Origin: Glycera tridactyla
Lineage: Eukaryota
Direction: 5' to 3'
NCBI GenBank assembly: GCA_965644265.1
Contig: OZ286476.1
Coordinates: 7,688,001 to 7,752,000, forward strand
DNA: 64,000 nucleotides
A program made the translations under genes and the position numbers. This document shows, piece by piece, positions 1 through 64,000 of this stretch. Every line of letters begins with the position of its first letter. Positions within the stretch are counted from its first letter, which is position 1. Below the pieces are notes generated by a model, which saw nothing but the letters and a program-made list of their open reading frames with translations, searched no databases and was not told the DNA's origin.

Positions 1-199
1 TTTCAAGACATACTCTGTCATACTCTCAATATCAGTGATCAGAGAACCACAGATCTCACAATCTCACTCTCCCTCTCATCTGATTACACAGGGATGGATG
101 CAAAATAGTAGTACAAATCATAATGTATCAAAATGAGAGGCATTAGAATGAGATCAAATTGTGGTTGTGGAGATAGATATATAAACTCAGTTGAAAATG

Positions 200-3100
200 T
201 TAAAACCCAATAGGCAGTGATGAGAAATCTGACGAAAAAATCCTTTTATCACAGGAAAGTGAATATTTTTTCGTGAGATTTCTTGTGTTCACAGTCATGC
301 ATTTTTTGATCCTGAAAATATGTGGGTTGGTCACCACAACTTTCATTGTGGATCTATCAGGGACGGCATCAGCCATATCAGAATGGACCTGGTCTGCTGA
401 ACTATTTGAGTCTAGACATTGAGCAAACTCATCAATCATTGATTTCATTGAGTTCAAATTCATCTGTTTGCTAGCGTCAACACTCAGTGTGAATCCTTTG
501 TACTTCATGCTAGTTTCACCTGATGACAAAACATACCCATAGCTTTTGGGCCCTGTAGCAAAAAAGGATTTGATGTATGTACCTTGTGGAATTTCTGAGG
601 TCAAGTCACCACGATATCTCCCCAACGGAAGTAATTGGTCCGGAGAATCGGCTCCATATATGATAGAATCTGTATCACAGTAAAGAGCACGATCACCACA
701 CTGTTCAAGCAATGAATATAGATGCATGCGTGCATATGCTGTTACGAATGATGCCAAAATAACATTGTCAGACTGACCTGACTTTATGCTCCCCAATGAT
801 TGAACATGGTCTAAAATTAAGGTATCTTCATCCAGCACAGAGAAGTCCACGATCTTAGCAGATGAATTTGAAAGTATGGAGAAAAGTTGCGAAGGATTCT
901 TGCTGTAAATGATAGAAGTTTTTGGCTTACCAGAACGTTGCCCATGTTTGCCGTATAATTCGTTTAGTGTAACCTCAGCCATATTACGTTTAGCTGTTTT
1001 TTTTCGATATTATTGATGTCAAGTTCAACACCTTCATTTTCCCAATAATCTGCAATATATTTCAATTTATCTGCATATGACTCACAACCACTTGGGAACC
1101 CGCTACTCTCTGTTTTTATCTTTAAAAACAGATTCACATAATCTTTGAAGAGATTCACATTTTCCCCAGTGAAAGTGTCAGTTGTGTTCTACGTTGTCTT
1201 ATCAGAATGATAGACATCGTGAACTTTTATGACCCTATATCCTCTTGCAATAGCAAATCTCAACTCAGGTTTTACCCAAGTCCCTTTCATGAGTCTAGAA
1301 GACTCAGAACAATTGCATTTCTCAGCAGGTTTCTCTTGGCTAGAGCAAAATCTACATAGGGAGAAGAGTAGCTTTTGCCTGATTCTGAATGGTAGAATAG
1401 GGTAATAGAGATTTCTTGGTGGTGGAATAGTGACTTTGGCCAATCCAAAATAAGGTATTAAAGGTAAATCAAATCCACCAGGGTACAAATCATGAGTCAT
1501 AAGATTGGGGTGACCTAGAGGAAACTTCTTGGTCTTCATAACCCAGGGGTATAATGATATGACATCAGCATATTCTACCCGTGGGAATATGAGATTTGAA
1601 GCTTCATCAAGGTGATTTTGGGGGGATTCATCCCCTGAATAACTCATCCTGATAACCTCAACCCTCCCTCCATAATAAGCATCTCTTGGATCCATTGGTT
1701 CCTCAATTTCATCCAGCCCATTGACAACAACCTGTGCAAACACATCATCAATGAGAAGTGACCTAAATTCGTGCTCCCAACATGTAATTATGTTATAACC
1801 CATGGAAGAAAGTAATGCAGACCTATTCATGGTCTCTTGGTATATCTCATTTCTGGATCTGTTTGTTCTTTCGCAATGAATGGCGTTCCGATTCAAAGGA
1901 AAACATGTTGGGTAGGAATGGAACCAACACCCGTGAAGTAAAATATAGTATCTCCGGGTGATGGTTTTTGGATGACAGGCTTCATAGGGAGATGTCTCCC
2001 ATCACCTGTTGCAAACCCATCGGCATACACTATTCTCCCGTCACGCATTCTTATACCCACTTCCGACCAATTGCCGGCATGGTGAATTTCATATGACTCA
2101 CTTTCTGCCATGAAGCCCAACCATTCCAAAGCAATCTTACTGTGGCCGTGAATATAGCTTTGGTACCCACCAGGGGGGACTCTCCCTAACTCAGTATTCA
2201 AGAATCCTTTTCTTTTCAATTTTGTAACCCTTAGGTAATTCTATGAAGGGTATCATTCCATGACCAAAATCAATCTTAATTTCACCATTCCTTTGACAGC
2301 CTGGATAATACATACCGGTTTGAACCCAGTCTACACCGGTTGAACCTGATTTTAATGTCAAAACCACATTGTAATACTCTGCGATAAATTTTGTTTGGAA
2401 TATTCTCATTGCCATACTGGCCAGTGTCATGGATTTTTCGTAGAGGTCCACCCCACATAATTCCATGACCAATTTTCTAAATTTCATACATGTGAATCTG
2501 AGAATATTCACATCGTTTATACAGTACGAGATCAACTCAGACTTAAAATCAAAGATAGCACAAGATGATAACTTTCCATCATACCACAGTTTGAAAGTAT
2601 GAGCTGAATCAGGCTTCATCATATTCACTGAATAGTAAGATTGTGCCGGATAAGGTCCTACATAATCCTCATTACATTTCTTATTGAATAAGTGTGGAAA
2701 ATATCCTTTGCACAGGTTGTCGTCAATTCCAGAATTCCCAGATTGATCCAAATGGAAGGCCTTCGGTAATGAGGCTAACGGGTATGATATGAACTTGTAA
2801 TTATCCAGAAATCGTATAGAAATTGGATTATTTATCTCCATGTACAAGAGCTTTGACCCTGTGAATATAACATCAGCAGGATCGATATCCTTGTTTCTTA
2901 ACAATTCTTGTAAGATCAAAATATGATCATACCCACTGCCGTTGTGGGAAATCACAGTTGCTCCATCATGTTCAGGTGTCAGGAGCCAGGACAGGAAATT
3001 CTTAATGCACAAATCCCCAAAAAAGACTCTTTCCCGCACACCACATTCATCCCCACTGCACACATGCTCTTGCTTATATTGTCTCACGGGATCTCTCTTA

Positions 3101-5276
3101 CGTCTGAGCTTACATTTCAGGCTACATCTATCTCCACAATGATCACAAGAAATATCAGCTGCAAAAGATAATTCACGGCACATGTCAGACATTTTTTGAG
3201 CAACAACCGAATTACCATTATGCTTGAAACAACCGCAAGTTGAGCTACCACAATTCAAACACTTGCTGCACACATTACATGGAAACACACTATCTCTGCA
3301 TCCATCACATCTCTGTTGTGTCAATAAATTGCCAAGAGGACATTGCTTCACATCCTCTTGTGTTGATTCTATATCAAAAAATATATAAAGGTTGTCTTTT
3401 CTATTTTTACTTTTCTGAACATTTGCAGATTTTGCCCAAATATAACAAACATGATGGTCCAAAAAGTAGTTATCGCATTTTTTACATAAATATTCACCAC
3501 ACTGATGAGATTCTCTGGACCTTTTAGAACATTCGAATGTTTTAGAACACCAACCACATGTCCAAAATTTCATACATGTTACTGATTTGTGGCGTTCATA
3601 ACATTTCAAAGATTTGAATGTTGAAGTGCATGACTTACATGATATGATATCTTCAGTATTATGGATCAATCCACAATAATTTGATTCACATTTCCAACAT
3701 TTTGGAGGCATGCAGCACACGCTGAAATCATTCTTTTTTTGGCTTGCAGCATTCCTCGCATATGGCACATTTATCAAAGAAAGCATTCAATTTTGTGATT
3801 GAGTCAAAATGAAATGGGGATGTAAGATCCCCAGGATCAATCCTGTGATGATATATGTAGACTTTGACCCAACCGAATTCTTTGATATGTTGTGGGGGTG
3901 TCCTTACAAACTTATTACCACTAAGTTGTGATAGTACATATACCCCGCATCTCAAAGTTTCTTCTAAATTTTCCAAATGATCAAGATTGAATGATTTCTG
4001 ATCACCAAGTCCGGCTCTCAAAAGTAATTTTCTGGAGAGCTCTATCCTGAACCTTCCCTCTAGGATCTCTCATAACCTCATAAAGAGGTGGAGTTGTTTT
4101 ACCAACCCTCAAACATGTATCCAATCCATCCTCATCACAGGCAATTTTCATCAGTTGAAATTTCTCATCAGTTGTCTGTACGTTACTAGCCCATGAGACA
4201 AGAACAGAACGAGGGAGACAACTTTCAGTGCTATCACTTCTAATTCGTACAACTGATCGCTTAGAATACAGAGAATGTGTGTCTTCATGTAATAATGATA
4301 TTGTTTTTCTATCACCATTACCACCACCTTCTATAGATCTTATCACCGAAACTGTTATGAAAAATGTTCTATCAATGGCTACTTCTTTCTTGGATTGTGA
4401 AACGGCAGCTATTTTACCAAGAATCTCCCAGATATTGAGATCAGAAAATTCTTGAGCTTCAATAATTATAGGTGAATCTAATAAAACCTGATCAAAGACT
4501 ATTTTGAAAATATCAATGGGAGAACCTGAGTTTGAAAACCCTTCGAGAATTTTCTCTAAAATCAGTTTGATGACATCACGAATCTCCTCTATAGATGATG
4601 GTGAAATTGATGATAGAAATGAATCTAAAGGGGTTATCTTGAAAAAAGCACCCCCTACCAAACCACCAGCAAAACTTTCATGTACATATCTTTGCACTTG
4701 AAATATCTCCTCCCCATCATCATTGATTACATGAGGGGAATGAATATATAGAGGATCTGATGGTGATATATGAATGGGTGGAGAGATCCCATTGGGATCA
4801 TCCTGCATATTTGATCTCACTCTAATGTCTGCATTATCTAGAAATTCATCAATGGGGTAATGATCACCTTCACCATCAGGTCTGACATCATCAAATTGAT
4901 CACCAGAATCATCATCATCACCTCTCGATGTTGATGGTTTTGGTGATAGATTTTCTGCATCACCTGAGGTGAGATCACCCTCAACAGTGGAAGCATGAGA
5001 AACAGTGATATTCTTTGCCTTACTGTTCTGGAGACGACTCGAAGATGTGTGATCTGTGATACTAGCTGACCCACCACCACCATTGTCATTAATGGATGAA
5101 GAAGGGAAAGATCTCCGATTTCTCGTCTTTGACTTTGTTACTGGTGCACCACCATGATGATCCTTTCTAATCAACTGAAACAAAACATAACAAGGAAAAC
5201 ACATAAGTTCACTGTGAATAATTCTTAGATCAACTTGCATATCTGATGTTATGAATATTTTCATACCATCCATCAA
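200..5276 (-). pseudogene. polB: Polinton/Maverick-type protein-primed DNA polymerase B, split by several frameshifts
   Basis: Six consecutive minus ORFs carry the motifs in order: N-terminal GGG..KRSVVRI..SCLPRS and HFDSI; Cys-rich zinc region; ExoI FFDIES, ExoII HNGSGYD, KGYFPH, ExoIII YCINDV; inserted nuclease-like SKIALEWL/ADGF/CWEHEF; YYGGRVE; motif A DVISLYPWVM; KTESSGFP; motif B region AEVTLNELYGKHGQR (conserved Lys apparently replaced by Glu); motif C YCDTDS; GPKSY; KGFTL. Confidence 0.93.
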
Positions 5277-5383
5277 ACTAAAAAGCTTTCAAAAACTATT
5301 AATTATACAAGCTTTCGTGTGAGTAAATTCTCCGAAAAAATTTATAATTTATTGTGAGACCCTTACAATGGCCATGAGTGGGA

Positions 5384-5700
5384 TCACTCAAAATCACCTC
5401 TTGAGTTGTCAAGAGGTGTGAAAGAATTTGTGCACAATTCACAGACACCCAAAGTGTCATTTCTGTTGAAAATAAAGATCAACATGAATACTAAGAAGCA
5501 AATGTAAATCTGAATTGATACATCCAAAATGATAAATATGATCATTCTAGTCAAATACATTCTATGAATATATACCTTATGGTGATCCGGCACATGGTCA
5601 TAGATGTCTTGTAATGACGAGAATTCGGATCTCTTCACCCCTTCTTCACCAGTCTCATTTGAAGCACAGACAGCATGAAAATGAAATAAGATTGAGATTC
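5384..5700 (-). pseudogene. Probable frameshifted C-terminus of the long ORF with a C2H2-like motif
   Basis: FSCCLCFK (end of 5655 ORF) continues in another frame as ..EEGVKRSEFSSLQDIYDHVPDHHK, then GVCELC. Confidence 0.3.
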
Positions 5701-8114
5701 GGATTAGATGTTTGTGAAGCATCATGAGAGTTCTGATCACTATCATTGATTTCACTTGCCTGACTGTCATCACCACATATCTTGTGGTCATTACCAAATT
5801 CACCACCCTGATCATTTTTGCATTCATTTATATTTTCCATACTTTCAGAAGAGGATTCATACTCGTCATCACCCTCATTACCACTATCACAATCATTATC
5901 ACAACTATCATCAGATTCATTATCTTCACAGTCTGCATCATTTCCATCATCACCATCGTCACTGTTATTGCTATCATTATTGCCATCATCATCATTATTA
6001 TCACAATCATCATCATCACCACCATTGATGTCACCATTTTCATCATCACCAGAATGGTTGTCATCACCATCATCACCATCATCACCATCAGAACTATTGT
6101 CACCATCACCATCATCACAACCCTCATCATCATCCTTACCTTCATCATCTTCCCCATCCACACTCTCACTAAAGCCTTCACCCTCACCATCCATCCCATC
6201 ATAACCCTCACTATCGACCTCACCCTCACCATCTCCCTTATCACCCTGAATGAGAATCTGCTCACTTACAATGTCATTAATGTCACCTACTTTTTCAGGG
6301 ATTCTTCGAGTGACATCATTCTCATCTGATGATTCAATATAAATGACATCATTATCTGAATTAGATGGAATTTCACCCTCCGCATGATCCTGACACTTAT
6401 CATCCCTATTAAATAATGAACTTTCAGGAGATCTTTCATGTCCTGATGATTTAGAGTCCAACTTGACAGGATCATCACAAGACATACCATCAACCACACT
6501 GAACAAATTTCTACAAACTTGTTTTTTCTCCCTTGATGGTTTTGATTGACCATCCTTTGAGACTTCGCTTTTCACATTACCTTTACCCAAAGGTAATCTA
6601 ATTTTTGATGAAGGAATGGTCCGCCTCAGACCTTTAGCAGACATTGGTGTTGCACATGACCCTGTTCGAATACGTGATCGTTTGAGTAACTTGCCCTTAC
6701 TGAAAATTTTGGGTTTTGGTAATTTGGAAAAAAAATCACTTGATGATGTCAAAGTGCTGATCGATGATGTCGAAGAAATAGATGATGTGGTTGGTAAAGA
6801 CAATGGTAATGATGATGACACAGAAATTGATCTTGTGGTTATTGACGGTAATTTTGCACTAGAGTCTGAATCAATGGGCATACAAGGGGGTGGAATATGA
6901 GATAATGCCTCCAAAGAGGGCAGTTGTAATGATGGTGATGGAAAGTGTGGTACAGTGGAAACTGATGATGGGACTTTTGAAATATATATCAGAGATGGTA
7001 TTGATTGAGAACATTCATTTGTATTTGAGGGAGTGGATCCCACTTTTGGCATAGTCATATCTTGTGCACACAATGTCTCACAAGATGATGGAGTTGGAGA
7101 TTTCAGTGACACTGTAGAAATGTCAGATGACAATGAAGTATGATATTCAGTATTTGGATCAGACGCCTCATTTAAAGCCCGAATTCCAGCTATTGCTTCT
7201 GCAAACACATCTCTGAATGAAGATGAAGAATCATTACCTAAAGATAATTGATGAGAATGGTTTTGACGAGACTGATGATGTGGTTGAGGCGGCCGTGGTG
7301 GGCAGAAAACCTTCTCAACTTTCCTGCACTTAGGATCAGCTGGCACACGTTGATCATCTCTGAGTCGTTTCAGACCAGTAGAGAGCTTCGAAGTAGCAAC
7401 TGATGTCGAATTGCGTTGAGCTTTCTTACCATCCTGTAATACAAAAGGGTTGTCATTTCTGTTAGTTATTTTAGTAGTTGAAACTGACTTGATGGTTGGC
7501 TTATCTGAGTTGATAGCTGGAATTTGATTCATGTTACTCAGAACATGGATTGCATTTCCAACTTTGATAGTACCCTCTTTCAAAGGTATAGATGGAATGT
7601 CATTTTTGACACCATCTTCATCACCATTGGAATCTATATTACTTGTGGTGATTGGTACTTTCAAGTCACTGGATTTGCTAACTTTGGGATCTGACTGACT
7701 TACGGTGACTGGCACTTTAAAATCACCAGATTTTCCAACTTTGGAATCTGACTGATTAATCAGATTTTTCTGACCACTACCCTTGCCAACCTTTCTGGTG
7801 GATACCTTATTCCCAGATTTCTTTTTGGGAACGGGGGCAATAGTGCTTTCAGAGCTTCCTCGAATGCTCCTAGAATTTCTTGATGATACCTTTTGAGATT
7901 TTTTAGACAAGTTCAACTTCTTTACTCCCTGTTTTCTTGGTCTACCAGTGCGAGTGGTGAAACCTGATGATGAAGTGGGGGATGATGTCTTTGATGAGGA
8001 CTCAACAGGATGGTGAAGCCTCGAAAGGAACTCCTCCACTCGTGGACGATGTGGGACTCCCCTTGATGTCAATTGCTGGGTGGACAGAACTAAGTGCATC
8101 TCCTCTCCAAACAC
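5655..8114 (-). CDS. Long low-complexity ORF (basic, then Ser/Pro-rich, then Asp/Gly-rich); probably a large exon of an unknown gene
   Basis: 819 codons without a stop; candidate splice acceptor TCTCATTTTTAG near 8147 and donor GTGAGT near 8229; no recognisable family. Confidence 0.5.
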   Translation of the reverse strand: MFGEEMHLVLSTQQLTSRGVPHRPRVEEFLSRLHHPVESSSKTSSPTSSSGFTTRTGRPRKQGVKKLNLSKKSQKVSSRNSRSIRGSSESTIAPVPKKKSGNKVSTRKVGKGSGQKNLINQSDSKVGKSGDFKVPVTVSQSDPKVSKSSDLKVPITTSNIDSNGDEDGVKNDIPSIPLKEGTIKVGNAIHVLSNMNQIPAINSDKPTIKSVSTTKITNRNDNPFVLQDGKKAQRNSTSVATSKLSTGLKRLRDDQRVPADPKCRKVEKVFCPPRPPQPHHQSRQNHSHQLSLGNDSSSSFRDVFAEAIAGIRALNEASDPNTEYHTSLSSDISTVSLKSPTPSSCETLCAQDMTMPKVGSTPSNTNECSQSIPSLIYISKVPSSVSTVPHFPSPSLQLPSLEALSHIPPPCMPIDSDSSAKLPSITTRSISVSSSLPLSLPTTSSISSTSSISTLTSSSDFFSKLPKPKIFSKGKLLKRSRIRTGSCATPMSAKGLRRTIPSSKIRLPLGKGNVKSEVSKDGQSKPSREKKQVCRNLFSVVDGMSCDDPVKLDSKSSGHERSPESSLFNRDDKCQDHAEGEIPSNSDNDVIYIESSDENDVTRRIPEKVGDINDIVSEQILIQGDKGDGEGEVDSEGYDGMDGEGEGFSESVDGEDDEGKDDDEGCDDGDGDNSSDGDDGDDGDDNHSGDDENGDINGGDDDDCDNNDDDGNNDSNNSDDGDDGNDADCEDNESDDSCDNDCDSGNEGDDEYESSSESMENINECKNDQGGEFGNDHKICGDDSQASEINDSDQNSHDASQTSNPNLNLISFSCCLCFK

Positions 8115-8726
8115 ACTTATGGCAGGTACAAGACCACGACATAGGACACTAAAAATGAGACAAAATTTTCCCCCTTAAAATATATATGTTATGATAAAAC
8201 CCAATGCCAGATACCCAATATCATACTCACCACAAATTCACATAAGCCTGTGATGGAATATGTGTTTTCATCCTATTCAGTGAGATGAATATCTCACCAT
8301 CTCAAATGACCAATCTTTTCCTATGGATTTTTCATGAGAAATATGAGAGAACTTCATACAATCCATAATATTACAGATGAGTGATCTTGAGCAAATGAAT
8401 CCATATTGGAAATAACTCAAGACAGATAAAAAATACAACCCATCATGGAAAATCAGATAACTCAAGATTCTAAAATACAAACTAGTGATTAGCTCACCAG
8501 CATCTTCCAGAAATCCATTGTGTGATCTCATAAAATATGAAATGGTGAATATGGAATACACAAATTCATTATGATGACAGATGGGTGATCTCAGTGAATA
8601 TCACCAGTTATAACTGTTGATTGTTAATCCATGACATCAATTTGAATATTTGAAAAATCACAACCCTTAGCCCATATGAAATCTCACAGAAGCATACCAG
8701 AAAATATAAAAGGACAATATACTCAC

Positions 8727-10015
8727 ATAGCAAAGAAGTTGCGTTCTTCTTTGGTTCTCATTTGAGTGGTATCACAGGATGACAACAGGTCAACTTCAGG
8801 ATCGGATTCACTTGATGAGTCAATTGATGTCATTCGATGACTTCCAATAGGAAAGCCTTCATCACAGGTGGAGGAGACTTTCTTGGATGCTTTGCTGATT
8901 CCAGATGATTTAGGCTTCGAAGTATGTCCATCTGGAACAACCACACATTATCTTGGTGATGTTTCCTGCATCCATTCATATTCCTCACAAGGCAATAATG
9001 CACGATCTCCATTCGGTTGTAAGTGAAATTGAGCAAACCCAGCCAATCTTGCTCTCAAGCAAACATATTCAGGATCATCAATGTCAAATAATACCTTTGT
9101 TGAAGACATCTAATATGTCTTGAGGTGATGAAGTCATAAAATTGTATCAAGTGCCTATGATGAAGGTCAAGTTCAATCATGACGAAAATATTCTGTTCAG
9201 TGAATTCCCTGTGTGTCAGATGTCTGTTACACTAACATCCACTTTCAAATTCACATGTGCATCGAAATATGCCTAAAGGAAGTCCACTCAAATATTGGCT
9301 GATTGCCTTATGAACATAATCTATCAATATTATGAAGATGATCTATGTGAATCATCTCATGAAGTATTGCTGTGATTCCTTCATCAATGCATGCAGAGGT
9401 TGTTTCTACCAATACATTCCAAACTTCCTGTGGTAAATCGTCAACTACAAGAGTGAAACTATGTTTTCACATCAATGTTAATATTCTGATGATTCAGAAG
9501 ATGATTCATCTGAAATATCACTTGACTCATCATCATTGAAAACACAGTCTCGTATAGTCCGAGCCGAATTTCTCTGTACCAATACTGAGTGGGATCACTC
9601 AATGCCTTCCAAAGTATGTGGCGGACAAATTTCTGCAAATCATCTCCAGTGTACAATTTTGTACATTCATGAGAAGCTGATGTCATATCTTCTGCTATAC
9701 GATGTGATAGATATTCTATAGCACAAAATGCAAATTTCTTTGTATCCTTCAGGTCAAAGAGTGTAGGGAAGGGATAGTCTGCTTTGTACATGTCCTTCTC
9801 AAGAGCATTTGTGATCCCCTCCTCAATGCATGATGAGGAAAATGTGGGAATCCCAGCTTCTTGGCATTTTTGCTTGACTTCGATGACATAATCTTCAAGA
9901 TCTCTCACTATGTAACTGTACCAATGATTTATGATCTTCTCTATTTCCGCTTTGAATTCAACTGGAATGATGCTAAGTTAGAATATGGCTTCATCAGATT
10001 GAACTTTATAGTCAT
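8727..10015 (-). pseudogene. Degraded coding exon of unknown protein (includes ORF 9459-9908)
   Basis: Pyrimidine tract and TAG acceptor at 10016; the frame of ORF 9459-9908 extends to it with one stop; SSCIEEGITNAL recurs downstream as SACIDEGITAIL; candidate donor GTGAG near 8727. Confidence 0.4.
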
Positions 10016-10098
10016 CTACAAATAATAAGAAAATATTCCCTGAGCTAATAGTCATAGAAAAATGACATACTTTTCTCTGACCAATACTATCAGGAGTG

Positions 10099-10159
10099 CA
10101 CACACCGCACACACATATGCACACACACATACACACTCACAGTCACTCACTCACTCACA

Positions 10160-10195
<36 letters not shown>
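10099..10195. repeat. (CA)n/(CACT)n microsatellite
   Basis: Directly visible. Confidence 0.95.
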
Positions 10196-10196
<1 letters not shown>

Positions 10197-10309
10197 CAAA
10201 ATCAGCTATTCAATCATAGATACTACACAAAATGTTCCTCAGGATGCCTATTTACCATAATTTCCATGCTAGGATGCAGTTTCAATGACATTCAGATGAT
10301 CTGAGGCTA

Positions 10310-11990
10310 TTTGGCGATATCAGGTTTTGTTCGGTGTTTTCAGTCCACAAATCCCGGTAAATTTCTGTTGATTTGGTCGTTTCCGCATATTCTGTATTTT
10401 GAATGACGTCACGTACGGGGATACTCCATGATTGTTCTTGAAAGTGATTCCCAAGAAAGCACACTTCTCACGGCTATTATGGGCGAAATATTAATCGAAA
10501 TCAGGTATTCAATCATGGACTCTACAAGAATCGGACATGTAGAAGCCAATCGTGCCATCGTTTTCATGCGAGGATGTCATTTTACGGACTTTTTTTGCAG
10601 ATTCGGCGATATCAGGTTTTGTTCGGTGTTTTCAGTTCGCAAATCCCGGTAAATTTTGGTTGATTTGGTCGTTTCCGCGTATGCTGTATTTTGAATGACA
10701 TCACGTACAGGGATACCCCATGAATGTTCTTGAAGGTGATTCCCAAGAAAGCACTCTTCTCACTACAAGAATCGGACATGTAGAAGCCAATCGTGCCATC
10801 GTTTTCATGCGAGGCTGTCATTTTATGGACATTTTACGCAGAAAATATTGGGGAATCGAGGGAATCTCCGAGTCTAATGATGTCACGGCTGAAACACCGC
10901 ATCTTCGCTATTGGGGTTCCCCCACGATCGCCCAAGGAAGGTGATTCCCCAGAAAGCACACTTCTCACAGCTATTATGGCAAAATATTCATCGAAATCAG
11001 GTATTTAATCATGGAATCTACAAGAATCGGACATGTAGGAGCCAATTGCGCCATCGTTTTCATGCGAGGATGTCGTTTCACGGACATTTTACGCAGAAAA
11101 TATCGGGTAATCGAGGGAATCTCCGAGTCTAATGACGTCACGGGTGGGACACCGCATCTTCGCTATTGGGGTTCCCCCACGATCGCCCGGAAAGGTGATT
11201 TCCCAGAAAGCACACTTCTCACAGCTATTATGGCGAAATATTCATCGAAATCAGGTATTTAATCATGGATTCCACAAGAATCGGACATGTAGAAGCCAAT
11301 CGTGTCATCGCTTTCATGCGAGGATGTCGTTTCATGGAGATTTTACGCAGAAGATATCGGGGAATCGAGGGAATCTCCGAGTTTAATGACATCACGGCCG
11401 GGACACCGCATCTTCTCTATTGGGGTTTCCCTTGTTCTTCCGCGAAGGTGATTTCCCAGAAAGCACACTTCTCACGGCTACTAATGGCGAAAGATCCATC
11501 AAAATCAGCTATTTAATCATGGGTTCTACAAGAATCGGACATGTAGAAGCCTATCGCGCCATCATTTTCATTATAGGATGTCATTTTATGGACATTTTAT
11601 GCAGAAAATATCGGGGAATCAAGGGAATCTCTGAGTCTAATGACGTCACGGGTGGGACACCGCATCTTCGCTATTGGGGTTCCCCCACGATCGCCCGGGA
11701 AGGTGATTCCCCAGAAAGCACACTTCTCACAGCTATTATGGCGAAATATTCATCGAAATCAGGTATCTAATCATGGATTCTACAAGAATCGGACATGTTG
11801 AAGCTATTCGTGCCATCGCCTTCATGCTAGGGTATCATTTTACGGACATTTTACGCAGAAAATATTGAGGAATCAAGGGAATCTCCGAGTCTAATGACGT
11901 CACAGACAAGACATCACAACTTCGCTAGTGGGGTTCCCCCATGATCATCTGCGAAGGAGATACCCAGAAAGCACAATTCTCACGACTGAT
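10310..11990. repeat. Tandem satellite of about 7 units of ~254 bp
   Basis: Anchor ACAAGAATCGGACATG recurs near 10524, 10764, 11021, 11275, 11529 and 11782; the first two units are a variant type; many units contain TGACGTCA. Confidence 0.95.
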
Positions 11991-12723
11991 AGGGCACAGC
12001 TTGTGATCATCTCTTGTCTGAACACGAGAACCAGATGACAAAAATGACACCAACTACACTCATATGTGCATCCCTCATCCTAGTGACATTAGCAGGTTAC
12101 CATGACAAAAACTCAAGACATGCGCGTTTTAGTGGATAGAGTGGCATGCTTAAAATGATAAACAATGACAGATTGTCTTCATCCCTTATCCAGACATGTG
12201 TTCCAGATGAGAAATGACTTCCCCAACCTCTCACATTGGAATGCTTACTAACTTTACAGTCTCAGCCAGAGATGGTGAGAAATGACATCCCTAGCCTCCC
12301 ACATTGAAATAACTACACATCATAGAGAGCAGCTAAATATGCTTGGTAGCATCCAGGATTTCCTGGATTGAGGGCAAGACCCCCCTGAAAGAGGGACATT
12401 CTCCATAAAATTTTACAAAAATGGCTACACTCATCACAGAGTAAATTCAACCCATGATGAATTGGGGTGCTATGTGCTCCCACCAATTACCTTAAGAAAG
12501 GACCCCCAAATCAACTATTGGGAAAATGTCAAATGCATCTCTCTGGAAATCACCCCTGAATATATAGTCAATCCTGTCCTAAGCATCATCCCTTTGGGTA
12601 GTAAAAAGATGATTGCTTAAGGGAGGTGTGTGAATAGATCAGTGGATGCTTAGGACAGGTTAGACTGTATTACTCAACAGCTCAACCAAACATCACAATA
12701 TGTGAAATATAGAAAAATCTTAC

Positions 12724-12928
12724 CTGAGACTGATGAAGGCAGTGATGATGCTGCTCCTTCCAGAGGATGTAGACTGGGGAGGTAGACTCCCCTCGAGAGA
12801 TTCCTCTGCAGACATAGCTAGGTGGTGCTATGAATCCTGATGATCAGCTGATGATGATGATGATGACTGTCACCAATGCTGGGGAAAAGTCTCCTGAGCT
12901 CTACTCCCAATTTTGCCGCCCTTTTATA
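12724..12928 (-). promoter_or_regulatory. Candidate TATA promoter, short first coding exon and splice donor
   Basis: TATAAAA at 12928-12922 (minus), ATG at 12815 (MSAEESLEGSLPPQSTSSGRSSIITAFISL), CAG|GTAAGA donor at 12724/12723. Confidence 0.4.
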
Positions 12929-13660
12929 CCCTCATGGTCATGTAGACCTTCACACACAGGGTGATCATCAAATGCAATTCCCCCCCCCCTCCTATGAAGG
13001 GTGCTCACTAATTTGTATTTCCCGCCTTATTCTAGAATCAGCCATTGTTCAGAGAAATTACCACCTTGTCTGCATGGTGTGTTTAGAAAATTCACACATC
13101 TAACAGTATGATCGAAAATAATTTCAGAAACAGAGAGCAGAAATTCTCGCCATATCCAGGAATTCTCTATTGTATACACCAGTCACACACTCCACAGCTG
13201 TTTTAAAATCCCCGCCACTTCCCGTCATATCTGCCCTCCACCTGGATGGTCTACGTGTATCCTCGAATCACACCATGACACCTGTTCTAATAGTATGATC
13301 CGAAATAATGAAATGAAATCAGGGACAAAAATTACTCTTCACTGTCATGTTCACATATGGTCACTGATGAAGTTGGATATGATCATTCTTAAAGCCATGA
13401 CAGCTGTCCAAACTGTGTGATGCATAACAATGGAATGGTGTCAGACAAAAATTCATCTCTACTATCACCTTCACATAGAGGTCATTGATTATTTCAGATA
13501 TGATCATCCTTCATGCCTTTTTGGAACTCACACAGAATTTGGGGAATGATAGGTTAATCGTTAGGATCACCATAGCTCACTGACAATTGACATATTCAAC
13601 ACCACCCACATTTTCATATATGACGGGATTCTCTTAACTGCTACTATTTTCAAATTTCAG

Positions 13661-13780
13661 CTAGTCACATGACCAATCACGTGACTAGGATTCAATGTCA
13701 TGTGACTGGTCACGTGACTGGTCACGTGACCTTATTTCCAATATATAATAAGGACTTATAGATTTGGAGGTCAGTCACTC
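13661..13780 (+). promoter_or_regulatory. Pol II promoter candidate: five GTCACGTGAC-type E-boxes, TATA and Inr
   Basis: GTCACATGAC 13664, ATCACGTGAC 13676, GTCATGTGAC 13697, GTCACGTGAC 13709 and 13721; TATATAA 13742; TCAGT 13771 (~30 nt after TATA). Confidence 0.6.
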
Positions 13781-13861
13781 TCTTGAACACCGACCAGACA
13801 ACATCAACGCAGCCCACAGTGATACAGCAGGATGCTCTCATTCCCAAACGACATTGGAAAC

Positions 13862-14120
13862 AGGAAAACACCTGCCTCCATATGGTACTCTTCGACCAAG
13901 TATAGCGGGAACAAGTCAGGGTTCTCCGCCATCCTCGTACCATCTTTGGCTCACATCCAGACAACAGGGAAAACATCTGCCACCATATGGTACCACACTT
14001 CCTAGTATGGCGGGATCAAGTTGTTTATCCCGCTATCTCTGCGTCGTCTTTACTGCAGACCCAGACAAAACAAGGAAACCACCTGCCACCATATGGTACC
14101 ATACTGCGAGTATAGCTTGG
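13862..14120 (+). repeat. Three ~105-bp-spaced direct repeats with core GGAAA(A)CACCTGCCACCATATGGTAC
   Basis: Cores at ~13862, ~13966 and ~14073, each followed 10-12 nt later by AGTAT(A/G)GC. Confidence 0.85.
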
Positions 14121-14189
14121 TCGACTCATGTATCCAGCTCTCTCTCTCTGCACATCACTAGAAGGAGCCTCCATGGAAGCATCGCACTG

Positions 14190-14255
14190 ATTTATGAGGG
14201 GAAAGGCCTCATACTGCCATAATTTATGGCGGTATGAGGCCTTTCCCTCATAAAT
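14190..14255. repeat. 66-bp near-perfect palindrome
   Basis: ATTTATGAGGGGAAAGGCCTCATACTGCCATAA-T-TTATGGCGGTATGAGGCCTTTCCCTCATAAAT; one bulge and one T-G pair. Confidence 0.95.
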
Positions 14256-14499
14256 ACCGCTATATATACCCCCCTACTACTGAGAGCGATCCCTACCTTT
14301 CACTATATCCATGTGTCGAAATAGCCACTGATTGACATTTGGTTGAGAATACAAGGGCCGTCTTTAACGCGCAGGTGGTATCCTGTGAAATTGGCTGCTG
14401 ACATATCAAAGGCCTTCTTTAAGTCCAGGAAGAGGAGCCCAGTGAGACAGCCCCGCTCAGCCCCCTGATAAATTCCATCAAGAAGCCCAGCGAGGCATA

Positions 14500-14740
14500 T
14501 TCCAGTTGAGTGCCCCCTCCTGAATCCAAATTGCCTATGATATAGTATGTCATATGAGGTAACAAAGTGTTAAGTTTGTGAGTGGACCGAAAACCTTGTC
14601 GAGGACTGGTAAGATTGATTTGAGTCGAGGTTGAACCACTCTTATGTATCAAAGTGACAATAGCTTTCGTCCATAAAGCTTTTATCAATTGCCAAGTTGA
14701 AAATACAAGTGAAGATAAAAACTAAATCCTCAAGAAGGAG
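14500..14740 (-). pseudogene. Short CR1/L2-type LINE RT remnant
   Basis: WTKAIVTLIHKSG ... QGFRSTH ... YIIGNLDSGG matches the pre-RT region with an internal deletion. Confidence 0.5.
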
Positions 14741-14951
14741 CTCAACTTTATATGATACCTCACCCTCCTAATCGGTGATCTCCCCACATAACCTGTAAAC
14801 CTTGAACCCCTTGTGTCCCATTGCCCACACAGAAGGCCTTATACAATTAACTTGCTATGATACATATGATGTGGTGTATATGTGAATCATATTGATACTC
14901 ATGATCGAATGTGCGATAACGTTGATTGCTTAAACTACGTGAAATTCCATT

Positions 14952-14954
<3 letters not shown>

Positions 14955-15004
<50 letters not shown>
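14955..15004. repeat. (TA)n microsatellite
   Basis: Directly visible. Confidence 0.95.
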
Positions 15005-15007
<3 letters not shown>

Positions 15008-15222
15008 TGTGAATCACCGTGCTCGTCCTTGCTCATTCTTATTGATCGAGCAACAATACCAGTTGCTTCAGTGCTGATTTGGATTGTGACTTCTGGATAG
15101 CCCAATAGATAGAAATGGTGATATCATCGTTGACGGCGATGATGTCATACTTTTTTGCTTTTTAATCTTGTACGTTGGTGAGGTCAATCGAGACTGCCAC
15201 CGTGACCCTGTCTGCGATCAAC

Positions 15223-16251
15223 TTATGATGTGAGGTAGTATCTGCCTCGAAATTGTACAGACAGCTCGGTTGAGTGAAATCGCTGTCCGCGTAAGACCTT
15301 GTCTAGGACGATCTCAAACACGTCCAGAATCTTCATCACGTCTGTCTTGCTGTTAGCCTCTTGTCCACACAGGTCTATCATCATATCAGCAAGATGAGTT
15401 TTCAGGTGACTCTTGATGGAATATGTGTAATAAGGCTTTCTAGAAGTCCTCAAAGTCGAGTCCAGATAGGCCAATTCGAGTATCACCGCGTGGAGTGAAT
15501 TCATGTGTTCTGACATCCTCATGATTGCTCTTTCATCAGGATTGTAATCAGGATCGAAAAACGGAACCATGACGATGTCCAATGCTAATCTGGTGACAGG
15601 CTCTGAATACTTGGAATCGTCGTAGTGGAATCTTCTAGAGTCTCTCCATTCATACTCCTCCCTCTTCTTTTCACCGTCCTTTTTTGGAGGTAGAAGGGTC
15701 CGGCAAGACACTGTGTATGGTGTTATCTCTCGCTGGAGCAGGAATACCTTGTATGCTGGTGTCCACCTCGTTAATCCCATTTGTCAGCTCTTTCTGTTGA
15801 ACAGAATTTGTTGAACATGATGATAATGATGGACATAGATTGTAATCGCCAGCATGCATAACATTGGACGATTTTTGATACGCATTCACATCCGGGAATT
15901 CGACATCTGACTGAACAGACTAAAATATTTGATTGTTCGACTGGTTGTGTCGGTCTTGGTATGAAACATTACTGTGGATCCAAATGGTTTCTGCACTATA
16001 CACTGATTGAGAAACCTCAGTAAGTGAGAATGGTACGTTATCGAGGTTGGTAATGAAGGACTATCACCATTATCATCCGATATTACTTCGTACTGATCTG
16101 ACTGTAGCTCATCCGGATCGAAACTTGGTGTAGGAAATTCAGTAATAGCACTATTAGATTGACTATCAGTGTAGGTCCATATGTCTGATGATTGTGAAGA
16201 ATTTGATTTATCAGACACTGACGCTGTAGGTATGTGGAAATGGCATGGCAA
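15223..16251 (-). pseudogene. Unknown protein, probably one frameshifted gene (ORFs 15886-16251, 15671-15889, 15223-15780)
   Basis: Overlapping same-strand ORFs; TATATAAA at 16279-16272 just upstream; the 185-aa distal part has globular-like composition. Confidence 0.4.
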
Positions 16252-17460
16252 TTTCTCAAAATTGATGTCAGTTTATATAGTATGCTAAAGAACGTCATCA
16301 GCTAGATTTTACTCCTTTATCAAAGTCCAGTCTTGTAGAGTGAAAGGTTGTTTTGACCAATTCCATGAATCTAGGGTGAATTGGAAAATGAATGTCCATC
16401 TTAATGACCAATGACAGTTTATAGAGTAGCACCACCCTGAAATGAGACGTTTTAGTGATGATATCAATGTATGTAAAGAATATTGCATCATTTGTTTACT
16501 TGCATGATATCTTCTCGCATGCATCTCATGAAGAATTAGTGATTTGAATGAATCGATTCTTGATTGTGTTGATAATTCCGCCATAATTTGACTGGACTGG
16601 AAAGTGTCCTTATTGATGTCACCTCCTGCCCAATCTAGGAGGGTTTTACATGGTGTAGAAGTCAATGGTGGAGAATCTCTTACAATTATGATAGGTCAGT
16701 GAGTCCCCCAGATTCCCACAAGGTGTGTTGTTGTTTCTACATGAATCCGCATCCTACCATAGTGGATCTAAAAGAATTCGATCCACCATTGTCCTTGATC
16801 ATTGAGCACCAGATCCTTTGGATAGTCTGTAATCAATAGTCAATCAGGTGTCAGACTGAATAATGATATGATCATTGTCGCATGACCATGTCTGGTATAC
16901 AGCTCCAACAAAATGGAAGTTTCAGGCAATTTCTACTTTGATGATTTTTCTCCACCTCGCACACTTGAGCAGCTTCGCTCTCGACAGGTTCAACTATTCT
17001 CATCTCAAGTGGGTTTAAATGACATCAAACTCGGACAAAAAAAACAAAACTGGTAGACTTGTGAGAGTGGAAAATATGGGCCAAAAGGCCTACAAAAAGA
17101 CTGTGTATGCAAACCCCAACAAAAAAAAGTAAAATCCCTATGTAAAATGATAAGATCTAAAAAAAACATCCTAGAAGAGACGAGAATATCCAAACTAATT
17201 CATGATCCACGGTTACAGAGTCTAGTGGCTGTATCTCATCATCGGATATGTCAATGTATTGACAAGCATTATCGACTTTGATACACTAAGTCATGCTCAA
17301 AGTCTCTAGCAAATCCTCCAATATCAAGTTGGTAGATGTAAAGATATCCGTGCCAGCTGCAGGAAGATATTGATTGAAAATATCCTCATTGATTGACTCA
17401 GCAAGAAATTATGGAAATGAAATAATAAAAGATTGCACTTCATCAGAATCTAAGTCGGAA

Positions 17461-18060
17461 CTGGGAATTTCGTGTATGATTAGTGTTATTGTGTACCCCC
17501 CTCTGTCAGTACAGTATGAACCGTGAGGATGATGCCCGTGATTCCATAGATTGCAAAGTGTTCACATCTGCTGTGTTTGGAGTGAAAGACTGAGATATAT
17601 AGAGTTCTGATTGGCTGCCTTCCATGTTGATGTATCAAACTCAAAACTAGTGTGAAATCTTATTTGAAAAGGTTCATATATATGAAGGAAACAGCTACGT
17701 CACTGAATATACACCTAGATATTGACGAAAGCTATAAGTTTCTGTAGACCAGATACCCCACTTGTGACGTCAACTGGTGGCCTCAATTCCACGAATGAGT
17801 ACTCAAGCATCATATTGACCTCCAATTTCATTGATTCCAATAATAAATTTGCAGAAAATAATCACTCTGAAATGGGAGGTTCTTGCTTGAAAATCAATAC
17901 ATTCATGGACAAATTTCATGGCTTTTACACTAACAATATGTTTTCCTGCCCTAAACTTTTCAGCGAATAGGTCCTTAACTGATTCTTTTTGTAATGAGGC
18001 TAGTAGAGCTTCAAGAATCTGACACGGAAAATAGAATTCTTCAATGACATCAAGTTCAGC
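17461..18060 (-). pseudogene. Accessory ORF-B remnant (unknown function)
   Basis: Manual translation AELDVIEEFYFPCQILEALL...*RHKWGIWSTETYSF resembles WRHHFGISS in ORF 45296-45727; nucleotide matches 18755-18860 to 45275-45385 and 20017-20131 to 45126-45241. Confidence 0.45.
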
Positions 18061-18351
18061 GTGTCAAACAAGATCAATCAATCAAAATACAGTATGTCTC
18101 TAAATCTAGACTGGGCTAAAAGGACATGAAACAAGATCGATCAATCAAAATACAGTGGGTATCTAAATCCAGACTGGGTTAGGCAAGCCATCAAAAGTCA
18201 GACAACCAGACAGATGGCCAGAAAATCAACCAGACAGATGCAGCACAAAATAGGTATGAATATATGTATATATATATGTATATATATATGTAGTTGACGA
18301 GGCAAGGCACGTCCTACGTCAGCGAAGGTGAGACTCGGAATGACCGGTTTG

Positions 18352-18396
18352 TTTATAACTGCCGTTGATGACGTCACTGTATTGTGCGTTGGCAAC
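18352..18396 (-). promoter_or_regulatory. Candidate promoter: GTTGGCAAC (RFX-like), CRE, TATA
   Basis: GTTGGCAAC 18388-18396, TGACGTCA 18369-18376, TATAAA (minus) 18357-18352, upstream of the ORF-B remnant. Confidence 0.35.
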
Positions 18397-21300
18397 GTTG
18401 GGCGTTGGCCCTCTGGTGTCAAATATTGTCAACAGCAATACAGTGATCTCTCACTAGATGTCACCGTCCCTAGTGGCTTCAGAGTGAGAGTTGGGCTGCT
18501 TTCCAATTGAGGGAAGTTGCCCCATTCCGAGTTTCGGCCATATGGGCCTCATCAGTCACCACAATGGTCACAAATGCATCAGAATAGGACTGTATTTTCA
18601 TACCAGAAAAAAAAAAATATATATATATATATATATACATATCATCCACACATCCTCATATGTAGCTAACTACCCCGATGCCGGTGCAGAACTCCTGTGT
18701 TATACTGATTAAAAGTATTTCCCCTAGATCATGAAAACCATGTTTTACCTCACACGATCCTGCTGGTCACAAGATTCAGATCCTCCTCATACCAATGCCA
18801 GTCTGCCACTCTTCCAGAATGTAGATGGTAGTGGTGGGAGTGCAAGACCAACTGAGATGTGGGAATTTCGTGTATGATTAGTTTGATTGTGTACCACCCT
18901 CTGTTAGTACAGTATGAACCATGAGGATGATGCCCGTCATTCCGTAAACTGCAAAGTGTTTCCATCTGCTGTCGTTAGAGTAAAAGACTGGGGTATATAG
19001 AGCTCTGATAGGCTGCCTTCCATGTTGATGTATCAAACTCAAAACTAGTGTGAAATCTATATCAAGGAAACAGCTACGTCAGTGAATATACATCTAGATA
19101 TTGATTTGATAACCTACTTGTGATGTCAACTGGTGGCCTCAATTCCACGAATGAGTACTCAAACATCAAATTGACCTCCAATTTCATTGATTCAAAAAAC
19201 TGTGTGTATCTATATCTAGACTGGGCTAAAATGACGTGAAACAAGATCAGTCAATCAAAATACAGTGGGTATCTAAATCCAGGCTGAGTTAGTCAAACCA
19301 TCCAAAGTCAGTCAACCAGACAGATGGCCAGAACATCAACCAGACAGATGCACAAACCAACAGATAGACAGAAAAACAGACACAGTCAGTCAATATTCTC
19401 AATTCTTCATGTGCCTATATGTCTTGAATACCTCGTGACAATAAAAAATTATTAATTCGCATATAGGTCATTCACAAAACTCAATTTCTGTGCTAATTTT
19501 CATGCATCTGGAACAGACATCATAGGCTGGAAATTCGTTAGTCTCGAAGGCTATCAGAGCCATGTGTCTGAATTTGAGGGATGTAACATTTTCGTAGAAT
19601 TCATCTAGCAATTTAAATTCATTTTCCATAACTGGTCATTGACTCATACCCGGATTTTCCACCATGTAATGTTTCAGGGGGAGGCTGTAAGGTATATACA
19701 TATTTACTCGTGACCAATGTTGGTCGTATTTGGTGCTTACGTGAACATATGGTTAGTAGCTACAAAAAACAATACCATAATTTATAATGAGAAATTCGAT
19801 ATAAGGCAGCGTAACAAACAAATACCACAACACTCACCTTTTTGTTGCCAATATTCTTGTTGCTCTCCAATACAAAATAGGTATGAATATATGTATATAT
19901 ATATCATCCACACATCCTCATATGTAGCTAACTACCTCGATGCCGGTGCAGAACTTCTGTGCTACACTGATCAAAAGTAATTCCTCTAGATCATTAAAAC
20001 CATGTTTCACCTCACTGTCCTGCTGGTCACTAGCCTGGGGCTTGTGATTGTATCTCACTGCCCAACTTCCAATGGGGTTCTCCCCTCCCTTTGGGGAGAT
20101 CAACTCACGAGTGATGGGTTAGGAAATAGTGCTTTCCCAGGACAGCCGACTTGCTAGCTGTGCTGATTGTTAGGCCTAATGGGCCACTACAATCGAGGGG
20201 GTACTTCTATGGGTTACACATGACACAACAAAGGCTGCTCGAAGTATAAGTACATTCTCTTAATCATTATTCATTCATGATCTACTGGGTTGGGGTCTGC
20301 TGATATGAGAAATGGGGGCACGGGCCCGGTGTCAGTCCATTCTTATAGCCCTAGGATCATTTCCAGTTTTCCTGCACTCGTCTTTTTGCTTTCGCACTGA
20401 CAACCACACTGGTGCTGACACTCGCCCCTCTCTCACCCTCTCTCACTCTTCACACTCTCATCTCTCACTTCATTCACTCTGGTGATGGTCACTCCTGAGA
20501 GCTGCCTCCCTGTCGTTGAGGCACCGCCTGAACAGGTTGTACGATGTTCAGTGTTACTAGCCGGTGGGGCTGGCTCACCCTGTGCTTTCGAGGTGTCCGG
20601 CAATGGGTCCTGTGTGACCTCAGGGTCCCCAATCATCTTAAATATGCATTCACAAATGTCTAGGCTGTCTTGATCAACATGACTTAGAACCCTTTACTCT
20701 CTGAAAAGGAAGGGGGGTCCTTATGTGTATACCCCAACAAGTTAATCAAACCTTATTCCAAAGTTGCCTAAAATTCCACAGACGCTGGCAGTATGCCCCA
20801 CCTTCCTATTGCATTGCTTACCTAGCATATGGTATGCTAGAAACCGGAAAAATACATATCCACCTCATTATGGCCAAATTATGGTCGATTCCTGATACGC
20901 CCCCAAAACGCTGGTGCCTCACGTGGTTCCTACATCTAGACGCTAGCCGTGCCCATCCTGCTCCCCCCGACCGCACTCGCCCCACACATATATCTTACAT
21001 CCCATCCTACACATACACACTGCCTCCTCTGCATCCGCCGCATCCTACCCACATACACACAGACACTCCTATCCTGTCTATATGAACCACCTTGCTTATC
21101 AACCCAAATTCAAAATTCCTCCCATTTTCATGCAATATCTCACAATGAATAAATCCCTATATGACATCCCCAGACACTGGGTTTACTTCCACTGTAAACC
21201 ATTGATTGGGTACGTCATGACTAACATAGGATTCATGGGACTAAAACCTTGAAGCTGAAGAACAGTCTGGAACATGAATTTAGCACATGATGATGATCAC

Positions 21301-22354
21301 GAATCTGTGGCTTTCTCAAACATGGATATGTCCATCATGATTTGTGTGCTGAATGAGTGATCATTTGATAAAAAATTTCAGTGAACTCAAATCTCAACCC
21401 CTGGATCGAATGCTTTGCGTTGTCATTGTCCATATGCCAGTCTGGATCCTTTCCTGATTCTTGATGTGCATGCTGAAATATGTGTGAATATAAGGATATA
21501 TATAAATACATATCTATGCGAGTATATAAACATTCAATACAATGCTCTATGAAAGTGAATAGAAGTAATGATACCTTATAGTCACAGAACCTGGTCCATG
21601 GTATCATGATATCACCATTCAAACAATCAATTCAAAACGAGGTTTGGCACTGAAGGAATTTCCCGCAATGCCTAAGCAGTTGATCAGTTCTATGATATAT
21701 CTGATATCGATGATCCTGTTAATAATCATTATCTATAGCTGTATCATCAATAAACATTATCCCGCTAAAAGGATGATCCATTAGAATTATAAAATTGAAA
21801 AAGAAAATGGTAAGAATATCACTCAAAGCATAATAAATGCTTCAGACCTTGCCAATTATATCAGTCTTGGACTTGCTAATGATAATCATCACGATAATAA
21901 TTTCATATGAATAGAACAGAAATGAAATTATTATTACTATTTATGATTTATGCCAACCTAACGATGTACAGCTCATTGCAAACTGCACTCTGTAAATATT
22001 AACGAATGTTTTCCCATAGTTCTGGTAGGATATGAGGAAAGCCACCAATCTTAATGTGATGAAAACCGAGGATTCTAATATGTATGTGGGCTTGACCATA
22101 ATTATCATGAAACAGCATCAAATGTACGGCTACTAATATGGTTCTGACCTGTGTCTATATATGATACACACAAGGTATTCACATAAAAAAAAAATTGTAC
22201 TCCTTTCCCACAAAGAAATCCAATCTGTCTCTAAAAAAACAACCCTAGCAAAATATTCCAGCAAAATCCCATAAAGCCAGCTCTTCCAATTTGGCTATAT
22301 AGGCGCATATATAAATGTTCATCTATCTACTCTACCCAAGTTATCTCGTGGATA

Positions 22355-23143
22355 TCAGATTGAATTGACCAATCCAGGTACACTGATAGTCTGTCCAATA
22401 TATACGCAAAAAGTTAAAAAACTATGCAAGATTATGGTGATTGTTCTGGTACAATTATATGATCCCTGGATCCTTTCAAGCTCTAGTCTTTGCATATGAT
22501 TTTGACGTTGTTGTCCACCTGGAGTATCTGATGTACATGTCTTTGTAGTCATATGACCTTTATGGAAGACTGGCAGCACTTTTGGAGTCCTGGTATTATT
22601 GCCACCTGCTGGGTCCTTGGTTGCCAGCCTCGTCCAGAGTATAGTATGTGATCTTACCATCTTCTCCAAGCTCGCCATATTCCAATGGTGGAGGTCCCTC
22701 CCCATTAAAGGGATGGAAAAGTCCGTCCATCTCCAGAGGGTTCTCCCATCTTGGATTGTCAATCTTCCCAACAAGTGAATCCGGGTCATCTGTACTGTCT
22801 CCTGCATTCTGCTCCCCCTATTGTCAGCAGTCCCTGCAATAGCCCAATCTTCTTTCACTCCCACTTTCAGGTCATTCATTGCATTTTCCAAATTTGCAAT
22901 AGCTGGGTCCTCTCTGGTCGAATACGACCCAACTTTCATCTGCACAACATCTCTATCAGCCTCTTCAACTGTCAATGAATTGGCCCACTCCAATCGTTCA
23001 GCTCGGGCCCGTGATCCAGGATAGACGCCTCTTCCAAACCCTAGAGTTGGGCCTGAGGAGCGCCCGATGCCCTTATTGAGTCGAGCTCCTGTCGACTGGA
23101 AATGCGTGGGCCCCCATGTCACCTGTCTCGCAGTCGTCGGCAT
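22355..23143 (-). CDS. Accessory ORF-C, unknown function, probably frameshifted in its C-terminal half
   Basis: 262-codon ORF directly downstream of env on the same strand; no recognised motif. Confidence 0.4.
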   Translation of the reverse strand: MPTTARQVTWGPTHFQSTGARLNKGIGRSSGPTLGFGRGVYPGSRARAERLEWANSLTVEEADRDVVQMKVGSYSTREDPAIANLENAMNDLKVGVKEDWAIAGTADNRGSRMQETVQMTRIHLLGRLTIQDGRTLWRWTDFSIPLMGRDLHHWNMASLEKMVRSHTILWTRLATKDPAGGNNTRTPKVLPVFHKGHMTTKTCTSDTPGGQQRQNHMQRLELERIQGSYNCTRTITIILHSFLTFCVYIGQTISVPGLVNSI

Positions 23144-23510
23144 CCCCGGCCTGGAAATGGCTGGTTACCCACCGGTGGACCTGGACGCTGGACCTCAAGT
23201 CCTTGTTCGACGTTTCATTTCCTTGGCCTCCTACAACACATAATCTTCATTATATTTCCAGAATATGATTATTTCACACATATAAATGTATGTCATTTCT
23301 TGATACCTGTAATCAAAATACCTGTGATCAAAATCATCCATCTACCTGTAATCAAAATCATCCATCTACATACACACATCGTACACATATGACCTTATAA
23401 CACATACATTCGAACATACATATATATATATAGTCAATATTTCATCAAATTCCCGCATTTATTACCTATCCTGAATCTTATACTTAAACCCCTTATACAT
23501 GATTATATGC

Positions 23511-25637
23511 TTAGCAAATCTCACCAGAGCATGCGATATCCTTCAAGCAAGTCTTGCCCGATGTCTCTGACAGAAGTACGCTTCGTGGGTCAGCTGCATA
23601 CGTGCTTGGGGTTAACACTATTCTGGCAGAATATCTGCCATGCGCACACATACTTCGTGCAATCATGGCTTGATGGTATGTGATAGCTGTCCTGCTTGGC
23701 AACTCAAATTTCTGGACCTTCCCATCAAGACCCAGTACAGCATTCCCCCATTCAATGAACAGATCATATGCTGGCCAATTCCAGCTCACTGCTATTTTTA
23801 TCCGATCTGGATCATATTTCACCGCCACCCTGTATAAAGCCACTGGTATTTTCATCACTTTTGCAATCAGATATTTTTCCTGGGACACTAGTTCCAGTTT
23901 TACCCAGGTCCTCGGGCCACTATTTGGGAAATAAGCCATGCGTTGGACTGTCATTTTGCAGATGATCCAATGTTTCAGCGATTTCAGTCGTGTCTGATTT
24001 GGGCAATGTACTCAGTTGTTCTAACAGACCCTCCTCATCTATATTGGGTATCAGATGCATCATAATTGCCACATTGTACGTCCCATCAAGGGTGATGTTA
24101 CTTGATGTTTTTGTCTCCTGACAATTTGTCATAGATGACGGTAGGATGTTATCAACTATTCTCAGCTCACAACCACAGTCTGCTTCTACCAAGCAGAGGT
24201 TACAAGCACTCACCTCTGCGGTTACTTTAGCACATTCATGGATCCAGGGCTCAACTGTTTGACCTACCCCTACTGACATTACCAGATACCTACTGCCATC
24301 CACATGCACCACCTCTGTGTCAGAATACTGATCTAGATATACTTTGTATTCACATCTCTCTCTAATCTTTGCTAGATCATGAGTCAAACATGTCTGTGAC
24401 CTAATTGTTCTTTCAGGAAACATCTTTGGGCATATCCACAGATTATCATCACTCTCACAGCTACCAAGATCTGCATGTGAAATAGCTACATAATCTGTAT
24501 GTTGCTCATTGATAGCCATGTAAGATGGTGAATCCTCTATCCTAGTCACATCTTTTGATCGTGGTGCCACTGGCATCCGAATTCCTTCCACTCGATACAA
24601 ACGGTGTAACCCACCCTCACTAGTCAGTGGAATACTAAGGTGTATGTACATGTCACCTCCCATGGATTCTACCTGCACTAACCTTGGCCGATAGTAATAA
24701 GAATAATTGTCATACTCTGGCTTCAGGTGTGGCCATCTTCTCTTGACATTTTGGGTGACTTGATCTAACACCTCCTCCAAATCAGCTGCTGGAATCAATT
24801 CCATGGGAAGGTAACCCTTCAGGGCTGTCTGCAACCCACTCTGGTATCTATTTATCAGCAATCGATATATCTGAATATGAAATGCATAATGGGATACTAA
24901 ATTCCAATGAATCTTTGTGTACATAGCTAAAGCACTCACCCTCCTAGTCATATTCCCTACTACTGTCTATCCTAATGGTCTCATTTTCCAGTTGGTCTGA
25001 AATGCCAGCTTGTCTGGTTATTTCAAATGTCAGTCTTCGCAGTTCTATTCTTGTCTCATGGATATTAACAGTCACTAGGCTGGCTAGCTGGTTGTGGGCC
25101 CTGCTCAAGTTTTCCATATTGCCCTCCAACTGTCTCAAATTCCTGTTCATGCCTTGTCGACGGAACATGTAAACTATTCCGAAGCCAATTGTCGAAATTG
25201 TCCCAATAGCAGCCAGTCCTTTTGTCTTTTGAGGGTACCAGCAGGTGCCATGATCTCTTGAATTTTACTCGCTCATCATTTAATTCCCTGTATCTCTTTC
25301 TTAGGTCAACTGTCGTCTCATCTAGCCGTCGACAAAAGAATACCCAGTCTACATTCACTCTGTCACTGTATGGGTAAATCGATTGTCTGCAATTTTGCAA
25401 ATGATTTGGGAATACCGGCCCAGTCAATGTGGCCATTCTGAATGTATGCACAGCATGGCCCCTACAAAATGTAATCCCCCCTATACGATGAAATATAACC
25501 CCATATTCCAATTGTGTCTCAACTCCAGTGTGGCTGTCCCGATCGAATTTTTCATCATTTCACATCTGCATATCCAAACAAAATACACATCCCAATGCAT
25601 ATCCCGGCAGGAACTTATTTCACCAGATACCTGCCAT
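23511..25637 (-). pseudogene. env: env-like fusion glycoprotein (baculovirus F/errantivirus env-like), frameshifted
   Basis: Broken signal-like N-terminus; QLEYGVIFHRIG; near 25201-25231 a furin-like R-Q-K-(R) followed in the shifted frame by GLAAIGTISTIGFGIV (fusion-peptide-like); heptad region NLRQLEGNMENL; LKGYLPMELIP..L..VL, YYY, YIHLSIPL, LYRV, Cys-rich F1 region; separate C-terminal domain 23511-23954; no clear TM anchor remains. Confidence 0.8.
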
Positions 25638-26174
25638 GGTTACTGTTTGAGTATGAATGTTAAAGTCCCTCTTATTTCCCCTTGTTATGTAGTCTTAGTA
25701 ATGGGAACTTAAGTGCATATCCCTAATGACCTTGTCTATAACCGGGCATTATCATGTACAGATCATGCACCACATGCACTCAAATACATCCCCCATGCTT
25801 TATATTCTTGGATGAGTTCCAGTTGGATAATAAAATCCAGTCTTAAATGTTTTCTATGCATGCTTATGAATTGTGTTATGTAAAAGAAAACAATTATTTC
25901 TTATACATGCATAGGAATTATTTCATGCAAGGACAAATTTAATGTCCCCCCAGTGTTCCACTCTTCCCATGTCCGCTGTAATGATGTGCCCTTACCTTAT
26001 CAGATTTTTCCCCCGATGGAGCACGAGGCTCTAATGTAGTCGGGTCCATCACCTCAATAGGGCCCATCTTTTCAAGTGCCTCCATCACCTTGCCGTGATA
26101 ATACTCCATGGCAATATTGTAATTGCCAAACCCTCGAGTGATACTCGGGTGTTTCCCATCATCTGACCAGGATC

Positions 26175-26643
26175 TCAGGGTTTTTCAATCTCTATCAGTT
26201 CCGAGTCTGTGGTGATTAATTTTTCCAATGGTTCAAACCGCAGGCCTTGATCGCCCGTGGTACTTAACCTTTTCCATAATTCTTCATTGAATGCAAGGGC
26301 ATTTTTCCAGAAGATGACTGGGTTCATAACTCGGCCGATACGCATAGGGCGTTGGCCTACCACAGTCACATTATTTGCTATTTGCATCCCTATTAGTTCT
26401 TCAGCGAATGCACACAGATGTGCAGGCATTTTCTTCATTCTGGCTGGATCCACACTCAGGCACATATGGATGTTGCGTCTGCCAACATCCAGCCACACAT
26501 GGTCCAAAACCACTACATCAATTCCTCTCATTTCTTTCAACTTTGGGATTGATGACCTAAGTACCATAATAGAGAATGCCTCTTCTTGTATGGTACTAAT
26601 CTACACGTACCTAGGTTTAGTCAAGCCCATCATGATGCTGTCC
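26175..26643 (-). pseudogene. Accessory ORF-A, 3' part (interrupted by the LINE at 26644)
   Basis: DSIMMGLTKPRYV..FSIMVLRSSIPKLKEM..HMCLSVDPARMKKMPAHLCAFAEEL aligns with 46172-46708. Confidence 0.75.
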
Positions 26644-26755
26644 TAAAAAAGGACAAAAACGAGAAGTCTCACTATCGCCCAATGATTCAGCACAGACCGA
26701 CAAATCCATCAGCAGACGAAAAAAGAAACAAAGACAAAAAAGCTCCAGCAATGAT

Positions 26756-28378
26756 ATGAAAGAGAACCCCAACGGCAGTGTTACTGGGAGCGAATTCGAT
26801 TCCGAAGAAGAGGCCATGGAAGAAGAACTAGCAAAGGAAAACGACACTGAGGTAAATCTTACCAGTAAACCCTTGACAGATATTGGCTTACCATTCTACA
26901 GGCTACTCAATGGTTCCCCTGATGTCATAACAGCGAGCCAAAGCGTCCAACAGCCATCACCGGAAACACTGGGAAGACTGAAGACAGAAATAGTCTTAGA
27001 ATTACGACCCATAATCGAACGAGAATTGAGGTCAAAAATAGAAGCTGACCTATCAGAAGGAATACGGAAGAAAATCATGAAGGATATCAGCAATGAATTC
27101 CTCCAATTAATCAACCAGGTGAGGAAACTCAATCAAGAAGTGAACGAAAATTCGAGGACTATTGTGATGCTAAAGAGCAACCTGGAACGACTCTCAGCTG
27201 GAACAGCAATGAGCAGTACCGAATTGACACACGAAGACCCAAAATCAAACACCAGCATAGTGAACCGAGTTGAAAATCTCGAACTATCCGACCGACTAAC
27301 ATCAATCATCATCGAGGGACTAAACATCAACCATAACTTCTCCTTGGTAGACAATGTCGGCCATGAGCTCCAAGAAGCACTGGACCTCAATTTGTCGCCA
27401 TCGGACTTTGTGAAATGCAGTCTGATTGGCAAACCAGACGTCAAGGGAAGGCGCTCCGTGCTAACTAAATTGAGAGACGCAGACCTAAAGAGACACTTAC
27501 TTAAATGTAAAGGTCAGCTACGTGGAACCGACATCTACATAAAAGAGTTCCTGACTACAAAAAACAATAAAGTGTATTATGAAGCACGCCAGGCAAGGAA
27601 ACATCATCTCCTTGATCGAGTCTGGACACATGATGGGCTAGTATGGGCCCAAGAAACACCAGACTCCAAACCGGGAGTACTAACAGACTTCAACATACTA
27701 AAGACCATCAATGAAGAACTAGGAAGGGGCGATGAACCAGTGCCCAGCGTATTCGATCGTCAACGAATGAGAAAAGACAGTAGACCGCCGGTAACCAATG
27801 GCAGAGATGACACGGACGATCGAGCAAGACAAACTGAGTACCTCCAGCAAAATATGCAAAATGCACATGACGACCGCCGAGAGGACCACCAGGGACACCA
27901 AGGTAGACCCCCCCAAATGAAAAAAAGGGAAAGCAGTGACAGATGGAGAAATGACAGACGCAGCGATAGCCGGGATAGCTATAGTCGTGATCACAGCCGC
28001 GAATACCAATCAGACGACCAATCAAACAATCACCTGAAACCAAGAAGAGAACGCTCGGCATCCCCCCGGAGGGACAACAATCAGTCTGGACAAGAAGCCA
28101 ATCGGAACAGAGACACTAGGTACAATCAGCGTAAAGACCAAAACCGGTACTCTTCAGACCGACAGGCCTATAAGAGCAATCAGACGCGCTACCAAGCAGG
28201 GACTGCAGCGCCGGGGCAGTACTCGTCAAGAAACCAACAACGCGACCAGAGAATAGCAGAGCAGTCTCCTCGCCAGCAGCGCAGCACCAACGGCTGGATA
28301 AACGACGGACCGAGAGACGGCTGGCGCAAAAAAGCCCACAACAGGGATTGGCCTGACTTACCTGGCAGGTACAACTAG
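26756..28378 (+). CDS. LINE ORF1p (coiled coil, L1-like RRM/CTD, Arg/Asp/Ser/Gln-rich tail)
   Basis: Coiled coil LINQVRKLNQEV..LKSNLERL; RLTSIIIEGL; LRGTDIYIKEFLT; ARQARK; VWTHDGLVW. Confidence 0.85.
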   Translation: MKENPNGSVTGSEFDSEEEAMEEELAKENDTEVNLTSKPLTDIGLPFYRLLNGSPDVITASQSVQQPSPETLGRLKTEIVLELRPIIERELRSKIEADLSEGIRKKIMKDISNEFLQLINQVRKLNQEVNENSRTIVMLKSNLERLSAGTAMSSTELTHEDPKSNTSIVNRVENLELSDRLTSIIIEGLNINHNFSLVDNVGHELQEALDLNLSPSDFVKCSLIGKPDVKGRRSVLTKLRDADLKRHLLKCKGQLRGTDIYIKEFLTTKNNKVYYEARQARKHHLLDRVWTHDGLVWAQETPDSKPGVLTDFNILKTINEELGRGDEPVPSVFDRQRMRKDSRPPVTNGRDDTDDRARQTEYLQQNMQNAHDDRREDHQGHQGRPPQMKKRESSDRWRNDRRSDSRDSYSRDHSREYQSDDQSNNHLKPRRERSASPRRDNNQSGQEANRNRDTRYNQRKDQNRYSSDRQAYKSNQTRYQAGTAAPGQYSSRNQQRDQRIAEQSPRQQRSTNGWINDGPRDGWRKKAHNRDWPDLPGRYN

Positions 28379-28387
28379 TGCACCACG

Positions 28388-29401
28388 ATGAGTCTCTTAC
28401 CAATATATAAGAGGAAGGTGAACAGAATCTACCCACCGAAACGGCATATAACGCAACAGGACAGAGCTATACTTACAGAAAGGATAAACGGAATTGATAA
28501 GCGACGTCTCAACGCGGCCTGCGCGACTGTAAGTAGCCTGGGAGCCCCTAATATTCTGCTAGTTGGTGCATCTCATGCGACACGGCTAATGAAATATGTC
28601 AATGAGATGGACGATGAAAGCATACTTGCCAAGCTCATGAAAAAAGAGTCAGTGAAGTCACTTTCTGTTGGGGGAACGAAATTTTGGACTTTCATCGACA
28701 ATATACAGGGAAGAGCGATGTCTGTGGAGAAAATCATCAAATTAGGGAACCAGTGAGAATGTGCCGCAATCAAAACATTTAAACCAGACATAATCATCCT
28801 GATGCTGGGCTCCAATGACGCCGACGATGCAAACTCTCACTTAGACCAAATAAAAAAGAACAACACAAAGTACAGCTATGCATGGAAAGGCCCGATCGAG
28901 GCTGGGATATGGCGCGACCAACTATATCACGAGGTAGAAGAAGTGATGTCACTAATCAGAGGGCGATACCCGGCAGCACCATGTGGGATCATCCCCATAT
29001 TTCCCAGGAAATGGTGGCTCAGTGAAGCCAGAAAGCTAGCGTGGTCGTTGAACAAGCATTTGTATAATGATCTTCGTAAGTCCCACCATACCCGCCTACT
29101 CCTAACAAGATCCATCTACTACGAAGCGACTGCTCCACCGGCGGACTCAAAACTTCCAGATAACATCGTTAGTAGTCTACTCAACATCGACAATGTCCAC
29201 CTGAACAACGATGGTCACCAACTACTCCTGTTTGACATCATTCCAGTCATCATGGATTGGTGGAAGTGCAACCAACTACCATCTCATCCAGAAATCCACG
29301 TTGCAAGCCGCAAACGAAAGAACAGTCATCGATATGAGAGACGACTAAAACAACGCTGCCTGGCCACCATGACGAATGTTCAAACACACCACGATGCATG
29401 A
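28388..29401 (+). pseudogene. Stand-alone SGNH/GDSL hydrolase ORF with one in-frame TGA (28754-28756)
   Basis: Block I LLVGASH, block II VGG, block III MLGSND, block V DNVHLN; the two listed ORFs share a frame; basic C-terminal tail RKRK. Confidence 0.85.
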
Positions 29402-29617
29402 ACACATCAAGGTATGATCAACATGGTCTCCGGCTCCTACCGCCCCAGCTCCAACTACTGGCCTACCATAGATTAAACTCACCAACCGGCCACCTCGTAC
29501 GATCGCACATTCAGTTAGCTACCCGGAGTCAGGAGTATCCCCCCAATTGGGCACCAATGAAGGCCATAAATGAGAAACTAGTATGTAACAACCTGGTCAC
29601 AGAGACAGAGGACTGCG

Positions 29618-31150
29618 GGCTGCCACAGGTGAAACTTTTATAACACCTGGCGGCGCCCAACAAGCCACCTAGAAAGGCACATCGAGGCAACGTTGCAGGA
29701 TTAGCGTAAACAGCTGCAACTTCGGCAACCGTGAACAATCAGACGCTACTGACAGGGTTCCACAGGCATATTCGGCTGTGGTCCGCCACAGGTGAAACCT
29801 TATGGGCAACACCTGGCGCGACCTAGAACCGTTCGCTTACTGTTAACCATCAGTCAGTCGATTGAGCACAACGACCACTGGTGCATCGGACAGATGCAGT
29901 CATCCATGCATGTACAGTCAGACGTGTGGCCTGCCACAGGTGGAACCTTATGGGCAACACCTGGTGGCGACCACCATCTGCCCCTACCTTCAGCCACCTC
30001 CATCAGCCATCTGCCATATGCTAACATCAACGGCGATTCTCTAGATGTCATGTCCCGCATACTCGGCTAAGGTCTGCCACAGGTGAAACCCCATAGGCGA
30101 CACCTGGTGGCGACCTAATGCCGGTCGCTTACTGTCGACCGTCAGTCAGTCAACTGGACACAATGACCACTGGTGCATCGGACGGAAGTAGTGCGACAAG
30201 CACGTGCAGCCAGGAGAGTGGCCTGCCACAGGTGGAACCCTAAGGGCGACACCTGGTGGCGACCTCAATCATCCACCTAAATCATCCACCACTACTACCG
30301 TCCAACTGGTCAACCTCAAACGCGATATTAGAGACAATAATACGTCAGCTCGGCTGAGGTCAGCCACAGGTGAAACCCTATGGGCAACACCTGGCGGCAA
30401 CCAACCGCCGGTTATTAATCAAATGTCGACTGTCTGTCTATCATCAACAGGGAACGACTTAACTGATGCATCGAACGGGAGCGGACAACCAAACGCGGGT
30501 AGACGCAAATGTGAGTGTGGTCTGCCACAGGTGGAACCTCATAGGCAACAGCTGGTGGCGTCCACTACCACCACCACCACCACCACCATCACGACCACCT
30601 GCAAGGTCGAGACAGTGCTAAATATGATCAGTGCACACCCGATAGCATCCACATACAGAAGCACCCACACGTGTACAATCTCATACATAACTAGCGGACA
30701 AACACACATACACACACACACATTCACACACACACACACACATCTACATACACCTGCACACACACACACACACAATGAACAAATCACAATGCACTCTGAC
30801 ACATGATGCTGCCCCAAGACTACGAGTACGGATTGTCTGTGCTTGACTGAACATGTTATACCGGTCAACTTCGCCGCAAGATTAGGGACAACAACTGCAA
30901 CAGCGAGAACATGGCCCGTCGAACTCACTTCATTTCATTTCCGTTGACTCGGCCGAGGTCAGCCACAGGTGAAACCTTATGGGCGACACCTGGCGGCAGC
31001 CAACCCCCGGTTACTTATTGCCGACCGTCGGTCACCCACAGGGAACAATACAATTGATGCATCAACCGGGAGCGGTCAACCAAAAACGGGTGGACATGAA
31101 CGTGGTCTGCCACAGGTGGAACCTCATGGGCAACACCTGGTGGCGACCAC
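29618..31150 (+). repeat. Array of nine conserved hairpin motifs GCCACAGGTG(A/G)AACC..GG(C)(A/G)ACACCTGG(T/C)GGC
   Basis: Copies at ~29622, 29785, 29933, 30076, 30225, 30363, 30524, 30962 and 31109; copies 2-9 form A/B pairs with a ~290-bp period; 30360-30810 is duplicated at 30960-31350. Confidence 0.92.
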
Positions 31151-32010
31151 CACCATGACCATCTGCAAAGGTTGAGACAGTGCTAAAAATGATTAGTGCA
31201 CATCCAATAGCATCCACACGCACACACCCGCAAGCACACGTGCACAATCACATACACAACTATCACACAATCGCACATACACACACATACACACACACAC
31301 ACACCTACACACACTCACTCAATGAAAAAGCTTGAAATGCACTCTGACACATCTTGATACTGTTCTCAAGTCCATGAGTATAGAACTGCCTGTGTTTGTG
31401 AGGACAATTTATACTAGTGCTCTGCACCCAATACCTTCAGTTGTCAGTACCCGTTGTCGCCTTATATACCTTATATCTTGTGCTCACCTGCATGCATGCA
31501 CACGCACTTCGCACATATGCTCATACGCACTGTTCTAGTATACACACAGCCACATTAGTGTAATATACGTTTATATGTGTTAAGTCATATCGGTGTACTA
31601 CACGTTTATATGTTGTTAAAACCCTCTATATATATTGGATGTTGGGACCATCATACTGTACATAGCCTGAACCTCATAGTCGGAACCTCCTCCGCAAAGG
31701 GACACAGACGTACATCTGCACTTTTCCTGCACTTTTAGCAATTTACTAACTTATGTATGCGAAATGCCCATGTGACCTCACGAGTCACATACTTGTTTCC
31801 TCATTCACTCCTGACTCAACCACAAATGTCTTGTGCCACACTAGTCTCTCACACGCATCTCTTACCTTCAACACCTCATAAATAATACTGCCTGAGGATC
31901 ACCCCAATACGCACTGGCCACCACAAGAACAACCTCGTCTCCAAGGCTAATGTGACATATGACTATACATACGCACTCTCATATTTGGCCCAATTTGAGT
32001 TATCCACACA

Positions 32011-32106
32011 CTCACAATCACACTCACAATCAACTCACAATCGAATCAACTCACAATCAACTCACAATCAACTCACAATCGAATCACAACCAACCCACAA
32101 TCAACC
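32011..32106 (+). repeat. 11-bp minisatellite (TCACAATCAAC)n just upstream of ORF2
   Basis: About 8 degenerate copies visible. Confidence 0.85.
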
Positions 32107-32167
32107 GAAATCACCAACACCAAGACTCAGGACTCCTACTAGAACAGCCCTGACATTGAATCTCGTA

Positions 32168-35092
32168 ATGCACACAAACCGTCGCCGCGACACATATATT
32201 TTCCCGTCCGAGCAAGAGCTTTCAAATATCGATTATAGCATTGCGTCACTTTCCAACTTACCCGGTATAAGTTTTGCCGGGCTGAATATACAAAGTGTCA
32301 CAAGAAAAGTGGATGACATCCGCCTGCTTCTTGGAAAAAGCGGACTCGATTTCTTAGCTCTGAATGAAACTTTTCTGAATTTGAGTATCAGTGATGATGA
32401 ACTTGACATTCCTGGATATAATTTCATTAGATCAGACCGTACGATAGCTAGTGGTAAATCAAGTGGCGGTGGGTGCCTCCTTTATTTCGGTACACAATAC
32501 AACGTATCTGAACTACCGAATCTTCGTATGTGCGATCCGAATATTGAAGGTATCTGGTGTGTGCTCCATCTAAAGAATTGCAGACCCATTGTAATTGGCA
32601 CAATTTACCGCCCCCCGGATGGGAACATTGATGAGGCTATATCTTACCTTAGTTCCTGTATGAATACCCTAGACGAATCACTTCCAACTCACGACATAAT
32701 ATTTATAGGGGATTTCAACATCGACCTAGTATCCACCAATGATACTAAAACTAGAAAGTACAAATCCTTTCTCAAAGGAGCATCCCTGACCAATCTGATA
32801 AAAGCCCCAACAAGGGTGACCGCCACTTCTGCCACCATTATAGATCATGTCGTAGTCTCAAATCCAAATTATTTCAGTCGCTGCGGGGTCGTTGACCCAT
32901 CCCTGAGTGACCATGCCCTAGTGTTCGCCAGCAGGAAACGCTTAAAACTCCCAATCATCAGAGAGGAGAAAAGTTTTCGCAGCTATAGGAATTTCGATAA
33001 GAAGTTATTCAGTACTGATCTGGGCAATATTAATACAGATAGTATCATGTCTATCACGGATGTCAACCAGGCGTGTACGTTACTCGAACAGCATATCACG
33101 GCATGCATCAACAACCACGCTCCGATAAAATCGCGTAAGTTCAGGAGGGGCAACCCACCCTGGGTAGACGGCGCCTTTCTGAGCATGGTGGATCTTTGCG
33201 AGTACCGATCGAAAATTCATAACCGCCATCCTTCTGAACTGAACCTGGAGCTGAAAAAGGAGGCAATCCGACAAAAGAACAGTCTCAAACGGGAGCTGAT
33301 TCGTAACTATGTTGTAACAAATATACAGAAGCATTCAAATAACCCCAAGAAGCTATGGAAGTCACTGAAAGAAATTTGGCCCCTAAAGAAAGCTAAGAAC
33401 AAGTGTCCCATTTTGACTGCCAATAGTGATACTGAAAAAGCCAATGTTATTAACAATTATTTTAGCAGAATCGGTAAAAACCTTGCCAGCACGATCACTG
33501 AAACTGACAACCCTCAAGGCCGACCTAATTTCTTACCACCTGTTTTCGAACTCACTCGCACTAATACAACAACAGTAGCCAAAATCATCAGTAACATGAA
33601 ACACACCCAGTCATCGGGAAGAGACGGGATCACCAGTACCCTCCTAAAGCTGTTTCCTGATAATGTGACCAGGGCCATAACGCACATTTGCAATCTCTCC
33701 ATAGGATGTCAAACCTTCCCCAGCAATTGGAAAGAAAGTTCTGTTACAATAATTCATAAAGGTGGTCATGACCTTAGTCTGGGTAACTTCAGACCGATAT
33801 CCATACTCCCGGTTCTGGGCAAATTGATGGAAAAAGTCGTGCACCAACAGACCAATGACTATCTAAAGAGTCATAATATACTGTCGGATGCCCAATTCGG
33901 GTTCAGGGAGGGGAGCTCCACTGGGACGTGTCTGACAAAGTTCTTGGACAGGATATTCAGAAATTCCGATCAGGGACGTCCCACTGGGGTCCTCTTCCTG
34001 GATCTGAAAAAGGCATTCGACACCGTGGATCATGAGAGACTACTGGAGAGATTGCGCGAATTGGGTTTCAGAAACAGCTCTGTCCGTTGGTTCGAGTCGT
34101 ATCTCGAAGACCGGCAACAGTCAGTTAAGTTCAATAACGCCTGCTCAGAGAACCAGCCGGTACGCTGCGGCGTACCACAAGGTTCAATACTCGGACCCCT
34201 GCTCTTTTCACTGTACGTGAACCAATTACCGACTATACTACAACACTGTAATGCTTTCCTGTACGCAGATGACACTGCCATTTGTGCGAGTGCCGAGAAT
34301 GAAGAGTCGCTACTTGCAAAATTCCAAATTGACCTGGAGGTGATATGCAGATGGTTCAAATTTATGAAGCTATCACTGAACATTGCCAAATCATCTCTCA
34401 TGTTTTTTGGCAATCGTTATCAAACCCGAAATATCATGGCAGATTCATTATTGTTCGATGGGAAAGAAATGAAACGAGTCAAGAAGTATAAGTATCTTGG
34501 AATCACGCTGGATAGCAGCTTAACTTTTGAAGACCATGCAGACACTATCATTCGTAAGGTCAGCACTCGTGTCTCGGCTCTCTCGCACATCAGACAGTAC
34601 ATCTCCCAGAACCGCGCACTCTATATTTACCATTCACTGATTCAATCTCTCATATGTTTCAATGATCATATCTACGCCAGCATGTCTAAAAATGCCTCAT
34701 ACAAGCTCCAGATGGCACAGAACCGATGCTTACGCGTCGTGAGAAATCGTCAACCAGCCTATTCAGCAACAGAATGTCACCTTACACTAAAGGTCCCATA
34801 CCTGGAATCACTGAGAAATCGCCACTTACAGGTGGAAACATACAAGTGGGTAAATAGAATTGGAAACGACCAACTGTGGGGTTCAATAATAAGTAGAGCA
34901 TCAACCACCTCGAGAATAACACGCCAGTCAGTCAATAATGATCTGGAAATCCCGTTCTGCCGCACCACTTTCGCACAGGGCAATCCAATCACCAGAGGAT
35001 GTATTCTCTGGAATTCTACTGACCCACAGACTCGGGGGGCAGCCTCCCTTGACGTCATGAAACGGCAGGCAAAACGCTTGTACCGCCTCTGA
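32168..35092 (+). CDS. LINE ORF2p: apurinic endonuclease plus reverse transcriptase, intact
   Basis: GLNIQS, ALNETF, GGG, IYRPPDG, GDFNID, IDHVVV, SDH; NFRPISILP, QFGFR, FLDLKKAFDTVDH, GVPQGSILGPLLF, YADDT, YKYLG; first ATG at 32168 (the frame is open from 31952). Confidence 0.95.
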   Translation: MHTNRRRDTYIFPSEQELSNIDYSIASLSNLPGISFAGLNIQSVTRKVDDIRLLLGKSGLDFLALNETFLNLSISDDELDIPGYNFIRSDRTIASGKSSGGGCLLYFGTQYNVSELPNLRMCDPNIEGIWCVLHLKNCRPIVIGTIYRPPDGNIDEAISYLSSCMNTLDESLPTHDIIFIGDFNIDLVSTNDTKTRKYKSFLKGASLTNLIKAPTRVTATSATIIDHVVVSNPNYFSRCGVVDPSLSDHALVFASRKRLKLPIIREEKSFRSYRNFDKKLFSTDLGNINTDSIMSITDVNQACTLLEQHITACINNHAPIKSRKFRRGNPPWVDGAFLSMVDLCEYRSKIHNRHPSELNLELKKEAIRQKNSLKRELIRNYVVTNIQKHSNNPKKLWKSLKEIWPLKKAKNKCPILTANSDTEKANVINNYFSRIGKNLASTITETDNPQGRPNFLPPVFELTRTNTTTVAKIISNMKHTQSSGRDGITSTLLKLFPDNVTRAITHICNLSIGCQTFPSNWKESSVTIIHKGGHDLSLGNFRPISILPVLGKLMEKVVHQQTNDYLKSHNILSDAQFGFREGSSTGTCLTKFLDRIFRNSDQGRPTGVLFLDLKKAFDTVDHERLLERLRELGFRNSSVRWFESYLEDRQQSVKFNNACSENQPVRCGVPQGSILGPLLFSLYVNQLPTILQHCNAFLYADDTAICASAENEESLLAKFQIDLEVICRWFKFMKLSLNIAKSSLMFFGNRYQTRNIMADSLLFDGKEMKRVKKYKYLGITLDSSLTFEDHADTIIRKVSTRVSALSHIRQYISQNRALYIYHSLIQSLICFNDHIYASMSKNASYKLQMAQNRCLRVVRNRQPAYSATECHLTLKVPYLESLRNRHLQVETYKWVNRIGNDQLWGSIISRASTTSRITRQSVNNDLEIPFCRTTFAQGNPITRGCILWNSTDPQTRGAASLDVMKRQAKRLYRL

Positions 35093-35690
35093 CAATATGA
35101 GCGCATTTAGACATGGTGGCCTGTGCATAGGCCCACTGATCATCTCACCAATTGATTGATCAATCACACCATCTACTGGTTACTGTGTTACTAATCACTT
35201 GTCCCGCAATCCGCCGAGACCTACACTCTGGCTGTCGGATTATCTGATTATTTGAATATCCGAGTGAGTTTCCCCGAAAAAACTTGTCGTTCAACGACCT
35301 ATCTGGTGTAATTAGGTACTTAATGCGACATTCCATTCTATGCTATATTTTTATGGAAATTTCGGATAATAGAAGTGAACCGTATAGAACAGAGCTTGGA
35401 CTGGATGTATGTATATAATTATTTGTCCTCCTGTTGCTTGTCAATTGCTATGTGTCACACCACCACCATCACCAACCAATCACCCACATATTCAATCATC
35501 GACACATCTTATCTCCCCGTCATCACCATCCTGTGCATATTCGCCAATGAACCATCCATTTCATACAACCTCAAATGTATATATGTTCTTGTAATGATCG
35601 TTGACACGTCCACCAAAGCATTTTATGTGATTATTGTTATCCATGCTTTTGTGAATAAAGTTATTTCAATTTCAATTCAATTCAAAATTC

Positions 35691-35848
35691 AAATAGATGG
35701 ATCTTTTGAAGTTTTCAATGCCCACTCAGGAGATATCTACATCTATCCTGTAGTTGCACAATGGATATGGCTCAATATAATCCCGAAAGCTCTCAATGCT
35801 GTTGTCCCCCATCAGGAGACCATACCTAAACATGGCATCCCTGTTCAT
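35691..35848 (-). pseudogene. Accessory ORF-A, 5' part
   Basis: MNRDAMFRYGLLMGDNSIESFRDYIEPYPLCNYRIDVDIS aligns with MNSDAMLQYGLVIDDSIESF..VEPYSVCTYRVDVDVS at 46708. Confidence 0.75.
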
Positions 35849-36045
35849 TCTGAAAGGGTTGTAGTCTCTTCACTGTGACTGATAGACTGAAGTGACTTCT
35901 CCCCATCTCTGGTAGCACATAGACAAATTACATCATCAGGGCACACATGCACTACTAATGTGGGTGGATGGGAGGCCTATATGTGATATGACACTGTTTC
36001 CTGCACTTCCAGGCATCTCTCCCTCACACATCGGTGCTATCATCA

Positions 36046-36190
36046 NNNNNNNNNNNNNNNNNNNNNNNNNNNNNNNNNNNNNNNNNNNNNNNNNNNNNNN
36101 NNNNNNNNNNNNNNNNNNNNNNNNNNNNNNNNNNNNNNNNNNNNNNNNNNNNNNNNNNNNNNNNNNNNNNNNNNNNNNNNNNNNNNNNNN
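36046..36190. other. Assembly gap (N run)
   Basis: Run of N. Confidence 1.
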
Positions 36191-36789
36191 AAATCCTCTC
36201 CCCATGCATTCATCCTTTCCTGCTACTCACACACTCCCTCATTTATCCTGTATCATACTCTTCCACTCATCTCATTTCACAACCTCTCCTTTTTATTTAT
36301 TTCATCAAGATTTATTTTCCATCCTTTCACACATCTAGCGGATCTCTTCGCCTGTTTGATCGATGTTGACATATAAATCTACCCATATCAGAAACAATTA
36401 TATCTGTAATATGGAACATATGGACGACCTACGTTGGTCGGACAGTACGTCATTTGTCACGGATGTGGTGAGGAGCTCCCAAGATTTTGTTTATGACACT
36501 AACCACGTAGATTCCTCTGAGTTAGTCATTTCACTGAACTTCCCTTGACACCCATCCTATGATGCCACATCCCATGTGCCATCATAGCTGGTTTGTGAGT
36601 GAAAATGGGCCCCACATGGAATCTGGCCAGGATTCCATGCTGTCATCCCATCACTCCTTTTAGTTTCATCAAATTTTCTCATTTCCCCCATTTTATACCT
36701 TGGTCACTCACTCACTGAGTCCTTCTGGTCTGTCCGTCAATGGTGCACTGGATTCCATGTCTGGCATTCATATTAGTACTCTTATTTAC

Positions 36790-37140
36790 ATTATGTGCCC
36801 CTTGTTAGTAAAGTATTACGATGTTGAAAATATGACGCAACTTTTCATGAAAATCGACCCAACAGACATATTTGATTATTTGCATGAATTGGGAATATTT
36901 AGACAAATATGAATCGTGTGCATGCTAACCCAGTGCATGCCGACTGGGATATCAATGGCCGGCCGTGCTGATAGGAGTCTTTTCCTTGACGCACGTTAAA
37001 GATCCACTGCTGTCTTTCGCAAAGAGTAGGGACGGCCCCCGCATGCAGTGACTCTTTTTCTTCAGCATTTTCAGTTTTTTTTCTGTCCGATATAACCCAA
37101 GTGGGTTTAAGTGACGTTAAACTTGAACAAACAAACAACG
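36790..37140 (+). mobile_element. 5'-truncated I/Nimb-like LINE 3' end (copy 1)
   Basis: KYYDVENMTQLFMKIDPTDIFDYLHELGIFRQI* C-terminus, a shared 3' UTR with a CCCAGT-GCATGC-CG-ACTGGG hairpin, and an (AAAC)n tail. Confidence 0.75.
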
Positions 37141-37837
37141 TCTTAATCCGCTTCTAAGGGCACCCATTTATTTCCACTCTCTCTCCCTCTGAAGAAGAAA
37201 TTAGGGAGTCTGAATTTTCTTTGAAAATCCACCTATTTCGACCCTCTGATATGGAGCTTGGGTATTTCACTTACTCAGCTCAGTGATTTTTGATCATGTG
37301 TTTTCTCCCAACACAACAGGATTCATGTCCTGAAGGTCTGTGAATTTCATCTATATTCACTTCTGGGGGTAGAGATTTCCCTTGATTAAACCCATGCTCA
37401 TGACATGAACGTCTCAATATATCCCCATTTGAGCCAACATGGCATCAAACCACCATCAACCCTCGATAACCATACATGAAATAGGCATTTATGATATGCC
37501 ACTCTTCAAAATGCCCAATGACAATTTCTTATAATCTATTTCACACTATCAGATGTGCTCAAATTTTTTTCCTTTGGATTTTCCTGTGGATTGTATCCAG
37601 GACTTTTTCATCCATTATGTCATTTGTTCGTCCCCCAAGTCAGATTGAATGTCTTCTTCAAACATGGTTTCCCTAATCACCCACGTATCTTGATATGGAT
37701 TATCATAATCACTTTCAGCCTAAAATCTTCCTTTTTATTTTCCACAAATCCCTGCACTTTTGAATGGATCTTTTATATCAATGATGTTGACTATTGCATT
37801 CTTGCACAATCGTAACCTCTTTCTTTCTCTCTCTCAG

Positions 37838-38192
37838 AAATTTTCATACATTCCACCAAGGAATTTTCACTCATTCCACCAAGTAATTTTTCACACATTC
37901 CACCAAGTAATTTTTTCACACATTCCACCAAGGAATTTTCACACATTCCACAGAGAAATTTTCACACATTCCACCGAGGAATTTTCACACATTCAAACCA
38001 AGGAATTTTCACACATTCCACCAAGGAATTTTCACACATTCCATCGAGGAAATTTCACACATTCCATCAAGGAATTTTTACACATTCCATCAAGGAATTT
38101 TCACACATTCCACCAAGGAATTTTCACACATTCCACCAAGGAATTTTCACACATTCCACCAAGGAATTTTCACACATTCCACCAAGGAATTT
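37838..38192. repeat. 23-bp minisatellite (TTCCACCAAGGAATTTTCACACA), about 15 copies
   Basis: Directly visible; degenerate homologous units at 47578-47690. Confidence 0.95.
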
Positions 38193-38849
38193 ATAGGGAG
38201 ACTTATAGTTCAACATGGCCAGGCGTCCTCAGACACATGCTTGTCAACCTCCTCCCACCAGCCCAGATCGTGTTCCGGGGCATATCCTGAAATATCCCAG
38301 CCACTTCACTACTTGTGAAGTGTCCCTTACTGTGCCCCCGGTAGATTTCCCGGGAGCTGCTCCTCCCAGTGTAGTCCCCTGCAGACTATCTCATTCCTCT
38401 GGTAGCATACACAACCAACCCATGTCCCTCAATGCATAGGAAATACCCCATGGGTGCGTTAGGATATGACCATGTGAGTGCATTTTTCTCCTAACTAAAA
38501 CACCCATGCCTTACTTATTTGGTGTGGCACCTTACTTATCTAGGTATTTCAACATTGAACATGCCTTGAATTCTATACATTATTATAAACCTGTATCACA
38601 GCATCTGATATCTATGTAACATACATACATTATCCCACAAGTTTACTCACCACCCTGTATTTCCGGCTACAATGTAAACTCATGCACACCAGACTCACCA
38701 TGACTTCCCACAAATTCTGACTCATTCATTCTCCTCTCATACATCACACAGCAACAGATCTCACCTATTATTACTCAATTAGAGCATACAGACCTGTCAT
38801 CTTGGCTGCTGCACTTCCCTGCTATGCACAGCTCGCAGCCTCATTCGCA

Positions 38850-39065
38850 CTATCCAACCCCTCTTTTCTTTTGTTTGAGGTATTTTCTGGTGTTCAAAGG
38901 GTAAAGCTTTTCAGCCCACCTTCGTGCGGTGGGTGTCAGGTCCTTTGCAAATGACCAGCTTGCTTCGGAGCTTGGCCAGCCCATCCATTGTATCAAATAT
39001 TCACAATTTGTCAGGGGCCCTCTAGCTGCCAATATGTTCTACACTTGATAGAACTCTGGCTCCTG
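38850..39065 (-). pseudogene. Chromodomain at the integrase C-terminus
   Basis: Manual translation EFYQV*NILAARGPLTNCEYLIQWMGWPSSEASWSFAKDL; aromatic-cage positions Y, W, W present. Confidence 0.8.
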
Positions 39066-40098
39066 CTCCTCGCCTCCTCCCACTCTCCATTCCCATACCT
39101 CTCAGGTTGGCACCTCTGTCTTTTTGGTCTGGCAGGCTGAGGCGGTTGGCGGCCTTTTTGAACTCGACTTCCTCAGAAAGTCTCCTCTGACTCTGGGAAG
39201 CTGTCTGTTGCTGCCTCAGTGGACCTTCCTGCCACCTGGCTGCCATGCCTTGGCATATTTGGCAGTTGCCACACAGTATTCCTCCCTGTTTCCCTTGGGT
39301 AGTTTACTCCCTTGGGCCTCTTGTACCTGACGGTACTATTATGCCTCAGAAACCCTGGCTTTAGTAAGCTTGTGTGGGTTTTCTCCTGATGGAATGGTCT
39401 TCCATCCAAATACTTAAGACGCACTGTATGGGGGCTCAGTACCTCTTTTATTTCCAAGGGTCAGAAGGCTTGCGGCCTATGTTTCTTCTGGGGAAGATTT
39501 TTTTCATCCTTCACATATACTATAGCTCCCTTATGATAGTAAAAGCCCTCGAGCTCATTCGCCGTCTTCTCGCGAATTTTGGCATGGTATTCCAAGACTC
39601 TATTCCGGACCACTTCTGTGATCTGGCTCAACTTTTCCCGCAATCGAATTAGATATTCGGTGCTGTCTTGATCCATCTCCCCTTCCATGCCCCTTCCCTG
39701 TTTCACTGCGCTGTCTATTAGCAACATCGGCATCTTGCCAAATACCGCACTATATGGCGCATACCCTAAAGTAGTGTGAGGTGTACAGTTTATTGCCAGT
39801 ACTGGCACCGAGGATGCTTGTTCTTCCCTTGGGCCTAGGACCTTTGCCTTTGTCTTCCTTTTCTTCCTCTTGGGTGAAGGCAATCCCTGTGGGAACTCGT
39901 CCACAATCTCTATACCCTCTTCTCTCTCCTTCTGAGCCTGTGCCCTGGTCTTCACAGGCATATTCTGAGCTTCTTTTTCTGATGTCCTCGCTTTGTCTGC
40001 TTCCCCTTTCTCCTCTTGCTGAGCTTGGGCTCTGGTCTCGACTACTGCCACATAGCCTCCCCTCTGCCCATCCATAGTGAATGGGAAACAAGGGTCCT

Positions 40099-42190
40099 CT
40101 AAGTCTGGTGTCCTTGCTTCCTCTCGGTTGTCTGGATTTGGTTCCATCCTTGAGAGACAATCTGGTATCTGGGCACATACTCTACATCAAAATCAAAGCT
40201 CTGCAGGTATGCTATCCATTTTGCCCATTGCATTGTGGGGGTCTTCTGTGTGAGCATGGGCGCAAGGGCCTGATTATCAGTTCGGACTGTGAATGCAGTT
40301 CCTCGTAGGTAGTACTTGTACTCATCCACTGCAGTCACAATCCCAAGGCACTCCAACTCACTAGAACCATATCGAGTTTGGTGACTCCGAAGGCTCTTGC
40401 TTTCATATGCAATTACCGCCTCTCGACCTCTTTTCTACACCCCTGGTTTCTCATGTTCTGGGATTTCCTGTGCGAGGTAATAACTGATCCCTGTGTGACT
40501 CGCGTCAACACTCAGGAGATACGGCAAATCAGCTAGAGGGTATGGCAGGATCGGTGGTTCCACCATCTTCTCTTTGAGTGCGGCAAACGCCGTTTCGCAC
40601 TCCTCGGTCCATCTGAATGGGACATCCTCTTTTGTGAGATCAAATAGAGGTCGGGCAATTATGCTAAAGCCTGGGATATGCCTTTTGAAGTACCCTAGTG
40701 CTCCTAGGACTCCCTTCACCTTCTTCTTCGTTCTTGGTCGAGGCAACTTCATGATCGCTCTCTGCTTGTTTTCATTTACAGAGATTCCTTCCGCACTGAT
40801 ATCAAAGCCTAGAAACTGGACCTTGGGAACCTCAAACTTGCATTTCTTGGGGGCCAATCTCAACCCTGCTTTTCCCAGCCTCTGTAGAACTTCTCTGATC
40901 AGCTCCAGGTGTCGTTCCCAGTCTCTCGAGCTGATAATGATGTCATCCAAATATGCAGCGGCCTCCCAGAAATTCAGGCCCTGCATGACAATTTGCATGA
41001 GCCTGGAGAATTCCGCTCTTGAGGTCTTCAAGCCCATACATAGGCGTCTATGGCAAAATAAACCGAAGTCACACGCAAATGCGTTGAGGTGGCGGCTCTC
41101 TTCGTCCAATTCTACACAGTAGTAAGCATCCTTTAAATCCATCTTCGTCAGAAACTTTGGTGGCTCTTTGAACGCCAAGTCCTCCTGGAGATATCTGATA
41201 ACCGGTGTTGGGATAGCTGTCCCCGTGTATTTGTTGATTCAGGCGTCTCATGTCAGTAACAAAACAATACTGCTCCAAGGAGTGCTCCTTGGAGCCTTCA
41301 GGGGCCTGCGTAGGTTTACCTTCAACCTTCTTCTGGACTAAAATAATCGGGCTCGAGTACTCGCTCGTCGAAGGTTCTATCACCCCTTGGTCTAAAAGTT
41401 TCTCGATCTGGTGCTTAATGGCCAGTCGTTTGGTGCTCTCAATCCTGTACACCTTTTCCTTGAAAGGCTTGGCCCCTTCCTTGAGTACGATCTTGTGTTT
41501 CAGGATGTCCGTCTTCCCAAGTTCCGGACTCTTTTTTGTCACGAACACCGGTTTATGCTCCTGGAGGATTTCCTGTAGCTGCAGCTTTTGCCTATCTGTG
41601 AGTGTTGTGTCCTCTACATCGAAGTAATTCAAAAAGGTCGCTCTCTCCTTTTGATTCATCCCCTTTGCCACCATATGTACTACTGGGGTCCGCGAAGACA
41701 GGTTAGCCTTTTCAGGCTTTTTTCCCAATAGTGGTATTTCTGTGTATTCATCCAAGTCAGTCATAAACCTTGCTACCACTTGGCCTCTTCTCAGCCTCAC
41801 TGTGTAGTCATTTGCATTCACCATCCTTACTGCCACCAATCCATTTATTACTCGGCCAACTGTTTGGGCTGTCAACACACCTTCATTTTCAAGCTCAGGC
41901 ACTGGCACGCATGTGCCCTCAAGTTCGTCACACATCTCATGACCTACTTGAACCCACAGTGTGACCTCACTGAATGCTGGCAGTTCAATGGGCCTGGTGA
42001 CCTCTACTCTAGCTTCCCTTTTCAAGGTCACTGTTCCTCTCGAGCAGGAAATTGCATCCACAAAGTGCCCGAGAAATTCCATGCCCAATGCCATGTGTGT
42101 GAGGCAGGGCTCCATCACTCGCTCCCTCAATCTGTTCACAATATGAGCATATTTCTTTTCATCCACATCATGTGAATGGTTGCTACCCAA
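40099..42190 (-). pseudogene. pol: Reverse transcriptase and RNase H of Gypsy copy 1 (frameshifted)
   Basis: ORFs 41069-42190, 40435-41178 and 40099-40356 carry RT and RNase H motifs. Confidence 0.92.
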
Positions 42191-42519
42191 TGGAGGTAGT
42201 TTTTGGTTACCAGTGCCTGTTGTTTGGCTACTGGATCCCCTTGAAGGGGGTATATTTCTTACCTTTCGTATACTTTCGTATTCTTACATTTGCCGCTAGC
42301 CCGGGCATAGGCCTGGGCCCAAGGGGTCCAAATCTGCGGCTGAAACATTCGGGCCCCCCTTTAGTTTTCTAAATTCTCCCGCCCCTTTCAGTCCCCTGTG
42401 TCATCCCCAGCCATCATGGCATGTGTTTGGTAATCTTGTGGTCATTTTGATTGTGCATTTCCCATTGCCCCAGAAGCCTCTCCCTTATTGTTAGATCCCA
42501 TCTGCGGCAACATCATCAG

Positions 42520-42529
42520 TTAGTTTCCC
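42520..42529 (-). promoter_or_regulatory. Probable gag/pol -1 frameshift site G GGA AAC TAA
   Basis: Slippery heptamer in the Gag frame directly before a stop; the earlier TGA at 42580 is TGG in copy 2. Confidence 0.65.
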
Positions 42530-44223
42530 ATGGGTCCCCATGGCACCCCCATGCAGGGGTCATGTATGGATGGCATCATTCAAGCGGCATCCCCTACCTT
42601 CGAGCCCTGGGGGGCTGAGCGGGATTGCCCCCGACCATGACTGGATCCACCTCTTCCGTGGCCTCTTCCACCCCTCAACCTTGGGCAATTTCTAGCTATG
42701 TGCCCCTGTTGGCCACATTGATAACATCCTGTGGATCCCGCTTCCTGACACTCTACCCGGATGTGCCCATATTTCCCACATTTATAGCACTTAGGAACCC
42801 TCCCCCGGCTTACCATTCACTGTGTCCTTGCCATAATCTTGGGTTCTCTGGAGATGGGCAAGGTCCTTTTTTAGTTTGTTGATTTTCCCCCTTGGCCTCC
42901 TCCACTGCATGAGTCCAACCTGTGCCACCGGTGCCTCCACCTCTCCCGCCGGCTGGACGGTCGTAATTGTTCAGCCCGGGGTCTCCTTTATTTTCCTTCT
43001 CCACCAGCTTCATTACCTGGGCTGTCATAGCCAAGTCCAATGCATCTTGTAGACCTAGTGGTCTACTGGCCATAACATATGTATTCCAGGCTACCGGTAG
43101 TCCCCTCACAAAACAGTTTAGGACGTCTCTTGGTGCCTTGTCCAACCTGTCACCGAGACTGATGATTCCCTCGTAATATTCCTCTACCTTTTGATCCCTC
43201 CGAAGTTTCTTTGTTTGCAGCCGCTCCTCTTCCGCGTAATTTATTTCCACTCTCGTGGATTGGTACTCATCCTTCAGTAGAGCCACCAGGTCAACACAGG
43301 TTTTCTGATCCTTGTCTGTGACTTGTTTTTCCAGATAATATCTGGCCAGGCCTGTCAAGCTCATGCTCAGGGCTGCCTCCATTTTCGTAGAATGCTTCTT
43401 CTTTTGGTTGGCATCCCCTGTTGTCTCGTCCCAATCTTGCAGTATACAGTAGTGTTCAAATCGTTCTAAGAAAACGATGACTGATTCATCTGACCACCCA
43501 GAGAAATGAGGGAGCTTCACGCCCCCTGTTCCAGTTGCCATTTTCTCTGTGGGAGGGTTGGTCTCCTTATACAGGTAAGCTGTATCTTCCAAGGTTTCTT
43601 CCTCGATGAGGTCTTTCTCTGTTTCTATATCATCCGTGGCAAGCAGTGTCTCATCGGCCTCTTCTATGCCTTCCCCCAAAGAAAACCTGACTTTTGGAAT
43701 GCATAAAACATCGACAGGTTTCACTGCAATTTCATCAAGTTTTTCCCCTGTAGCTCCTTCCTCCAAGTTCCGTGAATTATACCATGCCTCTCCTGGTCTA
43801 TATGGAGTACTACTGCCCCTTGCATGCAGCTCTGGGGTCTGATAAAGAGTAGGCAAATCTGCTGGGCCTAAAGCTGACAAGTACCCTCTCTCTGGCCCAG
43901 GATGACTGAATCTGCTTGTATCCTCCTTGCCAGTTTCCGATCCTGGATGCTCTTGAGTTTGGTCAGCCTGATCTAAGTCCTCTTGATCCGCCAGGCTTCT
44001 GTCTTTCTTTCGCTGCTCCAGGGCATTTCCAATGTAAGCCCACTTTATTGACTTGATTCACTAGTGAATTCCAGCATCTCCAGAACATTGCGGCCAGCAA
44101 AAGAAAACCAGTGTATACTACAGCAATATGAAACTTATTCGCGTGTCTGTGTACATATTCCCAAAATTTAGATTGAGAAAGATCAACATCGGTCTCTGGA
44201 TCAATTTACAGTGATTCATCCAT
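42520..44223 (-). pseudogene. gag: Gag of Gypsy copy 1 with N-terminal hydrophobic helix and two zinc knuckles
   Basis: MDESL*IDPETDVDLSQSKFWEYVHRHANKFHIAVVYTGFLLLAAMFWRCW...; CYKCGKYGHIRVEC and CYQCGQQGHIARNC. Confidence 0.8.
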
Positions 44224-45129
44224 CTTTGGGATACCTCTAATGCATGATCATTATAACAAATGTTATCCAGAGACTGTACAGTTCCACCTCAAACAAAGGA
44301 TTCAGACCCCACAACAGGATCCATGCAGTGTGTTCGGGATGGGGAGGGGGGGGGGGGGGGGTTAGCACATGTTCAACTATCATGTGCCTGCATTCAATGC
44401 ATGTATCACCATATTCCCATGTATTCATGTGTGTACGCATGTATATGCATACATGTGTGTGGTGCCCTACATGGGACAAAACAAATCCATGGAACCACAA
44501 ACCCAAACAGATCAATCAATCAACTCCATGGAAGCACAACCACAAATAAATCAATCAATAAACTAGATTCAATCCCATTTACTCAAAATAATGCCAAATA
44601 GCATTCAGCCAGACAAACAATCCAATCATCGCCAACAACAATATGATCATCACATATATATCCATACACCTTTCTTGTTCCTGTAGATCACACATCATGA
44701 CTTAAAATTCCACTCATGTCATCAATATTGCCATTTCTCACTGGAAAATCCAGAATATCCAGCCTAATAGAAATAGGAATAACCCCAACAGTGTAAGAAC
44801 CAAAATTGAAACAATTTTAGTAGCAGTTTCCATATTCCATGATAGAATCCAAAATGTTCAGAAAATAATCCAAAAAACAAAACAATATCAATCTCTTCAC
44901 GCCAAAATTCCTACAAGATGATGTCCACGGCATATAAATGGCATTAGATATGACGATGAAAGTGTGACCCATATAATACATACTCAATCATACTCACAAT
45001 CAAACCAATAATCAATCAATCAATTCGCCTAATAACCAAATCTGCTTATACAAAATCAAAGCAAAAGCCCCTATTATGCCAGGTCATGTGGGCCCATATT
45101 TTCGAGCAATTCAATTCTCCCCCATGTCC

Positions 45130-45727
45130 TACTGGCCACTAGCCTGGGGCTTGTGATTGTATCTCACTGCCCAACTCCCAATGGGGTTCTCCCCTCCCTT
45201 TGGAGAGATCAACCCACGAGTAATGGGTTAGGAAATAGTGCCAGCCCCAGGCTAGTGGCCAGTAGGACATCACTCGATCCTGTTGGTCACCAGATTCAGA
45301 TCCTCCTCATACCAATGCTAGTCTGCCACTCCTCCAGAATGTATGTTATGGACAAAGGAAGCCCAAGACCAACTAAGATGTCATGGAAAGTTGCCCTTAG
45401 ATCACAATTCACCCCCGGCAACCATGCACGATTGTTTCCAAACTCCTTGCACCAATCACGCACAGGTTGCCAGAAACTAACCATCTCATGAGACGTTATG
45501 ACAGAACATGAGATAGTACGACAGATTGGCACCAATAAAAACATATTTCTGACTTCTGATATCAAAATGGTGATACAAACATGTTTTCGACTACTGATAC
45601 CAAAATGGTGACGCCAATCCTGTCTCAAGGACGTTTCTTTCCTTAAAACATTCTTCAAGAAGCTGGTGTGGTATTGCTTCTTATGGCTAACCCATGGACA
45701 ATCAATCAGAAACCACAACTGCTGCAA
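45130..45727 (-). pseudogene. Accessory ORF-B of Gypsy copy 2
   Basis: 143-aa ORF plus downstream sequence with nucleotide identity to 18755-18860 and 20017-20131. Confidence 0.6.
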
Positions 45728-46171
45728 TCTTCACCTAACTGACCTACGGTCAACCATCAGACACGCAACAATCAATATACATATATATATATATATATGT
45801 ATATGTACATAAATAAATATATGACACCATATATGTCCGCCGATTTATCAGAGAGACTCTCTAAGCAATTGAGCTGATCGACCTGCCTGAATTTACATGG
45901 AATGGATAGGTATCCATACATCTCCATTTGTTATTATTCAATACCTTATAGTAAAATAGAATGAGACGTGACTTATCTTAGACTGTGACGGACTTCAAGT
46001 AACACAGAATGAAATCATTCCCGATATGTTGGAAAGAACAAGTAACAACAACATTTATATTCATGCTCATTCTTCATATACGTTCAACAAACATTCTGTT
46101 TGTACAATGATAGTACGATGATATACACTGATAGACGTCCATCTTACGTTATTGAATGTCATTCGGATGTC

Positions 46172-46708
46172 CTATGGTGGACATCCTGTCAACATCTGCC
46201 CACATAGTGTCCCTTGCCTACTGGTTTGCCCACCAACTGCCACTCTGACTACTGCTGGCCTACTATGGTCATTGTGAGCAATCTGAATTGCCACTAGCTC
46301 TTCTGCAAATGCACATAAGTGTGCAGCAAATTTCTTCATACTAACCACATCCATTCTCAGGCACACATGGATGTCTCTCCAGCTGACATCCAACTAATCA
46401 TGTCCTGATATCATACGCCATATATTGCTTTCATCTCCTTCAATCTAGGAATTGCCGATTTGCCGGCCATGATGGAAAATAATTCTCCTTCCATCGTGCC
46501 GTTGGACACATACTTAGGTTTTTCCAGGCCCCTCATATTGCTGTCATTTCGATATATTGGCTGTTTGATATTTTCCTTTCCAACTCGTGACACATCCACA
46601 TCTACCCTATAGGTGCATACTGAGTATGGTTCAACCACATCTATCTAAAAAACTTTCGATACTGTCATCTATTACAAGACCATATTGGAGCATGGCATCA
46701 CTGTTCAT
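46172..46708 (-). pseudogene. Accessory ORF-A of Gypsy copy 2
   Basis: Aligns with the split ORF-A at 35848-35691 plus 26643-26175. Confidence 0.75.
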
Positions 46709-49700
46709 CTTAAACGAGGTGTGGTCCAGTCACTTTGACTGATACTCTGTTTTGACATCACGGTTTTCTCGAGATTGCATCGACAAATTGTGTTGTTAGG
46801 GCACACTTGCACTACTTATTAGGACGAATTCAGGGAGTAGGTGTACCCTTTTTTTACTTTGTGCTTCCAGGCATCCTTTATCCATGCATTCGGGCTTTCA
46901 TGACCTTGACCTGACCCTTCCTTACACTATCATTCTTTCTCAAGCACGATTTGTTATTCATGATGCATCCATTATTTCCAACCACTCATATTCTCACTCT
47001 TTTCATTCAAATTCTCTCCCTTTCACACATCTCATTCCACAATATCATTTATCGAAAATTGAGAAAAGATTCCAATCGAGTGTCCATACATTACTTCCCG
47101 AAAACAATAATCTGTATAAAAGAGTAATTCCATAGAACGAATAAGATACTTCAGTCCAAAATGACCCATGTGGTGTCGAGAGGACGTCAACCAATACTCA
47201 ATCAATCAATCATTCAAAAAACTGTTTGTGATGTCCTCCAAAGACGAGTCTGTGCACCATGTGCATGTCTTATCCATGATCTTGTCAGTCATTCTTTGTG
47301 TAATCCTGTTCGCCTATCTAATGTGTGGTTGGTTTCGATTGTCACTCACCTATCCGAACCTGAACTACCAGGAGAAGTATGCAGATGATCGCAGATGATC
47401 GTTTCGCCTGAAGGCTTACTATCTAATGGCAAGGATTCCCTATACCTGAAATAAGTCTGAATGCAACCTGAAGTTTCTCATTCATGCTGCAATTTATCAA
47501 CCGTATTGATCATAGCACATTTTCACACAATCTCAACATCCAGGTCTCGCAATTTTCCTTAAATGAGCCATTGCTTTCCATTCCACCATTACACCCTCCA
47601 CCGAGGAGGTTTCACACTCATTCGGCCAAGGAATTCCACTTCCTGCACCGAAGAAGTTTTCATATTGTATTCATCCCACCAAGGGATTTGTCTTAGTTAT
47701 TTGCTGAATGGACGAAAACAACTTAAAGATCAACACGTGAAAGTGAATTTATGTACCTCGGTACAAGGCAAAACGTCTCTTCCATTATGCATGATTCTCT
47801 GTGTGGCATGAGTTGAGTGACCTTCTTCAAATATATAGACGTTATTTCGGATGGAGAATTGAGTTTAAACACCATATAGATCATATCGGGCCTCAAGTGA
47901 ACCAACGAACATCGCTTTTTGCTTCGGATTAAACCTTATATAAGCCAAGATTTAGCCCTGTATCTAATCAAAACAATAATTCTCTCAGTATTCAATCAAG
48001 AATTACCTGACATCCGAGGAACTGCTATAAGAAAACAAACATCATCCTCTTAGTGTTCGGTGGCAGAATCACGTAGCAACCAAAATCAGGAGCCAGGGAA
48101 GCGGGACAAAATTCCATCAGATCGAGCAAAAATAATATGAAGGTCATGGACAGAAACATTTTCCATTGTTCCATGTCTATCTGACATTATTTGGACAATG
48201 AGTGCCGGAATAGTATTTTGTAACATCGACAAAGGATTCCCTGTTTGCAAAATGGTACATGTGATGTTACAATATGGTCCACATGATGTTGCGAGTTGGT
48301 TACAAAGTGGTACATGTGATATTGCATGCTATCCTTGTCCATGTAGGTGATTGGACTATATTGGCTTATTGATATACAACTCACATTAATATCTGATGTG
48401 ATCGCTAGCACGACCACAAACCCTCAAAAATGTTCATCTTCCGTAAATAATAATATTACTGACATTGTTCTCTCATGGGCGTCAGTTATCCTGCTATCAA
48501 CTCTTTCATTTATTTTCTCTCTAACAGGTTTAGTCTACGTGGATGAATATTGATCTTGATCGTCTGTATTTCCTCTATTAACCGTATTTTTCTTGTTATG
48601 GCTATGTTACTGTGTCCATGCTTTATTCACCCTCACACAGGAGATGATGCACTGTGACACCCCAGTGTGTTTTTTACGAACAAATAAAAAACTACGCTAT
48701 ATGGTGCATGACCTGCCCAAGTGTGCGGAGTACAGCTTATCGCCAGCACAAGTCCAGGTAGGGCCTCGTCCCAATATCGGAGGCCTGTATTCAGATATAG
48801 CACCTAAGCATCTGCTATCTTTGCATGTTGTCTCTCCACCTTTCCTGTGACATGACGCACATACGCTATACCTATTTCTACTGGTATCTTGCCTAGATGC
48901 TTCATCAAGCTCGAGGTAAAGCTTATCCCCTGTTCACAGCAGAGGTTCATGCACAAATCGTATGTACTTATGAAACCTTCATACATGCCTTCAGCCACTG
49001 AAATGGCGTCTACACTTTCGGGGAGCCGCCAGTAGATATGATGATAACTCACAAACCATCATTAGGATGTACTTGTTTGATAGGTTGGTGTCAGGGGTCC
49101 ATATATGTCGACCACCATGTTCGTCAGTGCTTCTCTCGGGGGATCCCTTGGGTTCAATGATGATTTCCACATCTTCCCCCCCTTTTTCCGGAGCTTGCAT
49201 TCCATACGAATTATGTTAATCATCTATTTTCAGGCCCATTCAATGGAATAAATACCATAGATTCATGTGTTCCAACATCCTGTGCATAGCAGGATGTGCC
49301 GCTAGCCGGCTTTCACGATAGCTGTAAAACAGCTCTTCTTCTATCGATAGAGAGCACTACCAGCCTTAGGTACAGCTCAGTCATGCTAGGCCTGCGGGAG
49401 CATTTCATCTTTGAGTGATATAGCATGCGATCCATGATAGCAAAATTTGGTGCTTTCAACACCATCTTCCATGCTTCCTGTTGATCCCTTGGAAGCACTT
49501 TATACTTAATATATGCTATCATGGGACTTATTCCGGATCAGCATTTTGCTCCTGTATCACTCTTCTCCTGCCCCATAGCACCACTTGATTTTTTGTCTCG
49601 GTTGGCACCTTTTCTTTTGTTTTGTCAAAGGACATCTGGTACTTTGTTTGATGGTCCGGGAACCCCACCTCGAAGTCAAAAACATTGCAGAATCGCTATC

Positions 49701-50846
49701 TACTTCTCTATCCACTTCCCATCATGTGTTTTTTTTTTGGATAGCATGGTCGTGAAGATTTTATTATCGGTATGGACTGTAAATGCGGATCCTTGTAGTC
49801 AGTATTCATACTCATCTACCGCAGTGACTATTCCCAAGCACTCTAGCTGACTGAATTCATACCAGCTCTGAAAGTTTTTGCTGCCATATGCAATCACAGC
49901 TTCACGACCCCACTTCGACACGCCAGGTCTTTCATGCTCTGGCATCTCCTGTGTCAGGCAATGGTCGATTCCTTTGTGGCTTGCATCCACATTCAGCTTG
50001 TAAGGCAAATCTGTCCATGGATATGTCAGAACCGGTGGCTCGACCATATTATCTTTGAGAGTATTATCATCTGCTTCAGGTTATCCGTCTTTCCAAGTTT
50101 TGGACTCTCCCTCGTCACATACACTGGTTCGTGTTCAACAAGGGCTTCTTGCAGTGGTAGCTGCTGCCTGTCTGGGAGTATTGAATCTTCAAAATCAAAA
50201 AAGTTCCGAAAGGTCATCCTTTCCTAGTGGCTTATTCCCTTTGCCACCATATGTACTACTGGGCTTCTTGATGACAAGTCTGCCTTCTCTGGTTTTCTGT
50301 CCCATAATGGTATTTCCGTGTGTCTGTTACGAATCCCGCCACCAGCCTTCCTCTTTCCAGTTTCATCTTGCATCTATTGGCATTCACCATCCTCACCACC
50401 ACTAATCAATTGATCACATAGCCGACTGTCTGGACTGTGAGCACACCTGCATCCCCCAAGCAGGGGTCATGTAAGGCATCATCCAGGTCGCATTCCCCAT
50501 TTTCAAGATCCGGGGCACTGGTCAGGATTGTCCCTGGCAACGACCAAACCCCGGTCTTCCAAAGCATCTTTCACCTCCAACGGTTGGCAATTTCTTGCTA
50601 TGTGCTTTTGTTGAAAATAGGATCTGGCTCCCCCACTGCGACACTGCCCGGATGTACACATATTTCCCACAATTGAAGCACTTCGGTCTCCTCTCCTTCC
50701 CCCTGGCTTACCGTCTAATGTGTTCTTGCTGTATTCTTGGTTTCTCTGGAGGTGGGTGAGATCCTTTTCAACTTGTTGTTGTCTCCCTTTGCCTTGTCTA
50801 CTGCATGGGTCCAGCCTGTGCCTCATGTGGCACCACCCTTCCCTGG

Positions 50847-51050
50847 AAACCCAGTGCATGCCGACTGGGATATCAAAGGCCGGCTGTGTTTATAGGGGTC
50901 TCTCCCTGTATGCACGTAAAAGAAGCACTGCTGTCTTTTGCAAAGAGTAGGGACGGCCCCTGACAGCGGTGCCTCTTTTCCTCCGCATTTTCAGTTTTTC
51001 AGTCCGATATAACCAATGGTGTTGATAGGACATCAAACCCGAACATACAA
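50847..51050 (+). mobile_element. I/Nimb-like LINE 3' UTR fragment (copy 2) with a 16-bp TSD
   Basis: Homologous to 36925-37140; flanked by CACCACCCTTCCCTGG (50831-50846) and CACAACCCTCCCCTGG (51051-51066) inside gag. Confidence 0.8.
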
Positions 51051-51606
51051 CACAACCCTCCCCTGGGCTGAACGGTTGTGATTGCACGGCCTGGGGTCTC
51101 CTTTCTTTTCTTTCTCTACCAGTGTCATTGACTGCGCAGTCATGGCCAAATCCAAAGTAACTTGTGAATGTTGTGGTCTACTGGCGATGACATATGTTTT
51201 CCAGTCCACTGGCAGTCCTGTCATGAAGCAATTCAGAACATCTCTCGGTGCCTGGTCCAGCCTTTCACCGAGGCAGATTATTTCTCCATAATATTTTATC
51301 TCCTGAGTTTCTTTGTTTGCTTTTGATTTTGATTTATAACTTTTATTTAATTTCGTTGTCAACATTTATACACATATACAACAGCGTACATTTTCAGAGC
51401 AACGATTATATGTGAGACACGTAAAATACGATCGGTATGAGGCGTGATGAGGTGACTGATTGATGAAGTGATATACGAGATGTATGATGGGCGATGCAAT
51501 GATGCAATGATAGAGTGGCATTATTCATCAGAATGATATTTACTTATAATTACATATTCAAGCTGGATAATATAGAAGGCTATCGAACAAGGAGTAACAC
51601 TTTTGC

Positions 51607-54600
51607 TTATAGTTTTTTCACATAATTTTTAAATGAAATAGGAGGCATGACATCAAAATCAGGTAATCGTGATAAGGAGTTATTCCAATTTTTGGCAGCG
51701 CGATGCCTGAAGTTTTTTTCGCTCAGTTTGTAATGAAGTTTATTGATTTTCAAAAAAGGTTTATCTTTAGAGCGAGTGGCATGTGTATGAATCTTAACTT
51801 CTGTCTCACAGATTGGCGCGCATGTCCAACTACCATTTAGTGTTTTGTTCACATGGATTAATTCATGTAGCGAGCGTCGAGTAGTGAGTGGCTTTAGGCC
51901 AAGATCATCATGGAGTTTGTCAATACTGTAGTATCTGGGTTTGATTGCAATTATACGCATAGAGATATTTTGTAATTTTTGTAGTGTGAAGGCATTTCGT
52001 TGTGATAAGCAATTATATACCACGTCTGCATAATCAAACAAAGGCAGGATCAGCGTTTTGTATAACATAAGTGAAGTTTGTTTACTAACAATAGATCTCA
52101 ACCTACCCAAAACGCCAATCCTGCACATTGTTTTTGCCTGTACATATGCAACATGATGTTTAAAAGTGAGTTCCGGATCTAGAATAACTCCCAGGTATTT
52201 CATTTTTGGAACTGTTTCCAGAATATAATCAGCTGTCTTTATTGAGATTTCCTTAAAAGGTCCTAAGATAGATGGAAGGCCCTGAGCCATGAATTTGGTT
52301 TTGGACAAATTAAGAGACAGTCTGTTTGCATTCATCCAATCCGCTATCTTTACCATGATGTAATCCATGATTTCCTTCATTGTGTCATGCCTCCTACATG
52401 TAACACTGAGTGCAGTGTCATCTGCGTACAGCATTGTCCTCATCGATAAATAACATTCGGGCTCATTTATCATAATATGAGATGTGGCGTTCCTCAAGTA
52501 ATTTGGGAGGTCATTAATGTATAAACTAAACAACAACGGCCCTAATATCGAGCCTTGAGGAACGCCACATGAGATAGGCTGTTTCGCAGAAGTATGATTT
52601 CCAACTCTGGTCTCACAAGTCCTGCATCTAAGGTAACTGGATAGCCATTTTGTAGAGGATTTATTTAAACCCATAGCAGATAGCTTGCGTAAGAGGAGCG
52701 CATGGTCCACCGTGTCGAAAGCCTTCTTTAGGTCCAGGAAGATTGTTCCAGTGACACCCCCCCGCTCAATACCCTGATAAACATTATCAAGGTATTCAAG
52801 CAGGCAGGTGCCAGTCGAATGCCCCTTCCTGAACCCTGACTGCTCCCGACACAGTAGTCCCATGCGCTCCACATAGTCATAAAGTTGCTGTTGGACAATT
52901 CTTTCCAAAATTTTACTAACAGGCGAGAGCAAGCTTATCGGTCTGTAGTTACTTGGTTGTGGTCCTTCTCTTTATACAAAGGAATAATCGTAGCTGTTTT
53001 CCAGGTGCTCGGGAAGTGACCAAGAGTTATACTTTTGTTAAAGATCTCCTGTAGCACCAGAGATAGAGGATTCATGCAATTTATAATGACTCTAGTTGGT
53101 AAACCATCGTCCCTGCCAGCCTTAGATGGATTGATTTCTCGAATGATCTCCTTTACTTTTTCAACACTCACTGGTCGAAGTTCGAAGGTATCAATCAGGT
53201 TATATGGTAGGCAAATCAAAGGGTCAAGGCCACTGGGTGGAATGTTTTGAGAGAGGCTGTCACCAACTGTTGAGAAATACTTGTTTAGTAGTTCCGGGAT
53301 TTCTTCTGGATCAGTGTTGTTCATAATTTTGGTAATAGGAGTGCCACCCTTACCGTCCTTCCAAAAATTACGTATCGCCTTCCACATTTTTTTACTGTCG
53401 TTTTGATGTTGTGAGAGTTCATTGTCTAGCAATGTTTTCTGTAAATGCCTTTTCAAAATTTTTGTTTCTTTCATTAGACGGGTCTTTATATCTAAATTTT
53501 CTGGGGATGGTGATATTCTATAATTATTACTCGCAGTTTCACGGTCTCTCACCAAGTCCAAGTATTCTCCCGTAACCCAGTCGGGACAGCCTTCTCGTAC
53601 AGTATAGCGCTTGGTGGGAATACATTCATCAATGGCCTTGACAATTTTTGTAAGAATGGAGTTAACTTTGCTCTCAAACTCTGGTATAGTACATACATCT
53701 GAGTCCATGGATAGTTGCAACGAGACAAGCTTGTCCGAAAGTGCATCATAGTTTGCATTTTTAAAATTTCGTAGGTAAATTACCTTCTTTTTCTTAGATG
53801 CCCTTTTCTTTTTACGTGATGTGAAGACCAATGCATGATCCGACAAGCCAGGGTCGATGCAGCCACCAAAACGATATAGCGTAGGATTTGATACAATGAT
53901 GTGATCGATACAAGTGGCTGTGGAGTCTGTGACTCTTGTAGGATCCTTAACTAGTTGTTCTAACTGGTTTGTATTACAAAACTCCTCCAAAAGTTTTCGA
54001 TTCCTAGAGGTTTTTAGCAAGTCAATATTATCATCTCCTAAGATGATGGCATCACAGGTCCCTAATTGATATATGTCAAGTAATTTGTTATCCAAAATAT
54101 CAAGGGCATTGCATGGGTTTCCCTGGGGAGGTCTGTATATAGCTGCAAGATAAGTAGGCTTAGTACAAGGTAGCGACAGTCTAACCCAGAGACATTCTAG
54201 GTCTGCATTGCAAATACACCATTCACTTTGCAATTCAACTATCCTATTTTCCTTATAGTAGATTGCTAGGCCTCCTCCACCTTTCAACCCAACTCCGCCG
54301 TCTCTATCGAATCGGATCAAATTATAACCGTTGATGTGTAACTCATCCGAGTTTATCGATGAGTTAAGAAAGGTTTCGCCCAAGCATAGAATATCTAACT
54401 CACTGTTATGGAGAAGTATTTCTATGTCATTGACTTTCCTCACTAGACTGCGGATGTTTAGATATGCTATTGTCACTCCACTCAGGCGTTTCAAATCAGC
54501 TGTACATTTTATTTCATTTGAATTATCGGCGGTGATGCTTCTTGCTTTCGTTTTGATATTGGCGGAGTTGGTTTGATAAGTTTGAGGGTTCATAGTTCTC

Positions 54601-54662
54601 CAGCCAGGAATGGGTTGAGCCTCTCTAGATGATGATGAGATGAAGGATGAAGATGAGAACAT
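51607..54662 (-). pseudogene. LINE ORF2p (APE plus RT) with one frameshift near 52940
   Basis: YLNIRSL, LGETFL, IYRPPQG, GDDNID, IDHIIV, SDH; YRPISLL broken by the frameshift; QSGFR, FLDLKKAFDTVDH, GVPQGSILGPLLF, YADDT, KYLG. Confidence 0.93.
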
Positions 54663-55396
54663 TATGTTGCTAGCTTGGTTAGCTTGTCTTGGGGACGGGT
54701 GTTGTTAGTACAATATACACTTAGAGTAGATCAGGAAATTCGCCTTATCAGTCGCAAGGGGGAGTTGATTAGAATTGGAGCAGGGTGGAGAAGGAAATCA
54801 GCAGGATGATGTCGTAGTTATATAAAATTCTATATGTGGGATAACTAAGTAGATCTACCAGTCAGGACTATTAATATCTGTCAATACTGTGATAGATAGT
54901 TAATAGTAATTATCAGCATTTGTCGGCGTTTGACCTTCAGGCGCACTGCGTGTACCTTCCAGGTCAAACGTAGTTTCTATCAGTTAACAGTCCCCATATA
55001 TTAAATTATTAGGTGCCCCCCCCAATGGTAGGGAGGTGATGTCTTTGGGTACATGGTAGTGTCAAGTTTGTCTGGTCTCCACATATAAATCAAGGTTCAG
55101 TAAAAGACAGGCACGTAACATGTGAATACGTAACAGGCATAGATGATCAACCATAATGAATTCGATTAGAGACCTAATCCGGAATACGGTATTCAAATCC
55201 AGGCATATATGATGCTTTTTCTTTGCTTGATAAACGGATTATTCACTGAATTTGACATTACACAATATGATATAATATATATAATATAGACCCAGGTCCC
55301 GCGAGTAAATCAAGTAAAAGAAAGCCTAATTTGGGATGTCCAGAAGACTCAGGCGCTCATCGAGTACCTTCCGTCTTCCCAAGAATGTCATCTTCA

Positions 55397-56353
55397 TTAA
55401 TTTGTTTGACTTTCAATGCATTCTGATTTCCTTTTTCCAGCTCTGCGCTTAGCTCCGCGGGATCTGGGTCTAATAATCGCAATGGCATGTGTTCTTACCC
55501 ACAATTCGATCAGAAGAGCTACTGTACAAATTGCGAGAACATGATAACCCCTCTCATTGAGATGTGTCATATCATGGTCCAGTAGCCCTTGCATTATATC
55601 GCCAAACGCCATGGAGAACTTTCTGATCCTAGTAGGGCCAGCAAACCCCTTATGGGACAGTTCACATTTATGCGATATATCAAAAATAAGATGGGGCTTG
55701 ATTAACTCGATTGTAGTGGTATCAGATTCGTTGCAAACATTGCTGATGAAGAGATCTATGGCGACTGCAACTTGCAGAGACTCGTTAGACCAATATGGTC
55801 TCCACAGAACCCGGAGATGGCATAAGACTGCATCAGGAAAAAGGCCCCTCAACATCCAAATAGTGTCGCGAATCTTGGGGTAGAGAGTGCGTAGGAAGTC
55901 AGTCTGGAGGGACAACAGGCATTGTTTCCTTACTCGAGGATCGCGATGATTGACATAAAAAGTTTTCCGATCGAACGAATCCACGTCATTTGATCCTAGA
56001 ATAATTATCACGAAATTAGGAGCAATATTCGAATTTTGGATTTTAGTCAGTGTGTTTCCATTTCTCAATTCCCTGACCTTGTTTAGAAATCTGCCTTGAA
56101 ATTCTGATTCGAACGATAGCCATTTCGCTCCTCCAATTCCATGGAAGTGCCAATTGGATACTACAGACCTAATTGACTCGTCTTCGATTGACATTGCATA
56201 CTCCCCGAATCTTCTTACGTGACTAGAGCCAATCACTAACACACACGGCTCTCCGGCAGAAACCAGATCCCATCTCCAGCGACTGACTGGCCCAAGATTC
56301 GGGTCTATAGTTAGCCTTTTAGAGGAGTTTTCATCGTTTTCCATATCTGTCAT
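55397..56353 (-). CDS. Stand-alone SGNH/GDSL hydrolase ORF, intact (318 aa)
   Basis: LVIGSSH, GIGG, ILGSND, DMTHLN; basic tail RRAGKRK; clearly homologous to 28388-29401 (DESI, GG.K, QGR, LGSND, LL..D..HLN..G). Confidence 0.88.
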   Translation of the reverse strand: MTDMENDENSSKRLTIDPNLGPVSRWRWDLVSAGEPCVLVIGSSHVRRFGEYAMSIEDESIRSVVSNWHFHGIGGAKWLSFESEFQGRFLNKVRELRNGNTLTKIQNSNIAPNFVIIILGSNDVDSFDRKTFYVNHRDPRVRKQCLLSLQTDFLRTLYPKIRDTIWMLRGLFPDAVLCHLRVLWRPYWSNESLQVAVAIDLFISNVCNESDTTTIELIKPHLIFDISHKCELSHKGFAGPTRIRKFSMAFGDIMQGLLDHDMTHLNERGYHVLAICTVALLIELWVRTHAIAIIRPRSRGAKRRAGKRKSECIESQTN

Positions 56354-56705
56354 CTACAACAAAATATCAATGCAGTGATTGTAAGGGAAAGTAACGTCAA
56401 TGTGTGGCAGGGTTTCGCCGTAACAAAATCAACCTATTGGTAAGCCGCATCGTGGTTATGCTTGACTAAATTCGCCTGCGCTTGCCGTTACGGGTGGGCG
56501 ACCCGTGCTATCGGTGGGTTGTCACACGTCAACCTCGTATGTTGTTTGCAATTAATGTAGTGAGGTGATAGGGGTTGGTAGTATGGTTTCCAAAAATAAT
56601 CTAAACTAAATAAGTATTTCAGTATACTGACCAGGAGCGATCTGCTGTTGGTGCGCATGAAGGAATTCACTTTGTCAATGCTTTCTTGTAGAAACATTTC
56701 TGTTC

Positions 56706-59171
56706 TCAGGTAAGCGCGAGTGTGCTGTATGGATTTGAACTCAGTACTGACTCGTGTTCTGTCGGAGAAGTATCGAACTTAGACGTTTTCTTGGGGAAGA
56801 GAAAGTTGCCCTCTGGTGTTTCATGTTCGGGAATAGGGTTTCCTCCACCGCCAGACGATAGTTCGCATTGCTTTCTTCGCGCCGCTTCGTTTCGTGCTTT
56901 CACGATCCATGCTTCCATGATAGTACTCGCTTTCACATCTGTTGCAACTTTACTCGATTTATTTCGGAATTTCTTGTTGCTTCTAGATTTGTTTTTGACA
57001 CCATCATGTACCCTAGAACCCTCCTGTCGCACCATGCCACCTCCCGAAACTGAAGGTACCACTTTGGAATTTTTGCCTATATCATCAAGAATGCTGTCAG
57101 ATAATTTGTCTGTTGAGACCCTGTGACTGGTTGCGTCGAGAGAGTCCACGTCTCGTGTCTTACAGATTTCGTTTAATCTATTTAGTGAGAAAATCGGTAG
57201 TTTCTCTCGAGACCTGTCTTTGGAGGCGTAGACTCTCCCGTCACGTGTCCAGACACTATCCAGTTGCCCATCTGTTTTGGCTTCCCGGGCTTTGTGGAGA
57301 ATCTGTGACTCTCTGTCAGTTAGATATTCACGGAAGAAAATGCTAGAATTCCGGATATTACCCTTCTTGATGAGAATGTCCTTCCTGATGTTTGGGTTGA
57401 CAAAACGGATTTTGACAGGACGTGGTTTGTCTTTGTCTCTGATCGGACCAAATCTTGCTATTTGACATATATCATTTTTGTTCAGACCAAGACCAGTGCG
57501 TTCATTTATTAATGCAAGCGCTTGATCAATCAGGATGATATCTTTGCGAAATGGTAGCCCGTCTATGACAATGATACTCAACCTATCATTTTTATGCAGA
57601 ACATCAATATCGCTATCGTGTGATGTTACCTTGATAGCGCATGCACTAACAGTAGTTTTCATTTCATTGAATTCCTCAACAAATCCAGGAGGTAGGCTAC
57701 ATTCACGTCTTGACTTTAGCTCGGATTTGATCTCACCCATTAGATTATTCAGATTCTTGTCCGATTGTCTTAGGAGGTCATCATGACTTTCAACTTTGAC
57801 GGTGAGGTCCGCGACACATTTCATCATATAGTCACTGGAATCTTTTTCTTCTTTTTTTGAAGCTTCAATTGTGTCGTCTACGTAGGATTCCATGGTTTCC
57901 TGCCATTCGAGGTTGAAGGCAGTGAGCTTGTCTTCCAGCATAGATGGTAGATTGTTCTCCATACGTGCATCGCACGTGGTGATAACGGCTTCGCCTAGGT
58001 TCCGTTCCATGTTGTCTAGCTGTGTTTCGATCTCATTTTGTGAAGTGATCACGGATGTATTGATCATTTGTGGCACATGTTCGTCTACATATGATTGGCA
58101 AACCTGTTTTGCCAGTTCGACAATCATGTCATTATTAGCCTGATAGGGTGGGGTAACTGTTTCTAGATTTTCTGCCACTAATTTACCTACGGAATTTTTA
58201 AGATCATCAGAGGTGAATAGTTCTTCAATCCGTTGCTTGACCACATATTCAATATCACTGTTTTTTATTATGTCGGTGTTCGTAGCTTGGTCTACTTTGG
58301 TTGACAACCATCGTTTTCCTTTCGCACTTATTGCCGTGTCGTCATTGTCCACATGATCAAAGGTGTCATGTTCTTTAGTGAGGTCACCGGGCACGTGCGT
58401 GTGTTTGTCATGTTGTTGCTCGAAGTTTCTAGGGGAGATGCATGCAGGTTTACTCATGTCGGGGTCAATAGCTTGTGACTGACGTTTTGACTCTTCTACC
58501 TGTGTTGACGTGTGCAGCGGAGCGTCATTGACATGTCTGTCCAAAGTCATGTCTATAACAGTTGGGGGAGTTTCACTATGAAGAGTGATGAATGAGTCAG
58601 ACAGTGAGTTATCAAAAGCAAGCAATCCCTCAGATAAGTTTTCATCTATATTTTCGTGAAAGGGAGACTTGTTGTGTGTGACAGAGCAATCATACACAGG
58701 TGGGATATCCATTGGCTTGACACTAAAGCGCTTTGCGTCAGTGCGATCGTCGACGTGATTCCCGAACTCCGTATCAGGACCACCCCCTTTCTTAAGCGTA
58801 TTGCATATAGCCGATGAGGAATGATCTAGCATATGTCTGTCTGTAGATTCATGAGATTGCGAGATGCTAGAGGAATCAATGTCATTGTCAATCACTACAC
58901 TGTCAAGGGTATCTGACAGTGACATTGTGCTCGTATGGGCGTTATCAAGAGGTGGTACAGAGTTAGCGCGTTTACTCACCAAGCTCTGTTCAGTTTGTGA
59001 ATGGCGACATTTTGGGGTCAATGAACGAAACCTTTGGTCCACCATCTTGGATCCTGCTATCCTAGATTTCGCTCTTGTTCTTCTTTCGAAAATACCCTCA
59101 CATGAGTCATCCTCTTTCGTCGCCGTCTTGCTCATCGTGTCCTTGGAATCTTCATCCATTGTTTCGCTCAA
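56706..59171 (-). CDS. LINE ORF1p (long disordered N-terminus, coiled coil, L1-like RRM/CTD)
   Basis: RLSIIVIDGLP, RFG..KPRPVKIRF, IFFREYLT, AREAK, VWTRDGRVY. Confidence 0.85.
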   Translation of the reverse strand: MSETMDEDSKDTMSKTATKEDDSCEGIFERRTRAKSRIAGSKMVDQRFRSLTPKCRHSQTEQSLVSKRANSVPPLDNAHTSTMSLSDTLDSVVIDNDIDSSSISQSHESTDRHMLDHSSSAICNTLKKGGGPDTEFGNHVDDRTDAKRFSVKPMDIPPVYDCSVTHNKSPFHENIDENLSEGLLAFDNSLSDSFITLHSETPPTVIDMTLDRHVNDAPLHTSTQVEESKRQSQAIDPDMSKPACISPRNFEQQHDKHTHVPGDLTKEHDTFDHVDNDDTAISAKGKRWLSTKVDQATNTDIIKNSDIEYVVKQRIEELFTSDDLKNSVGKLVAENLETVTPPYQANNDMIVELAKQVCQSYVDEHVPQMINTSVITSQNEIETQLDNMERNLGEAVITTCDARMENNLPSMLEDKLTAFNLEWQETMESYVDDTIEASKKEEKDSSDYMMKCVADLTVKVESHDDLLRQSDKNLNNLMGEIKSELKSRRECSLPPGFVEEFNEMKTTVSACAIKVTSHDSDIDVLHKNDRLSIIVIDGLPFRKDIILIDQALALINERTGLGLNKNDICQIARFGPIRDKDKPRPVKIRFVNPNIRKDILIKKGNIRNSSIFFREYLTDRESQILHKAREAKTDGQLDSVWTRDGRVYASKDRSREKLPIFSLNRLNEICKTRDVDSLDATSHRVSTDKLSDSILDDIGKNSKVVPSVSGGGMVRQEGSRVHDGVKNKSRSNKKFRNKSSKVATDVKASTIMEAWIVKARNEAARRKQCELSSGGGGNPIPEHETPEGNFLFPKKTSKFDTSPTEHESVLSSNPYSTLALT

Positions 59172-59749
59172 CTACGATCACGACCCACTTGGTTTTCTTG
59201 TCATATATGATGATTTCCTTCTCCTAGTTCACCGGTTGCTTCTTACTCCCCACGCATGCGCCTTGCAGCCGTTCCTCTCCTGCATAATTTATCTCCACTC
59301 TTGTGGATTGATATTTGTCTTTCATTAGGGCTATTAGGATAGCACAGATCTTTGTCTGTAACCTTCTTTCCCAAATAATATTGGGCCAGGCCAGCCAAAC
59401 CCATGCTCAGGGCTGCCTTCTTCTTCATGGAATGTTTTCTCTTCATCCTCTGTTTCATCCCAGTTTGGTATTATGCAGTAGTGTTCAAATCGCTCCAAAA
59501 ACACGATGACAGATTCATTCGACCATAAAAAACTGGAGCAACTTCATGCCCCCCTTTCCGGTTGCCATCTTCTCTACCGATCCTTCTGCCTCGATAAGGT
59601 CCTCCTCTCTGCCTATACCATCCACTGCAAGCAGGGTCTCATCAGCTGCTTCAATACCTTCCACCAAAGAAAGAAAATCGAACTTTTTTGAATACATGAG
59701 ATGTCGCCCTAAAGCTGACAAATACCTGCATCTGGATAACTGGCATGAC

Positions 59750-60468
59750 TTTGCTGGATTCCAAACCAATTTTGAATTCCTGGAAATGAGGCAGCTGATG
59801 AAGCTGCCAAAAGGGCTCTAGGTTTGTCAGTCACTGAGATGGAAATCCACAATTCAGACTTCGAACCAAGAATAAAGCTCTATATTGACCAACTGTGGCA
59901 GAATGGATGGGCAACATGAAAGCGAAATAAATTGTAGTGCATCAGACGAAAACTAGAAGACAAATTCCCTTTAAGAACACTGAATAAATGAGAGGAGATA
60001 GTACTTTTGCTTCTAAGGATAGGATTTACATATCTCACTCATTCACACATTCTCAAAAAATGAGGCAATCCTAATTGCTTCGCATGTGGGAGACATCTTA
60101 CAGTCAGAAATGTATTGATCAACTGTAGAAAACTATCACAAACTAGAGTAAAAGCATTACAATGTAGAAAATATGACACAACTTTTCATGAAAGTTGATC
60201 AACAGACATACTTGCATTATTTGCATGAATTGGGAGTATTTGGACAAATATGAATCGTATGCATGCTAACCCAGTGCATACCGACTGGGGTATCAAAGGC
60301 TGATGGTGTGTATGGGAGTCCCTGGGAGTTCTTGTATGCACATAAAAAGTAAGGACGGCCTCTGGCAGTGGTGCCTCTTCGTTCAGCATTTTCACTTTCT
60401 CAGCCCGATATAACCAAAAGTGGTTTAAAGAACGTTGAACTCAACTCAAATGAACATACAAACAACAA
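59750..60468 (+). mobile_element. 5'-truncated I/Nimb-like LINE (copy 3): RNase H end, zinc-knuckle region, 3' UTR
   Basis: Manual translation CWIP..*IPGNEAADEAAKRAL; YIDQLWQNGW..NKL; EEIVLLLLRIGFTYLTHSHIL; CFACGRHLTVRNVLINC; YNVENMTQLF; same 3' UTR and (AAAC)n tail. Confidence 0.85.
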
Positions 60469-61448
60469 ACCGATCCTGGATGCTCCTGATCCTGATTCAC
60501 TTGGTCTGCATCTTTTTGATTGGCCGGACTTCACTCTATCATGGTACATATCCCAGATCCTGTACGAGTTTGCTGCTACAATGCTCATATCCACTGTGCC
60601 TTCAGTATATCCGATCAATTTACCAGCGAATTCCAGCATCTCCAAAACATCACCACCAGTAATGGTAAACCCATACATAGTATTGTTGTGCTGTAGTTAG
60701 TGTACATGCAAGATATAGTGCTGGTTACTTGTGAGTTGGAGTTGGTAGGCCATGTAGGTACTGCGCATGATATGATACCTGCTGTGAGCGTGTGTACTGT
60801 TCCGTGTCCTGAGTCCAACTGGACACATGTGCTCACGACTTCTGGCATTGTGACATCACTGCGCATGCATTCCCGAGATGGGCGTATGTGGGGAAAACCC
60901 GATATGTGCACATACGTGCACACCACACTCCTCCCTGTCTCCTTTGAAGAGAGACCTCCCGTGGCGAGATGGACAGTTCTGCCTCAGCGTCAAGTCTAGC
61001 AATGCCAGACTGACCCATGACTTGGAACATGACTGGGTGCAGATGAAAGAAAAACACCCAGACCACACTGAAGAAGAATATAAAAACTGTTCATGGGTCA
61101 TGGTGCCCATGTAGAAAGTGAAATGATCCTTGTCAAAAGCCTTTGGGGTAAGCTCTAGCAGACCCAAAGTATGACACACAGAGTGTTGACAAAGTACAAC
61201 TCGCCCAAAGATCAACCAGATAAAGACATACATATGCATTTGAAAACAGAACTGATGACAACTGTGAACAAAGACCCACAAAATAAAATATACTGATGGC
61301 CAAACCGCAAAAGAATGGCTGGCATGCGAGACTGACACACCAGACACAACCAGTCATATCTACATATGTACAGTGAATATGCTGATGTCCTCAGCTAGCT
61401 AGTGGCCAATGCCAACCCACACATGCCAATGTTGAGGAATGCCAAACA

Positions 61449-62340
61449 ATTGACACAAGCAAAGGTACACAGCAGCCTAGACAGCCCACAGAGGGGATCA
61501 TCGAGAACAAATCAATTGGACTAATGATAATAATGATAATAATGATCATAATAATAATTTCAATAATGATAATAATATTAATAATGTACATTCATATAGC
61601 GCCCTTCCTCAAGGAGCTCAAAAGCACTTCACAATGTTATGTCAGTCTGGTTTGAAAGCAATTGTGAATGAGTGGGTCTTTAACCTTGCCTTGAAATTGT
61701 TGTAGGTGGGGCGAGTTAAATATGATGGGAGAGCGAATTGTACAGTGATGGGGCTGCATGTGCAGACGAGTGTGTAGACGAGTCTTCGGGACTTTCAGTA
61801 GGTGTTTCTCACAGGAGTGGAGAGAATGCAAGGGTGTGCAGGGTTTAAGCAGTTGTGATAGGTGCTGGGGAGCTAGCCATGAAGGTCTTTGTAGGTGAAA
61901 GATAGAATTTTGAAACTAACGCAATGTTGAATAGGCCGCCACTGTAGTGTCTTCAGGATGGGGGTGATATGTATTGACACAAGCAAAGGTACACAGCAGC
62001 CTAGACAGCCCACTGAGGGGATCATCGAGAACAAATCAATTGGACTAATGATAATAATGATAATAATGATCATAATAATAATTTCACTAATGATAATAAT
62101 ATTAATAATGTACATTCATATAGCGCCTTTTCCTCAAGGAGCTCAAAAGCGCTTCACAATGTTATGTGCCTGAAAGATTAAGAAACATATGAAGTCAGTC
62201 TGGTTTGAAAGCAATTGTGAATGAGTGGGTCTTCAACCTTGCCTTGAAATTGTTGTAGGTGGGTGCGAGTTAAATATGACGGGGGAGCGAATTGTACAGT
62301 GATGGGGGCTACATGTGCAGACGAGTGTGTAGACGAGTCT
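61449..62340. repeat. ~525-bp tandem duplication of the L2 3' end and its flank
   Basis: 61449-61780 matches 61973-62340, including the tail and the flanking GACACAAGCAAAGGTACACAGCAGCC; the copies carry different internal L2 pieces. Confidence 0.85.
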
Positions 62341-63750
62341 TCGGGACTTTCAGTAGATGTCTTCAGGATGGGGGTGATATGTTTCCTGGGGCTATTGGAT
62401 ACTATTCATCTAGCTGCACAGTTCATTACAAGGTGCAGTTTATTTATGTGTGTCTTGGGCAGGCCAAAGAGAGCACTATTCCAATAATCAAGTCTGGATG
62501 ATATGAGTGAGTGGACAAGGGTCTTTGAAGCCTCAGGTATTGGATATTTGCGGATGTGGCTGATTTTTCTCAGTTGGAAGAAGGCAGATTTGCAGATGGC
62601 AGTCACCTGGGGTGTGAGGGTGAGGTCACCATCGAAGATGACACCAAGGTTCCTTGCACAGGATGCAGAATTTATGTCTTCCCTGATCTTTATCTTGGGG
62701 TTTTGTAGCGGGTCCAGCTTGCTGTGGTTGGCAAACAGAGGGAACTCAGTTTTAGAGTCCTGGAGTTTGAGTTTGTTTGTTTGTGAGCATCCAAGATTTT
62801 ATTTCGGTGCTAGCAGCAGATTAAGAGGAAGGGTCATGTCCATCAAAAGTGAGATACAGTTGAGTTTCATCCGCATAGAGGTGGAATTTACTTTTGGGGC
62901 TGAGGGTCACCCAGCACCTTGTAGGAACATGCAACCAAAGTTGCTGCAAGGATTTGCTCCCTGGAGTTGAGGGACCATGCTGGCAATCTCCACCAGGCTT
63001 TCGGAAGAGCCCGCTAAGTGGGAGGCGTCTGTCTTAAGGACCAACCGTCCAACATCCATTCCTCTCAAGGACTTCTGTGATGCTGTATCCTTGAGAAGTA
63101 TCATATTCTGAGGATGCTTCTGGTATAGGCCTGAGCCCAGCTTTGGTACTTCTTTTGACTGCCCACAAAGCGATGTCAGTGGTTGGACAGAGTAATCAGG
63201 CTGGAGTACCCCGCACATGAACACACATCCCCTGTTCCATTATCTATAGTGTGTGTTACCACTGGAAGATAGTTAGTGACAGCAAGCTCTAACTATCTGG
63301 TGAAGAACTCCTCCTGCCTCTTATGGAGAGTTGGTGATCTGGTGCTGGAGACTGTGTAGTCAAGCCCACCCTCCCCCGCAGCCACCACACCTTCCCTGGA
63401 GACAAGAACAGGAGATCCATGTATTCCTCAAGCTTCTGAATGCTGAGGTTGCTGTCAGCCGTGACACAGGGATGTAGTCCTAAAGAAAAACTTGACTCTT
63501 GGATCTTGCAGAATGTTTCTATGCTGACAAGGGTTCAGCCAGTGCATGGGCCAGCAGGAGTTTGCACTTCCTAGGGCAAGCTGGTGCTGTGTTTGAGATG
63601 AAAAAGATATTTTTTTCAGTAAGGACCTCCCCCAAGGATGAGCACCCTAGCTTTTGGCACAACATGTCAAGATGGAAATGGCTGACCACCACTTCCAGGG
63701 CTCCTCTATCGAACACTGAAGGGACACTAAATTACCCTAAGGGTCTGTTC
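62043..63750 (-). mobile_element. Decayed L2-clade LINE (APE remnants, RT C-terminus, 3' end with (ATT)n-like tail)
   Basis: ARNLGVIFDGDL, ICKSAFFQLRKISHIRKY, LVHSLISSRLDY.N, HITPIL; 3' stem AGCGCTTTTGAG..AAGGCGCTATATGAAT; internal deletions. Confidence 0.8.
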
Positions 63751-64000
63751 GGACAGCATGACACTGTAGACGCTCCCTCTCTCCAGGTGGCAGACTCTCT
63801 AGTAGGTTTGCCAGTACTCTTCAATGCAGGAGGCTGGCCACTGAGTTGAGAGGGTCGATGGATTGCTCTCCCGGTACCGTCGATCCAGCTTGCTCTATGG
63901 AGGGTTTCATCAGTTCCACATTGGTTGGGCAGGGTGGGATATTCATTGATAGCTGCAGTTCAGGCCTCCCTGATACAAGCTCCAGAAGTTGAGAGGCACC

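Follow-up and report, generated by a model that had tools for sequence, protein, structure and literature searches.

Within the window, the whole 64-kb stretch of Glycera tridactyla DNA analysed here, lies a series of retroelement genes that raises two questions: what kind of element they came from, and how it might have left its host cell. For env-bearing Gypsy elements outside Drosophila, the exit from cells is an open question, and a recent survey describes the transmission mechanism of most elements as still elusive and itself doubts that env came from a baculovirus (PMC13524379). An initial annotation had proposed a giant element of 18-20 kb with a conserved 3' cassette of several accessory genes. 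Instead, we find as the best explanation of the whole, with a probability of roughly 0.6, that these are dead env-bearing chromodomain Ty3/gypsy copies whose Env was a polyprotein of two products, fusogen and matrix-like, for budding.

One Ty3/gypsy family is present in the window as two tandem minus-strand copies. As originally noted, both have gag and pol, which align between the copies in three blocks with 71-76% nucleotide identity.

42680..44133, minus strand: gag of copy 1, with two CCHC knuckles at its 3' end (zf-CCHC E 1.1e-11, two stretches), matching copy 2
38934..42283, minus strand: pol of copy 1, frameshifted, with RT, RNase H, an integrase remnant and a chromodomain (Pfam matches to RVT_1 and RT_RNaseH)
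59263..60695, minus strand: 5' part of gag of copy 2, aligned to copy 1
48687..51324, minus strand: 3' part of gag and pol of copy 2, with RT deleted and a decayed integrase core kept

The gag of copy 1 also has a conserved, broken 5' extension with a hydrophobic segment. The best PDB match of the RT is Ty3 RT (E 8.6e-30). Most of the copy 1 integrase is deleted near 39830, and in copy 2 a core after the RNase H position weakly matches PFV integrase (E 0.008), with no match in the Pfam integrase families. Hence gag followed by pol, a Ty3-like RT and, on this weak integrase match, the order RT-RNase H-integrase are all found, as in Ty3/gypsy elements (Metaviridae). At the C-terminal end of copy 1 pol (~38934-39044), a chromodomain (Chromo E 2.2e-4; 21.5 bits, under the Pfam gathering cut-off of 25.1) has the position C-terminal to integrase seen in the chromodomain-bearing clade of ancient errantiviruses. 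The two copies represent a single Ty3/gypsy family with env and a chromodomain, and both are dead. The layout of the family is gag, pol with the chromodomain, a spacer of ~4 kb (a 23-bp array and an orphan ORF, ORF-X) and env, probably with one further ORF after env.

Several repeats and insertions, together with an assembly gap, lie within these copies.

37839..38192: 23-bp tandem array of copy 1, between pol and ORF-X (15.2 units, 91% matches)
47470..47689: degenerate 23-bp array of copy 2 (z 18.5 against 30 shuffles)
36810..37139: interspersed repeat of ~330 bp that inserted secondarily, with further copies at 50843-51050 and 60152-60465
36046..36190: assembly gap inside copy 1 (145 N)
26643..35686, plus strand: LINE-A, inserted within ORF-X and foreign to the Gypsy element (Pfam SGNH esterase, endonuclease and RT; junctions against copy 2)
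51325..59258, minus strand: LINE-B, inserted in copy 2 gag, ends approximate (sequence comparison with copy 1)

The 23-bp zone is indeed common to both copies, and LINE-A, which we take to be CR1/L2-like, is an insertion as previously supposed, with flanks that are adjacent in copy 2; LINE-B is likewise an insertion. The copies of the ~330-bp repeat gave nhmmer E-values of 1e-45 and 1.9e-38, with 87% identity in one block.

Beyond pol, the accessory coding capacity common to both copies comes down to a single ORF.

35687..35848, minus strand: 5' part of ORF-X in copy 1, 54 codons (codon-position mismatches 16/7/28)
26175..26642, minus strand: 3' part of ORF-X in copy 1, 155 codons, orphan (codon-position mismatches 17/17/40)
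46256..47050, minus strand: accessory region of copy 2, ORF-X without the LINE but frameshifted, with no env after it (alignment to copy 1)

The copy 1 blocks at 35705-35959 and 26353-26642 adjoin in copy 2 (46564-46819 and 46256-46545), and therefore represent one ORF of ~209 codons that LINE-A has split in copy 1, instead of the two conserved genes, ORF-A and ORF-B, of the initial annotation. The latter gave no coordinates for these, and both possible readings were examined. The ATG of ORF-X is common to both copies (46708 in copy 2), and in the aligned blocks 68 of 125 mismatches fall at third codon positions (p 1e-6), an excess indicating that ORF-X was once a real gene. Searches with Pfam, a word-based homolog method and other family methods found no ORF-X homologs, though these blanks are weak evidence, because the word-based search came up equally empty for the env core (longer class only), for which HMMER found relatives in plenty. 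The ESM Atlas offered only URO-D leads (sub-0.9), and a single-sequence structure model was unusable (pLDDT 35). Most likely, ORF-X encoded a trans-acting accessory protein. An SGNH-like reading, after the SGNH/GDSL ORFs of bdelloid LTR elements, found no support (no Pfam match; prob 0.1 when aligned by hhalign with the esterase of LINE-B; the same poor model). Nor do we claim a separate ORF just upstream: a stop overlaps the ATG of ORF-X in both copies, but the block carries no codon-phase signal (mismatches 13/15/16).

Downstream of ORF-X, copy 1 continues into env.

23920..25559, minus strand: F-type env ectodomain of copy 1, in three pieces (profile positions 17-120, 131-203 with a weak E of 0.09, and 227-533)
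23511..24011, minus strand: 'ORF-C', the C-terminal matrix-like domain of Env (env profile positions 680-801, E 6.7e-13)

With HMMER, the env core retrieved 695 homologs at E<=0.001 (0 at 1e-30), of which the best 150 were listed, and these we infer to be Gypsy Env proteins. Among the matches listed, 4 of 25 scanned homologs pass the Baculo_F cut-off and 1 more matches below it, while the family profile matches the PDB 'fusion protein' 9w4d (E 2.6e-19). The positions given above for the window's pieces are those on a profile of the 77 homologs of 780-960 aa among the matches listed. The F-like env that had been suspected is confirmed, in copy 1 only; no env follows ORF-X in the copy 2 windows aligned to copy 1. 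Counting ORF-C, the window env is in four pieces, from which ~146 profile positions spanning both membrane helices are absent, and no TM segment was detected in them. Among the matches listed, R-x-[RK]-R occurs within residues 100-200 in 43 of the 86 homologs that bear the C-terminal domain. In the operational sense of an errantivirus (PMC13524379), copy 1 alone has an F-type env ORF downstream of pol, and its env falls short on the remaining features, namely unbroken ORFs, a furin site, a fusion peptide and a TM anchor. Being broken and without TM, it has a lowered claim to active membership, not to ancestry. Moreover, gap-free stretches run from pol to ORF-X in copy 2 and from ORF-X to env in copy 1, and since these overlap and join at ORF-X, env is linked to gag-pol.

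Previously counted as a separate accessory gene, ORF-C is, judged by its sequence matches, the last domain of the broken env: it matches the C-terminal env profile (E 1.7e-15), and fusogen and C-terminal domain form one ORF in the homologs. Its structure model was confident (pLDDT 93.6), so that the structure prediction proposed for the accessory proteins succeeded for ORF-C and failed for ORF-X. In fold searches, the best matches were matrix proteins of Borna, filo, paramyxo and pneumo viruses over ~100 of 114 residues, with Borna disease virus M (3f1j) and filovirus VP40 among them. This C-terminal likeness to a matrix protein of negative-strand RNA viruses had been missed before. Several Jingchuvirales glycoproteins are among the top BFVD matches, given as whole targets and not by matched region. 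A four-copy complex prediction of the domain, with its alignment unused, gave no verdict (score 0.00). The domain may be a true homolog of Mononegavirales matrix proteins. We found no earlier report of a matrix-like domain in a retrotransposon Env in the literature searched, most subscription papers being outside its scope.

The homologs also share a membrane arrangement. Of the domain-bearing homologs among the matches listed, 68 of 86 show a pair of TM segments beyond residue 480, and the charges around these segments are basic, acidic and basic in turn. A hydrophobic-then-small-X-small motif occurs in 63 of 76 testable spacers between the helices, nearly always in the first half, against 31.9 when shuffled; the count follows an ad hoc crude rule, not SignalP, and drops 5 of 81 spacers. 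In sequence terms, this would fit an internal signal peptide, leaving the matrix-like domain cytosolic.

Both matrix proteins and late motifs have established roles in budding, the motifs occurring in VP40 and other budding proteins. P[ST]AP and YPXL are named as late-domain motifs in PMC5834213. Among the tails of the domain-bearing homologs, 11 of 81 carry P[ST]AP, where 0.3 would be expected; the whole of the sequence upstream holds 2 instances of this motif. YPx(n)L is present in 14 tails (2.2 expected) and PPxY in 4 (0.9 expected). The last 45 residues of 35 short homologs contain no late motif. Nor does the window's own Env tail, which counts against the budding reading, and the combination of a late motif with a basic, cytosolic, membrane-proximal domain expected of matrix proteins is seen only as an enrichment in homologs. 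A tree was built from the ectodomains of 121 sequences, with 30 partial ones left out. Along it, presence or absence of the domain switches 10 times, where shuffled labels give a mean of 30.5, a clustering that kinship alone can give; the window env groups with the domain-bearing forms. Taken together, the large Env family to which this dead locus serves only as a pointer probably carries a matrix and budding module.

In the mechanism that we propose, Env would be made as signal, F ectodomain, first membrane helix, internal signal, short luminal stub, second helix, matrix-like domain and late-motif tail. The F-type class I fusogen would terminate at the first helix, after which a short basic loop and the internal signal-peptide-like segment would bring the chain back into the lumen. 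The second helix would then anchor a cytosolic beta-rich domain of Mononegavirales matrix fold, with ESCRT late motifs after it in many relatives. Predicted cleavage by signal peptidase would free this second product as a membrane-anchored matrix-like protein, which may line the membrane beneath the fusogen, possibly oligomerising as predicted, gather Gag particles and recruit ESCRT to give them an exit route. The broader proposition is that widespread invertebrate Ty3/gypsy Envs are such fusogen-plus-matrix polyproteins, with a true Mononegavirales M homolog released by signal peptidase, anchored in the membrane and driving ESCRT budding; for this we see about even odds.

How far copy 1 extends beyond env depends on three further features.

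22355..23164, minus strand: 269-codon orphan ORF after env, absent from copy 2 (length reached in 0 of 300 simulations; element-like strand bias)
20016..20444, minus strand: PPT-like purine tract with TG after it (20444-20420), and one of the 145-bp units with inverted repeats
45125..45381: 145-bp unit whose termini form a perfect inverted repeat of 27 bp, next to a repeat of 112 bp, non-coding (inverted repeat; copies in copy 1)

The 269-codon ORF probably belongs to copy 1, though Pfam, the ESM Atlas and other family searches gave no homologs. The stretch at 20016..20444 is a possible 3' limit of copy 1, not a proven LTR; 20144-20420 has no second copy within the window. As before, no LTR pair was found for either copy in the window and no convincing PBS (TGGGGG at 45124 agrees by only a few bases with the single tRNA end in the list that has CCCCCA), nor any tRNA or Rfam match. 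Both the age of the copies and the insertions lying over them bear on this search. The block at 45125-45381 is 83-95% identical to 18747-18860 and 20016-20132, far above the RT-region identity, and in copy 1 its pieces are separated and stand in another order; high identity, reordering and terminal inverted repeat are most simply explained by a young, non-coding repeat, and this later shared 3' match thus gives poor support to an ORF-B. We also considered this block as a 5' LTR remnant, as TGG comes after its terminal CA, and rejected that reading as unproven: homology goes no further, the order of the pieces differs at 18.7-20.1 kb, and a matching PBS is missing. Among 14 copy 2 windows downstream of ORF-X aligned to copy 1, 3 match the 45115-45381 block, 2 are AT repeats, 8 match nothing, and the remaining one (z 4.4) was unrepeated in an overlapping window.

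The minus-strand purine bias of the element (0.56-0.59) continues across env and the 269-codon ORF as far as 20-21 kb, interrupted by an AT-rich dip at 21.5-22.5 kb; below 20 kb it has largely gone. From gag, copy 1 spans 11.2 kb to the env end, 12.4 kb to the 269-codon ORF and 14.7 kb to 20016, and the deleted parts, if counted, add ~1.3 kb. The supported span is therefore 11-15 kb, 14.7 kb at most, and 19.9 kb is reached only by including the ORFs at 15223-16695. It is on these ORFs that the 18-20 kb element with its cassette of separate genes down to 15.2 kb depends, and they probably lie outside the element, since they have a purine fraction of 0.507 and no match in copy 2 and sit beyond an internally duplicated 3-kb region; the ORF at 15223 has no family or phage match of note. 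In favour of this reading are a conserved, coding ORF-X, lengths of the 269- and 186-codon ORFs that simulations seldom or never reach (0 of 300, and 1 and 4 of 300) and true ends that are not fixed. Against it, the cassette loses ORF-C to Env and its later shared block to a repeat, and we consider the giant reading highly improbable. The multi-gene cassette is largely explained away. What stands of the retrovirus-like lineage once envisaged is a Ty3/gypsy element with an F-type env and an accessory gene between pol and env; the 'several' accessory genes shrink to one shared orphan ORF and the unshared 269-codon ORF.

Two other readings concern the matrix-like domain itself. Were the element an ordinary 'ancient errantivirus', the domain could be a generic beta domain in a long Env cytoplasmic tail, for trafficking or fusogen regulation, with a matrix likeness that reflects a common arrangement. 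This we hold to be unlikely but worth serious attention: the best matches span several matrix families over most of the domain, and late-motif enrichment and membrane topology do not depend on the fold search. Slightly less probable still than the giant element is a separate origin of the env-matrix block, as an endogenised piece of a negative-strand RNA virus (glycoprotein then matrix) that landed behind copy 1 and is foreign to the Gypsy element. Copy 2 is without env, no LTR encloses the env-matrix block, and a G-M gene order is known in some bornaviruses (PMC5834213); but the block is on the same strand, ~0.6 kb from ORF-X, has a strand bias like that of gag-pol (purine 0.568 vs 0.594) and is a single ORF in homologs, and errantiviruses as a rule have their F-type env downstream of pol (PMC13524379).

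If the fusogen-plus-matrix reading holds, a late-motif-bearing domain fused to F offers a concrete budding mechanism, and connects env with the negative-strand RNA viruses by way of a second protein, a link relevant to the origin of env in errantiviruses as well as to that of viral matrix proteins. In that case F and M, as a pair of modules, would be related by descent to those viruses. Chuvirus glycoproteins may carry a fused matrix-like domain likewise, and so hide the missing matrix; the ICTV chuvirus profile, in its available text, lists no matrix ORF (PMC10770922). Jingchuvirales are RNA viruses, not retroelements, and their likeness to our Env domain is that of whole glycoproteins among its top matches. 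To Mononegavirales matrix proteins, the likeness comprises the structural match, a basic domain and nearby late motifs in homologs.

The survey of F-type env Gypsy elements across metazoans includes a clade with a chromodomain, from Cnidaria, Mollusca and Annelida (PMC13524379). Its 'ancient errantiviruses' resemble our element in Ty3/gypsy gag-pol followed by an F-type env and in a chromodomain after integrase, and our element is little longer than their LTR-to-LTR spans of ~7.4-12.6 kb (first 45 of 1,512 supplement rows, by eye). They differ in the ~4 kb pol-env spacer, array and orphan ORF found here. That survey permitted 1 kb gaps, examined 3-5 kb downstream and covered ectodomains only, and its main text never uses the words 'matrix', 'cytoplasmic' or 'accessory'. 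In the bdelloid Vesta/Juno (PMC5408684) and in Ogre and Burro (PMC6431247), additional ORFs have been described after pol or in the interval from pol to env, though ORF-X matched no family. At 11.2-14.7 kb supported, our element stays below the >20 kb internal length of giant LTR elements such as Ogre and Burro, the latter being 25-30 kb long, with env in frame between gag and pol (PMC6431247).

In a BFVD search, several chuvirus glycoproteins matched the matrix-like domain, the C-terminal Env domain whose predicted fold resembles that of Mononegavirales matrix proteins. As the genes listed in the ICTV profile of the Jingchuvirales do not include a matrix gene (PMC10770922), it may be that a fused matrix domain resides inside the chuvirus glycoproteins. 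Among the best 150 of the 695 homologs of the env core, there is also a 26-member clade (support 0.98) whose proteins stop directly after a TM helix and are without the matrix-like domain; in these the domain may have been lost or may sit in an ORF of its own.

In the two decayed Ty3/gypsy copies, a conserved stretch upstream of gag's core (43930-44133 and 60465-60695, minus strand) contains a hydrophobic segment, and mismatches there number 19, 22, and 31 at the first, second, and third codon positions. This region, broken in both copies, is possibly a membrane-associated N-terminal Gag extension or else a small upstream ORF. For ORF-X, the orphan accessory ORF that follows pol, the start codon in each copy overlaps an other-frame stop as ATGA (35845-35848 and 46705-46708, minus strand), an arrangement suggestive of coupled translation, although no codon-phase signal was seen in the block upstream of ORF-X.

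LINE-A and LINE-B, inserted in ORF-X and gag, respectively, share the order of ORF1 followed by an SGNH esterase. Further repeats and genes in the window are as follows.

200-5288, minus strand: protein-primed type B DNA polymerase, frameshifted (Pfam DNA_pol_B_2, E 2e-18 and 4e-11)
10763-11983: array of 4.8 tandem 254-bp units (87% matches)
29598-31414, plus strand: ~146-bp repeat array in LINE-A, between the esterase and endonuclease-RT ORFs
61449-62798 and 14406-14587: additional LINE fragments

Among these LINE fragments is a 3' end that is present in duplicate and carries TAA repeats. The DNA polymerase is presumably Polinton/Maverick-like, and the orphan ORFs at 5655-8174 and 9459-9977, which lie on its strand, may belong with it, as possibly do those at 15223-16695, likewise on that strand. 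Pieces related to the 254-bp repeat also occur at 10195-10842. Lastly, 17462-20033 is a complex internal duplication (unit of ~1.3 kb, 81-89% identity) containing pieces of the non-coding 45125-45381 repeat.
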